A model generated the notes under the pieces. It had not been told where the DNA came from. It searched no databases and saw only the letters and a program-made list of their open reading frames with translations. From Malacoraja senta (Eukaryota), in contig CM075991.1 of the NCBI GenBank assembly GCA_038087875.1, forward strand, positions 9,922,001-9,986,000: a stretch of 64,000 bases of DNA, written 5' to 3'. The position numbers were made by a program, and so were the translations under genes. Positions 1-64,000 of the stretch are shown piece after piece (within the stretch, counting starts at the first letter, position 1; each line of letters begins with the position of its first letter).

Positions 1-758
1 CAGGTTTCCTTCCACGTTCCAAAGAGGAGCAGGTTTGCAGGTTTCTGTAAGTTGTCTTTAGTGTGTGTAGGATATGAATGGTCATTGGCCGGTGCAGACT
101 CGGTGGGCCGAAGGGCCTGTTTCCACACTGTATCTATCACTGCAAACTCCACACAGACATCACTGGAGGTCATGATCGAACCTGGGTCCCTTCCGCTATG
201 AGGCAGCAGCTCCACTAATTGTGCCACTGCATGACCAGCGAACTCAAATATACTGGGCGTACGTTTCAATTGTGTAAAAAATGTCCCAAATACTGATCTG
301 CAAAGATATTGATGCCTTAAATGATAAATTCACAGCAAAATGCTGTTTAGGATTTAGGTTTTGGTTTAGTTTCATCATTGTTGCATGTACCAAATGTATT
401 ATCACAGGTACAGTATAAACCTTTGTTGTGCATGCTATCCACACAATAAAATATGCCGCACATTAATACCACCAACCTAAGCTCAAATATAATAGATATA
501 GCAAAGGGGAAGAGCAGTGCAGAATATGGTACAGTGCACAATATGGTATGAACATCGTGCAGAATATGGTATATTTTTTAAAAGAAAAGGAAAAAAACAC
601 CTGCCAAATAATGCCCTTAAGAGGTAGTGTCCCTTTAAATTATAAATGCACAAAAAATCACTCGGCGCACATCCAATACTCCACTTCTGCAGGAGATGAT
701 GGGACTATATGTCTAAGACAGAGCTGTTCTTTCTCCTTTTTGTTTTATTTTCTTGCAG

Positions 759-941
759 TTATGCCTCCCAGCCCGACCGTGGCCTCAGCTGTCCCTCTGT
801 CCTGCAGCACCTCTGCCATACTTCCCTTCTCATCTTCTGTCTTCCCCGCAGTGAAACAAAAGAGCGCGTTTGCACCGGTGATCCGACCCCAAGATTCCCC
901 TTCCCCAGCCTGCACCAGTGGCAACGGAGGTGGATTCCGAG
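759..941 (+). CDS. EBF2: EBF2 (COE2) penultimate coding exon, Ser/Pro-rich C-terminal region
   Basis: Polypyrimidine tract + ttgcag acceptor (757-758) and CGAG|gtgaga donor; 183 nt, phase 1/1. Translates [60 protein letters not shown], matching the remembered EBF2 sequence [41 protein letters not shown] better than EBF1/EBF3. Confidence 0.93.
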
Positions 942-1254
942 GTGAGACGGCGTTTTGGCTGAATTGAACTGGTGCGTTGAGAGGCGCGTGGGCCAGGTTG
1001 AGACGTGGTCGTGTAGGAGGGACGGAGCGGGGGGGGGTTTGGGGGCTGGGGGCGGGGGGACGGAGCGGGGGGCACGGGAAGGTGAACCCGTCACAGTGAT
1101 GCCACCATCAAGTACCCATTGTACGCCAGCAGCAATTGAATCTGCCCACATTCCCCTGAACCCCACCTCACCACTCCTCCCACTCACCTGCACACTAGGG
1201 CTAACCTACAGTGACCAGTTCGAGAATAGCGATCAAAAATATGCAGGATAGATG

Positions 1255-1968
1255 TGACACAGAGGTAGAATTCTCCCTGTGGCTGCCTGGGTGCTCTGGT
1301 TTCCTCCCACATTCCAGAGACGTGCAGGTTTGTAGATCAGGGGTGGGGAACCTGCGGCCTTAAGGCTGCATGCGGCCTTCTAGGCCATTAAGTGCGGCCT
1401 TTTGAATGAATCCAAATTTTGTAGAACAAATCTTTTTATTATTATTAATATGTTTTTGTTCATCTTTTATTATTATTTTTTTTTTATAATAATATTTTTA
1501 TTAGAAGCATGTACATGTCATAATCAAAACACATTTTGTATATCAATTACATATTGTTAATAGATGGGATTCCAACTATCAAAGTAATAGGGGTCCTCAT
1601 TTATCGATTATTTTTATTTTAAACATAAAATGAACGTATTTAAAGTAGCAAAGAATAAAAGAAGATTCAACGAAATAATCCTCCCCGACTGACGGCCACA
1701 ATTAAAACATTAGTAAGTCATGAGGGCTATTTTTAACAAAATAATGTACATTTTGAAGTATATCTAATTGAAGTATCTTGGATGCGGCCTTATTAGATTA
1801 CAGCTAACTTAATGCGGCATTCCAACATTAAAGGTTGCCCACCCCTGTTGTAGATTAATTGCCTTCTGTAAATTGTCCCTGGAGTGTAGGATTGGGTGAT
1901 CGCTGGTCGGCATGGACTGAGAGGGTCAAAGGGCCTGTTCTACCGCGCTGTATCTCTCAACTAAACTA
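1255..1968 (+). mobile_element. V-SINE (HE1-like) interrupted by a hAT MITE
   Basis: V-domain (ggtttcctcccacattcc...gcaggtttgtag) up to 1337; resumes taattgcc...gggcctgtt...ctaaact after 1855. Confidence 0.8.
1338..1847. mobile_element. Non-autonomous hAT (Charlie-type) DNA transposon, 510 bp
   Basis: TIRs CAGGGGTGGGGAACCT / AGGTTGCCCACCCCTG; perfect 8-bp TSD ttgtagat (1330-1337, 1848-1855); subterminal TGCGGCC repeats. Confidence 0.92.
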
Positions 1969-2485
1969 CACGAGGAATCATTTACAGCAACCAATTAACC
2001 TACCAACCCGCACAACTTTGGGATGTGGGAGGAAACCGGATCACTCGAAGGCTAACCACATTGGTCACAGGGTGAACGTGCAAACTCCACACAGCCAGCA
2101 GCAGAGGTCAGGATCGAGGCAAGGACACAGGAGCAGTGAGGCAGCAGCTCTACCAGCTGGGCCACTGTGCCACCCACTGCATTGCCGTACTTGTCCACCA
2201 AACGGTACTGCCCAATAATTCCTCCCTGGAATCTACCGCAGTGCTCCTCCACCCAGATTGTAAGCACCACTCTCTCTCCCATTCTATCACCCAGTCAGTA
2301 AAAAGGGTAGTGCTGCCTTGAATGGTTAGGAAGCTAAGTGTGTTAGAAGGGGGTGACCATCAGCAAGGGGTGGTATAATAAAAGCAGCAAGTGGATTGCA
2401 AGAACCACCAGCCGATGGGATCAAGAGACAATGGGTCTTCGTGGTAACATATCTCATAGAGAACACACAGCATAGAAAGTTGTAG

Positions 2486-2760
2486 AAACAAGGAACTGTA
2501 GATGCTGGTTCACACCAAAGGACACAAACTGGTGGAGTTGACTGGACAGCTCGCAACAAAAACTAACTCAGCAGGTCAGGCAGCATCTCTGGAGAACATG
2601 GATAGCTTTTGGGTCGGGACCTTTCTTCAGACTGGTTATGGGGGTGGGGAGGGGGGCGGGGAGGGGAAGAATGATGGGAGCTTTCTCCCAGGGTCCCGAC
2701 CCGAAACTTCACCTCTCCATGTTCTGCAAAGATGCTGCCTGACCCTCTGGGTTACCCTCG
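2486..2760. mobile_element. Inverted pair of Penelope-like pLTR fragments
   Basis: Minus copy (aaggaactgtagatgctgg...cttcagact) followed by plus copy (gggtcccgacccgaaac...gatgctgcctgaccc). Confidence 0.7.
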
Positions 2761-2884
2761 CAGATTATGTCCTCTGGAGCATAGAATATTACAGCACAGA
2801 AACAGGCCCTTTGGCTCACAGTGTCTGTGCCGAACATGATGTCGAGATAATCCAATCTTATCTGCCTGCACGTGATCCATATCG

Positions 2885-3165
2885 CGGCACGGTGGCGCAG
2901 TGGTAGAGTTACAGCGCAAGGGACCCGCCTGTCTGTACGGAGTTCGTACGTTCTCCCCATGACCCGCGTGGGTTTTCTCCAGGATCTCTGGTTTCCTCCC
3001 ACACTCCAAAGACATACAGGTTTGTAGGTTAATTGGTATAATTGTAAATCATCCCCGGTGTTAGGATAGTGTTAGTGTGCGGGGATCGCTGGTCGGCGCG
3101 GACTCAGTGGGCCGAAGGGCCTGTTTCCGCGTTGTATCTCTAAACTAAACTAAAATAAACTAAAT
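2885..3165 (+). mobile_element. V-SINE (HE1-like)
   Basis: tRNA head TGGCGCAGTGG, V-domain, CR1-like tail tgggccgaagggcctgtttcc + (ctaaa)n. Confidence 0.85.
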
Positions 3166-3589
3166 ATCCTTCCAACCCCTGCATATTCAAGTGCTGATCT
3201 AACAGCTTCTTAAAGACCACTGTTATATCTGCCTCAACCTCCATCCCTGCACAAAACGTTCAAGGCACCCACATAACATTGAGGGAGGACATTCAGTCCA
3301 TCAAATTGATGCCGGCTATCCTGCAGTCCCATTCCCCACATGCCCCCGTAACCCCCATTCTCTCTCAGCTCCTCCTGCCCCCCTCTTCAAATCTGCTCCT
3401 ATCCTTCCACACTAAGGGGTAATTTACTGGGACCGGTTAACCCACCCGAACATCCAGGGGAAAGGATCAGCCCAGGATATCATGAGCTGTGTGATGCTAG
3501 CCTTGTTCCTGGCTGCTGGTCCACTGTGCCAGTTCCTTATGCCTCAACATTTGTTGCAACCCTCTGTGAATGTTCGAGCACTGGGTACA

Positions 3590-3790
3590 TTCAGGCTGAG
3601 ATCAATGGAACGGTAATGGGAATCGGAGGAAAGCAGGAAGGGTTCTTGATTAGTACGGGTGTTAGGGGTTATGGGGAGAAGGCAGGGGAATGAGGTTGAG
3701 AGCGACATATAGATCAGCCAGGATTGAATGGGGGAGTAGACTTGATGGGCTGAATGGCCTAATTCTGCTCCTACTCTTATGAATTTATGA
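3590..3790 (+). mobile_element. CR1 LINE 3' end
   Basis: ggggttatggggagaaggcagg...tgggctgaatggcctaattctgctcct tail. Confidence 0.7.
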
Positions 3791-3837
3791 AGGCAAGGTA
3801 GATTGGCTGAAGGGGCTACAAAGGCTAGTGGGGCCAG

Positions 3838-4405
3838 CACTCACACACATACACACTCACGCACACACACACACACACACACCCACACACACACACACTC
3901 ACACACGCATACACACTCGCACACACAAACACACACACTCACACACACACTCACACACACACACACACACACACCCACACACACACACGCATACACACTC
4001 GCACACACAAACACACACACACACACACTCACACACACACACATACACGCTCACACACACACACACACACACACACCCACACACACACTCACACACTCAC
4101 ACACACACTCACACAAACACTCACACACATACACACTCACACACACACACACACCCACACACTCACACACACCCACACACTCACACACGCATGCACTCAC
4201 ACACGCATACACACACACTCACACACTTACACACACACTCACACAAACACACACACATACACACTCACACACACACACACCCACACATACACACACACTC
4301 ACACACGCATACACTCACACACACCTACACACACACACACACTCACACACTTACACACACACTCACACAAACACACACACACTCACACACGTACACACAC
4401 ACGCA
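3838..4405. repeat. Degenerate (CA)n microsatellite
   Basis: Visible directly; explains the His/Thr and Cys/Val ORFs. Confidence 0.97.
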
Positions 4406-4744
4406 AGGCCGTCAGTGGTTTATTCTATAAAACTCTAAACCATTGAAAGAAGAGTAGTGGTGCTGAAGGGCCTATTCCTGCTCCTTTTCCAGTTATTCCC
4501 ACTCCTTCCATTCATGTTGAAATCCCTTGTTACTTGGAAAGGCAGAATGAGATGTGAAACAAAGAATGCATATTCAGAGTGGGATTGAGTGGATAATAAT
4601 TAGCCTTCCACTGAAACTAATTGTCCAGTTATGCTCCACAGAATGCAGTGGGTGGTTCAGTGGGGTGATTCAGAGAATCCCAATCACAACAGGTCATCTG
4701 GTCAGTTTGGGACATCGAGCACTTCGATGCTGTACAGAGAATGG

Positions 4745-5015
4745 TTTAAGTTTAGTTTAGCTTAGAGGTACAGCGCGGAACCAGGCCCTTTGGCCCACTG
4801 AGTCCACACCGACCAGCGATCCCCGCACATTAACACTATCCTACACCCACTATGGACAATTTACATTTATACCAAGCCAATTCATCTACAAACCTGTACG
4901 TCTTTGGAGTGTGGGAGGAAACCGAAGCTCTCAGAGAAATCCCACGCAGGTCACGGGGAGAACATACAAACTCCGTACAGACAGCATCCATAGTTGGGAT
5001 CGAACCCGGGTCTCT
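4745..5015 (-). mobile_element. V-SINE (HE1-like)
   Basis: Reverse complement of the SINE consensus, including B box (ggatcgaacc). Confidence 0.85.
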
Positions 5016-5131
5016 GGATGTTTCTGAATTTTTTCCAGTATTTGGACTGTCAGGGGAACAAAGCAAGGAATGTTTACCACTCTCTCCCCAAGACACTGCC
5101 CTTTAGCTGTCACTGAATTCTGGAGGGTTTA

Positions 5132-5800
5132 TACACACTCACACAAACACACACACTCACACATATACACACACACACTCGTACAAACACACACACTTGC
5201 ACACATAGACACACACTCACACATACACACACACTCACACAAACACACACACTCACACACACTCACACAAACACACACACTCACACACACTCACACAAAC
5301 ACACACACTCACACATATACACACACACACTCGTACAAACACACACACACTTGCACACATAGACACACACTCACACAAGCACACACACTCATGCACATAC
5401 ACACACTCACACAAACACACACACTCACACAAACACACACACTCATACACATACACACACATACTCACACACGTATACACACTCACACACACAAACTCAC
5501 ACACACACAAACACACACACTCACACACACACTCACACACATACACACTCACACTCACACACATACACTCACACAAACACACACCACACACACATATACT
5601 CACACAAACACACACCCACACAAACATACACTCACACAAACACACACCCACACACACATACACTCACACATGCATACACACACACACTCACACACTCACA
5701 CAAACACACACACATACACGCACACAAACACACACCCACACACACATACACTCACACACGCACACAAACACACACACTCACACACTCACACACACACGCA
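5132..5800. repeat. Degenerate (CA)n microsatellite
   Basis: Visible directly. Confidence 0.97.
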
Positions 5801-5814
5801 AGGCCTTCAGTAGT

Positions 5815-5910
5815 TATCCCTCAACCATTCAAAAAGATTATCTGGACAATTATCTTCTTCCTTTTAGTGGGATCTTGCTGTGTAGAAATGGTGCATTTAC
5901 CTTAGTAACA
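5815..5910 (+). mobile_element. Old Deu-domain SINE fragment (SacSINE1/AmnSINE1-like)
   Basis: atccctcaacc...agattatctgg...gtgggatcttgctgtg resembles the remembered Deu-domain consensus. Confidence 0.5.
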
Positions 5911-6865
5911 AATCATTGCTAAGTTCGATAGCAAACGTACTATCAAATATTAGTGCATTTTATATTATGTACTAATATTAGTAAATAGTATGACTGCTAT
6001 TATGCTATTTAATAATATAAAGATTATTATAAAAATAATATAAAATTAAAAAAATTACATTTTAATTTTTAAAATAACATGTATTGATTTTAAAATACAT
6101 TAAAAAAAAAATTAACAACATTTTAAAATGTATTTGTTAACAGATATTCGGTACCTATGCAGGTGAGGTGCTTTAGTGAGACACAATGCAATGTTTTATA
6201 CAGAAAGCCCTTTATTTGTCAATTGCTTGCCGGTTTTAAATAGGGATATTCGAGTGTTAAATAAATGAGTTTACACCTTATGTAAGTAATAGATTGCGGA
6301 AAATGGCACTTCATTCCTTTTAAATCCCTTCCAAGTTGCACAATCCTAACTCGGAAATATATCACCATTTCTTCCTGTAAATCCTGCATCTGCCCACGAT
6401 GAAATGAAATTATTTCTTTATCTCTTTTTTTATGAGTGTTGTGTCACCAAAGACTAGACATACAGTAGCTTGACTTTGAGGAGATTACAGAGGGCAGTAG
6501 CTCATGGCATGCATCTGGGACATACATGCAAGGCTTTCAAAGTTTTAAAAAGGGAATATTCTCCCATTGTGATTTTAATTTATTCCCTTTAATCCATCAT
6601 TTTAGTTTGCATTGTCCAATGCACTTCACCACATGGACTGCAGTGATTTCTAAAAGGCAGCTCACCCTTGTCTTCTCGAGGAGCAATAAGGGACAGGCAT
6701 TAAATGCTGGCCTTGCGAGCGGCATTTATGGATTGTGACTGAACGTATTAATGACTCCATTTGGCCCATCACATTTGCCCAGTACTAATTTCATTACTAA
6801 AAGGACAAAAGGAGCAGTTTAGGAGAATGATTTATTCTCTATACAGACATCCCACTCAGTAACAA

Positions 6866-7175
6866 GGCACAATGGCATTCTGGTAGAGGTGCTGCCTCAC
6901 AGTGCCAGAGACCCGGGTTCGATTCTGACTACGGCTGCTGTCTATGCGGAGTTTGTACGTTCCCCCTGTGACCGCGTGGGTTTTCTCCTGGTGCTCCGGT
7001 TTCCTCCCACACTCCAAAGACGTACAGGTTTGCAGGTTAATTGGCTTCTGTAAAATCGTAAATTGTCCCTGGTGTGTGTAGGGCAGTGTTAGTGTGGTCA
7101 GCACCAGCAACCCCCCACACTCGGTGGGTCGAAGGGCCTGTTTCCACGCTGTATCTCTAAAGTCTAGAGTCTAAA
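6866..7175 (+). mobile_element. V-SINE (HE1-like), full length
   Basis: tRNA head with GGTTCGATT B box, V-domain, CR1-like tail. Confidence 0.88.
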
Positions 7176-8228
7176 TACCATACCTTTAAAATCATTTTGC
7201 TAAACTGAAGTCAGTCTAGTAATTCGACTTGAATCTTAACATCAAGCTCCCACAAGTTTCTGGGGAATTGGTGGCACTGAGATGGTGCCAGTGAAGGTCA
7301 TTCAAATATCAGGCCACTACGAGCTCCGTTAGATAACACTCGGAGTTAGTATGGACGGACACACATCAACTGTAACTCACCTACTACCCTGTTACACATC
7401 TTTGTGCAGCAAGCAGGTGAAAAATTACCTCCTTCTCCTCTTAGTTGCATACCTGTGGCCAGAAACATTGTCACGGCTTGTCGGGGGGGGGGCGGAGGGA
7501 GAGAAGGGGAGGGTGAGAGTTTGTATACGTTAATACTAAAACTAGAGGGTTTGAGATGGCTGCATTATCTCCACAACTTCGAACATTCTGTTTGGTTCCT
7601 ATTTTTAGAGGAAGAAAAGGGTTTCAGAGTGAATTATTTCTAATTTCTCAGGTGAGTTCCTCATTTCTTTGATTCATCCAATCGATTCCAGTGGGGATTT
7701 CCCACATTAATATATTTGGGCAGTAGGTCAGCAAGATTTCAAGTGACTCCATGCAGGCAACAGTAAAAAAAAAAAAAATCTTATTGTAAATTTTAATAGG
7801 TAACATGTCACCAAAAAGTGGATACATGCAATGTGACTTTGGGGGTGGGGTGGGGGGGGGGGGGTAGTAGATTATGGGCATCTGGGTTTAAAAAAAAAAA
7901 TGAATATTCGCTCATTGTGATTTTAACTTATTCCATTCAATTCATCATCTTAGTTAGCTATTCTCAGTAGTAATTAAAGCTGCTTGGTATCGCTGTGCAT
8001 TACCCTAAGGCTCACAAGCTTTGTGTTGGTCTACCCAAAACCTCATAAAAGACATTAAAGCAAAGAGCTAATGTTGTACAAATCATTAGTCAGGGTCCAG
8101 ATGAAATAACAAGAGCAAAATAATAAAGTAATAATGGCCTGTCAGGACTTTGATATTGCAAGATGTTTTTTAGCTGACAAATTATAAATTTGAAGTTGAT
8201 GTACAGGTACTCCCTGGGCTAGAGTTAA

Positions 8229-8522
8229 CTTTAGTTTAATTTAGGGATACGGTGCAGAAACAGGCCCTTCGGCCCACTGAGTCCGCACCGACCAGCGACA
8301 CTACCCTACACACGCCAGAGGCAATTGTTACATTCGTACCAAGCCAATTAACCGGCAAACCTCCACGTCTTTGGAGCGTGGGAGGAAACCGGACACCCTG
8401 GAGAAAACCCACGCAGGTTACAGGGAGAACGTACAAATACCGTGCAGACAAGCACCTGTAGCCTGGATTGAACGCAGACTACGCTGGCGCTGTAAGGGAG
8501 TAGCTCTACCGCTGCCCCACTG
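8229..8522 (-). mobile_element. V-SINE (HE1-like)
   Basis: Reverse complement of the consensus. Confidence 0.85.
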
Positions 8523-8614
8523 AGCCGACTTATGTATAGCCCTTAAATACAAACGGGCATTTGGGATGGGTTTGGTAACTGCTGCTGGTTTCTTCCTCCA
8601 TGTGGGAACTCGGT

Positions 8615-9598
8615 TAGTGTCATAGAGTCATTCAGTGTGGAAACAGGCCCTTCGGCCCAGCTTGCCCACTCTGACCAACATACCCCATCTACACTAGTGG
8701 TGCATTGATAGTGTTGCTGCCTTACAGCGCCAGAGACCCGGGTTCGATCCTGACTACGGGTGCTTGTCTGTACGGAGCTTGTATGTTCTCCCCGTGACCT
8801 GCGAGGGCTTATTATGGGATCTCCAGTTTCCTCCCACACTCCAATGACGTACAGGTTTGTAGGTTAATTAGAAGCATAGAAAATAGGTGCAGGAGGAGGC
8901 CATTCGGCCCTTCGAGCCAGCACCGCTATTCATTGTGACCATGGCTGATCGTCCCCAATCAATAACCCGTGCCTTCTCTCCATATCCCTAGATTCCACTA
9001 GCCCCTAGAGCTCTATCTAACTCTCTTAAATCCATCCAGTGACTTGGCCTCCACTGCCCTCTGTGGCAGGGAATTCCACAAATACACAACTCTCTGGGTG
9101 AAAAACTTTTTTTCTCACCTCAGTCTTAAATGGCTTCCCCTTTATTCTAAGGGCTTGGTATCGTTGTAAACAGTCCCTAGTGTGTGTAGGATAGTGTTAC
9201 TGTGTGGGGATCACAGGTCGGCACGGACCTGGTGGGCCGAATGGCCTATTTCCACCCTGTATCTCCAAACTAAACTAAACACTAGTCCCACCTGCTGCTT
9301 TTGGCCCATATCCCTCTAAACCTATCCTTTCTGCCTACCTGTCTAAATGTTTCTTAAACCTTGGGATAGTGCCTGCCTCAACGACCTCCTCTGGCAGCTC
9401 GTTCCATACACCCACCACCCTTTGTGTAAAAAAATGTATCCTTCAAGTTCCTTTTGCATTTTTCTCCCTCAACTTAAACCTATATCTTCTGGTTCTCAAT
9501 TCCCCTACTCTGGGCAAAAGTTCATTTACCAGATCAATTCCTCTCAGGATGTTGTCCACCTAAGATCACCCCTCATTCTCCTGTGCTCCAATGAATAA
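8615..9598. mobile_element. Nest: CR1 (-) containing a V-SINE (+, 8697-9280), which contains a younger CR1 3' end (-, 8872-9150)
   Basis: Host CR1 breaks at acactagt (8691) and resumes at acactagtcccacc (9279); the SINE breaks at ttaatt and resumes at ggcttggtat. Confidence 0.8.
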
Positions 9599-9880
9599 CG
9601 TTTGTGGTAATATCTGAATGGTTGATGTAAACATCCTGGTTTAACTGCCTGTAGGTCTTTGTTGGCTGGGCAACCACATTTCTGACTTGCGAACAGTTCA
9701 GGTTCCAAACAGTTCTCAGGAGTGAAACTAAGTCCGAAACTGGGAAGGAAAGACACAAAAGGCTGGAGTAACTCAGCGGGTCAGGCAGCATCCCTGGAGA
9801 ACATGGATAGATGATGTTTTGGGTTCAGGACTCTTCTTCAGGCGAAGTTAAACTCCTTGTTATTACATAACCTGGGGTGG

Positions 9881-10136
9881 AACATAGAAACATAGACATA
9901 GAAACATAGAAAATAGGTGCAGGAGTAGGCCATTCGGCCCTTCGAGCCTGCACCGCCATTCAATATGATCATGGCTGATCATCCAACTCAGTATCGTGTA
10001 CCTGCCTTATCTCCATACCCTCTGATCCCTTTAGCCACAAGGGCCACATCTAACTCCCTCTTAAAAATAGCCAATGAACTGGCCTCAACTACCCTCTGTG
10101 GCAGAGAATTCCACCGATTCACCACTCTCTGTGTGA
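9881..10136 (-). mobile_element. Young CR1 3' end, (CTATGTTT)n tail
   Basis: Encodes FTQRVVNRWNSLPQRVVEASSLAIFKRELD, the CR1 ORF2 C-terminus. Confidence 0.9.
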
Positions 10137-10385
10137 ACAGCAATAGGGTTTGAAGATACTTATGTTGTTCAAAGCAAGATTCCAAACGCCAGTGAGATCA
10201 TTGAGAGACGAGGCCAAACACTCTCACAATCCATTATCCTCCTTTCAGAAGATCATAAGATCATGTGATAGGAGCAGAATTAGGCCATTCAGCCCATCAA
10301 GTCTAATCTGTCATTCAATCATGGCTAATCTATCTCCCTCCTACCCCATTCTTCTCCCCATAACCTCTGACATCCGGACTTTGTC

Positions 10386-10700
10386 TTTAGACTTTAGACT
10401 TTAGAGATACCACATGGAAACAGGCCCTTTGGCCCATCGAGTCAGCACTGACTATCGAACGCCCCATGCACTAGCACTATCCTACACACAACGGGACAAT
10501 TTACAATTTTACCAAAGCCAATTAGCCTACAAACCTGCACGCCTTTGGATTGTGGGGGAGAAACAGGGCACCCGGAGAAAACCCACGCGCTCACAGGGAG
10601 AACGTGCAAACTCCGTACAGGCAGTACCCGTCGTCAGGATCGATCCCGGGTCTCTGGCGCTGTAAGGCAGTGACTCTAGCGCTGCGCCACCGTGCCGCCA
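10386..10700 (-). mobile_element. V-SINE (HE1-like)
   Basis: Reverse-complement consensus with A and B boxes. Confidence 0.85.
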
Positions 10701-11294
10701 CATTCCCAGATGTTGTAGATGATGAGGTATCCCAACGTTTACAACATCTTCTCCGATTTGACTTTTCACATTATCACGCGAAAAAAAGGCTGCATCTTAG
10801 AATAAAGAGTTGTGGAGAGCTCCAGTATAGAGCCGGGCTCTTCAGCATACCGACCACCAACCATCCATCTACACTAATTCTACATTATTCCCCTTTATTT
10901 TTATTGTCTCCACTTTCTCAACAACTCCCTTCCGATTCTACCAATTGCCTACATCAGAGGCAATCTGCAGCGGCCAATTAACCTACCAATTCGCACTTTT
11001 CTTTGGATAAGGGAGGGCACCGGAGCACCTGGAGGAAACCCACGTGGTCACAGGGGGAACATGCAAACTCCACACTGACAGTGCCAGCGGTCGGGATCGA
11101 ACCGACCGTGAGGCAGCAGCTCTACCAGCTGCGCCACTGTGCTGCCCTCTTGTGGATTATGTGGCATTGCCCTGGGATGGCATTTGGATCCATAGTCTTC
11201 CAATAAAGGGTCAATGGCGTTAGTATTAAAATAATGTACAGCATGGAGAGGTGACAAGACTTGCTGAAAGGATATGAGAGAGAGAGATAGTAGA

Positions 11295-11520
11295 CTGTGG
11301 AATTTTCTGCCACAGAAAGTAGTTGAGGCCAGTTCATTGGCTATATTTAAGAGGGAGTTAGATGTGGCCCTTGTGGCCAAAGGGATCAGGGGGTATGGAG
11401 AGAAGGCAGGTACAGGATACTGAGTTGGATGATCAGCCATGATCATATTGAATGGCGGTGGAGGCTCGAAGGGCCGAATGGCCTACTCCAGCACCTACTT
11501 TCTATGTTTCTATGTTTCTA
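11295..11520 (+). mobile_element. Young CR1 3' end
   Basis: Same tail family as 9881. Confidence 0.88.
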
Positions 11521-12440
11521 GACACGAAATGCTGGAGTAACTCAGCGGGTCAGGAAGCATCTCCAGAGAACATGGATAGTCGACGTTTCTGATCCTTCAA
11601 CCCGACCCGAAACATCACCTGTCTATGTTCTCCAGATGGAGCCTGACATGCTGAGTTACTCCAGCATTTTTGTCTACCTTCGATTTTCCAGCATCTGCAG
11701 TTCCTTTTTAAACATGATAATAAAGAGAGTAAGTTTGAAAATCTGCTGTTGAATGAGTCGGTAATTAGGGATGAATGACATAGCACAAAGGCTACAGGAA
11801 CCAATAGGCTCAGACTGGACAAACCAGTTCTAGGCAGAAACAGTTCTGTACATAACCCAGGGACCCAGTGTAACTGACACAAAGGACTTGAGTAACTCAG
11901 CGGGTCAGGCAGCATCTCCGGAGAACATGGATGGGTGTCGTTTCTGGTCCTTCACCCTGACCCGAAACATCACCTGTCCATGTTCTCCACGGATGCTGCC
12001 TGGCACTCTGAGTTACTCCAGCACTTTGTGTCCTTTTTTTTCTCCTGTAAACCGACATCTGCAGTTCCTTGTAAAAGCAAAGAACTCCAGATGCTGGTTT
12101 ATACCAAAGATAGACACAGAGTGTTTGAGTAACTCACCCGGGCCAGGCAGCACCTCTGGGGGAAAAGGACGGGTGATGTGTTGGGTGGACCGAAGAAGGG
12201 TCCCAACTGAAAAAGCTGCCTCCCAGCTGAAAAAGCTGCCTCTCAGGTTCCTATTCAATCTTGGTCTCTCTCACCTGAAACCCATGTCCTTTTGTTTTTT
12301 GGAAGAAGGGTCTGAAGAAGGGTCTCGACCTGAAACGTCGCCTATTTCCTTCGCTCCATAGATGCTGCCTCACCTGCTGACTTTCTCCAGCATTTTTGTC
12401 TACCTTCGATTTTCCTACCTTCATCTGCAGTTCCTTCTTA
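11521..12440. mobile_element. Cluster of three inverted pairs of Penelope-like pLTRs
   Basis: -/+ pairs at ~11521-11710, 11876-12070 and 12080-12440. Confidence 0.75.
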
Positions 12441-12916
12441 AGCATCCTTTTGTTTTTGATTCCCACAACCTGAGTAAAAGACTCCGTGTCCTCGCCTTAT
12501 CCATTCCCCGCATGGTTTTACACACTTCTGTAAGATGTTTTGTCTAGGACTGTGAGAGGTTGCAAAAGAGCAGCAGTGGAATGAGTTGTGGGTGGCAGTG
12601 AGTTTCTCCAGACTCCCACCCCTGGGAACCTCTGGCAGTCTGCTTTCCCCCTCACCAGTAGACCTGCAGCCTGGAGCCTGTCCCTGGAACCCAATTTACA
12701 GCCTCTCTGCCCTGAGGCAGGAACTGGGCTAGGGGAGCAGAGGGTCAGGAAAGTTGGCTTCAGCTGTGAGAATAGTCCTCGAGTAAGCTCCCCCGACACT
12801 CTCCCCAAAAAGACCTTGCAATATTTCTGTTGGAAGGAACTGCAGATGCTGGGTTACACTGTGTTGGCGTGTGATGGTCTGGGCTGCGTCCGTTATTCTC
12901 TCTGTCCACTTCGATG

Positions 12917-13120
12917 GGCGGCACGGCGGTAGAGTTGCTGCCTCACAGCCTCACGGGTGCCGTCTGTAAGGAGTTTGTACGTTCTCCCCATGACCTGCGT
13001 GGGTTTTCTCCAGGATCTCCTGTTTCCTCCCACACTCCAAAGACGTACAGGCGTGTAAGTTAATTGGCTTGGTATAATTGTAAATTGTCCATAGTGTGTG
13101 TAGGATAGTGTTAGTGTGTT
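12917..13120 (+). mobile_element. V-SINE (HE1-like), partial
   Basis: V-domain match. Confidence 0.8.
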
Positions 13121-13214
13121 CGGAACTCCTAACTAAACTCCTTGCCCGATCAGAGCTAGACAATTTTGATACATATATTGATATAATACTCAAATAGGCT
13201 TGTAGGTAGGGTGT

Positions 13215-13520
13215 GTAGGAATGAACTGCACATACTGGTTTACACCAAAGATAGACACAAAATGCTGGAGAAACTCAGCATATCTGGATAGAAGGAATGT
13301 GTGACGTTTCGGGTTGAGACCCTGCTTCAGGGAGAGAGGAGAACTTCTTTAAAGTAGGCATACCTTGAGGAGCTTTCGCAGACGAAATGTGGAGGAAGGA
13401 ACTGCAGATGCTGGTTTACACTGAAGATAAGGACAAAATTCTGGAGTAACTCAGCGGGACAGGCAGCATCTCTGGAGAGAAGGAATGGGTGACGTTTCCG
13501 TTCAAGACCCTTCTTCAGCT
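13215..13520 (-). mobile_element. Tandem Penelope pLTR-spacer-pLTR
   Basis: Two hammerhead-motif units separated by a spacer homologous to 33655-33720. Confidence 0.7.
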
Positions 13521-13574
13521 ACTTCTCTCGTTCAATTAAAAATTCTTTCAAATCCTTCCATGGTCCTGACGACC

Positions 13575-13850
13575 CATGCTTGAATTATACGGAGAGGTTG
13601 GATAGCCTGAGACTTTATTCTTTGGAGCACAGGAGGCTAAGGGATGACTTTATTTAAATGTACAAGATCGCGAGGGACATGAATAAAGTGAGCATTTACC
13701 GTCTTTATCCCCGGGGAGAGGATTATAAAACTAGAGAGCGAAGGCGTAAGGTGAGAGGAGAGGGTATTCTGTATTTGGACTGAGCTGCCCGAGGAAGCTA
13801 TGGAAACGATAACAATTCTGACTTCGAAGGAACATTTTCGACAGACGTAT
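13575..13850 (+). mobile_element. Old CR1 fragment
   Basis: tattctttggagcacaggaggctaaggg... (degenerate YSLExRRLRGD region). Confidence 0.7.
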
Positions 13851-14089
13851 GTAAAAGAAAGAAGTAGAAACAAAGAACTGCAGATGCTGGTTTAAACTAA
13901 AGGTCGGCACAAAGTGCTGGAGTAAAGCTCCATGCCCGCCACCCAAAAAAAAATCAAGGTCAAGGTGACCTGCAACCTCCTACCACCTCCCACGCATATG
14001 TTGAAAACCTTCCTCGACTATGAAGAAAACCGGCTTCGACTAGACCTGCGACTAAAAAATGATCGAGTTTTAAAACGGCGACCTATTTT

Positions 14090-14289
14090 NNNNNNNNNNN
14101 NNNNNNNNNNNNNNNNNNNNNNNNNNNNNNNNNNNNNNNNNNNNNNNNNNNNNNNNNNNNNNNNNNNNNNNNNNNNNNNNNNNNNNNNNNNNNNNNNNNN
14201 NNNNNNNNNNNNNNNNNNNNNNNNNNNNNNNNNNNNNNNNNNNNNNNNNNNNNNNNNNNNNNNNNNNNNNNNNNNNNNNNNNNNNNNNN
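14090..14289. other. Assembly gap (200 N) inside the EBF2 last intron
   Basis: Run of N. Confidence 1.
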
Positions 14290-15660
14290 AACTCTACCGC
14301 TGAACTACTGTACCACCCTGAGCTTCACACAAACAGTACCACGGGTCAGGATTGAACTCATAAAACACTACAGCAACTTGCTCAGTGGCACTGCGGTGCT
14401 GCCTTGTGGCCAGCCTGCTGATAAAGATCTTATCACCATTTCCAAGCCCCTCTGATCAACAGGTCCCTTTCGAAACAGTCGGAAAAATAGCATTGTATAA
14501 AACCTAGAAACAAAATTAATTGGCATAAGTTAATTAAAACCAATATTAATTAAAATAAATATATTTTTTTAGTCTGAAGAAGGGTCCCATCCTGAAACGT
14601 CACCTACCCATTTTCTCCAGAGATGCTGCCTGACCCGCTGAGTTACTCCAGCATTTTGAGTCTCTCTTTGGCATCTGCAGTCCCTTTATGTAACATTGAA
14701 TTAAAATAAAGCTGGAATATGAAGACCTACATTCACTCACCCTTTTAATGGAAGTTGGTGGCACCATTCCAACGCTGGAGGTCAGTAGAAGACGCATCCA
14801 ACCTCCAGCTCCACCACCGGACTAGCGCTCAAGTCCTGGGATTACGGATAAAATCGGACAAGGGGTGGTCTTAGTGTACAAAATCATGAGAGGAATCTCT
14901 TCTATGCGCCTTCTATGTTCTGTTGTGCTGAAGCAAAGCAAGAATTTCATTGTCCTATCTGGGATACATGACAATAAACGAATCTTGAATCTTGAATCGA
15001 TCAGGTAAACGCTCAGTCTCTTTCCCAGAATAGGGGTATCGAGAACCAGAGGACAGACGTTTAAGGTGAAGGGTGTAGATCAGTGCCACTTTTGTAGTTA
15101 CGCCCACAGTAATCCCTGCTCGCCTGGTTCCTTTAGAATTCGAGAGACGTGCAAGTGTGAACTCGTACTTGCTATGTAGTTAATAACGTCTTTGGATCTT
15201 TATCATGGTGTAAGGGTCCAGTTATTATACGGACAACACTCAACAAAGGTGGGGGGAGAGATTTAATAGGAACCTGAAGGGTAATTTTTTTTACACAAAT
15301 TGTGGTGGGTGTATGGGACGAGCTGCTGGAGATGATAGTTGAGGCAGGTACTATAGCAACATGTGCAAAATGGTTGCCCCTCAGGTTCCTTTAAAATCGT
15401 TCCTCCCCCAACCTCAAACCTCTGTCCATTGGTTCTTGATTCCCCTACTCTAGGTAAAAGACTGTGCATTCACCCTGTCTATTCCCTTTATGATGTTATA
15501 CACCTCAATAAGATCATCCCTCAGCCTCCTGCGCTCCAAGGAATAAAACCCTAGCCTGCCCAACCTCCCCCTGCAGCTCAGGCCCTCAAGTCTTGGCTAC
15601 ATTCTCGTAAATGTTACACTGGGTCTTGAGACATCTCCTGCCAACTCTTGCATTCTGGAG

Positions 15661-16410
15661 TGCCGGGTGTTCTCCACATCTTCACATCTTCCCATCTCCC
15701 CCCATGTCTGCCTTCCGCAAAGACCGCTCCCTCCGTAACTCCCTTGTCAATTCTTCCCTTCCCTCCCGTACCACCCCCTCCCCCGGTACTTTCCCTTGCA
15801 ACCGCAAGAGATGCAACACTTGTCCATTCACCTCCCCCCTCCACTCCATTCAAGGACCCAAGCAGTCGTTCCAGGTGCGACAGAGGTTCACCTGCATCTC
15901 CTCCAACCTCATCTATTGCATTCGCTGCTCTAGATGCCAGCTGATCTACATCGGTGAGACCAAGCGGAGGCTTGGCGATCGTCTCGCCGAACACCTCCGG
16001 TCGGTCCGCAATAACCAACCTGAACTCCCGGTGGCTCAGCACTTCAACCCCCCCTCCCATTCCGTATCTGACCTCTCTGTCCTGGGTCTCCTCCATGGCC
16101 ACAGCGAGCAACACCGTAAATTGGAGGAAATGCACCTCATATTCCGCTTGGGCAGTCTACATCCTGGGGGTTTGAACATTGAATTCTCCCAATTCTGCTA
16201 GCCTTTGCTGTCCCCTCCCCTTCATGAGCCATCTGGTTGTCTCCTCCCCTCCCCCAGCCCTCGGGCTCCTCCTCCGCCTTTTTCCTTTTTTCCTTTCTTC
16301 TCCCCACCCCCTATTAGTCTGAAGAAGGGTTTCGGCCCGAAACGTTACCTATTTCCTTCGCTCCATAGATGCTGCTGCACCCGCTGAGTTTCTCCAGCAT
16401 TTTTGTGTAC
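15661..16410 (+). mobile_element. 5'-truncated Penelope-like element: GIY-YIG endonuclease C-terminus + pLTR with hammerhead motif
   Basis: Open frame C-x4-C-x2-C...NLIYCIRCSRCQLIYIGETKRRLGDRLAEH...VAQHF...GLN (stop at 16201); 14-bp TSD cttgcattctggag at 15647-15660 and 16411-16424. Confidence 0.92.
16318..16352 (+). ncRNA. Minimal type I hammerhead ribozyme motif (representative copy)
   Basis: CTGAAGA-A-GGGT(TTCG)GCCC-GAA-ACGT-T: conserved core boxes, 4-bp stem II, palindromic stem III. Stem I is weak. Confidence 0.7.
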
Positions 16411-16597
16411 CTTGCATTCTGGAGCCCTGCTTTGAGAATTTTCAGCGTACTGGTGTCTGCGAGATCCAACTCCAGTGTAAGCAAAGGAAAGTGAGGAGAA
16501 GGAAGGAGGATATGGAACATGTCAAACCACCCGACTGGCTTATTTTAGTCATATATCGATATGTATCAACATTGTCTAGCTCTGATCTGCCAGTGAG

Positions 16598-17160
16598 TTG
16601 TGGAAACAAAGAATTGCATTGTCGATGCAGCCCAGACCATCACACAAACCAGTCTCCTTTCCATTGACTCCATCTACACCCCACGCTGCCTCGGCAAGGC
16701 CAGCAGCATCATCAAGGACCAGTCATGTCCTCTTCTCCCCTCTCACATCAGGCAAGAGGTACACAAGTGTGCCTCAAAGCGTACCCCCCAGATTCAGGGA
16801 CAGTTTCTTCCCAGCTGTTATCAGGCAACTGAACCATCCTATCACCAACTAGAGAGCAGCCCTGACCTCCCATCTACCTCATTGGCGACCCTCGGACTAT
16901 CTTTAACTGGACTGTACTGGACTTTATCTAGCACTGAACTTTATTCACTTTATCCTGTATCTGTACACAAACGGCTGGAGTAACTCAGCAGGTCAGACAG
17001 CATCTCTGGAAAAAAGGAATAGGTAACGTTTCGGGTCGAGACCCTTCTTCAGACACTCTCGACGGCTTGATTAATAGTCTTTTCACTGACTGGATAGCAC
17101 GTGACAAAAAGATTTTCGCCGTACCTCGGTACACATGACAGCAAACTAAACTGGACTGAA
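16598..17160 (+). mobile_element. Rex1/Babar-type LINE 3' fragment with an inserted pLTR
   Basis: AQTITQTSLLSIDSIYTPRCLGKASSIIKD...SGKRY...RFRDSFFPAVIRQLN, frameshifted. Confidence 0.8.
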
Positions 17161-17166
17161 CTCACA

Positions 17167-17990
17167 GGTAGACAAAAATGCTGGAGAAACTCAGCGGGTA
17201 AGGCAGCATCTAGGGAGCGAAGGAATAGGTGACGTTTCGAGTCGAGACCCATCTTCAGACTGATGTCGGGGGGGGGGGTGCAGAAAAAAGAAAGGAAGAG
17301 ACGGAGACAGTAGGCTGTGGGAGAGCTGGGAAGGGGAGGGGAAGGAGGGAGTACAGAGAAGGTTCACCAGACTGATTCTTAGGATGTCAGGACTTTCATA
17401 TGAAGAAAGACTGGATAGACTCGGCTTGTACTCGCTATAATTTAGAAGATTGAGGGGGGATCTTATAGAAACTTACAAAATTCTTAAGGGGTTGGACAGG
17501 CTAGATGCAGGAAGATTTGTTCCCGATGTTGGGGAAGTCCAGAACAAGGGGTCACAGTTTAAGGATAAAGGGGAAATCTTTTAGGACCGAGATGAGAAAA
17601 ACATTTTTCACACAGAGAGTGGTGAATCTGTGGAATTCTCTGCCACAGAAGGTAGTTGAGGCCAGTTTATTGGCTATATTTAAGATGGAGTTAGATGTGG
17701 CCCTTGTAGCTAAAGGGATCAGGGGATATGGAGAGAAGGCAGGTACAGGATACTGAGATGGATGATCAGCCATGATCATATTGAATTATTGAATGCAGGC
17801 TCGAAGGGCCGAATGGCACCTATTTTCTATGTTTCTATGTTTCTATGAAGGAGAAAGCAAGAACTACCTGAAATTGGAGGTCAATCTTCATACCGCTGGG
17901 GTGTAAACTACCCAAGCGAAATATGAGGTGCTGCTCCTCCAATTTGCGGTGGGACTCACTTTGGCCATGGAGGAGGCCCAGGACAGAAAG
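17167..17990 (-). mobile_element. Penelope-like 3' fragment (-) interrupted by a young CR1 (+, ~17352-17847)
   Basis: pLTR at 17167-17262; GIY-YIG tail sequence resumes at ~17848-17990. Confidence 0.8.
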
Positions 17991-18084
17991 AACTCACTTG
18001 TCTCCAAGGTTTGCCATCTATATAGAATGGATGAATCGATATATGTGCACGCTTGTTTATGCTGTCCCCCTCTTGTCTTTCTAG

Positions 18085-18116
18085 CCATGACTGGACTGGT
18101 AGTCCCTCCGATGTGA
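18085..18116 (+). CDS. EBF2: EBF2 terminal coding exon
   Basis: tcttgtctttctag acceptor. G|CC ATG ACT GGA CTG GTA GTC CCT CCG ATG TGA = AMTGLVVPPM*, the EBF2 C-terminus, in phase with the donor at 941. Confidence 0.93.
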
Positions 18117-18545
18117 GGCTATTCTCCCCCGTCACCATATCGCATTCCAAGGAGCAAAGTTCACCCGCTACAAAAACATCATCACCAGAACCAACAGCTG
18201 TCAAAAATATTAGCAGCCTTCCCTTGGAAGCGGGAACAAAGCTGACTTTCTTTGTTGCCTGGACTGAATGAATTCCCTGCAGCGATGTGGAAATCTCGGC
18301 TCCATCCGTACTTAAGGAACCTCAGACCCATGGAAGTGAGGGCCAAAGGTGGTGGTGGGAGGGGCGGACATGGTCAATCGGTGGGGGTGGGGGAAGTAAT
18401 CTTAAAAAAAAAATGCAATTTTCTATTTTGTATAATGGTTTAATGTGACAATTCTAATCAGTTTAACAGAAGTAACCCTTTGGATATGAGAGCTGGCTTA
18501 TAAACTAGATATTGAAAAAAAACAGATTTTTTTTAAATGCAGCTG

Positions 18546-18551
18546 AATAAA
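18546..18551 (+). terminator. Proximal polyadenylation signal AATAAA
   Basis: AATAAA ~430 nt after the stop codon, followed by GT-rich ttgcttgttgtg. Confidence 0.5.
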
Positions 18552-18913
18552 GTGTCAATAGATTGCTTGTTGTGAGTGGTAAACTTAGAAGTTAAAGGTT
18601 TAAGACATTTTACAGTAATTTAAAGAGGCAGTATCTTTTATTGTCAGATTATCTAGGTTGTGATTATGAAATATTAACATGGTGTAGGCTATCCTGTATG
18701 GAATTCGGCATCTGGAGTTGTGATGTTCATCCATACTGACCACAGGGCTTTAGAGCATCAGCTCCTAGTCTGGGCTGACTTAGCTGAACTTGGTATGTTT
18801 CTGCAGTTGACATCATCATTTCTGGGCCAGGGAAAGCAAAGCAATTCAACCCAGAATCTCGAACCCTGTCCAATTTCTCTTTCAGAACTTCCAGCGTATA
18901 ATTGGTATCTCTG

Positions 18914-18915
<2 letters not shown>

Positions 18916-19007
<92 letters not shown>

Positions 19008-19625
19008 ATGTGTGTATGTGCGTGTGCGTGTGTGTGTGCGCGCGTGCATGCGCGAGTGTGTGTGCGTGTGTGAGTGTGCTTGTGCTTGTGTATGTGTGCA
19101 TGTGTGTATGTACGTGCGTGTATGTGCGTGTGTGTGTGTATGTATGTATGTGCGTGTGTGTGCATGTTTGTGTGTGTGTGTATGCGCGTGTATGTGCGTG
19201 TGTGTGTAGTTATGTGCGTGTGTGAGTATGTATGTGCGTGTGTGTGCATGTGCGTGTGTGGCCCTGGTTGCCTCTCTAAACTGCACATGAGTGTGCATGT
19301 GGGTGTGCATTGGTGCGTGTGTGTCAAGCTATAAGTGTGTGTTTCTCTTGAGAAGTGCTTGAATTTCCTAAATTCGTGTAGTGTGTGCGTTTTTGTGTCT
19401 GTGTGCGTGTGTGAGTGTGTGTGAGGGGCAGCACGCATCCTGCATGCATGTTATGCGTGGCGTGTGTGTATATCTCGTGCATGTGATGTGTTGGATACAC
19501 ACTTCTCTGCGTGGGAAATGTAGCGTGTGCATGGCGTGACTTGTGTGCTTGGTACGTGTGTATTTGGCGCGGTATGCATGTGTGTCTGTGACGTATGTGT
19601 GTACTTTACGTATTGTGTGTTGCGT
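18916..19625. repeat. (TG)n microsatellite, perfect then degenerate
   Basis: Visible directly. Confidence 0.97.
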
Positions 19626-21279
19626 GTGGCAGGATTGGACTTGACCCTCATACCATCAACGCTGATGCACCCCCACTTGGTCAACTCGAATGTTGCCCAC
19701 TTTACCAAGCTCTGGGATTGCTGAACCTCCCACATTCCAGAAGGGATAAAATGAGGTGGAGGGGAGAGGGAGTTATGAACTGCAAATACTACTCAGCACA
19801 TAGACAGACACAGAATGCTGGGGTAACTCCGTGGACCAGGCAACTTCTCTGGAGAAAAGGAATAGGTGAGCTATAGGGAGAGGTTGAGCAGGCTGGGAAT
19901 TTATTCCTTGGAGCACAGGAGAATGACGGGCAATGAGGGGTCTCGACCCAAAACATCACCCATTCCTTTTCTCCAGAGATGCTCCCTGCCCCGCTGAGTT
20001 ACTCCAGCATTTTGTGCCTATCTTCGGTGTAAACCAAACACTGTTCAGCTAAATGTTGTTTGCCCTGATGTCTTTAAAGCTCCTCCATTTCCCTTATCTC
20101 TCTCTCTCACTTATTTCTTCTTTGACTGGAGTTCCCGGGTAGACATTTTGACAACTTGGTGTGGCGTTGCAAGAGTCTTTGGTGTTTTTGTCCCATGTGT
20201 AAAATGCGATGGAAGTTGCTTCAATTTCACTGACCAGCAAGTGAAGGCCAACATATCAGGGGTCCTAAGTAGTATGAAGCAGCCGTTTTGTATCCAAACC
20301 TCTGACCTTGGTGAGAGGGAAGGTTACCCACCTCGTATAGGGAGTCGGTAAAGGGCGTAGAGCTGAAGATTGATTATAAATGGGATTTGAGCTGAATTAA
20401 CTGGATAAGTTGTCAGGATAATCCATCAGCCAGGAAGTGCCGCTTTTGACCTGGAAGTATTTGGTGATCTCATGGGTTAAAGGTCACGGAGCTTGCTCTC
20501 GTTCCCAGCACTCCCCTAACATCTACAAACGTTAACACCGATGCACGTTGTCTGGGATTACTTCCTCGGCTCCAAGCAAGAGGCCCATGTCAATTAGAGG
20601 ACACCAAATAGGCTAAGGAGATTACAACAATCACAATGAGGCAGAACATTGCAGAATATGTGATATTGTGTGTGTGTGTGTGTGATTGTGAGAGTCAGGG
20701 AGAACTTCAGTTGTAAATTAGATGAAGGAAGCAGTTTTCTGGGCAGTCGCTTCCGTACTCAGTTCGAAAAGACCCAGGAACAACTGCTCAGCAATAGTCA
20801 CCGTTACTCCCCGAAATATCTGTGTAATAGATCTCCAGTGCATGTAAATACTCCACCACTAAACTGACCCTCCCTTCCCATCTCCTACACATGGTACTCA
20901 ACAAGGTCGTGGAGGCCAGAGAGAGACAGAAGCTGGAGTGGTACACTGGTAAACCTTTACACCCATGCGTTTAGCTAAAGTTCCTCACAGCAGTCATATC
21001 AAGATGTGATTTGCGACAAGGGAGGTATCTCCCAATCTGAAAGCCCAATCTCTTCCACGATACAATCATCTGTTCAACCAGGAGGAACTAAAGTGGGTTC
21101 TCTCACTTTGCACAGAGGGCTGGAGCCTGTATCTCACTGTGTAAAGATTAGCTGGTATAAAAATAATGGTAGGAATATTCTCTTGCACTTCAATCCTGAT
21201 ACAGTTGCTTGCATGTAGGGAGAAGGCTCCTCTTTTCATTTGTACATTCCAACTCCAACCCATGTGAATCAAAGTGGAA

Positions 21280-21930
21280 CACAACATGCTGGAGTAACCC
21301 AGCAGGTCAGGCAGCATCTGCGGAGGGAATGGATAGGTGACGCTTTGGGTCAGGACCCATCTTCAGACTGGGTGAGACCATACGACTCGTTGCCACCACC
21401 TCACACCCAGCAGATAAAGGAGATAAAAGTACGCTCAGTCCGCCTATACCTCCTGGTTGCAAACCAATTTAACTCCCCTCCCATTCCCATACTGACCTTT
21501 CTGTCCTGGGCCTCCTCCACTGTCAGAGTGAGGTCCAACACAAATTGGAGGAACAACACTTCATATTTCGCTTGGGCAGTTTATCAACAATATTGATTTT
21601 TCTAACTTCAAGTAACCCTTGCTTTCCCTCTCGCCCCATCCCTCCCCCATCCTAGTTCTCCAACCAGTCTGACTGCACTGATTAAAGTTTTTATTTGTAT
21701 GCTTCGTTGTCACCTTCCCCTAGCTATCAATAAACCTATTCTACATTTTCCTTGATCTGCCTCCCCTTTGATGTCTTGTTTTCACACCTCACCCTTCCAC
21801 ATCTCTGCGTCCCCCCTCCCCCAATTCTCAGTCGGAAGAAGGGTCTCGACCCGAAACGTCACCCATGCCTTCTTATCCAGAGATGCTGCCCGTCCCGCTG
21901 AGTTACTCCAGAATTTTGTGTCTATCTTCC
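21280..21930. mobile_element. Penelope-like element: inverted pLTR + degenerate GIY-YIG tail + pLTR
   Basis: ctttctgtcctgggcctcctccac...aaattggaggaacaacac is homologous to 16075-16200. Confidence 0.8.
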
Positions 21931-22863
21931 GAGCTAAAAAATTGTCCGGGCTAGATTTTTGAAATGTAAACGAACCTGCTACAAATGCACAGCAGGCAAG
22001 TCAGCGAAGGATGGAGAGAAAACCTGCAACAGGGTGAGACTGAAACATTTTGAAGGATTCTCTGACTTGAAGCATTAACCTCTATGATCTTTTCTATCAA
22101 GACCACTCTTTTCAAACCTGATCCATTTGTTTCAGGAACATTCAGCTCTGTAAACCCTTAGCCGCCACAGTCTAGACCTCCTGCCCCTTACTCACCAGCT
22201 CTTTCGTGATGTCTTCCTTCCTGCTCTGTACATCTCTAGTGGTACCCAGCATTGTAGCTTTCGTCCACAAACATTGGTTGGCTGTTGGGGTGTTAGACGG
22301 GAAAATAATGAAGGCCCCATCCTTCAATACTAATAACTTTGATGTTTTGTATGTGTTTATAAATACAGTCTGACATATGTGGTTTTTTTCTTCCGCTGAG
22401 GGCCTGGGAAATCTGTAACAAAATATTTATATAACCATTGTGTTGGACTTTTGTAATGCAGTATGATGCAAAAGGAAAAATCTATTCCTCAAAAGAGTTT
22501 TTTTGTAATGATTTTGTTGCACCTTTTGTTTTTATTTTGCATGTGTGACCCATGTAATTCTGGAACATAAACGCTTGTATCCCCTTGATATTCCGTAAGG
22601 TGATTCCGTATATTTTGTCTGCTGGCTCCGTGATTCGGTTCAGCCCGGCAGGGATCTGCTTGGTGGGACTGAAACCCCTGCTTGTCGAGCGTCGCGGACT
22701 GGAAGGTCTCAGGTTCGATTCCTCAGGCGGCCCCTTGGCGTCACCTTGGAACCCAGGAAGAAAAGGAATGGTAAATGCTCGCAATCACACTCCATTGACT
22801 TGAGGCACATATTTGGGTCGCTGTTCAAGAACGGGACAAGACTCCCTTCAGGTGCACTGAAAG

Positions 22864-22900
<37 letters not shown>

Positions 22901-23245
22901 CCTTACGCACTCACAGCTTGCATCTGAAGGTTGGTTATGGGTGAGGTGATGGGGAACAGGCAGTGTCCTTGAAAACTCCACCCACCCCTCCTTCTCAGAA
23001 AGAGTCAGACCCTTCAGAGAAAGAGGCAGCGGAGATTGGGTGGAGACATTGGAAAAGGTGGTGAGAGATTTAAAAAAGAAAGTCTTTATGCATTTTTCAT
23101 AGAACTGGCTATTTTTTTTGTCATTTTGATGCCTGTCCTGTTGCCCGTGTGTAGCCAATATCAATTTTTTTAAACCAGAAATGCAAACGTTTTTATGTTT
23201 GTAAAAAGTTAAATTATCTGGGAAAAAAAAAGAAGAAAAGTTTTG

Positions 23246-23251
23246 AATAAA
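23246..23251 (+). terminator. Distal polyadenylation signal AATAAA
   Basis: AATAAA at the end of an AU-rich unique block, followed by GT/T-rich tgtttcttttgtg. Confidence 0.5.
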
Positions 23252-23364
23252 AAGTATCCTACTGTTTCTTTTGTGCTCATCGGGGCTGAGAATCGCAACA
23301 GGTTCCATTTTAGTTGGACTCAGACTCTCTGGGACTTGGTGCAGTTCCTTCACTTTCCACAAGT

Positions 23365-24337
23365 GGCACGGTGGCGCTGCGGTAGAGTTGCGGCCTTGCA
23401 GCCGCTAGAGACCAGGGTTCGATCCTACTCACGGGTGCTGTCTGTACGGAGTTTGCACGTTCTCCCCGTGACCACCTGGGTTTTCTCCGGGGGCTCCAGT
23501 CTCCCCCCCACATTCCAAAGACGTACTGGCTTCTAGGATCATTGGCTTCTGTAACAGAAGCGGGTTGAGTTGCTGCCTTACAGCGCCAGAGACCCGGGTT
23601 CAATCCTAGCTACGGGTGCTGTCTGTACGGAGTTTGCACGATCTCCCCGTGCCCACGTGGGTTCTCTCCACGTGCTCCGTCCGGTCTCTTCCCACGCTCC
23701 AAAGACGTGCAGGTTTGCAGGTTATTTTGGCTTCGGTAAAAAATATCACGTCGTCCCTCATGTGTAAGATAGTGTTAGTGCATGGACTCAATGGGCCGAA
23801 GGGCCTGTTTCCATGCTGTATCTCTATCTATGGAGAAATTGTGTTGAGAGGCTGGATTGGGAAAATGGGACAGAATCTATGAAGCGAAAATTTGGAGTTT
23901 GGAATCTGCTTGGGGAAAGCAGGAACAGAGACTGGCAGGAAAAGTGGGATCGCCAGGAAAAATAGGATATGAGATTTGGGCAGTGAAGAATAGGTGAGAG
24001 AATCTATGTGTGGAAAATTGAGTCACTACAGCTTAGGTGACGTAGTGGTAGAGCTACTGCCTTACAGCGCCAAAGACCCGGGTCCGATCCTGACTACGGG
24101 TGCTGTCTGTACGGAGTTTGCACGTTCTCCCCGTGACCACGTGGGTTTTCTCCGAGATCTTTGGTTTCCTCCCACATTCCAAAGATGTACAGGTTTGTAT
24201 GTCAATTGGCTTGGTACAAATGTAAATTGTCCCAAGTGTGTGTGTGGGATAGTGTTAATGTGCGGGGATCGCTGGTCGGCGCAGGCTCGGTGGGCCGAAG
24301 GGCCTGTTTCCGCGCTGTATCTATAAACTAAACTAAA
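23365..24337 (+). mobile_element. Three V-SINE copies (23365-23550, 23560-23826, 24035-24337)
   Basis: tRNA heads and V-domains. Confidence 0.85.
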
Positions 24338-24439
24338 TTCTGTGCTGGACACAATGGGATTGGATTTCTTTTGAAAGATAAAGTGAGTTCCTGTCACAAT
24401 GTTTTCACGTGAGAAAGTGCAAACTGACAAGGAAATGAC

Positions 24440-25657
<1,218 letters not shown>

Positions 25658-26348
25658 GATGGAGTCTGAGAAGCTGTTACATCAGTAACCAAGGGCTTCC
25701 TGATGCAAACCAAGGGGAGGAGGACCGGTGCAGTATACGGAAGTGGAAGGTATATCAGCATTTGCAGAGATGGAGGAAGAGGCAGTGCGTCACCTTTGGA
25801 GGAGCTGATGTGGATTTGAGATGAACATGCTTCAAATCACCTCAGTGATGGACAGCGGTGATTATGGCTTTCTGGTCATTAAGGAAATCTGAAGGAATCA
25901 TAGAGAGATGCAGCAAAGTAACAGGCTCTGCTGCTCACCGAGTGGGTTGCTGGACCATAACTACCCAGTTACACTAATCCTATATTACTCCCATATGATT
26001 CTCAGCTACAATGCACCACAAAGCTGAGATCTATATTCGCCACTCTTTACCTTCCTCGTTGCTCAATTTATCGTACTTGAGTTTGAACAAACTCTCTGTC
26101 TAGCAAATCTGATCCGTTGGGATAGCAGGCAAAACCAGACGTTTCACTTGTACCACAGCATAGTCATAGAGTGGTACAGCATGGAAACAGGCCCTTCGGC
26201 CCAACTTGCCCACGCCGACCAACGTGCCCCATCTACACTAGTCCCACCTGTCCTATCCATGTGCCTGTCCACACGTTTCTTAAACGTTTCGAAAGTCTCT
26301 GCCTCAACGACCTCCTCGTTGCATACACCCACCACCCTTTGTGTGAAC

Positions 26349-26626
26349 GAAATAGGCAACGTTTCGGGCCGAAACCCTTCTTCAGACTGGAGGAAATAGG
26401 CAACCGTTTCGGGCCGAAACCCTTCTTCAGACTGGAGGAAATAGGCAACGTTTCGGGCCGAAACCCTTCTTCAGACTGGGAGGAAATAGGCAACGTTCGG
26501 GCCGAAACCCGGAAGGGTTTCGGCCCGAAACGTTGCCTATTTCCTTCGCTCCATAGATGCTGCTGCACCCGCTGAGTTTCTCCAGCACTTTTGTCTACCT
26601 TCGATTTCCAGCATCTGCAGTTCCTT
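26349..26626. repeat. Tandem array of ~44-bp hammerhead-motif units (-) joined to an inverted pLTR (+)
   Basis: gaaataggcaacgtttcgggccgaaacccttcttcagactggag x3 plus a partial fourth copy, then the reverse complement. Confidence 0.9.
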
Positions 26627-27129
26627 CTTGAACCCTTTGCGTGAAAATGTTAATGTGACAATAATGAACCTCTGCAGATTCTACCTCTACCTTACACTCC
26701 AGGGTCTAGTTACAGTGCTGGAATGGGAGCAGGTGAGTAGCGCCATGGTCCACCACCACTGCAGTACACACACAACAGCGGGCGAGAGGGCCAGGGTGTG
26801 GATATTCCTTGGAGATACTCCCAGCTGATCTGGAGGTTCAGTTGAATTCAGTTCGGTTTCGTTCATTGTCACGTGCACCGAGGTACAGTGAAAAGCTTTT
26901 GTTGCGTGCTAAACCAGCCAGCAGGAGGACAATACATGATTACAATCGAGCCGTCACAGCGTACAGATACATGATAAGGATTCGGTGGAAGTGACTGGAG
27001 AGTGATGACTACTTCGATGATCGGTCCGAGGAAAACTGATCACAATTGATTAATAGAACTATTTCAACATTTTAATAGAGGTGTTCTTGCCCACCCTAGG
27101 TCTGTCTCCTCTCATGGCTCTAAATAAAG

Positions 27130-27975
27130 CACTACTTGCCTCTTCAGTGGCTTGTACTGCCTCGTTGCCCCACAGCTTGGTTTGGGAACAGCTCTGTCCA
27201 AGACCACAAGAAATTGCAGAGTTGTAGATAGATGTAGCCCGTCCATCACACACAGACCACACTCCCCACCACTGATTCTAGCTACACTTCACGCTGCCTC
27301 GGAAAAAAACAGCCAACTCAATCAAAGATACAGTGGCGCAGCGGTGGAGTTGAGGCCTTACAGCGCCATAATCCCAGGTTCGATCCTGACTGTGGGGTGC
27401 TGTCTGTATGGAGTTTGCACGTTCTCCCTGCGACCGCGTGGATTTTCTCTGAGTGCTTCAGTTTCCTCCTACATTCCAAGACGTGCAGGTTTGTAGGTTT
27501 ACTGGCTCCTGTAAATTGTCCCCTATTGTGTAGGATAGTGCTAGTGCACATGGTAATCGGCTGGTCGACGTGGACTTGGTGGGCAGTTCCGCACTGTAAA
27601 CTAAAACAAACTTGTCCCACCTGCTCCCCATCGGGGCAGAAGATGGGGGCACGCTTCATCAGGCTCAGGAACAGCCACTTCCCCTCTGCTATCAAGAATC
27701 TGAACAGTCCTTCCATAAGCTGGGGTAGTTAAACTGTTCAAGAAGGAACTGCAGATGCTGGAAAATCGAAGGTAGACAACATTGCTGGAGAAACTCAGCT
27801 GGGGTAGTGTCTGATTCATCTCTCCCTCATTGCAGACATTGGACTTAGTCTCTGGAACTGTGTGCTACAATGCTGAGAACTATATTCTGCCAACCTGTAT
27901 CTTCCCCTTTGCTCTACCTATTGTACTTGAGTTTGACTTGATTGCATTTAAGTATGGTATATCTAATCATTTGGA
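27130..27975 (+). mobile_element. Old Rex1-like fragment with nested V-SINE (27328-27605) and pLTR (27740-27800)
   Basis: RLRNSHFPSAIKNLN motif; SINE consensus. Confidence 0.7.
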
Positions 27976-28696
27976 TCATAAGGTCATAAGTGATAGGAGC
28001 AGAATTAGGCCATTCTGCCCATCAAGTCTACTCCCGCCATTCAATCATGGCCTGATCTATCTCTCCCTCCTAACCCCATTCTCCTGCCATCTCGCCATAA
28101 CCCTTGACACCCGTAGTTTATATGTATTTTATATGTTAGCCTGTCCTCTCTGCTTACCAAAGCACACGGTTCTTCTGACCCATTGGGAAGACGGTAGGAG
28201 CAAAGAACTGCAGATGCTGGTTTAAACCAAAGATAGACACAAAATGTTGGAGTAACTCAGCGGGTCAGGCAGCATCTCTGGAGAGAAGGAATGGGTTGAC
28301 GTTTCGGGGCGAGACCCTTCTTCAGACGCATTTTATACTGAGATAGCATGCAAAAGAAAACTATTCACTGTACCTCGGTACATGTGACAATAAAAAACAA
28401 TAAACCTGCAGCAACATAAACCAGACAATAATAATCACAGCTCTCAATGCCATCTCCAGATACGTATGTATTTCCCATGAGATCATAGGCCTGCTCATAA
28501 CAAATTGCAACTCATTCTCCTTTTCACTCGGCAAGCTCCAGTCTGCTTGCTGTTTCCTTGCAAAGCCATTCGTCAATTCTGGTGCGTCTCCTGGTCTAAA
28601 CCCCCAGGAGTTTCCCCGTGAGGGCTCGTCGGCGCCCGGCTCCGAGAGGGGAACCTTTCCACGTGCAATCCGACCAGGAGGGATTTCTTTCTCCGC

Positions 28697-28970
28697 GACA
28701 CGGTGGCGCAGAGGTAGAGTTGCTGCCTCACAGCGCCAGAGACCCGGGTTCGATCCTGACTACGGGTGCTGTCTGTACGGAGTTTGCAACGTTCTCCCCG
28801 TGACCCTGCGTGGGTTTTCTCCAAGATCTTTGGTCTCCTCCCACACTCCAAGACATACAGGTTTGTAGGTGAATTGGCTTGGTGTAAATGTAAAATTGTT
28901 CCTAGTATGTGTAGGGTAGTGTTAATGTGCAGGATGGCTGGTCGACGCGGAATCAGTGGGCCAAAGGGTG
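28697..28970 (+). mobile_element. V-SINE (HE1-like)
   Basis: A box TGGCGCAGAGG, B box GGTTCGATCC. Confidence 0.88.
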
Positions 28971-29109
28971 GTATAATTATAAATTTCCCTAGTGTGTGTA
29001 GGATAGTGCTGGGTCGCTGGTCAGCGTGGGCTTGCTGGGCCTGAGTTATTTGTCTTTGCAAATAAGTTCAAGAACTAAGACAGCTCTTCCAGACATCATC
29101 TTTATTCAT

Positions 29110-29355
29110 TTTCACACAGAGAGTGGTGAATCTGTGGAATTTCTGCCACAGAAGGTAAGTTGAGGCCAGTTCATTGGCTATATTTAAGAGAGAGTTAGAT
29201 GTGGCCCTTGTGGCTAAAGGGATCAGGGGGTATGGAGAGAAGGCAGGTACAGGATACCGAGTTGGATGATTAGCCCATGATCATATTGAATGGCAGTGCA
29301 GGCTCGAAGGGCCGAATGGCCTACTCCTGCATCTATTTTGTATGTTTCTATGTTT
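29110..29355 (+). mobile_element. Young CR1 3' end
   Basis: Tail family match. Confidence 0.88.
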
Positions 29356-29777
29356 CCCTAGCCCTGGTCTGATGGCTTTCAGCTCCTCCACACTTAAACC
29401 TCATGGCAAGAGAAGTATCTTTAAGCAGAACACCTTGGCTGCCCTTAAGGTTTAGGTTAGGTCTAATATGTCACATGTACCAAAGTACAGTGAAAAACGT
29501 AATGTGTTTAACATGTTCTCTCTGCTTACCAAACCCCACGGTTCTTCTGACCCAATGGAAGATGGTAGGAGCAAAGAACTGCAGATGCTGGTTAACACAC
29601 AATAAGGACACAATGTGCTGGAGTAACTCAGCAGGTCGGGCAGCATCTGTGGAGAAAAGGTGCTGGAGTAACACAAGTAACTCTCTGGAGATAATGGATA
29701 GTGACGTTTCGGGTCAAGATCACCTAACCATGTGCTCCACAGATGAACCTGACCTGCTGAGTTACTCTGGCACTTTG

Positions 29778-30080
29778 TTTAGTTCAGCTTAGATTGGAGA
29801 AACAGGCCCTTCGGCCCATTCGAGTCCACACGACCAGTGATCCCCGCACATTAACACTACCTAACACACACTAGGAACAATCTTACATTCACACCAAGCT
29901 GATTAACCTACAACCTGTACAATCTTTGGAGTGTGGGAGGAAACCGGAGATCCCGGAGGAAACCACGCAGGTCACGGGGAGAACGTACAAACTCCGCACA
30001 GACAGAACCCGTAGTCAGGATCGAACCCTGGGTCTCTGACGCTGTACGACAGCAACTCTTCGCTGCGCCACCGTGCCACC
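29778..30080 (-). mobile_element. V-SINE (HE1-like)
   Basis: Reverse-complement consensus. Confidence 0.85.
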
Positions 30081-31709
30081 CTTGGCATTCTTCTGACTCG
30101 TTAGAAGGTTTCAAGGTCAGTTTGTTGTCAAATGTACCAGTTAAGTGAATGGCAGAACAAAGATGGTAGAACATAGAACTGCAGATGTTGCTTGGTGCAC
30201 AAAAGGAGTCAAAGTACTGAGTAACTCAGCAGGTCAGCCAGCGTCCGTGGGGAACATGGATAGGTGACGTTTCGGGTCAAGGTATGTAACGCCACCTAAC
30301 CATGTTCTCCAGAGATGCTGCCTGACCTGCTGAGTTACTCCATTTAGAAGCCAGTGGAGACTGCTGGCTGGACAGGGGAGGAGCAGTGGAGACCAGTAGC
30401 ACAGCTAATTGAGCGATACGCCTCACAAGGCAGAAGTGATGTCCCCTGGCAATTAAGCAAGAAAGGTCGCGGTCTCTGAGGGTAACAGAGCCCAGATTGT
30501 TAAAGCCAGGAGCCGGCCTTGAACCGATAAATCCCAGCTGCTCCTGTCAATAGCATCAAGCTCACCGATCTAATCAATGGCTATTTACCTTGCAGCTCCT
30601 CATTATCTTAACTGTTAAAAGCCACCGTAGGAGCAGCTGGAGAGGGTATAATGCAACGTAGGTGGGATAGACACAATGATACCAGGTTCCAAGCACTGAG
30701 AAAAAGTAACACGATACAGTTAAGCAGTAGAAGGCCACATATCAGAGATACCACAATACTAATGAGGAAGTTTTCTTTCTCTTCCCCATCCCCCCAACCA
30801 CCCTCCCCATGTCCCTGTCAGCTGTCCAGGCTGTTCACCTGACATATTCTTTTCTATTTTCCTATCAACTTTGACATAGTCCATGAGTTCATAAGTTATA
30901 GGAGCAGAATTAGGCCATTCGGCCCATCTACTCTGCCATTCAAACATGGCTGATCTATATTTTTCCCCTCAACCCCATTCTCCTGCCCTCCCCCGTTAAC
31001 CCCCCGACACCCGTACTAATCAAGGATCTGTCAATTATCCATTGAACTTGGCCTCCGTAGCTGTCCGTGGCAAATAATTCCACAGATTCACCATCTATTC
31101 TTTGGGGGGGGTTTGGCTTTCTATTCCCATTTAAAATAATCGAGAGAGATAGAGCACAGAAAGAAACATTGTCCCACTGAGTACTTGCCAACCATCAACC
31201 ACCCATTCACAGTACTCCTGCATTAAAACCATTTTATTCTTCCCACAGGGCCTATCCGTACCTCCCAGATTTCTACCACACCTACACACTAGGGAACATT
31301 TACTGCATCCTGAAGTGTTCACTCCGTCTCTCTTTCTACAGATGCTTCCGGATCTGAGTATTTTCAGCATTTTCTGTTTTCTGTCAGCGCCAAAACGTGG
31401 CGACACTTGTGTACTGCCTAGGTGAGGTCCCCTACATGAATTTTACCGGGTTGCATGCAAAACAAAGCATTTCACTGTATCTCCGTACATGTGGCCATGA
31501 AGTATCACTGAATCACTGAGAGGAATTTTGTGTTAGATTTCCCATCATCTGCAGGTTTTTTTTCTATGTTTACTTAATAGTGGTTTGGTACTGCTTTGAG
31601 GGACAGGATAGACCTGATGGGCCAAATGGCCACTCTTTTCTGTCAAATAGCGATAAGAAATATAGTAACTGAACTGGAAATTAGTACTGCTTTAAGTTCT
31701 TCCTCTTTC

Positions 31710-32794
31710 CTTACTTACTTATTGCCTGTTCAGCCTCTGGCATGTAGGGCAGCAATGAAGGTCCTCACTCCTGTCTGTTCTGAGCTAGCTTCTGGACACC
31801 ACCCCAGGTCATGGTCCATTGTTTTCATTTCCTCCTCTACAGTTCGACACCAGGTGGTTTTGGGTCTCCCTCTTTTCCTTTTCCCTTCCGGTGTCCAGGA
31901 CTCTCTCTAACAATACAGGTGCACAGTAGAGAGCATGCTGACCGGTTGCATCGTGGCTTGGTTCAGCAACTTGAGCGCCCTGGAGAGAAAAAGACTACAA
32001 AAGAGTAGTAAACACTGCCCAGTCCATCATCGGCTCTGACCTCCCTTCCATCGAGGGGATCTATCGCCGTCGCTGCCTCAAAAGGCTGGCAGCATCATCA
32101 AGGACCCACACCATCCTGGCCACACACTCATCTCCCCGCTACCTTCAGGTAGAAGGTACAGGAGCCTGAAGACTGCAACGACCAGGTTCAGGAATAGCTA
32201 CTTCCCCACAGCCATCAGACAAGGAAACTCGGCTCAGACTAAACTCTGAACATTAATAGACCATTATCTGTTTATTTGCACTTTATCTGTTTATTTTTTA
32301 TTCATAAGTGTATATATTTATATAATGGGATATGGACACTGATCTGTTCTGTATTCATGCCTACTATGTTCTGTTGTGCTGAAGCAAAGCAAGAATTTCA
32401 TTGTCCTACCAGGGACACATGACAATAAACTCTCTTGCAGGGCTATTCTTGGGGTGCTGTCTAGTTCTCTTCTCGGCATATGCCTTTCGGCTTTCACCAT
32501 TGACATTCATCCCAGCATCTGTCGATAGCCCTGGAAGTCCATCACGCCCAGTAGTGTTGATTCCTTCAGTTGCTGTTTCCGTAACATATTTGTTTTACGA
32601 GACAGGGTTGTTAGCCCTGTGCCTCAACCTCCAACCTGGAGGACCAGTGGATCGCTCTTCGTCTCGCCTCTACCCTTCGACCTGTCCAGCATGGGAGACC
32701 CTAACAGGAGACGAATCTCCCGCTGGCATAAGCTCTAGGGGTCACTGAGACACACAAGCTCCCGACCGCGACAAGGTTGCAATCCAACGGGGAG
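31710..32794 (-). mobile_element. Bipartite non-autonomous RTE element (5' UTR + ORF C-terminus), interrupted by Rex1
   Basis: 10-bp TSD ttcctctttc (31700-31709, 32795-32804); joining across the insert gives HMPRRELDSTPRIAL|SWTPEGKRKRGRPKTTW; (TAAG)n tail; RTE-type 5' motif ACCTTGTCGCGGT. Confidence 0.82.
31901..32437 (+). mobile_element. Rex1/Babar LINE 3' fragment
   Basis: AQSIIGSDLPSIEGIY...IIKDPHHPGHTLISPLPSGRRYRSL; tail gacaataaa. Confidence 0.85.
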
Positions 32795-33440
32795 TTCCTC
32801 TTTCGTTAGATGGGGAAAAATTGATGTAGAAAATTAAACAGTACCTGCGATTAACTCAGGAGCGTACGTGGGGTGACCACAGTCCATGTTTCTAACAGTC
32901 CGTGGTGTTTTTATTTATTGTCCATGAGTCAGGTTTATTGACTCCTAAGCCTGGCAGAGTCTCGATGTGTAGATTTAATTGTAAACTCTGAACAATCTGG
33001 CTGAAACCTTTCTACTTCTGACCCTTGGATAACACCGTGGGATGTTTTCCGACAACTTTGTTCAGATTTTTCCGGTGTTTCCAAAAAGGTGTTTGGATCT
33101 GTGCTTTCCCAAAATCCAAGAGAGGTGTTGATGGATTTACAGAGGTTTCATGACAAAAACACCAGTTGGTGACAATAAAACTAATCATGAGCAAAGGGCC
33201 TCAGGCAAAAGTGAGTCACTGGCTCTGGTATTATGATGGTGTGCTTATTTTTTTTCCCCGCAAAAGCTACCTCCCCCAAGCCCTGCCAGTGGTGTTAATG
33301 GGAGTGATTTCCTCCCGGGCCCACACCTGACTGTGTTACAACAGAGCATAGAGTCATACAGGAAACAGGCGTGGAAACAAGCCCTTCGGCCCAACTTGCC
33401 CACACCGACCGACATGCCTCATCTGCACTAGTCCCACCTG

Positions 33441-33858
33441 TTTAAGAAAGAGCTGCAGATGCTGGTAAAATTGAAGGTAGACACAAAATGCTGGAGAAAC
33501 TCGGCGGGTGAGGCAGCATCTGTGGACAGAAGGAGGGTCTCGACCTGAAACGTCGCCAATTCCTTCTCTCCATAGATGCTGCCTCACCCGCTGAGTTTCT
33601 CCAGCATTTTGTGTCTACCTTCGATTTTACCAGCATCTGCAGTTCTTTCTTAAACATTTCGTCCACTCCAGAGCGAAATCTCCTCAAGGTATGTCTACTT
33701 TGAAGAACTTCTCCTCCTCTCTCACTGCTCCCCCTCTGTGATTCCTCCTTCCCTCCGACAAGTGTCTGAAGAAGGGCCTCGACCCGAAACGTCGCCAATT
33801 CCTTCCCTACATAGATGCTGCCTCACCCGCTGAGTTTCTCCAACCATTTTGTGCCTAC
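33441..33858 (+). mobile_element. Mini Penelope-like element: inverted pLTR + pLTR-spacer-pLTR
   Basis: 13-bp TSD ctagtcccacctg (33428-33440, 33859-33871) inside an older CR1. Confidence 0.85.
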
Positions 33859-33892
33859 CTAGTCCCACCTGCCCGCGTTTGGCCCTTTATCC

Positions 33893-35086
33893 CTCTAAGG
33901 GGCAGGCCATTCAGAACTGAGATGAGGAAAAAACGTTTTCACCCAGAGAGTTGTGAATCTGTGGAATTCTCTGCCACTGAAGGCAGTGGAGGCCAATTCA
34001 CTGGATGTATTCAGGAGAGAGTTGGATAGAGCTCGGAGGGCTAACGGAATCAAGGGATATGGGGAGAAAGCCGGAATAGGGTACTGATTCTGGATGATCA
34101 GCCATGATTATATTGAATGGCCATGCTGGCTCGAAGGGCCGAATGGCCTACTCCTGCACCTATTTTTTTATGTTTCTATGTTTCTATGTTCCTAAACCTG
34201 TCCTAACCATGCAACATAGAACAGTTCAGCACCAGAACAGGCCCTTCGGCCCACAATATCTGTGCTCTGATATGATGCTGAAATCAACTCTTAAACAAGG
34301 AACCGCAGATGCTGGTTTACACAAAAGGACACAAAGAGCTGGAGTAACTCAACTGGTTAGGCAGCGTCTCTGGAGAAAGAATGTATGATACTTTATTATC
34401 AGATGTGACATGTCGCAGTGAAATTCTTTGTGTTGCGTACCATACACAAAGTATGCAAAGAGTCGCCACATATAAATTTCCAAAAGTGTTCAATGTAGCC
34501 ACCCCCCCCCCTCCCCCCCTCCCCCCCCCAAGCCCGGTCCACATGGATAAGTGATGTTTCAGGTCAAGACCCTTCTTCAGACATTGAAAGGCTGACAGAT
34601 TGAGGGGAAACTAAGTCTGGGAGAGGGGAATACACGACAAAGCCTGGCAAGCTAGAGGGTGTGAGAGGTTGCGTAGGCTGGGTCTCTATTCCATGGAGCG
34701 CAGGAGGATGAGGGGTGATCTGATAGAAGTGTATAAAATCCTGAGCGGAATAGATCGGGTCGATGCACAGAGTCTCTTGCCCCGAGTAGGGGAATCGAGG
34801 ACCAGAGGACATGGGTTCAAGGTGAAGCGGGAAAAGATTTAATAAGAATCTGAGGGGTAACTTTTTCACACAAAGGGTGGCGGGTGCATGGAACGAGCTG
34901 CCAGAGGAGGTAGTTGAGGCTGAGACAATCCCAACGTTTAGGAAACAGTCAGACAGGTACATGGATAGGACAAGTTTGGAGTGGATATGGGCCAAACACA
35001 GGCAGGTGGGACCAGTGTAACTGGGACATTGTTGGCCGATTGGGCAAGTTGGGCCGAAAGGCCTGTTTGTACACTCTATGACTCTA
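33893..35086 (+). mobile_element. CR1 3' fragments (33893-34190, 34663-35086) with intervening pLTR pieces
   Basis: CR1 ORF2 C-terminal motifs and tails. Confidence 0.8.
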
Positions 35087-35894
35087 GGTGATAGGTGAAC
35101 ACAGGTGATGGGGGGTTGATAGATACATGGCTACATTATCTATATCCTTCAATTCCCTGCACATCCACATGCCTATCAAAAACCCTCTTAAATACCGCTA
35201 TCGTGTCTGCCTCCACCACTACCCCTGGCACTCACCGCCCTCTGTGTTAAAAAATACCAATGATACAGATTGACACCAATATCACGGTGTACAAATTGGA
35301 GAGACGGGAGATGGCAAAGTGCTGTAATAATCTGCACAAAATACGTGGCGAAATCAAGCAGGATTCATCTGATTACCTGGCTATCTGCTAGCAGCCTTTG
35401 GAAGCTTTACTGAAGACATTCTTACCCTACTTTGTGCCCCTATCAGCCGACTGACCTGCGCAAGGAATGTTCTAGGATATAAATTATTTTATTTTGCAAA
35501 AAGCTGCAAGACGTAATGAAAAGTGAAATTTGATAGGTCGGTGCCCTTGGGGACAGTTCAATAACCGCGGTGTATTCGGATAGACCACTCAGTTTGCCTA
35601 CATTACAATTCACAGGACGGCAATTAAACATTTTCTCTTGCTGTATCTCTAAAGTCGAAAGTCTAAAAGGCTTCAGAGAGAGGGTGGAGTATGATCTTCA
35701 CAAACATCATATTGGACATATGTGGGTATGCATATCAGGAAAGGATGAATAACCATGCATCTCTTCTTCTGAAGAAAGAGAGCAGAGGTCTTTGGAATGA
35801 TAGAGACACAAGGAACTGCAGATACTGGTTTACAATAAAAGGCACAAAGTGCTGGAGTAAGGCAGCATCTCTGGAGAACATGGGTAGTCTGAAC

Positions 35895-36274
35895 AATGGT
35901 CGTGAGTAGTCTCCTCAGTCGCCCAAAGAGCCGTAACGTCTTTCTGGTAGCCAAAAATGTATCAACATGTTGAAAAAATTTCGGCGACAGTGGCAACTTT
36001 GTGTTTGACGCCAAATGAGCGTAGCTTGACGTAGGTGTTGTCGTAGGTTGTCGCCAGGTTAATGTAGGCAGTCGTCGGTTGACGCCAGATGTCGTAGGTT
36101 GTCGCCGGTGCTGACTTTGGTGAATTTCAACGTCGTATTCGCCGGCTGTCGCCTAAAAAAATCGCCTTAGTGGGACAGGCCCATTAGTCCAGTCGCCGTT
36201 TTTTCAGCGACCTGCTACGACCATGACAGCCGCCGGCAGTCGCCGAAAAAAATCGCCTAAGTGGGACAGGCCCA
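35895..36274. mobile_element. PIF/Harbinger-like MITE remnant with duplicated right end
   Basis: AGTGGGACAGGCCCA followed by TTA (36183) and by TAA (36274); CpG-rich gtcgcc/gtcgta subterminal repeats. No left TIR found. Confidence 0.5.
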
Positions 36275-36667
36275 TAAGATGCAACTGTGAAACGTCACCT
36301 ATTCCTTTTCTCCAGAGAGGCTGCCTGATCCGCTGAGTTACTCCAGCTTTTTGTGTCGAGAATTGGTTCTGGAGTAGGGTGGGCATGTATACCCTCATTC
36401 CATGTTGCACCCTCCATGATATAAACATGTTCGAGCTGCTTGGTGGGATGGAGGGAAGGAAAAGGTGGACACCTAGTGGAGGCGTCGGCAGGAAGCTGAA
36501 AGACGGGAAGGGCAAGTGTACCGTTAGGGAAGGGCTTTAAGAAGCTGGACACAAAATGCTGGAGTAACCCAGCCAGGCAGGCAGCATCTCTGAATAGAAA
36601 GAATGGGTGACGTTTCGAGTCGAGACCCTTCTTCAGACTGGTTTGAATCAGTCCAAAGAAGGGTCTC

Positions 36668-37203
36668 AAGTCAAGTCAAGAGATTTTATTGCCCGAAACG
36701 TTACCTATTTCCTTCGCTCCATAGATGCTGCTGCACCCGCTGAGTTTCTCCAGCATTTTTGTGTACCCAAGAGATTTTATTGTCATGTGTCCCAGATAGG
36801 GCAATGAAATTCTTGCTTTGCTTCAGCACAACAGAACATGTAAACATAATACAGAACAGGAGATAAAAGTTCAGTGTATCTATGTACCATAGACCATATA
36901 TGTACACAATAAATAAACAGATAAATGCAATAGGCTGTTATAGTTCAGAGTTTGTTTGTTGGTGAGTTTAATAGCCTGATGGCTGTGGGGAAGTAGCTGT
37001 TCCTGAACCTCGATGTTGCAGATTTCAAGCTCCTGTACCTTCTTCCCGATGGCAATGGAGAGATGAGTGTGTGGCCAGGATGGTGTGGGTCTTTGATGAT
37101 GTTGGCAGCCTTTTTGAGGCAGCGACTGCGATAGATCCCTCCGATGGTGGGGAGGTCAGAGCCGATGATGGACTGGGCAGTGGTGACAACTATCTGCAAT
37201 CTC
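36668..37203 (-). mobile_element. Rex1/Babar LINE 3' fragment
   Basis: ORF 36945-37199: TAQSIIGSDLP...HPGHTLISPLPSGRRYRSLKSATSRFRNSYFPTAIRLLN; (cttga)n tail. Confidence 0.88.
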
Positions 37204-37283
37204 CACCCGAAAAGTCACCCATTCCTTCTCTCCAAAGATGCTGCCTTAGTTACTCCAAAGTTTTGTGTCCATCTTCGGTGTAA

Positions 37284-37439
37284 ATACTTACCTGGCAGGG
37301 GAGAGACCTTGATCACCAAGGAGGTTCTCCCAGGACGAGGCTATCCCATTGCACTTTGGGTGTGCTGACGCCTGCAATGTCCCCAAATGTGGGATACTCG
37401 ACTGCAACATTTGTGGTAGTGGGGGATTGCGTTCGCGCT
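37284..37439 (+). pseudogene. RNU1: U1 snRNA retropseudogene
   Basis: ATACTTACCTGGCAGGGGAGA...CATTGCAC...ATTTGTGGTAGTGGGGGATTGCGTTCGCGCT. Lacks the last ~7 nt, is followed by an A-rich tract, and has no snRNA promoter (the upstream flank is a repeat). Confidence 0.95.
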
Positions 37440-37458
37440 AAAAAAAAACAAAAAAAAC

Positions 37459-38050
37459 AGACTGATTCCTGGGATGGCAGGACTTTCATATGAAGAGAGA
37501 CTGGATAGACTCGGCTTGTACTCGCTAGAATTTAGAAGATTGAGGGGGATCTTATAGAAACTTACAAAATTCTTAAGGGGTTGGACAGGCTAGATGCAGG
37601 AAGATTATTCCCGATGTTGGGGAAGTCCAGAACAACGGGTCACAGTTTAAGGATAAGGGGGAAGTCTTTTAGGACCGAGATGAGAAAATCATTTTTCACA
37701 CAGAGAGGGATAAATCTGTGGAATTCTCTGCCACGGAAGGTAGTTGAGGCCAGTTCATATTTAAGAGGGAGTTAGATGTGGCCCTTGTGGCTAAAGGGAT
37801 CAGGGGGTATGGAGAGAAGGCAGGCACGGGATACTGAGTTGGATGATCAGCCATGATCATATTGAATGGATTTCAACACTCCACGGTTGAGAAGAAGACT
37901 TTTCACTGCCCTCCACAATCATTCTTTCAATCATTTGAATCCTCCTGTACCCAGGAAAGTTCTTGCTGAGAATAAAGATCACACACACACACATCCAATC
38001 ACCCTCGAAGGGCCGAATGGCCTACTCCTGCACCTATTTTCTATGTTTCT
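37459..38050 (+). mobile_element. Young CR1 3' end fused to the U1 copy
   Basis: RLIPGMAGLSYEERLDRLGLYSLEFRRLRG...; tail ctatgtttct. Confidence 0.9.
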
Positions 38051-38269
38051 AAACCAGCATCTGCAGTTCCTTCCTACACGGTTTTAAGAAGCTGTTTGAA
38101 ATCGGGGAGGGGTGGGGGGGGGGGGGAGAATTGGCCAGGGAGAGGGGGTGGGGGGGGGTGGGGGGAGAGTGAAATGGAAAGAACAGAAGCAAGATATCAG
38201 GAGCCTGGGATGGCAGGGTGGGAGAAGCCCGCTGGGCATTATCAGTAAGGAACCCCTCCCATACCACCA

Positions 38270-38645
38270 CCAAAATAATCGCGTGCGTGATCAGTCACCA
38301 GGGCAGCCGTGATGTGCCATTCTTCATCCTTTGTTTGCAAAGCGCTCTATAATTGCCGCCGTAATTGGCTCAGCATGTGGAAGGGCTTGCGCAATTACCA
38401 GGCATTAAGATCGAGTAATTTATTAAGTGTCAGACAAGAACAACAGTTTAATTACTAAGGTTTGCAGTGATTAAACAGGCCACAAAAACACAATCAGAGG
38501 CTGCAGTTTTCTTTGTGACTGGTACCAAGATGAAACGAGACATTAATAATTTAGCAGTTTTAATTGACTCGGTGAAGGGATTCAGATGTCGAGAGCTACA
38601 CGGAATTATTAATTTAAAACGCATCCTGATCTGAGGCAGGCTTAT
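38270..38645. promoter_or_regulatory. Candidate conserved non-coding element/enhancer
   Basis: Repeat-free, retains CpGs, very dense in TAAT/ATTA motifs, and lies downstream of a developmental TF gene. Inference only. Confidence 0.5.
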
Positions 38646-38951
38646 CTTTTCCTTGTCTGGATTTCAACGCTCTCAACGTTGAGAGGAAGACTTTTCACTG
38701 CCCTCCACGATCATTCTTTCTATCATTTGAATCCTCCTGTACCCAGGAAAGTTCTTGCTGAGAATAAAGATCACACACACACACACACACATCCAATCAA
38801 CCTCTCCTTCATTGACCACCGCACATCATAGTTCTTCTGCTGCACGGTTTCACTGGGTTGAAATATGACCTCCTCTAACTGTCCCACGTTCAAGAGCTGA
38901 AACCTTTCCTCCATCAATGTCCTTTCTTCCGAAAATCTAGGAAGATACCGG

Positions 38952-40045
38952 AGGCACAGTGGCACACCGGGTAGAGCTGCTGTCCCATAGTGCCGGTGAC
39001 CCGGCCTCGATCCTGAGCTGTCTGTACGGAGATTGCACGTTCTGTGACCACGTGGGTTTCCTCCAGGTGCACTGGTTTCCCCCCACTTTCTAAGGTTGTG
39101 CAGGTGTGAAGGTTAATTGGCCTCGGTAAATTATGTCTTGTGTGTAAGGAGTGGATGGGAAGGTGGGATAAGGTAGAACTAGTGTGAACGGGTGATTGAA
39201 GGTCGGCCTGGACCCGGATGGGCCGAATGGCATGTTTCCATGCTGTATCTTTCATAGAAACGTAGAAACATAGAAAATAGGTGCAGGAGGAGGCCATTCG
39301 GCCCTTCGAGCCAGCACCGCCATTCATTGTGATCATGGCTGATCATCCCCTATCAATAACCCGTGCCTGCCTTCTCCCCATATCCCTTGACTCCACTAGC
39401 CCCTAGAGCTCTATCTAACTCTCTCTTAAATCCATCCAGTGACTTGGCCTCCACTGCCCTCTGTGGCAGGGAATTCCATAAATTCACAACTCTCTGGGTG
39501 AAAACGTTTTTTCTCACCTCAGTCTTAAATGACCTCCCCTTTATTCTAAGACTGTGGCCCCTGGTTCTGGACTCGCCCAACATTGGGAACATTTTTCCTG
39601 CATCTAGCTTGTCCAGTCCTTTTATAATTTTATATGTTTCTATAAGATCCCCCTCATCCTTCTAAACTCCAGTGAATACAAGCCTAGTCTTTTCAATCTT
39701 TCCTCATATGAACCTCTTTACTCCTATACTAATTAATCAATCAATTTAGTTGGGTGATACAGCGTGGAAACAGGCCCTTTGGCCTACTGAGTCCGCACCA
39801 ACCAGCGATCCCCGCTCGTTAACACTATCCTACACACACGAGGGAGAATTTACACTTACACCAAGCCAAACCTGTACGTCTTTGGAGTGTGGGAGGAAAC
39901 CGAAGATCTCGGAGAAAACCCACGCAGGTCACGGGGGAGAACGTACAAACTCCGTACAGACAGCACCCGTGGTCAGGATCGAACCCGGGTCTCCGGCGCT
40001 GCAAGCGCTGTGAGGCAGCAACTCTACCGCCTCGCCACCATGGCC
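38952..40045. mobile_element. V-SINE (+, 38952-39252), CR1 (-, 39253-39712), V-SINE (-, 39745-40045)
   Basis: Consensus matches; ORF 39353-39592 is the CR1 ORF2 end. Confidence 0.85.
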
Positions 40046-40159
40046 GCTGAAGATTCAATCTTCAATACCAGATAGTATCTCAAAATCATTCATTCCATGA
40101 TTTATTTTTCTACTCCTTTCCATCTTCACACTCATTTGTCACGTGGACTTTTATTTGCA

Positions 40160-40680
40160 TGTACTGCGGGCAGTTCTGGTCAGGCCATTGCAGGACAGAT
40201 GTGGAGGTTTTGGAGAGGATGCAGAAGAGGTTTTCCTGAAAGCTGTCCGGATTAGAGGGTTTCTGCTGCAGGGGAGGTTGGGTAGACTTGGATTGCTCTC
40301 TCTGGAACGTCGGAGGTTAAGGGGAGACTTGATAGAAGTATATAAAGGGCATAGATAGGGTAGACAGTCACAACCTTTATCCCAAGGCAGAATTGCCCAA
40401 CACTGGATGGCATAGCTATACGGTGAGAGGGGGAATGTGCAATTGAGCTGCGTGGGGCAAGATTTTTTACACAGAGGGTGGTGGGGAGCCTGGAACGCAT
40501 TGCCAGGGGTGGTGGTGGAGGCAGATGCGACAGTGGCATTGAAGAGGCTTTTAGATAGGCGTTCAGGGAATATGGATCATGTGCAGGCAGATGAGATCAG
40601 TTTAACGTGTCATGATGTTCGACACAAACATTGTTGCTGAAGGCCCCGTCCTTGTGCTGTACTATGTTCTATTTTCTATG
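40160..40680 (+). mobile_element. Old CR1 fragment
   Basis: RLGRLGLLSLERRRLRGDLIEVYK. Confidence 0.8.
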
Positions 40681-42119
40681 ACTAGCATCTTCTGCCATCA
40701 ATCGCCAGTGTTTCTAACTGAGATGTATCCCTCTCCTAACACCCGAAATCAAAGACTCCTGTGCAATTTCGGGTCTTTCGTCAAGAAAGGCTGTCTCCCC
40801 TCATTTTGAGTTCCCCCTTTTGCAGTTATGAAGCACGACACCATTTTTCTCGCACGGGACATCTGGAGAGAGTTAGAGCGGAATATCCCAGAGCTGAATT
40901 GAAGAAATGTAAAGGAACATTAAGCAGGTCTCTCTTGACAGGGCATCACGTATAAAGCAAAGCCATCTTTTCTTATTTCATTGCAGAATATCGGCATATT
41001 ACTCCTACTGTCGGTTAAGAGTTCAGATTAGTTCTGTGGGGGGTAGGAGAGGGAGAAGGGGAAGAGTTATTGAAAACCAAGTCACATTATTGATGAGGTC
41101 TTGGACTTCAAGCAGATTTTATATTTCCATAGAAACCACTAACAGATGAAGAACTCCTGTGAGGGTCACCTTTATGAATGAATCCCTTGTTGCCACATGC
41201 GACAAGTCATGGAGAAATTGTTGGGGTGGTATGCAATAGTCGCTACATCAAGGGCACCTTGATGTAGGCCTCCTGATTCTATCCGTGGCTCTTAGCAGTG
41301 TGACAGGTTCCTGGGGTTGGAACGCTTGTCCTGGACTGTCTAGGGAGGGCTTTACCTGCCCCTGTTGGCTCCCTGCATCCGAAGCTCCTCACTGCTCCAT
41401 TGCAGCTTACTGATCCAAGATGGCGACTCTTTATGTGCTGCACATAGAAGCGTATCTGCAATCACGCATTCGCTCCACTCTTTTAAACCTCAACTCCAAC
41501 AGCTGCATTTCTTACTTTAACTCTGCTCTTCTTAACCTCCTCCCCCTCGGACTATCATTAATTGGACTTCACTGGACTTTATCTTGCACTAAAGATTATT
41601 CAACTTATTCCCTTTATCATGTATCTGTACACTGTGGATGGCTCGATTGTAATCATGCATTGTCTTTCTGCAGGCTGGTTAGCACGCAGCAAATGCTTTG
41701 AGTCTGAGTTTGAGCTTGGGTTTTGAGCTCAGTTTATTGTCACCTATACCGAGGTACAGTGAAAAGCTTTTCCACCCGGTTTGTAGGTTAATTGGCTTCA
41801 GTAAAAATTGTAAATTGTGCCTAGTGCGTAGTGTACAGGGAGATTGCTGGCTGGCATGGTCTCAGTAGGCTGAAGGGCCTGTTTCCCCACTGTATCTCTA
41901 ACGTAAAACTGACACACGGCTTCTCCTTTGGATTAAATCAAGACTAATCCCATAAGGTCATACGGAATAGGAGTAGAATTAGGCCATTCGGCCCATCAAG
42001 CCTACTCCGCCATTCAATCATGGCTGATCTATCTCTCCCTCTAACCCCATTCTTCTGCCTTCTCCCCATAACCCTTAGACTCTTTAGATGAGGGTACACA
42101 ATCCCCGGTGTAATTTTGA

Positions 42120-42650
42120 AGTACAGCAGGGAAGTTATCGATAGTGTCCTGGCCAACACCTAATGCCATTTAACATCGCCAGACGCAGTTTAGAGCTTTG
42201 GTTTAGAGATACAACGTGGAAACAGGCCCTTCGGCCTACTGAGTCCACATCGACCAACAATCACCCATTCACACGATTTCCATGTTATCCCAGTTTTTCA
42301 TCTTGGGAAAGGTAGACAATTCCCACGGCGGGCAATTTGCAGAAGCCAATTAGCGTGCAAACCTGTACGCCTTTGGAAGGTGGGAGGAAACCGGAGCACC
42401 CGGAGGAACCCACGCGGTCGCACGGAGAACGTACAAACTCAGTACGGACAACACCTGCGGTCAGGATTGAACCCGGGTCTCTGGCGCTGTGAGGCAGCAA
42501 CTCTACCGCTGCGCCACCATGCCACACATACAGTAATTGGCACCTTTCCAGCAGCAGCTACATTGAAAAACTACTTCATCGCCTGAAAGTGCTTTGTGAT
42601 TTCCTGAAGGAGAGGAGAAACTGCTCTGGAAATGCAAGTCTTTATTTATT
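42120..42650. mobile_element. Old Deu-SINE (+) split by a V-SINE (-, 42195-42525)
   Basis: agtgtcctggccaac..., then the tail tacttcatcgcctgaaagtgctttg...aaatgcaagtcttt. Confidence 0.55.
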
Positions 42651-43355
42651 TGCTCTAATTTATCCCATGGAACTTGCTTCCTTTCTTCCACGCCAAATGA
42701 CTTTGCAAAGCTGCCACTTCCAAAGCGCCTTCAATACTCTATTTCTTTTATAAACCATCACGGTACGGCAAAGCTTCTTATATCTCGGTTCCTGCATCCA
42801 CTGCCTTCACATTTAAGGCTTCATAAGGGTCATTAATCCATGCCTTTGGGAGTTGGTGTGCTCACACCAGTTATCACGGGTTAGCCATGTGGGCCTGCAA
42901 GTTGGATCGCGAGATGTTGACTGAGTCGTTAATTAGTATTGCCTTTCCTTTTCAAAGCGTTGAGCGAAAGAAATATTGTTCGGAGAGGGGCACGTCCGAC
43001 TGATTGTGCGACAAGGAACCAATTAAAAAGGAACTAGTTAATGGTGAAAGGAGTGGTGTGTTATTCTGCTCTTCCTGTGGCCTTTAGGTCCAAATTGCTT
43101 GCTGTGAAGTGATGGAGATCAAAAGATCTCTCCTGTAGCATAGGGTTGCAGATACTTTTTTATCGCTCCCTCATTGCAAAGCCTTGATGCAGGTCTGTCG
43201 GTGAGGTTGTGGCTGTTGACACAACATGCAGTTAGGGGGAAGATGTAAGTCTCGGGCAGAGTTCCAAGTGTGGGGCAGGTCACGGATAAGGGACAAACTT
43301 TTCCGCCACCCTTCGTCAATGTAGAAAAATGACCGAGCTCCCTCTGAGAATGTCT

Positions 43356-43700
43356 TAGACAATAGACAATAGACAGTAGACAATAGGTGCAGGAGTAGGC
43401 CATTCGGCCCTTCGAGCCAGCACCGCCATTCAATGTGATCATGGCTGATCATCCCCAATCAGTACCCCGTTCCTGCCTTCTCCCCATATCCCCTGACTCT
43501 GCTGTCTTTAAAAGCCCTATCTAGCTCTCTCTTGAAAGTATCCAAAGAACCTGCCTCCACCGCCCTCTGAGGCAGAGAATTCCACAGACTCACCACTCTC
43601 TGTGAGAAAAAGTGTATCCTCGTCTCCGTTCTAAATGGCCTACTCCTTATTCTCAAACTGTGGCCCCTGGTTCTGGACTCCCCCAACATCGGGAACATGG
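43356..43700 (-). mobile_element. CR1 3' end, (CTATTGT)n tail subfamily
   Basis: MFPMLGESRTRGHSLRIRSRPFRTE...WNSLPQRAVEA. Confidence 0.88.
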
Positions 43701-43884
43701 TCTTCATGGTTGTGTGGTCACCATCTGGAAGAGGAGGGCTTCCTTCTGAGACAAAGTGCTGAGCAGAGCGAAGGGCATTCCACTCTGTATTCAAACTGTG
43801 CTGTGAAGCATGGGAGTGGTCGTGTCCATATTGGAGAGGAAGCTTTGCTCTCTATCTGACACATATAATTTCTTGCCCGAAAGT

Positions 43885-44197
43885 GTTTAGCTTAGTTTAG
43901 AGATACAGCGTGGAAACGAAACACCTTCGGCCCACCGAGTCCATGCCGACCAGTGATCCCCGCACACTAACACTATCCAACACACACTAGGGAGAATTTA
44001 CAATTTTACCAATGCCAATTAACCTGCATATCTGTACGTCTTTGGAGTGTGGGAGGAAACCGGAGGATTCGGATAAATCCCAAGCAGGTCACGAGGAGAA
44101 CATACAAACTCCGTACAGACAGCGCCCATAGTCAGGATCGAGCCCGGGTCTATGGCGCTGTAAGGCAGCAACTCTACTGCTGAGCCACCGTGCCGCC
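43885..44197 (-). mobile_element. V-SINE (HE1-like)
   Basis: Reverse-complement consensus. Confidence 0.88.
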
Positions 44198-44436
44198 CTG
44201 TTTGGAAAGACATTGTGGAGGAAGTTTTACCCTGTGTCTAACCCATGCGATTCCTGCTTTGGGAGTATTTAAATGGCCCTTTACTCAATTCATTTGACAA
44301 GAAATCGATGAGGAACTTTTACTCTTGTGTCTAACCCATGCTGTACCCATAGTTTAGAGATACAGCATGGAAACAGGCCCTTCGGCCTACCAAGTCCATG
44401 CTGACCATTGATCAGTTCACCAACCAGAGAGCGGTC

Positions 44437-45049
44437 CTGTTAGCTTTCATAGCAAAAGGATTTGAGTATAGGAGCAGGGAGGTTCTACTGCAGTTGTACA
44501 GGGTCTTGGTGAGACCACACCTGGAGTATTGCGTACAGTTTTGGTCTCCAAATCTGAGGAAGGACATTATAGCCATAGAGGGAGTGCAGAGAAGGTTCAC
44601 CAGACTGATTCCTGGGATGTCAGGACTTCCATATGAAGAAAGACTGGATAGACTTGGCTTATACTCGTTAGAATTTAGGAGATTGAGAGGGGATCTTATA
44701 GAAACGTACAAAATTCTTATGGGGTTGGACAGGCTAGATGCAGGAAGATTGTTCCCGATGTTGGGGAAGTCCAGGACAAGGGGTCACAGCTTAAGGATAA
44801 GGGGGAAATCCTTTAAGACCGAGATGAGGAAAAACGTTTTCACACAGAGAGTGGTGAATCTCTGGAACTCTCTGCCACAGAGGGTAGTTGAGGCCAGTTC
44901 ATTGGCTATATTTAAGAGGGAGTTAGATGTGGCCCTTGTGGCTAAAGGGATCAGGGGGTATGGAGAGAAGGCAGGGATGGGATACTGAGTTGGATGATCA
45001 GCCATGGCCTACTCCTGCACCTATTTTCTATGTATCTATGTATCTATGT
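44437..45049 (+). mobile_element. Young CR1, ORF2 C-terminus uninterrupted
   Basis: LYRVLVRPHLEYCVQFWSP...IEGVQRRFTRLIPG... Confidence 0.93.
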
Positions 45050-45640
45050 ACCATCTACCTCATTGGAAACCCTCGGACTCTCTTTAATCGGACTTTACCT
45101 TGCACTAAACGTTTGTTCCCTTTATCCTGTATCTGTACACTGTGGATGGCTCGATTGTAATCATGTATTGTCTTTCCGCTGACTGGTTAGCACGCAACAA
45201 AAGCTTCTCAATGTACCCCAGTACACGTGACAATAAATTAAACTTCAAACTTCCAACCCTAGTTCCAGGTTGTCGCATTTGCTCATTAACTCTTTGCACA
45301 CCAGGGACAATTAACCTACAAACCCGCACAACTTTGGTAAGTGCAAGCAAACCCACACACACACACAGTCGCATGGTCTTATGTGCAAACTCCACACAGA
45401 CCATCTGAACCATCCTACCACAACTAGAGAGCAGACCTGAATTACTATCTACCTCAATGGAGACCCTCGGATTATCTTTGATCAGACTTTACTGGCTTTA
45501 TCTTGCATTAAATGTTATTCCCTTCATCATGTATCTGTACGCTGTGGACGGCTCGATTGTAATCAGAATGTGTTATCTTCCCGCTGACTGGTTAGCACGC
45601 AACAAAAGCTTTTCACTGCACGTGATGATAAACTGAACTC
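45050..45640 (+). mobile_element. Two Rex1-type 3' UTR copies with V-SINE pieces
   Basis: Repeated ggctcgattgtaatc...gctgactggttagcacgcaacaaaagctt. Confidence 0.7.
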
Positions 45641-46499
45641 AAGCCCAAACCTAAACTCAGACAGCACCTGAGGTCAGGATCGAACCTGGGTTTCTGGCTC
45701 TGTGAGGCAGCAACTCTTCCAGCTGCGCCACTGTGCTGCCATCAGTCGAAGGGACTTCACTCAATGCCATACCTCTTGCATCGGTCCTTCAATAGACACT
45801 GAGAGCAGGAGTTCGTAAAGGAATTTCTTTCATTCCCCAAAAACAAAGGTCCCTGGGTGCAGCTCAGAATTCAGACCCCCAAAATCCTTGCCACACGATG
45901 TAATCTAACATGCAATCCAGTAAAATCCCAGCAATAAATCAGCAAGCTTAACTTAAATACTCAAATACCATTTATGACAGCATAATGTATCTTATAAGCA
46001 AAACATATGCCATACAATGCTGGTTTCGAAAGAAATATTGAAGACTTAGTGATTTAGGTCTGCACAACTCATTTATATCTTGGGTTCTCAACTATTTTAT
46101 TATTGAGAAATAATTGTAGTATAACCTTGTAAGAAAGAGTAGATGTCAACAGGGAATACACATGGAGCATAATACAGATCAAGGTAAGAGGCTGGTGAGG
46201 CTAATTAAACAGACGTCAGTGGCTAAGGTTGGAGATATTTGTTATTATTATTCAACCAAAGGTTTGCAGTACAGAATAGCATCAGAGTTGATGAGGGTAG
46301 GGACTTTGTGTAGGTCGAGAGGTGACCAAGCTTGTGTTGGAAGCACTTGATATATATGGAGCAAGGGCGGACAAAGGGAGTTAAAAAGCGGGAAAATTGG
46401 TTGTATTAGGGAAGAGCATGACAAAACAGGCAATAATGGGGTGAAGATAGACGCAAAATAGGGGAGGATCTCACATCCTCAATGATCCACAAGGAAAAT

Positions 46500-47208
46500 G
46501 CAGGCTAGGTCTTTACTCCTGGGAGAGCAGGATCGTGAGGGATGATCTTATGGAGATGTATCCAGGACAAGGGGTCACAGCTTAAGAATAAGGGGGAAAT
46601 CCTTTAAGACCGAGATGAGGAAAAACTTTTTCACACAGAGAGTGGTGAATCTCTGGAACTCTCTGCCACAGAGGGTAGTTGAGGCCAGTTCATTGGCTAT
46701 ATTTAAGAGGGAGTTAGATGTGGCCCTTGTGGCTAAGGGGATCAGGGGGTATGGAGAGAAGGCAGGTACGGGATACTGAGTTGGATGATCAGCCATGATC
46801 ATATTGAATGGCGGTGCAGGCTCGAAGGGCCGAATGGCCTACTCCTGCACCTATTTTCTATGTATCTATGTATAAAATTGTGATAGGATTAGACAGGGTA
46901 AATGCAGAGTCTTTTACCCAGAGTGAGGGAAGCAAGACCCAAAGGACGTAGGTTTATGGTGAAGGGGGAAGGATTTAATAGGAACCTGAAGTGCGACTTT
47001 TTTTACACAAAGGTGTATGGAACGGGCAGCCAGAGGAGGTGGTTGAGGCAGGTGCTATCACAACGTTTAAGAAACATTTGGACAGGTACATGGATAGAAA
47101 AGATTTAGAGGCATATGGGCCAAAACAGGCAGGTGGGACTAGTGTGGATGGAACAAATTGGTCGGAGTGGACAAGTTGAGGCAAAGGGCCTATTTCCACA
47201 CTGTATGA
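46500..47208 (+). mobile_element. Older CR1 with a young CR1 (46561-46872) inserted
   Basis: Two different tail families in series; the host resumes at tataaaattg. Confidence 0.8.
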
Positions 47209-47497
47209 TCTTCTTCTTCTTGCGAATGAAACATAAACCAAAGGAATAGTTAGATCTCAAGCCGGGTGTTGAGCAGCCAGGTTGTTGTCTCTGCATCAAT
47301 ATCTGCCAGGCCCTGACAGAGCTCCATCAGGTGGGCGGTAGAGCGGGAACCCAGAGATGACATGGTTGGCTGTCTGTGGTTCTGCTCCGCATTCACAGGC
47401 TGGGCTTTGGTGGAGTCCCCATCTCCACATGCTGGCGTTGAAACGCCCAGCTCCAGTACCAAGTCTGTTGAGCTTCACAACATGACTCCAGGACTCT
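47209..47497 (-). mobile_element. Ingi/Vingi-like LINE 3' fragment
   Basis: VKLNRLGTGAGRFNASMWRWGLHQSPACECGAEPQTANHVI (zinc-knuckle region) and a (GAA)n tail. Confidence 0.7.
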
Positions 47498-49012
47498 CTA
47501 AAATGTTTCAGCAATGGGAGAACTAAAGGTCAGCCATTTTGTGAGAGAATGCAGGAGTAAAATAACAACATGGAGAGGTTACATGGAGGTGGAATGGACA
47601 GGGTGGATGCACAGAGTCTTTTGCCCAGGGTAGAGGAATCAAAACCAAGGACATATATTTAAGGTGAGAGGGCAAAAGGTTTAATATGAACCTGAGGGGC
47701 AGCTTTTTCATTCTGAGGGTGGTGGGTATATGGCACGAGCTGCCAGAGGCGGGAGTTGAGGCAAGTACTATCACAACATTTAAAAGGGCACTTGGACAGG
47801 TTAATGGATGGGAAAGGTTTAGGGGGATGTGGGCCAAACGGGACCAGTTTAGATGGGGCATATTGATTGGCATGGATTAGAGTCATAGAATGATATGGTG
47901 TGGAAACAGGTCCTACGGCCCAACTTGCCCACACCGGCCAACATATCCCAGCTACGCTAGTCCCACCTGCCTGCGCATGGTCCATATCCCTCCAAACCTG
48001 TCCTATCCATGTACCTTTCTTAAAAGTTGGGATAGTCCCAGCCTTAACTACCTCCTCTGGCAGCTTGGCCAAAGGGTCTGTTTCCGTGTTGTACGACTTT
48101 TCTCCATGACCACCGGATTCGGGGGAAGGCTCGGTGTCTAGATACCTAGCGTCATAGGCTGGAAGCAGACAACCAAAAGCCTTTGGAATCTAACCTAAAT
48201 GTAGCAATGATAGTGTTAAGTGCAGTTGTGAGTGGACAAGAAACGTCTGTCTCTTAAATCACAGTCACGGAAAGGAGATGCATTAAGTAAAAAATTGGAG
48301 AGGTTGTTGAAGAATGTATTATAGAGTGGGTTCTCCGTCTCTCTGATCCCACTGAAGGCAGATTGATAAGAGGAAATGGCCTACCTTCAGCTGTCAACAA
48401 ACATCTACTGCAGGGTGTGTTATTTATAAACGAGAACGGACTGGAAAACAGTGAGCTCAGATATAATTAGCAGGCGGCTCTGGGGAAAAGGCTGATGTTG
48501 TAGTGTTTGGGAACCCAATTTGGTAGCTGCGTCTTTGATCTCAGCTTTCATGTATTAGGGGCAGGCGTGTTGGTATCACGCACCTCACAGGAGAGTTGGG
48601 ATTTGGGCTGTGGCAAGAGATGTTTGCCAGGAGGATGTCTACAATAGAATCTCTGCGCTTGCTGCTGTGTGTTTGGATTGGGCGGCACTGTGTTTGCCTG
48701 CAGTACGACCCTATAACGCGGTGATTAGCCTAATCTAGCTAATTAAAACTCTGCTCAGCATTACACATACTGGCTGCCAGCAGGGCAATCGCAACAGTTC
48801 CATTCTCTCTCTGCTTCCTTGCCTCCCTGCAATTTCCCCATCTGATTCTTCATTGACTCTTTTGCCTTGAGCCTATTCTTACGGCGGACAAATAACCAAC
48901 CAACTCACAAGTCTTTGGGGGCGTGGGACAAAACCGGAGCACCCTTGCGTGGTCACAGGGAGAACGTGCGAACTCCACGCAGAGTGCGCCATTTCCTTTT
49001 CAGTGAAAGGGT

Positions 49013-49960
49013 TCCAGAACAAGGGGTCACAGTTTAAGGATAAGGGGGAAGTCTTTTAGGATCGAGATGAGAAAAACATGTTTCACACAGAGAGTGGTGA
49101 ATCTGTGGAATTCTCTGCCACAGAAGGTAGTTGAGGCCAGTTCATTGGCTATATTTAAGAGGGAGTTAGATGTGGCCCTTGTGGCTAAAGGGATCAGGGG
49201 GTATGGAGAGAAAGCAGGTACAGGATACTGAGTTGGATGATCAGCCATGATCATATTGAATGGCGGTGCTGGCTCGAAGGGCCGAATGGCCTACTCCTGC
49301 ACCTATTTTCTATGTTTCTATGTTTCTATGTTTACTTTCAAAGAAAGCTGAAGGGATGGCATGGTGGCGCAGCGGTAGAGTTTCTGCCTTACAGCGCCAG
49401 AGACCCGGGTTCGATCCTGACAATGGGTGCTTGGTCTGTACGGAGTTTGTACCTTCTCCCTGTGACCGCGTGGGTTTTCTCCCAGATCCCCAGGTTTCCT
49501 ACCACACTCCAAAGACATACAGGTTTGCGGGGCTAATTGGCTTGGTATAATTGTAAATTGTCCCTAGTGTGTGCAGGATTAGTGTACGGGGCGATCATTG
49601 GTCGGCGCGGATGCGGTGAGCCGAAGAGTCTGATTCCCCGCTGTATCTCCAAACTAAACTGGCGGGTTTCCTTGTCCATAACTCGTTTTCACCTAGCCCA
49701 CAGCTCACAATGGCCTGTTTCCTTTATCATCATTACTTTTCAGCATATCTTTCATTCATTTCTTCTATATCTCTCTTTATCGCCGCCTATTCACTTTCAA
49801 GAGATTCAACTGTTTATTGTCATGTTTATTGCCAGATAGGACAATGAAATTGTCCCCTGACTATCAGTCTGAAGAAGGGTCTCGACCCGAAACGTCACCT
49901 ATTCCTTTCCTCCAGAGATGCTGTCTGACCCGCTGAGTTACTCCAGCATTTTGTGTCTGT
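49013..49960 (+). mobile_element. Young CR1 end (49013-49332), V-SINE (49357-49660), Penelope 3'/pLTR (~49670-49960)
   Basis: Consensus matches; intact CTGAAGAAGGGTCTCGACCCGAAACGTC at ~49869. Confidence 0.85.
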
Positions 49961-50499
49961 ATCCGGTTTGCACTAAATATCATTTGGACTCTGCAAGCTA
50001 AGCTGACGATGGCATGCATAATGCTACGTTGACAACTGCCTGGGCATACAGAGTCCAAATGATATTTAGTTGCTGCCCATGGCATGCTTTGTCGAGTGCA
50101 GCTGCTCACAGCTAGAATTCCAAGACATAAGGCACTCCTCAGTCACACCTACAGTCTTCAAAATGAGAAACGACAGGGAACCTGAGGGAATATGCTGCCT
50201 TCAGACAGGAAACTTGGAAGTTCCTTTGGTCAAGCTTCATCTGGAGAAAACAGGTAACAGCAGTTGATACGTTAAGAGCTTTAGTCAACACCTACCGTTT
50301 GGTCGCTTTGATGTTAACTCGAGGGACGGAGGATGAAACAATTAAATGTACTTCTCGTAAATCATTATCCCTTGACCAGAGGTCGGTTAGATAATAGAAG
50401 CAGGATTGATCCGTATTACCAGAGAAACTCTGATAATCCACCACCCCATTCTTCGGAGATCCCGCTGGTGTTGCATCTGGTTTTTCTGGGCATTGTCTC

Positions 50500-50975
50500 C
50501 CGAGGGCCTTTTAAACTCACGCGGGGCCCAGTTCCTGTGCCCCCTTTAAGTTTACTGGGGCCCCCAATCCCCACACTCCCTTTAAACTCACTGGGACCCT
50601 GTTTCTCACATTATATTCACCAGGACCCCACTTTCCCGCATTTCCTTTTAATTCCCTGCGATCACTTCTCCTGCTCTTCCTTCAAACTCACCAGGACCCC
50701 ATTTCCCACACGCCCTGTAAACTCACTGGGGTCCTGTCTCCCACGCCCCCCTTTAAATTCACCAAGACCCCGTCTCCCACCCTTTAAACCCACCAGGGCC
50801 CTGTATCTCACCAGGACACCCATCTTCCCACACTCACTTTAAACTCACCAAGGCCCTGTTTCCGGCACTCCCTCTAAACACGCTGGATTTCACTTGCTGC
50901 ACCCCATTTAAATTTGCTGGCCCCAGTCTCCCCCATCCCCTTTAAACTCACCTTCTCATGATCCCTTTAAACTCA
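50500..50975. repeat. Degenerate minisatellite, ~30-35 bp unit
   Basis: Recurrent ctttaaactcac(c/t)gg(g)accc motif, more than ten times. Confidence 0.8.
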
Positions 50976-51193
50976 CTTCGTTCACGAAAAATATTTTTTG
51001 TGCCGCTGTGTAAAACAATAACCAAAGTTCGCTACATCTGCATCGGGGTATTGTTAATAGTAATACCTGACAATCAGCTAAATCATTCAGTCTGGCATCA
51101 TCGACAGCCCGAGGATGCCAGATTATTGGAGTTTTACTATCATCGCTAGTAGTTTCATCAATCAGTCCCAACACATGTGTTGGACGGAATATC

Positions 51194-51948
51194 AGATACA
51201 TAGATACATAGAAAATAGGTGCAGGAGTAGGCCATTTGGCCCTTCGAGCCTGCACCGCCATTCAATATGATCATGGCTGATCATCCAACTCAGTATCCCG
51301 TACCTGCCTTCTCTCCATACCCCCTGATCCCTTTAGCCACAAGGGCCACATCTAACTCCCTCTTAAATATAGCCAATGAACTGGCCTCAACTACCCTCTG
51401 GCAGAGAGTTCCAGAGATTCACCACTCTCTGTGTGAAAAAGTTTTTTCTCATCTCGGTCTTAAAGGATTTCCCCCGTATCCTTAAGCTGTGGCCCCTTGT
51501 CCTGGACTTCCCCAACATCGGGAACAATCTTCCTGCATCTAGCCTGTCCAACCCCATAAGAATTTTGTACGTTTCTATAAGATCCCCTCTCAATCTCCTA
51601 AATTCTAGCGAGTATAAGCCAAGTCTATCCAGTCTTTCTTCATATGAAAGTCCTGACATCCCAGGAATCAGTCTGGTGAACCTTCTCTGCACTCCCTCTA
51701 TGGCTATAATGTCCTTCCTCAGATTTGGAGACCAAAACTGTACGCAATACTCCAGGTTTGGTCTCACCAAGACCCTGTACAACTGCAGTAGAACCTCCCT
51801 GTTCCTATACTCAAATCCTTTTGCTATGAAAGCTAACATACCATTCGCTTTCTTCACTGCCTGCTGCACCTGCATGCCTACTTTCAATGACTGGTGTACC
51901 ATGACACCCAGGTCTCGCTGCATCTCCCCTTTTCCTAATCGGCCACCA
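51194..51948 (-). mobile_element. Young CR1
   Basis: QRDLGVMVHQSLKVGMQVQQAVKKANGMLAFI... ORF2. Confidence 0.93.
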
Positions 51949-53114
51949 TGCTGGTTTATAACGAAGATAGACACAAAATGCAGGAGTAACTCAGCAGGGC
52001 AGGCAGCATCTCTGGAGAAAACGAATAGGCGACGTTTCAGGTCAAAGGACAAAGGACATTTATTGTCACAAACACCAACCGGTGTAGTGGAATTTGAGTC
52101 GAGACCTTTCTTCAGACTGATAGTGAAGGTGGAAGTGGATTCGTAGTTTTTACTCTGGCGCCAGGGGTTATGGGGATTAGGCAGGAAAATGGGATTAGGA
52201 GGCAGAGATCAGCCATAATTGAATGGGGGAGTGGTTTAGATGGGCCGAATGGCCTAATTCTACTCCTATAACTTGTGAACTCGTGTGTCCACTCAAGATA
52301 CAGCACACTTTTGCTTCAGAAGCAGTTATCCCTCTATTCCTGGTCTACCTTCATTCCATTAGAGAGACGCAGAAGGAGGAGAGGATATAATGTCTTATTT
52401 CCGGAGGGTTGCGAATCTACCCCATTTAACTGGAGAGTTGGAGTCGTTAAACGGATTCGAGGTACTTGGATGTGTTTGAACTACAATGAAGTCAAAGATG
52501 ATGGGGAACGGGTGGGAAAATGGAGCTGAGGGCAAGATCTAATTGAATGGTGAAGCAGGTGTGGGAATCTCATGGTCTACTCCTTCTCCCGCTTTGTATG
52601 ATCTTAGCCAATGTTCCTTTTGGCTGTGGTAGCATTTCATTCCGACCTCTAATTTCAGGTAGTCCTTGCTTTCTCCTCCCCTTCTCAGCCCACTGGCTCC
52701 ACCTCTTCCTTTCTTCTTCCCCCCCCACCCCCCCTGTCTATTATCTCATCCGAAGCTTCATGGAAAGATGTGGCTATTTGACTGAGGTGCTGATGATAAG
52801 GTAACACAGATGGAATTGAACAATGATATTAAAGGGAAAAGAGGGGAGTAAAAGAAATCCGTCTGATGGGAAATTGTCTGGAGATTAATGATCAGTCAAA
52901 TCAAATCCATTTGATTACATTGTCAATGTTCAGTTTTGTCCGACAACCTTCAGCATTTATTACCAGACAGATTAAAAGACACTTGAACAGATGCAATACA
53001 CAGATATGAAAGGTTTAGAGGAATCGGGGCCAAACCGCGGGCAGGTGGGACTAGTGTAGATGGAGCATCTTGGTCAGCATGGGCTAGTTGGGCCGAAGGG
53101 CCTGTTTTCATGCT

Positions 53115-53790
53115 TTTAGTTTTATTTACTTTTTTGGAGATACAACAAGGAAACAGGCCCTTCGGCCCTCCTCGTCTGCACTGGTCCAGCGACCAGCCTG
53201 CACACAATAGACAATAGACAATAGGTGCAGGAGTAGGCTATTCGCCCCTTCGAGACAGCACCGCCATTCACTGTGATCATGGCTGATCATCCCCAATCAG
53301 TACCCCATTCCTGTCTTCTCCCCATATCCCTCGACTCCGCTATCTTGAAGAGCTCTATCTAACTCGTTCTTGAAAACATCCAGAGAATTGGCCTCAACTG
53401 CCTTCTGAGGCAGAGAATTCCACAGACTCACAAGTCTCTGGGTGAAAAAGTTATTCCTCATCTCCGTTCTAAATGGCTTACCCCATATTCGTAAACTGTG
53501 GCCCCTGGTTCTGGACTCCCCCAATATTGGGAACATATTTCCTGCCTCTAGCATGTCCAATCCCTTAATAATCACACTAGCACTAGTTTACGGTAGTAGA
53601 CCCACTAAGGACAATTTACCATTTTTACCGGAGCCAATTGACCTACAAACATGTACTTGTCAGAGGAAACCGGAGCACCTGGAGAAAACCCACGTGGTCA
53701 CAAACTCTGTACAGACAGCACCAGTGGTCAGGATGGAACCTGGGTCTCTGGTGCTGTAAGGCAGCAATTCTACCGCTGCGCCACCCTGCC
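53115..53790 (-). mobile_element. V-SINE with a CR1 inserted (53205-53572)
   Basis: SINE halves flank the CR1 ORF2 end. Confidence 0.82.
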
Positions 53791-54619
53791 ACCCGCTACT
53801 TGTCAATGTCTGTCACACTTATAAGCCACTCTTGCGCAGAATTATTTAGATTTATGGGCATTAGGCTGGTCTGGACCAAAGATACTAGAGCAAGATCTTT
53901 GGTCTGGCCAGGGTTGCCTTTCACACAAGCCCAGCAAAACTCTCCCGAGTCATCATCACACACTCTTGCTCTCACTCCATCGAGGCAGGAGGTCGGAAGC
54001 TTGCGAGAAAGGCAGGCTTGATCAGATGGGTCAAATGACCCCATACTTCTGAATAATTCTGCACAGTAGTGCCCAAAATAAATGAGGCTCCTGCGAAGAC
54101 TTTACAAAATGTATCTGCTTGTGCTTCAGAAATCTGATACCTGGAAGTGTTTAGCTGGGGCTTTGTTGCTTCAAACATTGATCAATATGTTTCCCCTTTG
54201 CTCTACCTGTTGCACTTGAGTTGACGTGGTTGTATTTATGTGTACTATTACCTGATCTCATTGAATAGCATACAATGCAACGTTTTTCATTGTACTTTGG
54301 TACATGGGAACAAAGGCCCGGCGGCCGACGAGAAGAAGAACGTGACCAGATGGCCACTGAGACGGAAGACCCAGTGGGTTGCCCCAGGCCTGGTTCGCCG
54401 CTGCCTACAGGGGGAGGCTCGGAAGCCCCGAAGTCAGGAGAGTGGAGGAGGAGGGAGACACTGGCGACGACGGATGCGAGGGGTGGGCCGGTAGGTGAGG
54501 GGCCGAGGTATTACCTCCAGCGCCTTCAAGGTCTCGGCTGCAGGAGGCGCCCCTCTCTCCCGGGACACCGAGGAGATCGACCGGGTCACGGGCCTGCAGC
54601 AGCCTGGGGTCACCTGGGG

Positions 54620-54992
54620 TCATAGAAACATAGAAACATAGAAAATAGGTGCAGGAGTAGGCCATTCGGCCCTTTGAGCCTGCACCGCCATTCAATATGA
54701 TCATGGCTGATCAACCAACTCAGTATCCTGTACCTGCCTTCTCTCCATACCCCCTGATCCCTTTAGCCACAAGGGCCACATCTAACTCCCTCTTAAATAT
54801 AGCCAATGAACTGACCTCAACTACATTCTGTGGCAGAGAATTCCACAGATTCACCACTCTCTGTGTGAAAAAAATAATTCTCATCTCGGTCCTAAAAGAC
54901 TTCCCCCTTATCCTTAAACTGTGACCCCTTGTTCTGGACCTCCCCAACATCGGGAACAATCTTCTTGCATCTAGCCTGTCCAACCCCTTAAG
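54620..54992 (-). mobile_element. Young CR1 3' end
   Basis: ORF 54720-54998. Confidence 0.9.
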
Positions 54993-56904
54993 GCTCACCT
55001 GTGCTTACCTGGGCTTGGCTTACCAGGGTTTACCAGGGTTTACCTAGGGTCACCTGGGGCACTCCAGCACGCCCAGCAGGTGGACCAGACCTTGGATTTT
55101 GGACTTTGGACTTTGGACATTTTCAGTGCAAACGGCGCCTAAATATGGCGACTGTGCATTTGTGGGTTGCACAGTGCAACAGATTTTCGCTGCCCTGTGC
55201 GTACGTGACAATAAAGAACCATTGAACGTGACAATAACAAACTTTAAACCTAAAAGTGCATGGGGTTTGAAGCAGGTTATGGAGATGGGACGGGAGTTCC
55301 ACAACTGGTCACCTCACTATTTCTCACTGCTCCCATCCCCGGACTTGGAACCCGTGAATCGTTCCGCATCTTCCCCGGGCTCCTCCTGCAGTGGGAAAGG
55401 CTTTAAAAATCAAACTGCAGCTTGAATCGTTACTTTTTTTTCCCCCATCTCGATTTATTATTTCACCCAACCCCTTCCACTTTGGCCGTGGCCTTTAACG
55501 TGTGTCTGCCCCCCCCCTTTCGCCGCGAACGCTTGATGAAAGAGGAGCTAATGCCGAGAAGCATCCCCAAGGTTAAACAGAGTAAACAGAAATGAGTAAA
55601 TTAAGAAGAAGTAATTTGTCGGCACCGGGCTTGGATTTCTCTGGAGAAATAAAGGGTTTCGAGTTGCTGGAGGCGGGGAAAAATTGAGATTTCTACCTCA
55701 ACTTAGATGTCGCGATCTCTTTTTGTTTTGTAACGATTGTCCTGGTTTCATATGCTACCAAGTCTAGATCTAAAGCCTACAGCCATCTCCTTCACAAAGC
55801 ACTGAAGGAGTTAATGCAACGCTGTATGTATGGGCTCTGTTCTTGGAGGCTCTGTTCTATAGAAGAAGATAATTAGTGTCTAGCTCTATCTGCCATAGAG
55901 TGGGGCCAGCACTTACACAGCCAAGAAGAAACCCTTGGAGACCATGAGATTGGTTGGAACTGGCCCAGTAAATCTCTTCTGAGTCATCATTACTAGCTGT
56001 GCACTCTCCAGGGGGTGTGCTGAAGTAACAGAGATGAAATGTTAGGCTCCAAATATGAGCACACAAAAGGCAACAGTATTGTCAAGCAGGCATCATAGGA
56101 TTAAGGGGAATGTTAGTTCACTCTCATCTGCACTAAATTCACTCACAAGGTAAAGCAATTCTCCACCAAAAGCAAACATGTTCGATGTAACCTTTTTTCC
56201 CCCAAAGTCCGGGTCGATAGTCTATGTTTCTTGGAATTCATTAATGTTGGATCTGGCAAAGCATTCAGTATTTTGGGGAAAGAGAGCGGGTGCCCGCAAG
56301 TCAAGGGGATCAAGAAGGATAAGGATATTTGTGAAAGGAATCATCCGGATTTTTTTTTTATTCCACCTCAATAATGCCGCTATTTTCACTGTGCCACCAC
56401 CTCCTGGATTAACTGACACAAGCAAACTATGAGCAAAAAAAAAACTAGATTCATGTTATAAATTATTCAGATTACACCCTTCAATATTGATCCACGCAGA
56501 ATGTTATTTTCACTTCGGCACTTCTTTCGCTGCTGCCTTCTTCGAGTCTCCCGTGCGTGTACCACTCTAGACACAGACTGAGGACATCACGCATAAACCT
56601 CACTCAGTACTCCGACTAGACGCTGCATGGTGACAGGTGGCCAACTTTCCACCTTACGAGCTGTCCCTACCTGATGCCTGGCCTTGTTGGTGAAGGCTGG
56701 GCCCACCTCACAGAATGGGTGGCTTGGCTTAAGCTGAGCTGATGTGCTCTATCAGCACTGAGTCTACTATAGACAATAGACAATAGACAATAGGTGCAGG
56801 AGTGGGCAAGATACACCTGCTCCTCTAAAGCCAGGCTACCCATCTCACCCAGACGCTCAGCATCAGAGCTGCAGTCCTTGCTCGTGTCATCGATAATGTC
56901 TGCT

Positions 56905-57303
56905 TTAGAAACAGAAAAAATAGGTGCAGGAGTAGGCCATTCGGCCCTTCGAGCCAGCACCGCCATTCAATATGATCATGGCTGATCATCCAAAATCAGT
57001 ACCCCATTCCTCTTTTTTCCCCATATTCCTTTGATTCCTTTATCCCAAGAGCTAAATCTAACTCTCTCTTGAAAACATCCAGCAAATTGGCCTCCACTGC
57101 CATCTGTGGCAGAGAATACCACAAATTCACAACTCTCTGGGTTAGAAAAAAATCTACTCATCTCAGTCCTAAATGGCCTACCCCTTAATTCTTAAACCGT
57201 GACCCCTGGTTCTGGACTCCCCCAACATGGGGAACATTTTTCCTGCACCTAGCCTCTCCAGTCCCTTAAGAATTTTATATGTTTCTATAAGATCCCCTCT
57301 CAT
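56905..57303 (-). mobile_element. CR1 3' end
   Basis: Tail and ORF2-end similarity. Confidence 0.85.
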
Positions 57304-57449
57304 CAGATCTCATCTCTCATCCCTTACTCAGCAGATATTGAAGATCTCACACGATTAGTCAAAGGGATGTGGATTTATTATTGGTATTTGTATATTATGG
57401 TCATGCATACCAAGGCACAGTGGAATCTGAAGTTCCTGGAAATGTGAGC

Positions 57450-58740
57450 TTAGTTTAATTTAGTTTAGTTTATTGTCATGTGTACTGAGGTACAGTGAAA
57501 AGCTTTTGTTGCGTGCTAACCAGTCAGCGGAAAGACAATACATGATTACACTCAAGCCGGCCACAGTGTGCAGATACATGGTAATAACGTTTAGTGCAAG
57601 ATAAAGTCCAGTAAAGTTTGATTAAAGATAGTCCGAGGGTCTCCAATGAGGGAGATGTTAGGTCAGCACTGCTCTCTAGCCATTGATAGGATGCTTCAGT
57701 TGCCCGATAACAGCTGGGAAGAAACTGTCCCTGAATTTGGAGGTGTGCGTTTTCACACTTCTGGACTTCTTGCCTGATAGATACATAGATACATAGAAAA
57801 TAGGTGCAGGAGTAGGCCATTCGGCCCTTTGAGCCTGCACCGCCATTCAATATGATCATGGCTGATCATCCAACAGTATCCCGTACCTGCCTTCTCTCCA
57901 TACCCCCTGATCCCCTTTAGCCACAAGGGCCACATCTAACTCCCTCTTAAATATAGCCAATGAACTGGCCTCAACTACCCTCTGTGGCAGAGAGTTCCAG
58001 AGATTCACCACTCTCTGTGTGAAAAAGTTTTTCCTCATCTCGGTCTTAAAGGATTTCCCCCTTATCCTTAAGCTGTGACCCCTTGTCCTGGACTTCCCCA
58101 ACATTGGGAACAATCTTTCTGCATCTAGCCTGTCCAACCCCATAAGAATTTTGTACGTTTCTATAAGGTCCCCTCTCAATCTCCTAAATTCTAGCGAGTA
58201 TAAGCCAAGTCTATCCAGTCTTTCTTCATATGAAAGTCCTGACATCCCAGGAATCAGTCTGGTGAACCTTCTCTGCACTCCCTCTATGGCTATAATGTCC
58301 TTCCTCAGATTTGGAGACCAAAACTGTACGCAATACTCCAGGTGTGGTCTCACCAAGACCCTGTACAACTGCAGTAGAACCTTCCTGCTCCTATACTCAA
58401 ATCCTTTTGCTATGAAAGCTAACATACCATTCGCTTTCTTCACTGCCTGCTGCACCTGCATGCCTACTTTCAATGACTGGTGTACCATGACACCCAGGTC
58501 TCGCTGCATCTCCCCATTTCCTAATCGGCCACCATTTAGATAATAGGAGTGGGGAGAAGAGGGAGTGACCGGGGTGAGACTGGTCCTTGATTATGCTGGT
58601 GGCCTTGCCGAGGCAGCGTGAAATTGAGTCAATGGAAGGGAGGTTGGTTTGTGTGATGGTCTGGGTTACCTCCATAATTCTCTGCAATATTTCACGATCT
58701 TGGATGGAGCAATTCCCAAACCATGATGTGATGCAACCCA
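57450..58740 (-). mobile_element. Rex1-like fragment interrupted by a young CR1 (57778-58550)
   Basis: Rex1 CITSWFGNC...RCLGKATSIIKDQSHPGHSLFSPL continues beyond the CR1 (ORF 57856-58509). Confidence 0.88.
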
Positions 58741-58807
58741 AAGAGAATAAAATGGGATTAGCGTAGGATTTGCATAAAGGATACTTAATGGTTGGGATAG
58801 ACATGTT

Positions 58808-59372
58808 AGACAATAGACAATAGACAATAGGTGCAGGAGTAGGCCATTCGGCCCTTCGAGCCAGCACCGCCATTCAATGTGATCATGGCTGATCATCCAC
58901 AATCAGTATCCCGTTCCTGCCTTCTCCCCATATCCCCTGACTCTGCTATTTGTAAGAGCCCCATCTAGCTCTCTCTTGAAAGCATCCAGAGAACCTGCCT
59001 CCACCGCCCTCTGAGGCAGAGAAATCCACAGACTCACAACTCTCTGTGAGAAAAAGTGTTTCTTCGTCTCCGTTCTAAATGGCTTATTCCTTATTCTTAA
59101 ACTGTGGCCCCTGGTTCTGGACTCCCCCAACATCGGGAACATGGTTCCTGCCTCTAGCGTGTCCAAACCCTTAACAATCTTATATGTTTCAATGAGATCC
59201 CCACTCATCCTTCTAAACTCCAGAGTGTACAAGCCCAGCTGCTCCATTCCCCCAGCATATGACAGTCCCGCCTTCCCGGGAATTAACCTTGCAAACCTAC
59301 GCTGCACTCCCTCAATAGCAAGAATGTCCTTCCTCAAATTAGGGGACCAAAACTGCGCACAGTACTCCAGGT
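58808..59372 (-). mobile_element. CR1, (CTATTGT)n tail subfamily
   Basis: LEYCAQFWSPNLRKDILAIEGVQRRF... Confidence 0.92.
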
Positions 59373-60317
59373 TGTTTGACAAGTTAAGAGTCAAGAGTTC
59401 TTGAATGTCATACAGCATGTACCATCAATGGAGCGATGAAATCCTTACTTGCTACAGCTTAACACGCCTGTAAATCCAATCATACTCACACTATATAATA
59501 ATAAAAGATACAATAAATTAATAACCATAATAATACAAAAAAAATATCCATAGTCCACTCAAAAGCACAGTCCAAAGAACATCATTAGTGCTGAGGTTAA
59601 CTTTGTGTGGTGTTCAAGAGCCTGATAGTTGCTGGGAAGAAGCTGGCCTTGAACCTGGTGGTCACAGTTTCCTGATGGTCTTAGCATATAGGGAGCATGG
59701 CCAGGATGATAAGGGCCTTTGATGAGGGGAAGGTGCCCAGTCTCACCAATAAGGCGAAGGCATCAGATCGGGACAGATCCTATGTATTCGGCACCATGTA
59801 TTTTTATCTACAGTGTATATGTGGCCATCAGCGTATATATCTCGGACTGATTTTATTCGGATTGTTTAGAACTCGGGGAGAAAAGTGCTGAGATAGCAGT
59901 GGGAATTCTGAGCGCGGTTAGCTACCGGGGCACAAGGGGCCCTTGGGTGCTTCCAGTTTCGAGTATAACACCGCAGGCACCTGTGAAAGATGAGCGGCAC
60001 ACACGTTTGTTGGTGTTTATCATCAATATCTCTCTGCGGCTGTAAACATCAGTGCATTCATCATCCTGCGTTCCCGGCACTAATGTCCCGTTAAATTGAT
60101 GGGGAAAAGGGGACGAAGCGAAGGAACAGGTATGAACATACAAATTCTCTCACTGCCATTTTTTACCAGCGAGCAGGAATCTGCTGCCCTGCGCATTTCT
60201 TCCCCAGCTCCCCGGCCTGACTCGACTGTGCGTCCCGATGGCCACTGACACGTGAGGCCGGTCAGTGTGCAGGCACCCAAACCCATTCTGCCCACACCCG
60301 TAGCCCGATCAACATTA

Positions 60318-60410
60318 CTGAAGAAGGGTTTCGGCCCGAAACGTTGCCTATTTCCTTCGCTCCATAGATGCTGCTGCACCCGCTGAGTTTCTCCAGCATT
60401 TTTGTGTACC
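60318..60410 (+). mobile_element. Solo young pLTR starting at the hammerhead core
   Basis: Flanked by ttactgaa (60315-60322, 60411-60418). Confidence 0.85.
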
Positions 60411-60894
60411 TTACTGAACAAGGAGTTCCAGCACTGCTTAGTTTTATTATCCAAGAGTCTGCAAATAAGTGATATACAGAAGGTACACTAGGTGTCCATC
60501 TGCATAGAGCATAAAATGGTAGCAGGCAGGATGGCAATAAGAGGGCAAATTCATGAGTGATAGGAGCAGAATTAGGCCATTCGGCCCATCAAGCCTACAC
60601 TACCATTCAATCATGGCTGATCGATCTCTCCCTCCTAACCCCATTCTCCTGCCTTCTCCCCATAACCCCTGACACCGGTACTAATCAAGAATCTATCAAT
60701 CTATCTCTGCCTTAAAAATATCCATTGACTTGGCCTCCACAGTCTATCGATTAGTACGACATATGACATATTGACCTTTATTGCAAAGGGTTTGGAGTTT
60801 AGATACAGGCAAATTGTGTTCCATTTGTGCGGGATGTTAGTGAGGCCTTACTTGGAGTACCGTTTAGGTCATCTCACCTAACAAAGGATATGGT

Positions 60895-61095
60895 AGATAG
60901 GCACAAAATGCCGGAGTAACTCAACGGGTCAAGCAGCATCTCTGGAGAAAAGGAATAGGTGATGTTTCGGGTTGGAACCCTTCTTCAGACAAACCTTCGT
61001 TCTTAAAACCCTCGTTCCGACCTGAAACATCACCTATTTCTTTTCTCCATTTGTGTACATCTTTGGTATAAACCAGCATCTGCAGTTCCTTCGTA
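60895..61095. mobile_element. Inverted pLTR pair
   Basis: -/+ arrangement. Confidence 0.75.
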
Positions 61096-61574
61096 CACAA
61101 AGGACACTGTATGTTCTCCTGGTGACCCTGTAACACCACCTGGGTGCCCTGCTTTCCTCCCTATCTCCCCGTTTCCAATACGAGCTGGTGAGTTAATCAG
61201 TTGCTATAAAGTCATAAGGACTTGGAGTAGAATTAGGCCATTCGGCCCATCAAGTCTACTCCGCCATTCAATGATGGCTGATCTTTCAGTGTAGGATCTC
61301 AGGAATCAAAGGGAGGTAGATGGGCATCTATGAGGGAGAATGGTTCAGCATTTTATGCATCATCTGACCGGTGGTGTAGCTGAATAAGATTGCCAATTAC
61401 CCATGCATGGGGTAGTTAGGATTTCCAGGCCCAAGGCCATGTCTAACTGGATTAAGGCCACCCAAACTATTCCCATGTACAATCATTGCACTGATCAGCA
61501 TTAATTCACCGGCACCTCTTTGAGATAGGGATGCAGGGCACCCAGGTAACACACGGAAAGGACGTAGCCAGGAC

Positions 61575-62960
61575 TCGAGGGTCTGACTATAGAGAGAGGT
61601 TGAGCAGGCTAAGTTTCTGTCCCATGGAGCGCAGGAGGATGAGGGGTGATCTTACAGAGGTGTACAAAATCACGAGAGGAATAGATCGGGTAAACGCACA
61701 GAGTCTCTTGCTCAGAGTAGGGGAATCAAGAACCAGAGGGCATAGGTTTAAGGTGAGGGGAGGGGGAGAAAAGATTTAATAGGAACCTGAGATCATAAGA
61801 TCAGAAGTGATAGGAGTAGAATTTGGCCATTTGGCACCAAGTCTACTCCGCCATTCAATCATGGCTGATCTATCTCTCCCTCCTAACCCCATTCACCTGC
61901 CTTCACCCCATAACCTCTGACACCCGGTAACTTTATTTACACAAAGGGTGGTGGGTGTATGGAACGAGCTGCCAGAGGAGGTAGTTGAGGTAGGTGCTAT
62001 CGCAATCTTCGAGAAACATTTAGACAGGTACACGGATAGGACAGGTTTAGAGGGATTATGGGCCAAACGCAGGCAGATGGGACTAGTGTAGATGCGACAT
62101 GTTGGCCGGTGTGGGCAAGTTGTGCCAAAGGCCCTGTTTCCATGCAGTAAGACTCTATAACTCTGACGGGGAGAATGAGCAGCACAATGGCACAGCTGGT
62201 AAAGCCACTGCCTCACAGCACCAGAGACACAGGTTCGATCCTGACCACAGGTGCCGTATGTGTGGAGTTTGCACGTTCTCTTGGTGACTGCATGGATTTC
62301 CTCCGCATGCTCTAATTTCCTCCTGCGTCCCAAAGACTTGTAGGTTTTTAGGTTAATTGGTCTCTGTACAATCTTTACACCCTATACATAAAGCCCTCAC
62401 CCACTGAGCTAACATGAACCCAGGCTTCAAATGAGTAAAGAGAAATGCGTGGTCCATTTCTGTCTTGTGTTAATGAAGTACAAAGTGAGGGGGGCTTTGG
62501 TGGTCCTTCTGATTGTAAAAGGAGTTACTGCGACTATATATATGCACTGTAGTCTTTTCCTCATTAATAAAGTTCAACGGGCAAAATTACACATGCTTTA
62601 TTCTGTCTCTGGAGTTCTGTTAAATGAAGTGTGACTGTCTATCAGATTGTTAAAAGGATGTACAAAATCGTGACAGGAATAGATTGGGTGAATGCAGAGT
62701 CTCTTGCCCAGTGTCGGGGAATCAAGAACCAGAGGACAAGGGTTTAAGTTGATTTAATAGAAACCTGAGGGGTGATTTTTTTTTAATACAAAGGGTGGAT
62801 CAAGACACCAAAGGAGGTAGTTGAGGCAGGTGCTATCGCCAACATTTAGACAAGGATAGTTTTTGAGGGATATGGGCCAAGCACAGGCAGGTGGGACTAT
62901 AGATGGGACATGTTGGTCGGAATGGGCAAATTGGGCCTGTTTCCATGCTGTATGACTATG
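61575..62960 (+). mobile_element. Older CR1 fragments (61575-62163, 62655-62960) and a V-SINE (62185-62370)
   Basis: YRERLSRL...ERRRMRGDLTEVYKI; SINE consensus. Confidence 0.8.
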
Positions 62961-63119
62961 GCTCGAGGACTTTAGCATATTTGACTTGTTTTCTTGGGCC
63001 ATTATTCACTTGCATACATTGGGGATGTGTTTACCAGAGATAAATATGCAGAGTTGAAAAGACCAGAGTATTTCCTTGGCAGAAGATCATTCTTGATTGA
63101 AAGGACAGCAAGGACCTCA

Positions 63120-63352
63120 TTCTACAGATGCTGCCTGTCCCGCTGAGCATTTTGTGTCCATCAATATGTAGAATGACATGGAGAAAAGGGATAGGTGATG
63201 TTTCGGGTCGAGACCCTTCTTCAGGATAGGAGACTTCTCAACCCAAAATGTCACCTATCCTTTTTCTCCAGAGATGCTGCCTGTCCCGTTGAGTTACTCC
63301 AGCATTTTCTGTCTATCTTCGGTGTAAACCAGCATCTGCAGTTCCTTCCTAT
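63120..63352. mobile_element. pLTR fragments including an inverted pair
   Basis: Consensus matches. Confidence 0.75.
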
Positions 63353-63636
63353 ACTCATTATATTGTTGTATGTGGGTGTTTCAGCGTTAGGCATGATAAT
63401 ATGAGCAAAGGAGTTGCATTCACCTGTAATTTTCACAACCCTCCAAAAGCCAATGAAAAACTTTAATCTTTGGGGTAATGGTGAGTTCTTCAAAAAATCC
63501 TTTACTGCAAATGGGCATTGGTCCAACTACATGATAAGTTGTGAAGAGAACATGAAGAGGCTACAAAGAGATATAGATAGATAGGTTAAGTGAGAGGACT
63601 GAGATCTAGCTGATAGGTGACATATAATGTACAGAA

Positions 63637-64000
63637 CTTCTCCGTGGATTGTCACCTTGTCGTGGTGCTAGGAGCTTGTGTGGTCCTGACAACCTGAGAG
63701 CGATGCCCTCTGGAGCTATGCTCCTGGTAGGACCACCCAAGGTCGAGGGGGAGGTCCCTGACAAAGAGCAATCCAACCAAGACCTCAACGGTGGAACAGG
63801 CGGAGGACGATGGCTGACCTTAGTGGAGCGTCACAACGGCTGGGAAGGCGGATGAAGGCTGCAGCAGAAAAGGGTCTCCGGTCGTCTTGGACTCCATGCC
63901 ACTGGATCCTGACCCAGATCTGTCAAGGACCGTGTGGTGGCTGTCTGTGCACCAGTCTCCCCACGTTAAACAAAGTCACACACAGGCGTTCTCCACATAG
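63637..64000 (+). mobile_element. 5' end of an RTE-clade LINE (runs off the window)
   Basis: GGATTGTCACCTTGTCGTGGT...GCTTGTGTG...CTCCTGGTAGG...CTGACAAAGAGCAATCC resembles remembered BovB/Rex3 5' UTRs and the minus-strand end at 32794. Confidence 0.75.

What the first reader, a model, noticed from the sequence alone, without database searches (positions are those of the whole stretch)
2486..63352. Dispersed hammerhead-motif pLTR family at SINE-like density
Seen: roughly 35-40 copies (counted by eye) of a ~100-130 bp unit. It matches the 3' end of the GIY-YIG Penelope element at 15661-16410, and many copies keep CTGAAGA-A-stemII-GAA-ACGT-H. Stem II covaries between subfamilies (GGGT-TTCG-GCCC versus GGGT-CTCG-ACCC). 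Established: Penelope-like elements carry minimal type I hammerheads with a palindromic stem III thought to act as dimers. Inference: a prolific ribozyme-bearing non-autonomous family. Sense copies lie inside the EBF2 pre-mRNA (e.g. 12312, 14574, 16319). Caveat: stem I is only ~2-4 bp.
Basis: partly seen in the sequence, partly recalled or inferred. Interest (0 to 1): 0.75.

Follow-up and report, generated by a model that had tools for sequence, protein, structure and literature searches.

The report
Penelope retrotransposon stubs carrying minimal hammerheads
These dense short repeats are end-pieces of several ordinary Penelope-like jumping-gene subfamilies that carry an already described tiny self-cutting RNA motif, and because most begin just in front of that motif rather than at its cut site, they likely record copying that ran off the front end of the element's RNA rather than a separate ribozyme-driven element.

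Summary
The family is real: 50 segments in 33 loci cover 7% of the window, with no hits in the reversed window. It is the 3' pseudo-LTR of a Neptune/Nematis-type Penelope-like element (PLE). There are four subfamilies, three of them still attached to a GIY-YIG remnant here. The motif is the published minimal type I hammerhead, but only 8 of 50 segments keep the whole descriptor. The claimed stem II covariation is a one-sided U-A/U-G swap; two-sided changes appear only against a distant PLE. Cores in the copies are no better conserved than other shared positions.

Ends are discrete. The 3' ends fall at two sites (body end, and end of an optional tail). The 5' ends fall mostly within a few bases of the core start, in the window and in public reads, including tail-to-head junctions. 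Few start at the cut site, and no RNA ends pile up there. Best reading: short cDNAs primed internally near the RNA's front that ran off its 5' end (inferred). A separate non-autonomous family is not excluded but is not needed. Sense copies do lie in the last EBF2 intron; no effect is shown. New member of a known kind.

The parts
15683..16412 (+). 5'-truncated PLE, subfamily A: RT-EN linker with CX4CxxC, GIY-YIG EN with CCHH, pyrimidine-rich 3' UTR, hammerhead, body; no tail
16317..16348 (+). Minimal type I hammerhead: stem I 16317-18/16347-48, core C3 at 16319, stem II 16327-16338, predicted cut 16346|16347; main 5' edge of short copies at A16316/G16317
17158..17990 (-). EN-linked PLE fragment, subfamily B1, interrupted by a LINE-like repeat (about 17355-17845); complete motif at 17258
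21450..21941 (+). EN-linked PLE fragment, subfamily B2; core mutated (U4 to G)
2489..2772 (.). Head-to-head pair, subfamily C; minus arm has pyrimidine-rich UTR-like sequence upstream; 9-bp flanking direct repeat
9747..9844 (-). Short copy, subfamily C, degenerate core
11519..11708 (.). Head-to-head pair lacking the 5' core
11876..12187 (.). Head-to-head pair plus a further minus copy
12306..12438 (+). Short copy with tail, 13-bp TSD, complete motif (G-U at 10.1-11.1), sense in EBF2 intron
13219..13521 (-). Tandem of two B2 copies; the upstream one reads about 65 nt past the tail into the presumed element interior
13872..13925 (-). 3' fragment with tail
14570..14687 (+). Short copy with 12-bp flanking direct repeat; stem II broken; sense in EBF2 intron
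16952..17055 (-). Short copy, complete motif
19776..20043 (.). Head-to-head pair; the minus arm starts near the predicted cut site
21263..21370 (-). Short copy, core mutated
26343..26628 (.). One insertion with a 14-bp TSD (1 mismatch): minus-strand array of three 44-45-nt hammerhead-only repeats plus a partial one, joined head-to-head to a plus copy with tail
27741..27805 (-). 3' fragment with tail
28201..28330 (-). Short copy with tail; stem II mismatch
29573..29795 (.). Tandem plus head-to-head arms, old subfamily
30172..30342 (.). Head-to-head pair folded at stem II
31309..31388 (+). Very diverged copy (E 3.5e-4)
33445..33861 (.). One composite insertion with a direct repeat of about 13 bp: inverted arm, copy with tail, read-through, UTR piece, second copy
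34296..34583 (-). Two separate partial copies (34296-34382, 34543-34583)
35809..36365 (.). Two separate partial copies (35809-35887 minus, 36289-36365 plus)
36540..36772 (.). Head-to-head pair; minus arm has complete motif
37200..37291 (+). Partial copy abutting a U1 snRNA copy
49864..49976 (+). Copy with complete motif and about 15 nt of upstream element sequence
51948..52120 (-). Copy split by an unrelated insert
60316..60436 (+). Young subfamily A short copy (98% to 16319); starts at the core, so no stem I
60890..61092 (.). Head-to-head pair, 8-bp flanking repeat
63100..63348 (.). Plus fragment and head-to-head pair with tail
759..18116 (+). Host context: last two coding exons of EBF2/COE2 (759-941, 18085-18116) and the intron between

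Best explanation
These roughly 95-135-bp repeats are the terminal pseudo-LTR pieces of four subfamilies of a Neptune/Nematis-type Penelope-like retrotransposon carrying the known minimal type I hammerhead motif, and most short copies were likely made when the element's reverse transcriptase primed at one of two internal sites near the front of its RNA and ran off an RNA 5' end that likely lies about three bases before the hammerhead core. Shown: identity with the 3' end of EN-coding fragments, two discrete 3' ends, a discrete 5' edge, TSD-flanked single insertions, head-to-head and tandem structures, and decay of the core like other shared positions. Inferred: that the 5' edge is the transcription start; that priming is internal, as for the anole PAc element; that longer copies come from priming in the downstream pLTR of longer transcripts; and that the ribozyme is kept by selection on source elements while inserted copies are passengers, mostly unable to cleave.
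For: Element identity: CX4CxxC and CCHH motifs; closest proteins are shark and ray RT-EN ORFs. Each of four groups has an EN- or UTR-linked member (support mostly weak, 2 of 31 branches starred). 5' edge: 16 of 23 core-bearing segments have no upstream element match beyond a few bases. Depth steps up at 16316-16320 in 4 of 4 runs, with the largest 5' loose ends at 16316/16317 and low agreement (0.32-0.36). In DNA contigs the 8 skip-joints shown all join the tail end (33648-33659) to 33761-33767; 24 of their 32 contigs join at the A or G just before the core. Three goes-back joints shown restart at 16316 in three organisms. 3' ends: loose ends at 16412/16413 and 33656/33657; depth falls about 18-fold past the tail. 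A distant PLE (45-55% aa identity) has the same layout, with TATAAA exactly 37 nt before the core in 33 of 47 copies and 3' ends at 87-100 (17 of 40) and 147-161 (15 of 40). In PAc, RT starts at two internal sites that define the tail, and uncut RNA is the main template (PMC11167929). Core versus other shared columns in the same 18 copies: 6/179 versus 10/378 mismatches, p=0.6; CpG positions of the core decay (G12 6/34, stem III G 8/33). Direct repeats of 8 bp or more flank 5 of 33 loci against 1.4% in mismatched pairs.
Against: No transcription start was mapped: neither lay listed a pile-up of RNA ends at the proposed start (table 6). This element has no TATA box, only an Inr-like TCAGT (Inr consensus recalled), and the relative's TATA predicts a start about 6-8 nt before the core, not 3. 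The same boundary is also a polypyrimidine-plus-YAG 3' splice site, as in D. virilis Penelope. The depth step is inflated because other subfamilies' EN DNA is only about 77% identical and falls under the 85% cut-off; summed contig depth is not copy number. Upstream references for the subfamilies are few, so some of the 16 may be misclassed (34580 is pyrimidine-rich; 12312 starts in a 12-nt slip duplication). A first, cruder test found cores more conserved than the body (11/219 versus 226/1699, p=2e-4); it is confounded by subfamily differences and alignment ascertainment. Most joints were hidden (146 and 151 rows). One displayed joint type (16407 to 16348 with G between, two DNA runs) could be a tandem restarting at the cut site. 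No RT-coding or full-length copy is in the window.
Confidence: 0.6

Rival explanations
1. One reading: the short unit is itself a prolific non-autonomous element, transcribed from an internal promoter and mobilised in trans by the PLE protein.
For: Short copies outnumber EN-linked ones (3 of 33 loci). They have fixed ends and TSDs. A unit that starts at the transcription start and holds the priming sites could be a complete template; D. virilis Penelope has an internal promoter (PMC2377424 passages).
Against: Short copies do not form their own clade; they sit with EN- or UTR-linked members of four groups. 93% and 98% of RNA reads run on into unlike sequence and both directions are about equal over the unit, as expected for passengers in host transcripts (library strandedness unknown). 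No tRNA-like head was found by Rfam.
Confidence: 0.2
2. Ordinary 5' truncation of copies primed at the element's 3' end, with the RT stalling or falling off where the hammerhead meets the C-rich tract, or with splicing at the polypyrimidine/YAG site defining the boundary.
For: PLE insertions are commonly 5'-truncated (PMC8557442 passages). About half the segments start at scattered positions inside the unit. The boundary looks like a 3' splice site, and the D. virilis intron ends at helix I.
Against: Junctions usually keep the A or G of the AG, which splicing would remove. No shared upstream exon is seen among short copies. No joint from the donor-like site at 33688 is among the 15 joints shown. 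The edge is sharp to a few bases.
Confidence: 0.15
3. Retrozyme-like: the unit spreads through hammerhead-cut, circularised RNA.
For: One hammerhead-only tandem array (26343-26510) and similar goes-back joints in three organisms. Two-sided changes between this element and a distant PLE keep stems I and II. A possible restart at the cut site (16407 to 16348+G).
Against: Only 2 of 50 segments start within a few bases of the cut site, against 24 at profile positions 2-8, 6 of which continue into the UTR. No RNA end pile-up at the cut (poly(A) library from a relative, weak test). 8 of 50 have a full motif. Subfamily A is predicted to misfold (stem II probability 0.01), and the array's double-hammerhead fold for units 1 and 3 scores -2.8 against -40.3 kcal/mol for the best fold (linker left unpaired).
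Confidence: 0.05

Closest known systems
Minimal hammerheads (min-HHR) in pLTRs of metazoan PLEs, including fish Xena, Poseidon and Neptune (Cervera and De la Pena 2014, PMC4209133; parts 1-2 of 4 read)
   Same: Type I core, extra base between 9 and 10.1, G10.1-C11.1, palindromic 15.2-16.2 with no loop 3; mostly single dispersed motifs attributed to truncated PLEs; pairs on opposite strands; thousands per genome.
   Different: Helix I is 2 bp (as in D. virilis) rather than 4-5 bp, and helix II is 4 bp. Cartilaginous fish are not named in the parts read; supplements were not read.
EN+ PLEs of Neptune/Nematis type (Craig et al. 2021, PMC8557442; passages read)
   Same: C-terminal GIY-YIG with CCHH, CX2-5CxxC linker, pLTR with hammerhead, 30-40-bp optional tail, partial tandems, inverted 5'-truncated copy.
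   Different: No RT-based tree was built, so Neptune versus Nematis is untested. The sharp 5' edge of short copies is not described in the passages read.
PAc (Poseidon from Anolis carolinensis; Frangieh et al. 2024, PMC11167929; parts 1-2 of 4 read)
   Same: Two 3' ends bounding a tail downstream of the hammerhead; no RNA-seq reads ending at the cut site.
   Different: In PAc the ORF starts inside the hammerhead; here a candidate ATG lies about 35 nt past the tail (unconfirmed). Different clade by the linker motif.
Non-LTR retrozymes (Cervera and de la Pena 2020, PMC7229834, passages; Li et al. 2026, bioRxiv 10.64898/2026.07.22.740005, parts 1-3 of 5)
   Same: Derived from PLE pLTRs; one tandem array here has a hammerhead motif in each repeat.
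   Different: Here copies are dispersed monomers and inverted pairs with minimal rather than canonical hammerheads. The array period (44-45 nt) is below the reported 51-972 bp. No circular RNA evidence.

Membership tests
EN+ Penelope-like element, Neptune/Nematis type | C-terminal GIY-YIG EN with CCHH motif | tested here: met
   PF01541; invariant C74, C77, H96, H112 among 18 aligned proteins
EN+ Penelope-like element, Neptune/Nematis type | CX2-5CxxC linker between RT and EN | tested here: met
   C31-x4-C36-x2-C39; definition
EN+ Penelope-like element, Neptune/Nematis type | RT in the same ORF upstream of EN | tested here: inconclusive
   Window copies are truncated before RT; homologues at 52-63% identity carry weak RVT_1 matches below cut-off
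EN+ Penelope-like element, Neptune/Nematis type | Optional 30-40-bp tail giving two 3' ends | tested here: met
   Ends at profile 96-111 (16 of 50) and 128-132 (22 of 50); loose ends at 16412/13 and 33656/57
EN+ Penelope-like element, Neptune/Nematis type | Partial tandems and inverted 5'-truncated copy | tested here: met
   11 of 33 loci head-to-head, 2 tail-to-tail; tandems at 13219, 26343, 29573, 33445
EN+ Penelope-like element, Neptune/Nematis type | Placement by RT phylogeny | not tested
   No RT sequence in the window
Minimal type I hammerhead of PLEs | Core CUGANGA...GAA, A15.1-U16.1, H17, extra base before 10.1, G10.1-C11.1 | tested here: met
   14 of 23 core-spanning segments keep core and palindrome; 8 of 50 complete
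Minimal type I hammerhead of PLEs | Palindromic stem III without loop | tested here: met
   ACGT in 16 of 20 copies with letters and in the distant PLE
Minimal type I hammerhead of PLEs | Helix I of 4-5 bp | tested here: not met
   2 bp here (third pair absent in 10 of 10 window rows); a 2-bp variant is published for D. virilis
Minimal type I hammerhead of PLEs | Compensatory changes in helices | tested here: inconclusive
   None among 21 window copies; two two-sided changes against one distant lineage, i.e. two events
Minimal type I hammerhead of PLEs | Self-cleavage as dimer or with protein | not testable with these tools
   Needs a cleavage assay; Rfam has no match
Non-LTR retrozyme | Tandem repeats with a complete hammerhead in consecutive units | tested here: not met
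   1 of 33 loci is such an array, and its middle unit has an insertion in stem III
Non-LTR retrozyme | Abundant monomeric linear and circular RNA | not testable with these tools
   Only a poly(A) raw-read run from a relative was available
SINE (Pol III, tRNA/7SL/5S-derived head) | Head derived from a Pol III RNA gene | tested here: not met
   No such Rfam match; the unit is colinear with the PLE end throughout; A/B boxes were not scanned

The most novel reading that the evidence does not exclude
The thousands of short copies are integrated strong-stop-like cDNAs. The PLE reverse transcriptase primes 95 or 135 nt from the capped 5' end of its own RNA, runs off, and either integrates or jumps to a second template, so ray and shark genomes hold a base-resolution fossil record of PLE priming, run-off and template jumping, made from RNA the hammerhead had not cut. 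Among the 25 of 42 papers listed for 'Penelope', 'strong-stop', 'hammerhead' none contained 'strong-stop'; searches showed no paper on this element in cartilaginous fish. Repbase and Dfam could not be checked.
Probability: 0.5. Interest if true: 0.5.

Novelty: new member of a known kind. Interest (0 to 1): 0.3.

Why it matters
The kind is published: dispersed minimal hammerheads from truncated PLEs occur by the thousand in fish, coelacanth and frog genomes. What is useful is the end geometry. How PLEs prime, finish and form tandems and inverted copies is still poorly understood, and so is the role of their hammerhead. A dense family with a sharp 5' edge, two 3' ends and junctions linking them gives precise predictions for an in vitro TPRT assay, and suggests that uncut RNA is the template in vivo. 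An effect on EBF2 is possible in principle (two complete sense motifs 4 kb apart in one intron could pair), but nothing here shows it, and strand counts in the intron (6 sense, 10 antisense) are too few to show selection.

Tried and rejected
No whole genome is held, so no genome-wide census or covariance model was built. Rfam found no hammerhead at gathering score over the window or at E up to 10 over 16200-17400. No RNA holder was listed for the window's own organism; that is not evidence on expression. The ESM Atlas gave no usable hit for the EBF2 exon, and the PDB search gave only a chance match. A first motif scan for EBF DNA-binding exons found nothing because those exons lie outside the window. 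Folding gave no significant z-scores for monomers or the array (-0.83 to +0.87). A bacterial promoter scan on a relative's locus was irrelevant and empty. I considered that the ORF is spliced out or back-spliced between the donor-like site at 33688 and the acceptor-like site before the core; it is not among the 15 of 166 joints shown, so it is unsupported, not excluded. The apparent excess conservation of cores vanished with matched copies and columns. The uniform-null p-value for 5' clustering (1e-11) used hand-entered counts and an arbitrary range, so I do not rely on it. An extra cap-derived G, reported by an earlier agent, was not evident in window copies; one joint row (16362 to 16316 with G) fits it. 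Lunse et al. (PMC5785218) was not held; I know it only through a review's passage. Supplements of PMC4209133 were not read and those of the bioRxiv preprint are closed; either may list chondrichthyan examples.


Full report
Observation. A profile built from 14 window copies finds 53 segments at E<0.01 and none in the reversed window. At E<1e-3 there are 50 segments in 33 loci, covering 7.3% of the window; 11 loci are head-to-head pairs. The unit is the 3' end of a GIY-YIG fragment, and two more EN-linked fragments from other subfamilies are present. A hammerhead descriptor gives 13 hits against 0 in 100 of 100 shuffles; Rfam does not recognise the motif. The host gene is EBF2/COE2, with best matches in rays. 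Its last intron is 942-18084, so the three cited copies are intronic and sense. The mRNA 3' end is unknown (AATAAA at 18546, 21729 and 23246).

What the element is. The EN has the CCHH motif and a CX4CxxC linker, which mark Neptune and Nematis PLEs (PMC8557442 passages). Of 34 homologues at E<=1e-20, the top six are shark and ray proteins. The units fall into four groups (A, B1, B2, C), each with an EN-linked or UTR-linked member; three A copies are 95-98% identical to the EN-linked one (34 rows, 2 of 31 branches strongly supported). Direct repeats of 8 bp or more flank 5 of 33 loci, against 1.4% of mismatched pairs. A sixth, of about 13 bp, spans two loci that my clustering split. The optional tail, partial tandems and inverted truncated copies are all published PLE traits.

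The ribozyme motif. It has every core feature of the published minimal PLE hammerhead (PMC4209133), with a 4-bp stem II and a 2-bp stem I. 23 of 50 segments span the core, 14 keep core and palindrome, and 8 keep the whole descriptor. Aligning 10 of these with 10 window copies shows two two-sided changes, one in stem I and one in stem II. These are two events between two lineages: they support a structure kept in source elements, but not statistical covariation. In inserted copies the core is no better kept than other shared columns (6/179 versus 10/378) and its CpG positions decay. A cruder comparison gave the opposite result but is confounded. Folding predicts that subfamily A prefers a hairpin that hides GAAA.

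Ends. 3' ends are bimodal in the window and in reads; depth falls about 18-fold past the tail into a multi-copy interior that includes a candidate ATG. The distant PLE also has two 3' ends. This matches the two internal priming sites shown for anole PAc (PMC11167929). For 5' ends, 16 of 23 core-bearing segments lack upstream element sequence beyond a few bases, and only 2 of 50 start near the cut site. In four public runs (one raw RNA run and three contig sets from three organisms) depth steps up at 16316-16320, and the largest 5' loose ends are at 16316/16317 with heterogeneous flanks. The step is inflated by subfamily divergence. The junction data avoid that problem: all 8 skip-joints shown join the tail end to 33761-33767, and 24 of 32 contigs join at the A or G before the core; three goes-back joints restart at 16316. 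Most joints were not displayed (146 and 151 rows). In the distant PLE a TATAAA lies 37 nt before the core in 33 of 47 copies, which would put a start within about 8 nt of the core (spacing recalled). Neither lay listed a pile-up of RNA starts or ends; RNA reads are about equal in both directions over the unit, and 93-98% run on into unlike sequence.

Mechanism. The simplest account is that the RNA begins just before the hammerhead. The RT primes about 95 or 135 nt downstream and runs off, giving the short unit; priming in a downstream pLTR gives longer truncated copies; template jumps give tandems that restart at the same base. The templates contained the intact hammerhead, so they were uncut. 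The start site and priming are inferred, not shown (confidence 0.6; identity as PLE ends about 0.95). Rivals: self-propagating short units (0.2), stalling or splicing at the polypyrimidine boundary (0.15), a cut-and-circularise cycle (0.05). I noted the idea of a start-site edge before seeing earlier agents' similar readings on other shark and skate windows; those are not independent support.

Novelty. Dispersed minimal hammerheads from truncated PLEs, and pLTR-derived retrozymes in a chondrichthyan, are in print. My five searches listed no paper on this element or on run-off copies, but repeat databases and supplements were not available. Verdict: new member of a known kind, interest 0.3; about 0.5 if the run-off model holds.

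Noticed in passing
window 37284-37860: U1 snRNA copy (Rfam RF00003, 124 bits) directly abutting a PLE stub on its left and followed, after a short A-rich run, by a LINE-like 3' fragment; it looks like a U1-LINE chimeric retrocopy.
   Followed up: partly
window 26343-26628: Array of 44-45-nt hammerhead-only repeats inside one TSD-flanked insertion; similar 38-nt goes-back joints (16353 to 16316) occur in contigs of three organisms.
   Followed up: partly
window 13331-13395 (-) and 33657-33725 (+): Two independent copies read past the tail into the same interior sequence, with a donor-like site overlapping an ATG, and both stop at the same CT-rich point; possibly the ORF start and a third 3' end.
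   Followed up: partly
window 16327-16343: In subfamily A the stem II region forms a DNA palindrome; loose ends at 16329 in run X14 match the inverted unit, suggesting fold-back inversion at this hairpin.
   Followed up: partly
window 26512-26632: A stretch of the tail is complementary to a stretch of the body and closes a stem around the first 3' end (z -0.83, not significant).
   Followed up: partly
table 5c, 16407 to 16348: Joint with a G between, in two DNA runs; it could be a tandem restarting exactly at the hammerhead cut site, or a microhomology artefact.
   Followed up: no
P0004: The predicted C-terminus of this zebra shark protein appears to run through the PLE 3' UTR into a translated hammerhead-like stretch (my reading of the protein; DNA not seen).
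   Followed up: no
P0002, P0005, P0006: Host-gene-named shark and ray proteins (receptor-transporting protein 3-like, divergent protein kinase domain 1C, mucin-2) contain this PLE EN sequence; gene-model artefacts or exonisation.
   Followed up: no
window 37292-49863: About 12.5 kb with no unit at E<1e-3, despite many other repeats.
   Followed up: no
window 942-18084 and 52640-52734: The last EBF2 intron is 17 kb and repeat-filled; a further B1 PLE UTR fragment without a hammerhead lies at 52640-52734.
   Followed up: no
window-wide (e.g. 44353-44988, 51387-52208, 57856-58590): Many near-identical LINE-like 3' fragments and a second dense SINE-like family (D4-D10, D20); about half the window is self-repeated. 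Family names were not determined.
   Followed up: no

What the first reader, a model, noticed from the sequence alone, without database searches (positions are those of the whole stretch)
37284..38053. U1 snRNA-oligo(A)-CR1 chimeric retrocopy inserted as a single unit
Seen: U1 from its exact first base, 3'-trimmed and followed by an A-rich tract (37440-37458), is fused directly to a 5'-truncated same-strand CR1 with its tail. The host repeat reads cttcggtgtaaa on the left and taaaccagcatctgcag on the right (intact form at 63317), so the whole chimera sits at one site with a ~4-bp taaa duplication. Established: U6-L1 chimeras form by template switching or RNA ligation, and CR1 is regarded as a stringent LINE. 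Inference: CR1 RT captured an oligoadenylated U1 intermediate, or this belongs to a U1-headed SINE family (analogous to crocodilian SINEU).
Basis: partly seen in the sequence, partly recalled or inferred. Interest (0 to 1): 0.8.

Follow-up and report, generated by a model that had tools for sequence, protein, structure and literature searches.

The report
U1 RNA captured by skate CR1
A dead copy of the splicing RNA U1, shortened by 8 bases and A-tailed, sits directly in front of a truncated jumping gene at one site in what is likely a skate genome; it is likely the fossil of a single insertion in which the element's copying enzyme hopped onto a decaying U1 RNA, an unusual form of a known accident and not a repeated family at this junction.

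Summary
Observation confirmed, with two corrections. U1 (37284-37439, Rfam 124 bits) lacks its last 8 nt and is followed by A9-C-A8 and a 5'-truncated CR1-type LINE, all inside one split host repeat. The target duplication is 1-4 bp; 4 is only the upper bound.

In contigs of three related species the tract|CR1 junction lies at 1.0-1.8x single-copy depth, so this junction is not a SINE family; two of the three also cover the host|U1 junction. No empty or half-filled site was seen, but the tables were cut. Best reading (0.7): one CR1 insertion whose reverse transcriptase jumped onto an oligoadenylated U1 decay intermediate. A short duplication, no A-rich 5' flank in 19 other copies and compatible ages argue against two insertions.

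One relative holds a second U1-A6 contig, at about 9-10x depth, running into a probable CR1 3'UTR at another junction: a candidate small U1-headed family, seen as 30 letters only. The scan noted similar snRNA-LINE chimeras on other DNA. New variant of a known kind; interest 0.4.

The parts
37200..37283 (.). Left part of the host repeat (very abundant short repeat; a related copy follows a GIY-YIG ORF, so likely Penelope-derived)
37281..37284 (+). Left copy of the possible target-site duplication (1-4 bp; 37284 is also U1 base 1)
37284..37439 (+). U1 snRNA copy, exact 5' end, last 8 nt missing, no U1 promoter flank; ends at the foot of the upper UUCG helix of stem-loop IV
37440..37457 (+). A9-C-A8 tract; 37441-37449 and 37450-37458 are identical 9-mers, so the original tail may have been about A9
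37458..37869 (+). 5'-truncated CR1-type LINE: end of ORF2 (broken by a 1-nt and a 7-nt deletion) and first part of the 3'UTR
37870..38003 (+). 134-bp locally templated patch, direct copy of the donor downstream, replacing 9 nt of the 3'UTR; 3-bp microhomology at each end
38004..38051 (+). Last 48 nt of the LINE: terminal hairpin and short microsatellite tail
38050..38079 (.). Right part of the host repeat, starting with the right copy of the possible duplication (38050-38053)
38658..38804 (+). Donor of the patch with its microhomologies: unique DNA, contiguous in contigs of the same species

Best explanation
U1 lacking its last 8 bases, an A tract and a 5'-truncated CR1-type LINE lie head to tail inside one split host repeat, and they likely arrived in one insertion: the LINE's reverse transcriptase likely primed on its own 3' tail, stopped about 470 nt in, and likely jumped end-to-end onto an oligoadenylated U1 decay intermediate, copying it to its first base. 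Shown: the anatomy, the 1-4 bp duplication, low copy number of the junction, its cover in relatives. Inferred: the single event, the jump, and that the A tract was on the RNA. The 134-bp patch was made at this locus, since its donor lies 790 bp away. It was likely made by microhomology-primed repair during or soon after integration; a brief out-and-back jump of the reverse transcriptase is not excluded. The copy has no U1 promoter and is likely inert.
For: One site: host repeat resumes with at most 4 bp duplicated. CR1/L2-clade duplications peak at 3-5 bp, L1 at 13-15 bp (PMC4245944), and L1 trans-mobilised copies are not associated with short duplications (PMC2912911). 0 of 19 other family copies in the window have an A-rich 5' flank (at most 9 A of 18, against 17 of 18). 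Ages are compatible: LINE 9/409 private substitutions, U1 4-5/125 (three at CpG), patch against donor 7/140 over two lineages; Fisher p 0.51, 0.33, 0.80. Junction cover: tract|LINE 0.98x, 1.4-1.6x and about 1.8x single copy in organisms B, C, D; host|U1 0.97x, 0.76x and about 0.65x in A, B, D. Other U1 contigs run on into A's at the same trim point (X1 to 37448, X4 to 37445 and 37446, X6 twice to 37443), so this tailed form recurs. Template switching by stringent LINEs is documented for L2 and RTE (PMC4476161).
Against: No empty, U1-only or LINE-only orthologous site was read; 174 loose ends and 431 pieces were not shown, and no single contig spans the element. C has no cover of the left junction, and run X1 of the window's species has none beyond 37457, where a half-depth contig ends exactly; this is unexplained. 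In humans 18 of 33 U1 copies carry poly(A) and none was a U1/L1 template-switch chimera, so stand-alone U1-poly(A) copies are the commoner product there. Age intervals are wide (about 1-4%, 1-8%, 1-5%) and cannot separate two close events. A LINE landing at the end of an A tail would hide its own duplication in the A run.
Confidence: 0.7

Rival explanations
1. Two insertions: an L1-made U1-poly(A) pseudogene first, then a CR1 landing in the last bases of its tail.
For: U1-poly(A) retrocopies are a common L1 product in humans. Other tailed U1 contigs exist in these genomes. An earlier scan note reports L1 in this genome (not checked). CR1 copies are dense: 20 in 64 kb.
Against: No 7-20 bp duplication flanks U1 plus tail; at most 4 bp, whereas trans-mobilised L1 products lack short duplications. 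The chance of a same-strand copy ending in a given 4-nt zone is about 6e-4, in the whole tail 3e-3, if targets are random. 0 of 19 other copies follow an A run. B and D cover both junctions.
Confidence: 0.13
2. U1-oligo(A) was ligated to a broken CR1 RNA first, and the chimeric RNA was then retrotransposed in cis, as shown for U6/L1.
For: The product would look the same: blunt junction without microhomology, one target site. Ligation is shown for U6/L1 (PMC6789731).
Against: RtcB needs a 2',3'-cyclic phosphate on the snRNA; a 3'-OH substrate gave no overt product. An oligo(A) tail made by a poly(A) polymerase ends in 3'-OH (established knowledge). The paper leaves open a nuclease-made cyclic or 3' phosphate end for other small RNAs.
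Confidence: 0.1
3. This copy is a member of a U1-headed SINE family with this fixed junction (SINEU-like).
For: Small-RNA head plus LINE tail is SINE anatomy. Junction depth in C and D is 1.4-1.8x, above one copy. C covers the right junction but not the left.
Against: Only one U1 in 64 kb. Junction depth is 0.98x in B and below 2x in all; overlapping contigs are summed. The LINE shares the 3' end and is abundant alone, the test Kojima used to tell families from one-off chimeras.
Confidence: 0.06
4. Assembly artefact, or a chance neighbourhood of unrelated pieces.
For: Run X1 shows no contig across 37457|37458. The region is repeat-rich.
Against: The tract|LINE bins are covered in three other species and the host|U1 bins in three species. 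Patch and donor differ by 7 substitutions and two gaps, and the donor lies in a gap-free contig with 0 differences in X2.
Confidence: 0.01

Closest known systems
snRNA/LINE template-switch chimeras of non-L1 clades: platypus U6-L2 and U6-Mon-1, Anolis U6-L2/RTE, one unresolved turkey U6-CR1 (Doucet et al. 2015, PMC4476161; abstract, passages and parts 2-3 of 9 of the body read)
   Same: snRNA directly 5' of a 5'-truncated stringent LINE, same strand, simple-repeat 3' tail, short (1-9 bp) duplication.
   Different: U1 instead of U6; exact 5' end, whereas platypus U6 parts are nearly all 5'-truncated; 3'-trimmed with an A tract between the parts; CR1-type partner; extra locally templated patch.
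U1-poly(A) processed pseudogenes made by L1 (same paper)
   Same: U1 from base 1, 3'-truncated, followed by an A-rich tract, read there as capture of a surveillance intermediate.
   Different: Here a LINE 3' end follows the tract, and no L1-size duplication flanks U1 plus tract.
SINEU-1/-2/-3 of crocodilians (Kojima 2015, PMC4494074; abstract and parts 1-4 of 5 read)
   Same: U1-derived head on a retroposed unit; template switch proposed for adding heads.
   Different: SINEU are families of 137 to about 7,700 copies, end in poly(A), are attributed to Tx1 and share no 3' end with a known LINE. This junction is single or low copy and ends in a CR1-type tail.
U6/L1 chimeras formed by RtcB ligation (PMC6789731; passages read)
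   Same: Blunt snRNA|LINE junction in one insertion.
   Different: Needs U6's cyclic-phosphate end; here an A-tailed U1.
HER1 LINE / HE1 SINE of sharks and rays (table row in PMC3747384)
   Same: Elasmobranch LINE that lends its 3' tail to a small-RNA-headed element.
   Different: HE1 has a tRNA head. No HER1 sequence was available, so identity of this LINE with HER1 was not tested.

Membership tests
snRNA/LINE chimeric retrocopy | snRNA joined directly to a 5'-truncated LINE on the same strand | tested here: met
   (with an 18-nt A tract between)
snRNA/LINE chimeric retrocopy | LINE 3' end and tail intact | tested here: met
   38004-38051 matches other copies at 96-100%; the 3'UTR is interrupted upstream by the patch
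snRNA/LINE chimeric retrocopy | Both parts inside one target site with a duplication | tested here: inconclusive
   One split host repeat, but the duplication is 1-4 bp and lies in A's
snRNA/LINE chimeric retrocopy | No snRNA gene flank upstream | tested here: met
   Host repeat abuts U1 base 1
snRNA/LINE chimeric retrocopy | Orthologous site either empty or wholly filled | tested here: inconclusive
   B and D cover both junctions, C only the right, X1 only the left; tables cut
SINEU | U1- or U2-derived head | tested here: met
SINEU | Multi-copy family sharing the junction | tested here: not met
   0.98-1.8x single-copy depth in three relatives; no assembly search possible
SINEU | 3' poly(A) tail and no LINE sharing the 3' end | tested here: not met
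   Microsatellite tail shared with the window's LINE copies
SINEU | Tx1 partner and Mariner target | not tested
   Target here is a short repeat related to one beside a GIY-YIG ORF; no Tx1 search made
L1-made U1-poly(A) pseudogene | About 15-bp duplication flanking U1 plus tail | tested here: not met
   At most 4 bp; expectation
U6/L1 RtcB-ligated chimera | snRNA ending in a U tract with cyclic phosphate | tested here: not met
   U1 ending in an A tract; the end chemistry itself cannot be read from DNA
CR1 clade LINE | ORF2 placed in the CR1 clade by an RT tree | not testable with these tools
   No RT domain in the window's copies and no clade-labelled references; Pfam gave 0 families for the C-terminal pieces
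CR1 clade LINE | ORF2 C-terminus like that of bird and elasmobranch LINEs | tested here: met
   Sister copy 44440-44985: 82-93% to Leucoraja erinacea, about 50% to many RT-domain proteins of a stork; that these bird LINEs are CR1 is recalled
CR1 clade LINE | 3'UTR hairpin and 8-bp microsatellite tail, no poly(A) | tested here: met
   the feature list is recalled

The most novel reading that the evidence does not exclude
Skates repeatedly fuse a U1 decay intermediate, stalled 8 nt short at the UUCG hairpin and A-tailed, to CR1 3' ends, and one such fusion (U1 head, A6, about 90-nt CR1 tail with both hairpins) has multiplied to about ten identical copies in organism C: a newborn U1-headed, CR1-tailed SINE, the first of its kind outside crocodilians and with a visible partner LINE.
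Probability: 0.2. Interest if true: 0.7.

Novelty: new variant of a known kind. Interest (0 to 1): 0.4.

Why it matters
Template switching onto small RNAs is the proposed way stringent LINEs hand their 3' tail to new SINE heads. In the survey read here it is documented for U6 with L1, L2 and RTE; CR1 had one unresolved case and U1 no same-strand L1 chimera among 33 human copies. This copy joins two known classes, poly(A)-tailed U1 and snRNA-LINE chimera. It suggests a CR1 enzyme can take a 3'-OH, A-tailed RNA that the U6 ligation route would not use, and it records the trim point of a U1 decay intermediate in a cartilaginous fish. As a single dead copy it has no likely function. The amplified contig in organism C, if dispersed, would show the step from accident to family.

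Tried and rejected
No genome is held for this window, so the decisive genome-wide search was not run. The first read-laying (37000-39000, runs X1-X4) was flooded by repeats: 111,449-276,662 contigs per run, 1,210 joints and 3,886 loose ends not shown. Its joint 37279-38051 in X3 comes from host-repeat paralogues as easily as from an empty site and was not used. Whether relatives carry the patch is undecided: depth over it is about 2.3-2.5x single copy in X1-X3 but 28x in X4, so spill-over cannot be excluded. Absence of cover (left junction in X4, right junction in X1) is not taken as evidence, since 12-14% of those runs was unread and human-like contigs are filtered. Of 24 runs listed 5 were laid, from 4 of the listed organisms; no RNA run was laid. 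A metagenome scan for trimmed U1 plus A's found 0. Rfam found no ribozyme in an intact host repeat: 5 weak hits, all below gathering. Pfam found nothing in the two LINE pieces. Scan look-ups by sequence and by relatives found 0. Paper searches: snRNA/CR1 chimeras (8 papers), SINEU/U1/CR1, skate/shark snRNA retrocopies, templated insertion (not read), U1 tailing (passages of PMC9014879 show A-tailing of extended, not trimmed, U1). None described a U1-oligo(A)-CR1 chimera. The library lacks most subscription papers and Repbase, and no supplements were opened; supplementary tables of PMC4476161 and PMC4494074 may list such copies. Non-templated addition by the enzyme as the source of the A tract was considered and thought unlikely, because other U1 contigs show A's at the same trim point without this LINE junction.

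Full report
Setting. The window is repeat-rich animal DNA. A sister copy of the LINE in question translates to a protein 82-93% identical to Leucoraja erinacea proteins, 66-81% to other rays and a shark, and about 50% to RT-domain proteins of a stork (best 120 of 2,308 hits listed). The genome is therefore likely a skate. No assembly is held, so outside evidence comes from contigs of public runs. Organism A has 0-1 differences in the unique flank and is taken as the same species. B and C differ by 11/505 and by 17/430 plus 15/153. D was laid only.

Observation. Rfam finds one family in the window, U1 at 37284, from model position 1 (124.4 bits). The match fails after 37439, at the foot of the upper UUCG helix of stem-loop IV. 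Four contigs of organism D continue 8 nt further there, as an intact gene should. An A9-C-A8 tract follows (37440-37457), the only 18-mer with at least 16 A in the window. Its last two 9-mers are identical, so slippage may have doubled a shorter tail. The LINE begins at 37458 with no microhomology against four longer copies. The duplication cannot be fixed at 4 bp: one base is shared with U1 and two with the tail unit, so it is 1-4 bp.

What was missed. Positions 37870-38003, inside the LINE's 3'UTR, are not LINE. They copy unique DNA at 38661-38801 in direct orientation: 7 substitutions in 140 aligned positions with the junction bases, plus a 1-nt and a 6-nt gap. Nine LINE bases are replaced, with 3 bases of microhomology at each end. 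The patch falls between the two hairpins predicted for an intact 3'UTR. Because the donor is local, the patch was made at this locus. Its divergence (2.5% per lineage) matches the LINE's (9/409, 2.2%). It likely formed during or soon after integration, by microhomology-primed repair or by an out-and-back jump. Flank-derived extra bases are known at LINE 5' junctions (PMC4245944, passages); my search for an internal case of this kind returned one review that I did not read.

One event or two. For one event: the duplication has the size given for CR1 and L2 (3-5 bp) and not for L1 (13-15 bp), and L1 trans-mobilised copies lack short duplications (PMC2912911, passages). None of 19 other family copies has an A-rich 5' flank; ends are BLAST-defined. 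A random landing in the last 4 nt of a tail has a chance near 6e-4 per tail. U1 differs from the majority letter of all four runs at 4 places, three of them CpG, with a fifth unclear (40 of 43 rows shown), which is compatible with the LINE's age (Fisher p 0.33-0.51). Against certainty: intervals are wide, a LINE landing in an A run hides its duplication, and stand-alone U1-poly(A) copies are the common product in humans (18 of 33; PMC4476161).

Relatives. With a 222-base stretch only 100-149 contigs were laid per run. The tract|LINE bins (37450-37473) have depth 87.2 in B (single copy 88.8), 69.6 in C (45-50) and 12 in D (about 6.5, judged from other pieces, not from a unique flank). The host|U1 bins have 45.4 in A (46.9), 67.6 in B and 4.2 in D. 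So the junction is single or low copy and is likely older than these splits. This is read from depth bins; no listed contig spans the element, and contigs at the right junction could come from another locus. C lacks cover on the left. X1 lacks cover beyond 37457, where a half-depth contig ends exactly; I cannot explain this. No U1-only or LINE-only state was seen among 24 loose ends shown, with 174 not shown.

Recurrence. Five other listed contigs run from U1 into A's at the same trim point: X1 to 37448, X4 to 37445 and 37446, X6 twice to 37443. The X4 contig ending at 37445 is 206 nt long, has depth 460 (8.9-10.3x single copy) and a 55-nt loose end, of which 30 letters are shown. The last 15 match 16 places in the window with one mismatch, against 0.01 expected; all 16 are LINE 3'UTRs. 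The last 18 match two older copies at 17 of 18. I noticed this by eye; the look-elsewhere expectation is 0.025 for 15 letters and 0.0004 for 18. This is likely a second U1-A-CR1 fusion with another junction, about 90 nt from the LINE's end. It could be a dispersed family, a tandem or segmental amplification, or a U1 pseudogene with a LINE fragment close by.

Mechanism. Shown: anatomy, low copy number, local origin of the patch. From established knowledge: LINEs copy by target-primed reverse transcription from their 3' tail, and stringent ones need that tail (PMC3747384, passages). Inferred: the enzyme left its RNA at 37458 and jumped onto the A tail of a trimmed U1, then finished at U1's first base. 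Inferred: trimming stalled at the UUCG helix before tailing. RtcB ligation is less likely, as it needs a cyclic phosphate, and the authors expect another route for U1 chimeras or a nuclease-made end (PMC6789731, passages).

Comparison. It works like the U6-L2 and U6-RTE chimeras of platypus and lizard; for CR1 that survey had one unresolved turkey copy. It differs in using U1, in the A linker and in the patch. It fails the SINEU tests of copy number and tail. The label CR1 rests on protein likeness and recalled tail features; no RT tree was possible. Four searches found no description of a U1-oligo(A)-CR1 chimera, but the library is partial and supplements were not read. Earlier scan notes describe similar chimeras in other genomes, including a poly(A)-tailed U6 captured with U1; they are unchecked and not used as support.

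Verdict. A real, likely single-event chimeric retrocopy: new variant of a known kind, interest 0.4.

Noticed in passing
run X4 (organism C), record 18, laid on 37323-37445: 206-nt contig at about 9-10x single-copy depth: U1 trimmed at the same place, A6, then sequence matching the CR1 3'UTR; candidate amplified second chimera.
   Followed up: partly
runs X1, X3, X4, X6, loose ends before 37324-37326: 6-9 contigs per run carry a different 5' part in place of U1 stem-loop I: a second U1 variant class shared by all four organisms.
   Followed up: no
37316-37317: Nearly all U1 depth in organism A has other letters here, while B, C and D mostly agree with the window's copy: the main U1 gene type of A may have turned over after the retrocopy was made.
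   Followed up: no
run X1, 37442-37457: A half-depth contig covers the whole A tract and ends exactly at the LINE junction; unexplained.
   Followed up: partly
44990-45010 and 17775-17815: Two more copies of this LINE are rearranged in the same stretch of the 3'UTR (a deletion of about 39 nt; a short replacement plus a 10-nt deletion): 3 of the 12 aligned copies with the chimera.
   Followed up: no
51194-51990: A younger copy of the LINE has its 5' end in another copy of the same host-repeat family, a few bases from the homologous site.
   Followed up: no
15611-16413: A GIY-YIG ORF (Pfam E 1.3e-4, at cut-off) is followed by a relative of the host repeat, suggesting a Penelope-like origin; a hammerhead-like core is recalled, Rfam found none in the copy at 63150-63400.
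   Followed up: partly
38160-38660: Unique non-coding stretch 96-98% identical in two relatives; possibly a conserved element.
   Followed up: no
14090-14289: Assembly gap of 200 N.
   Followed up: no
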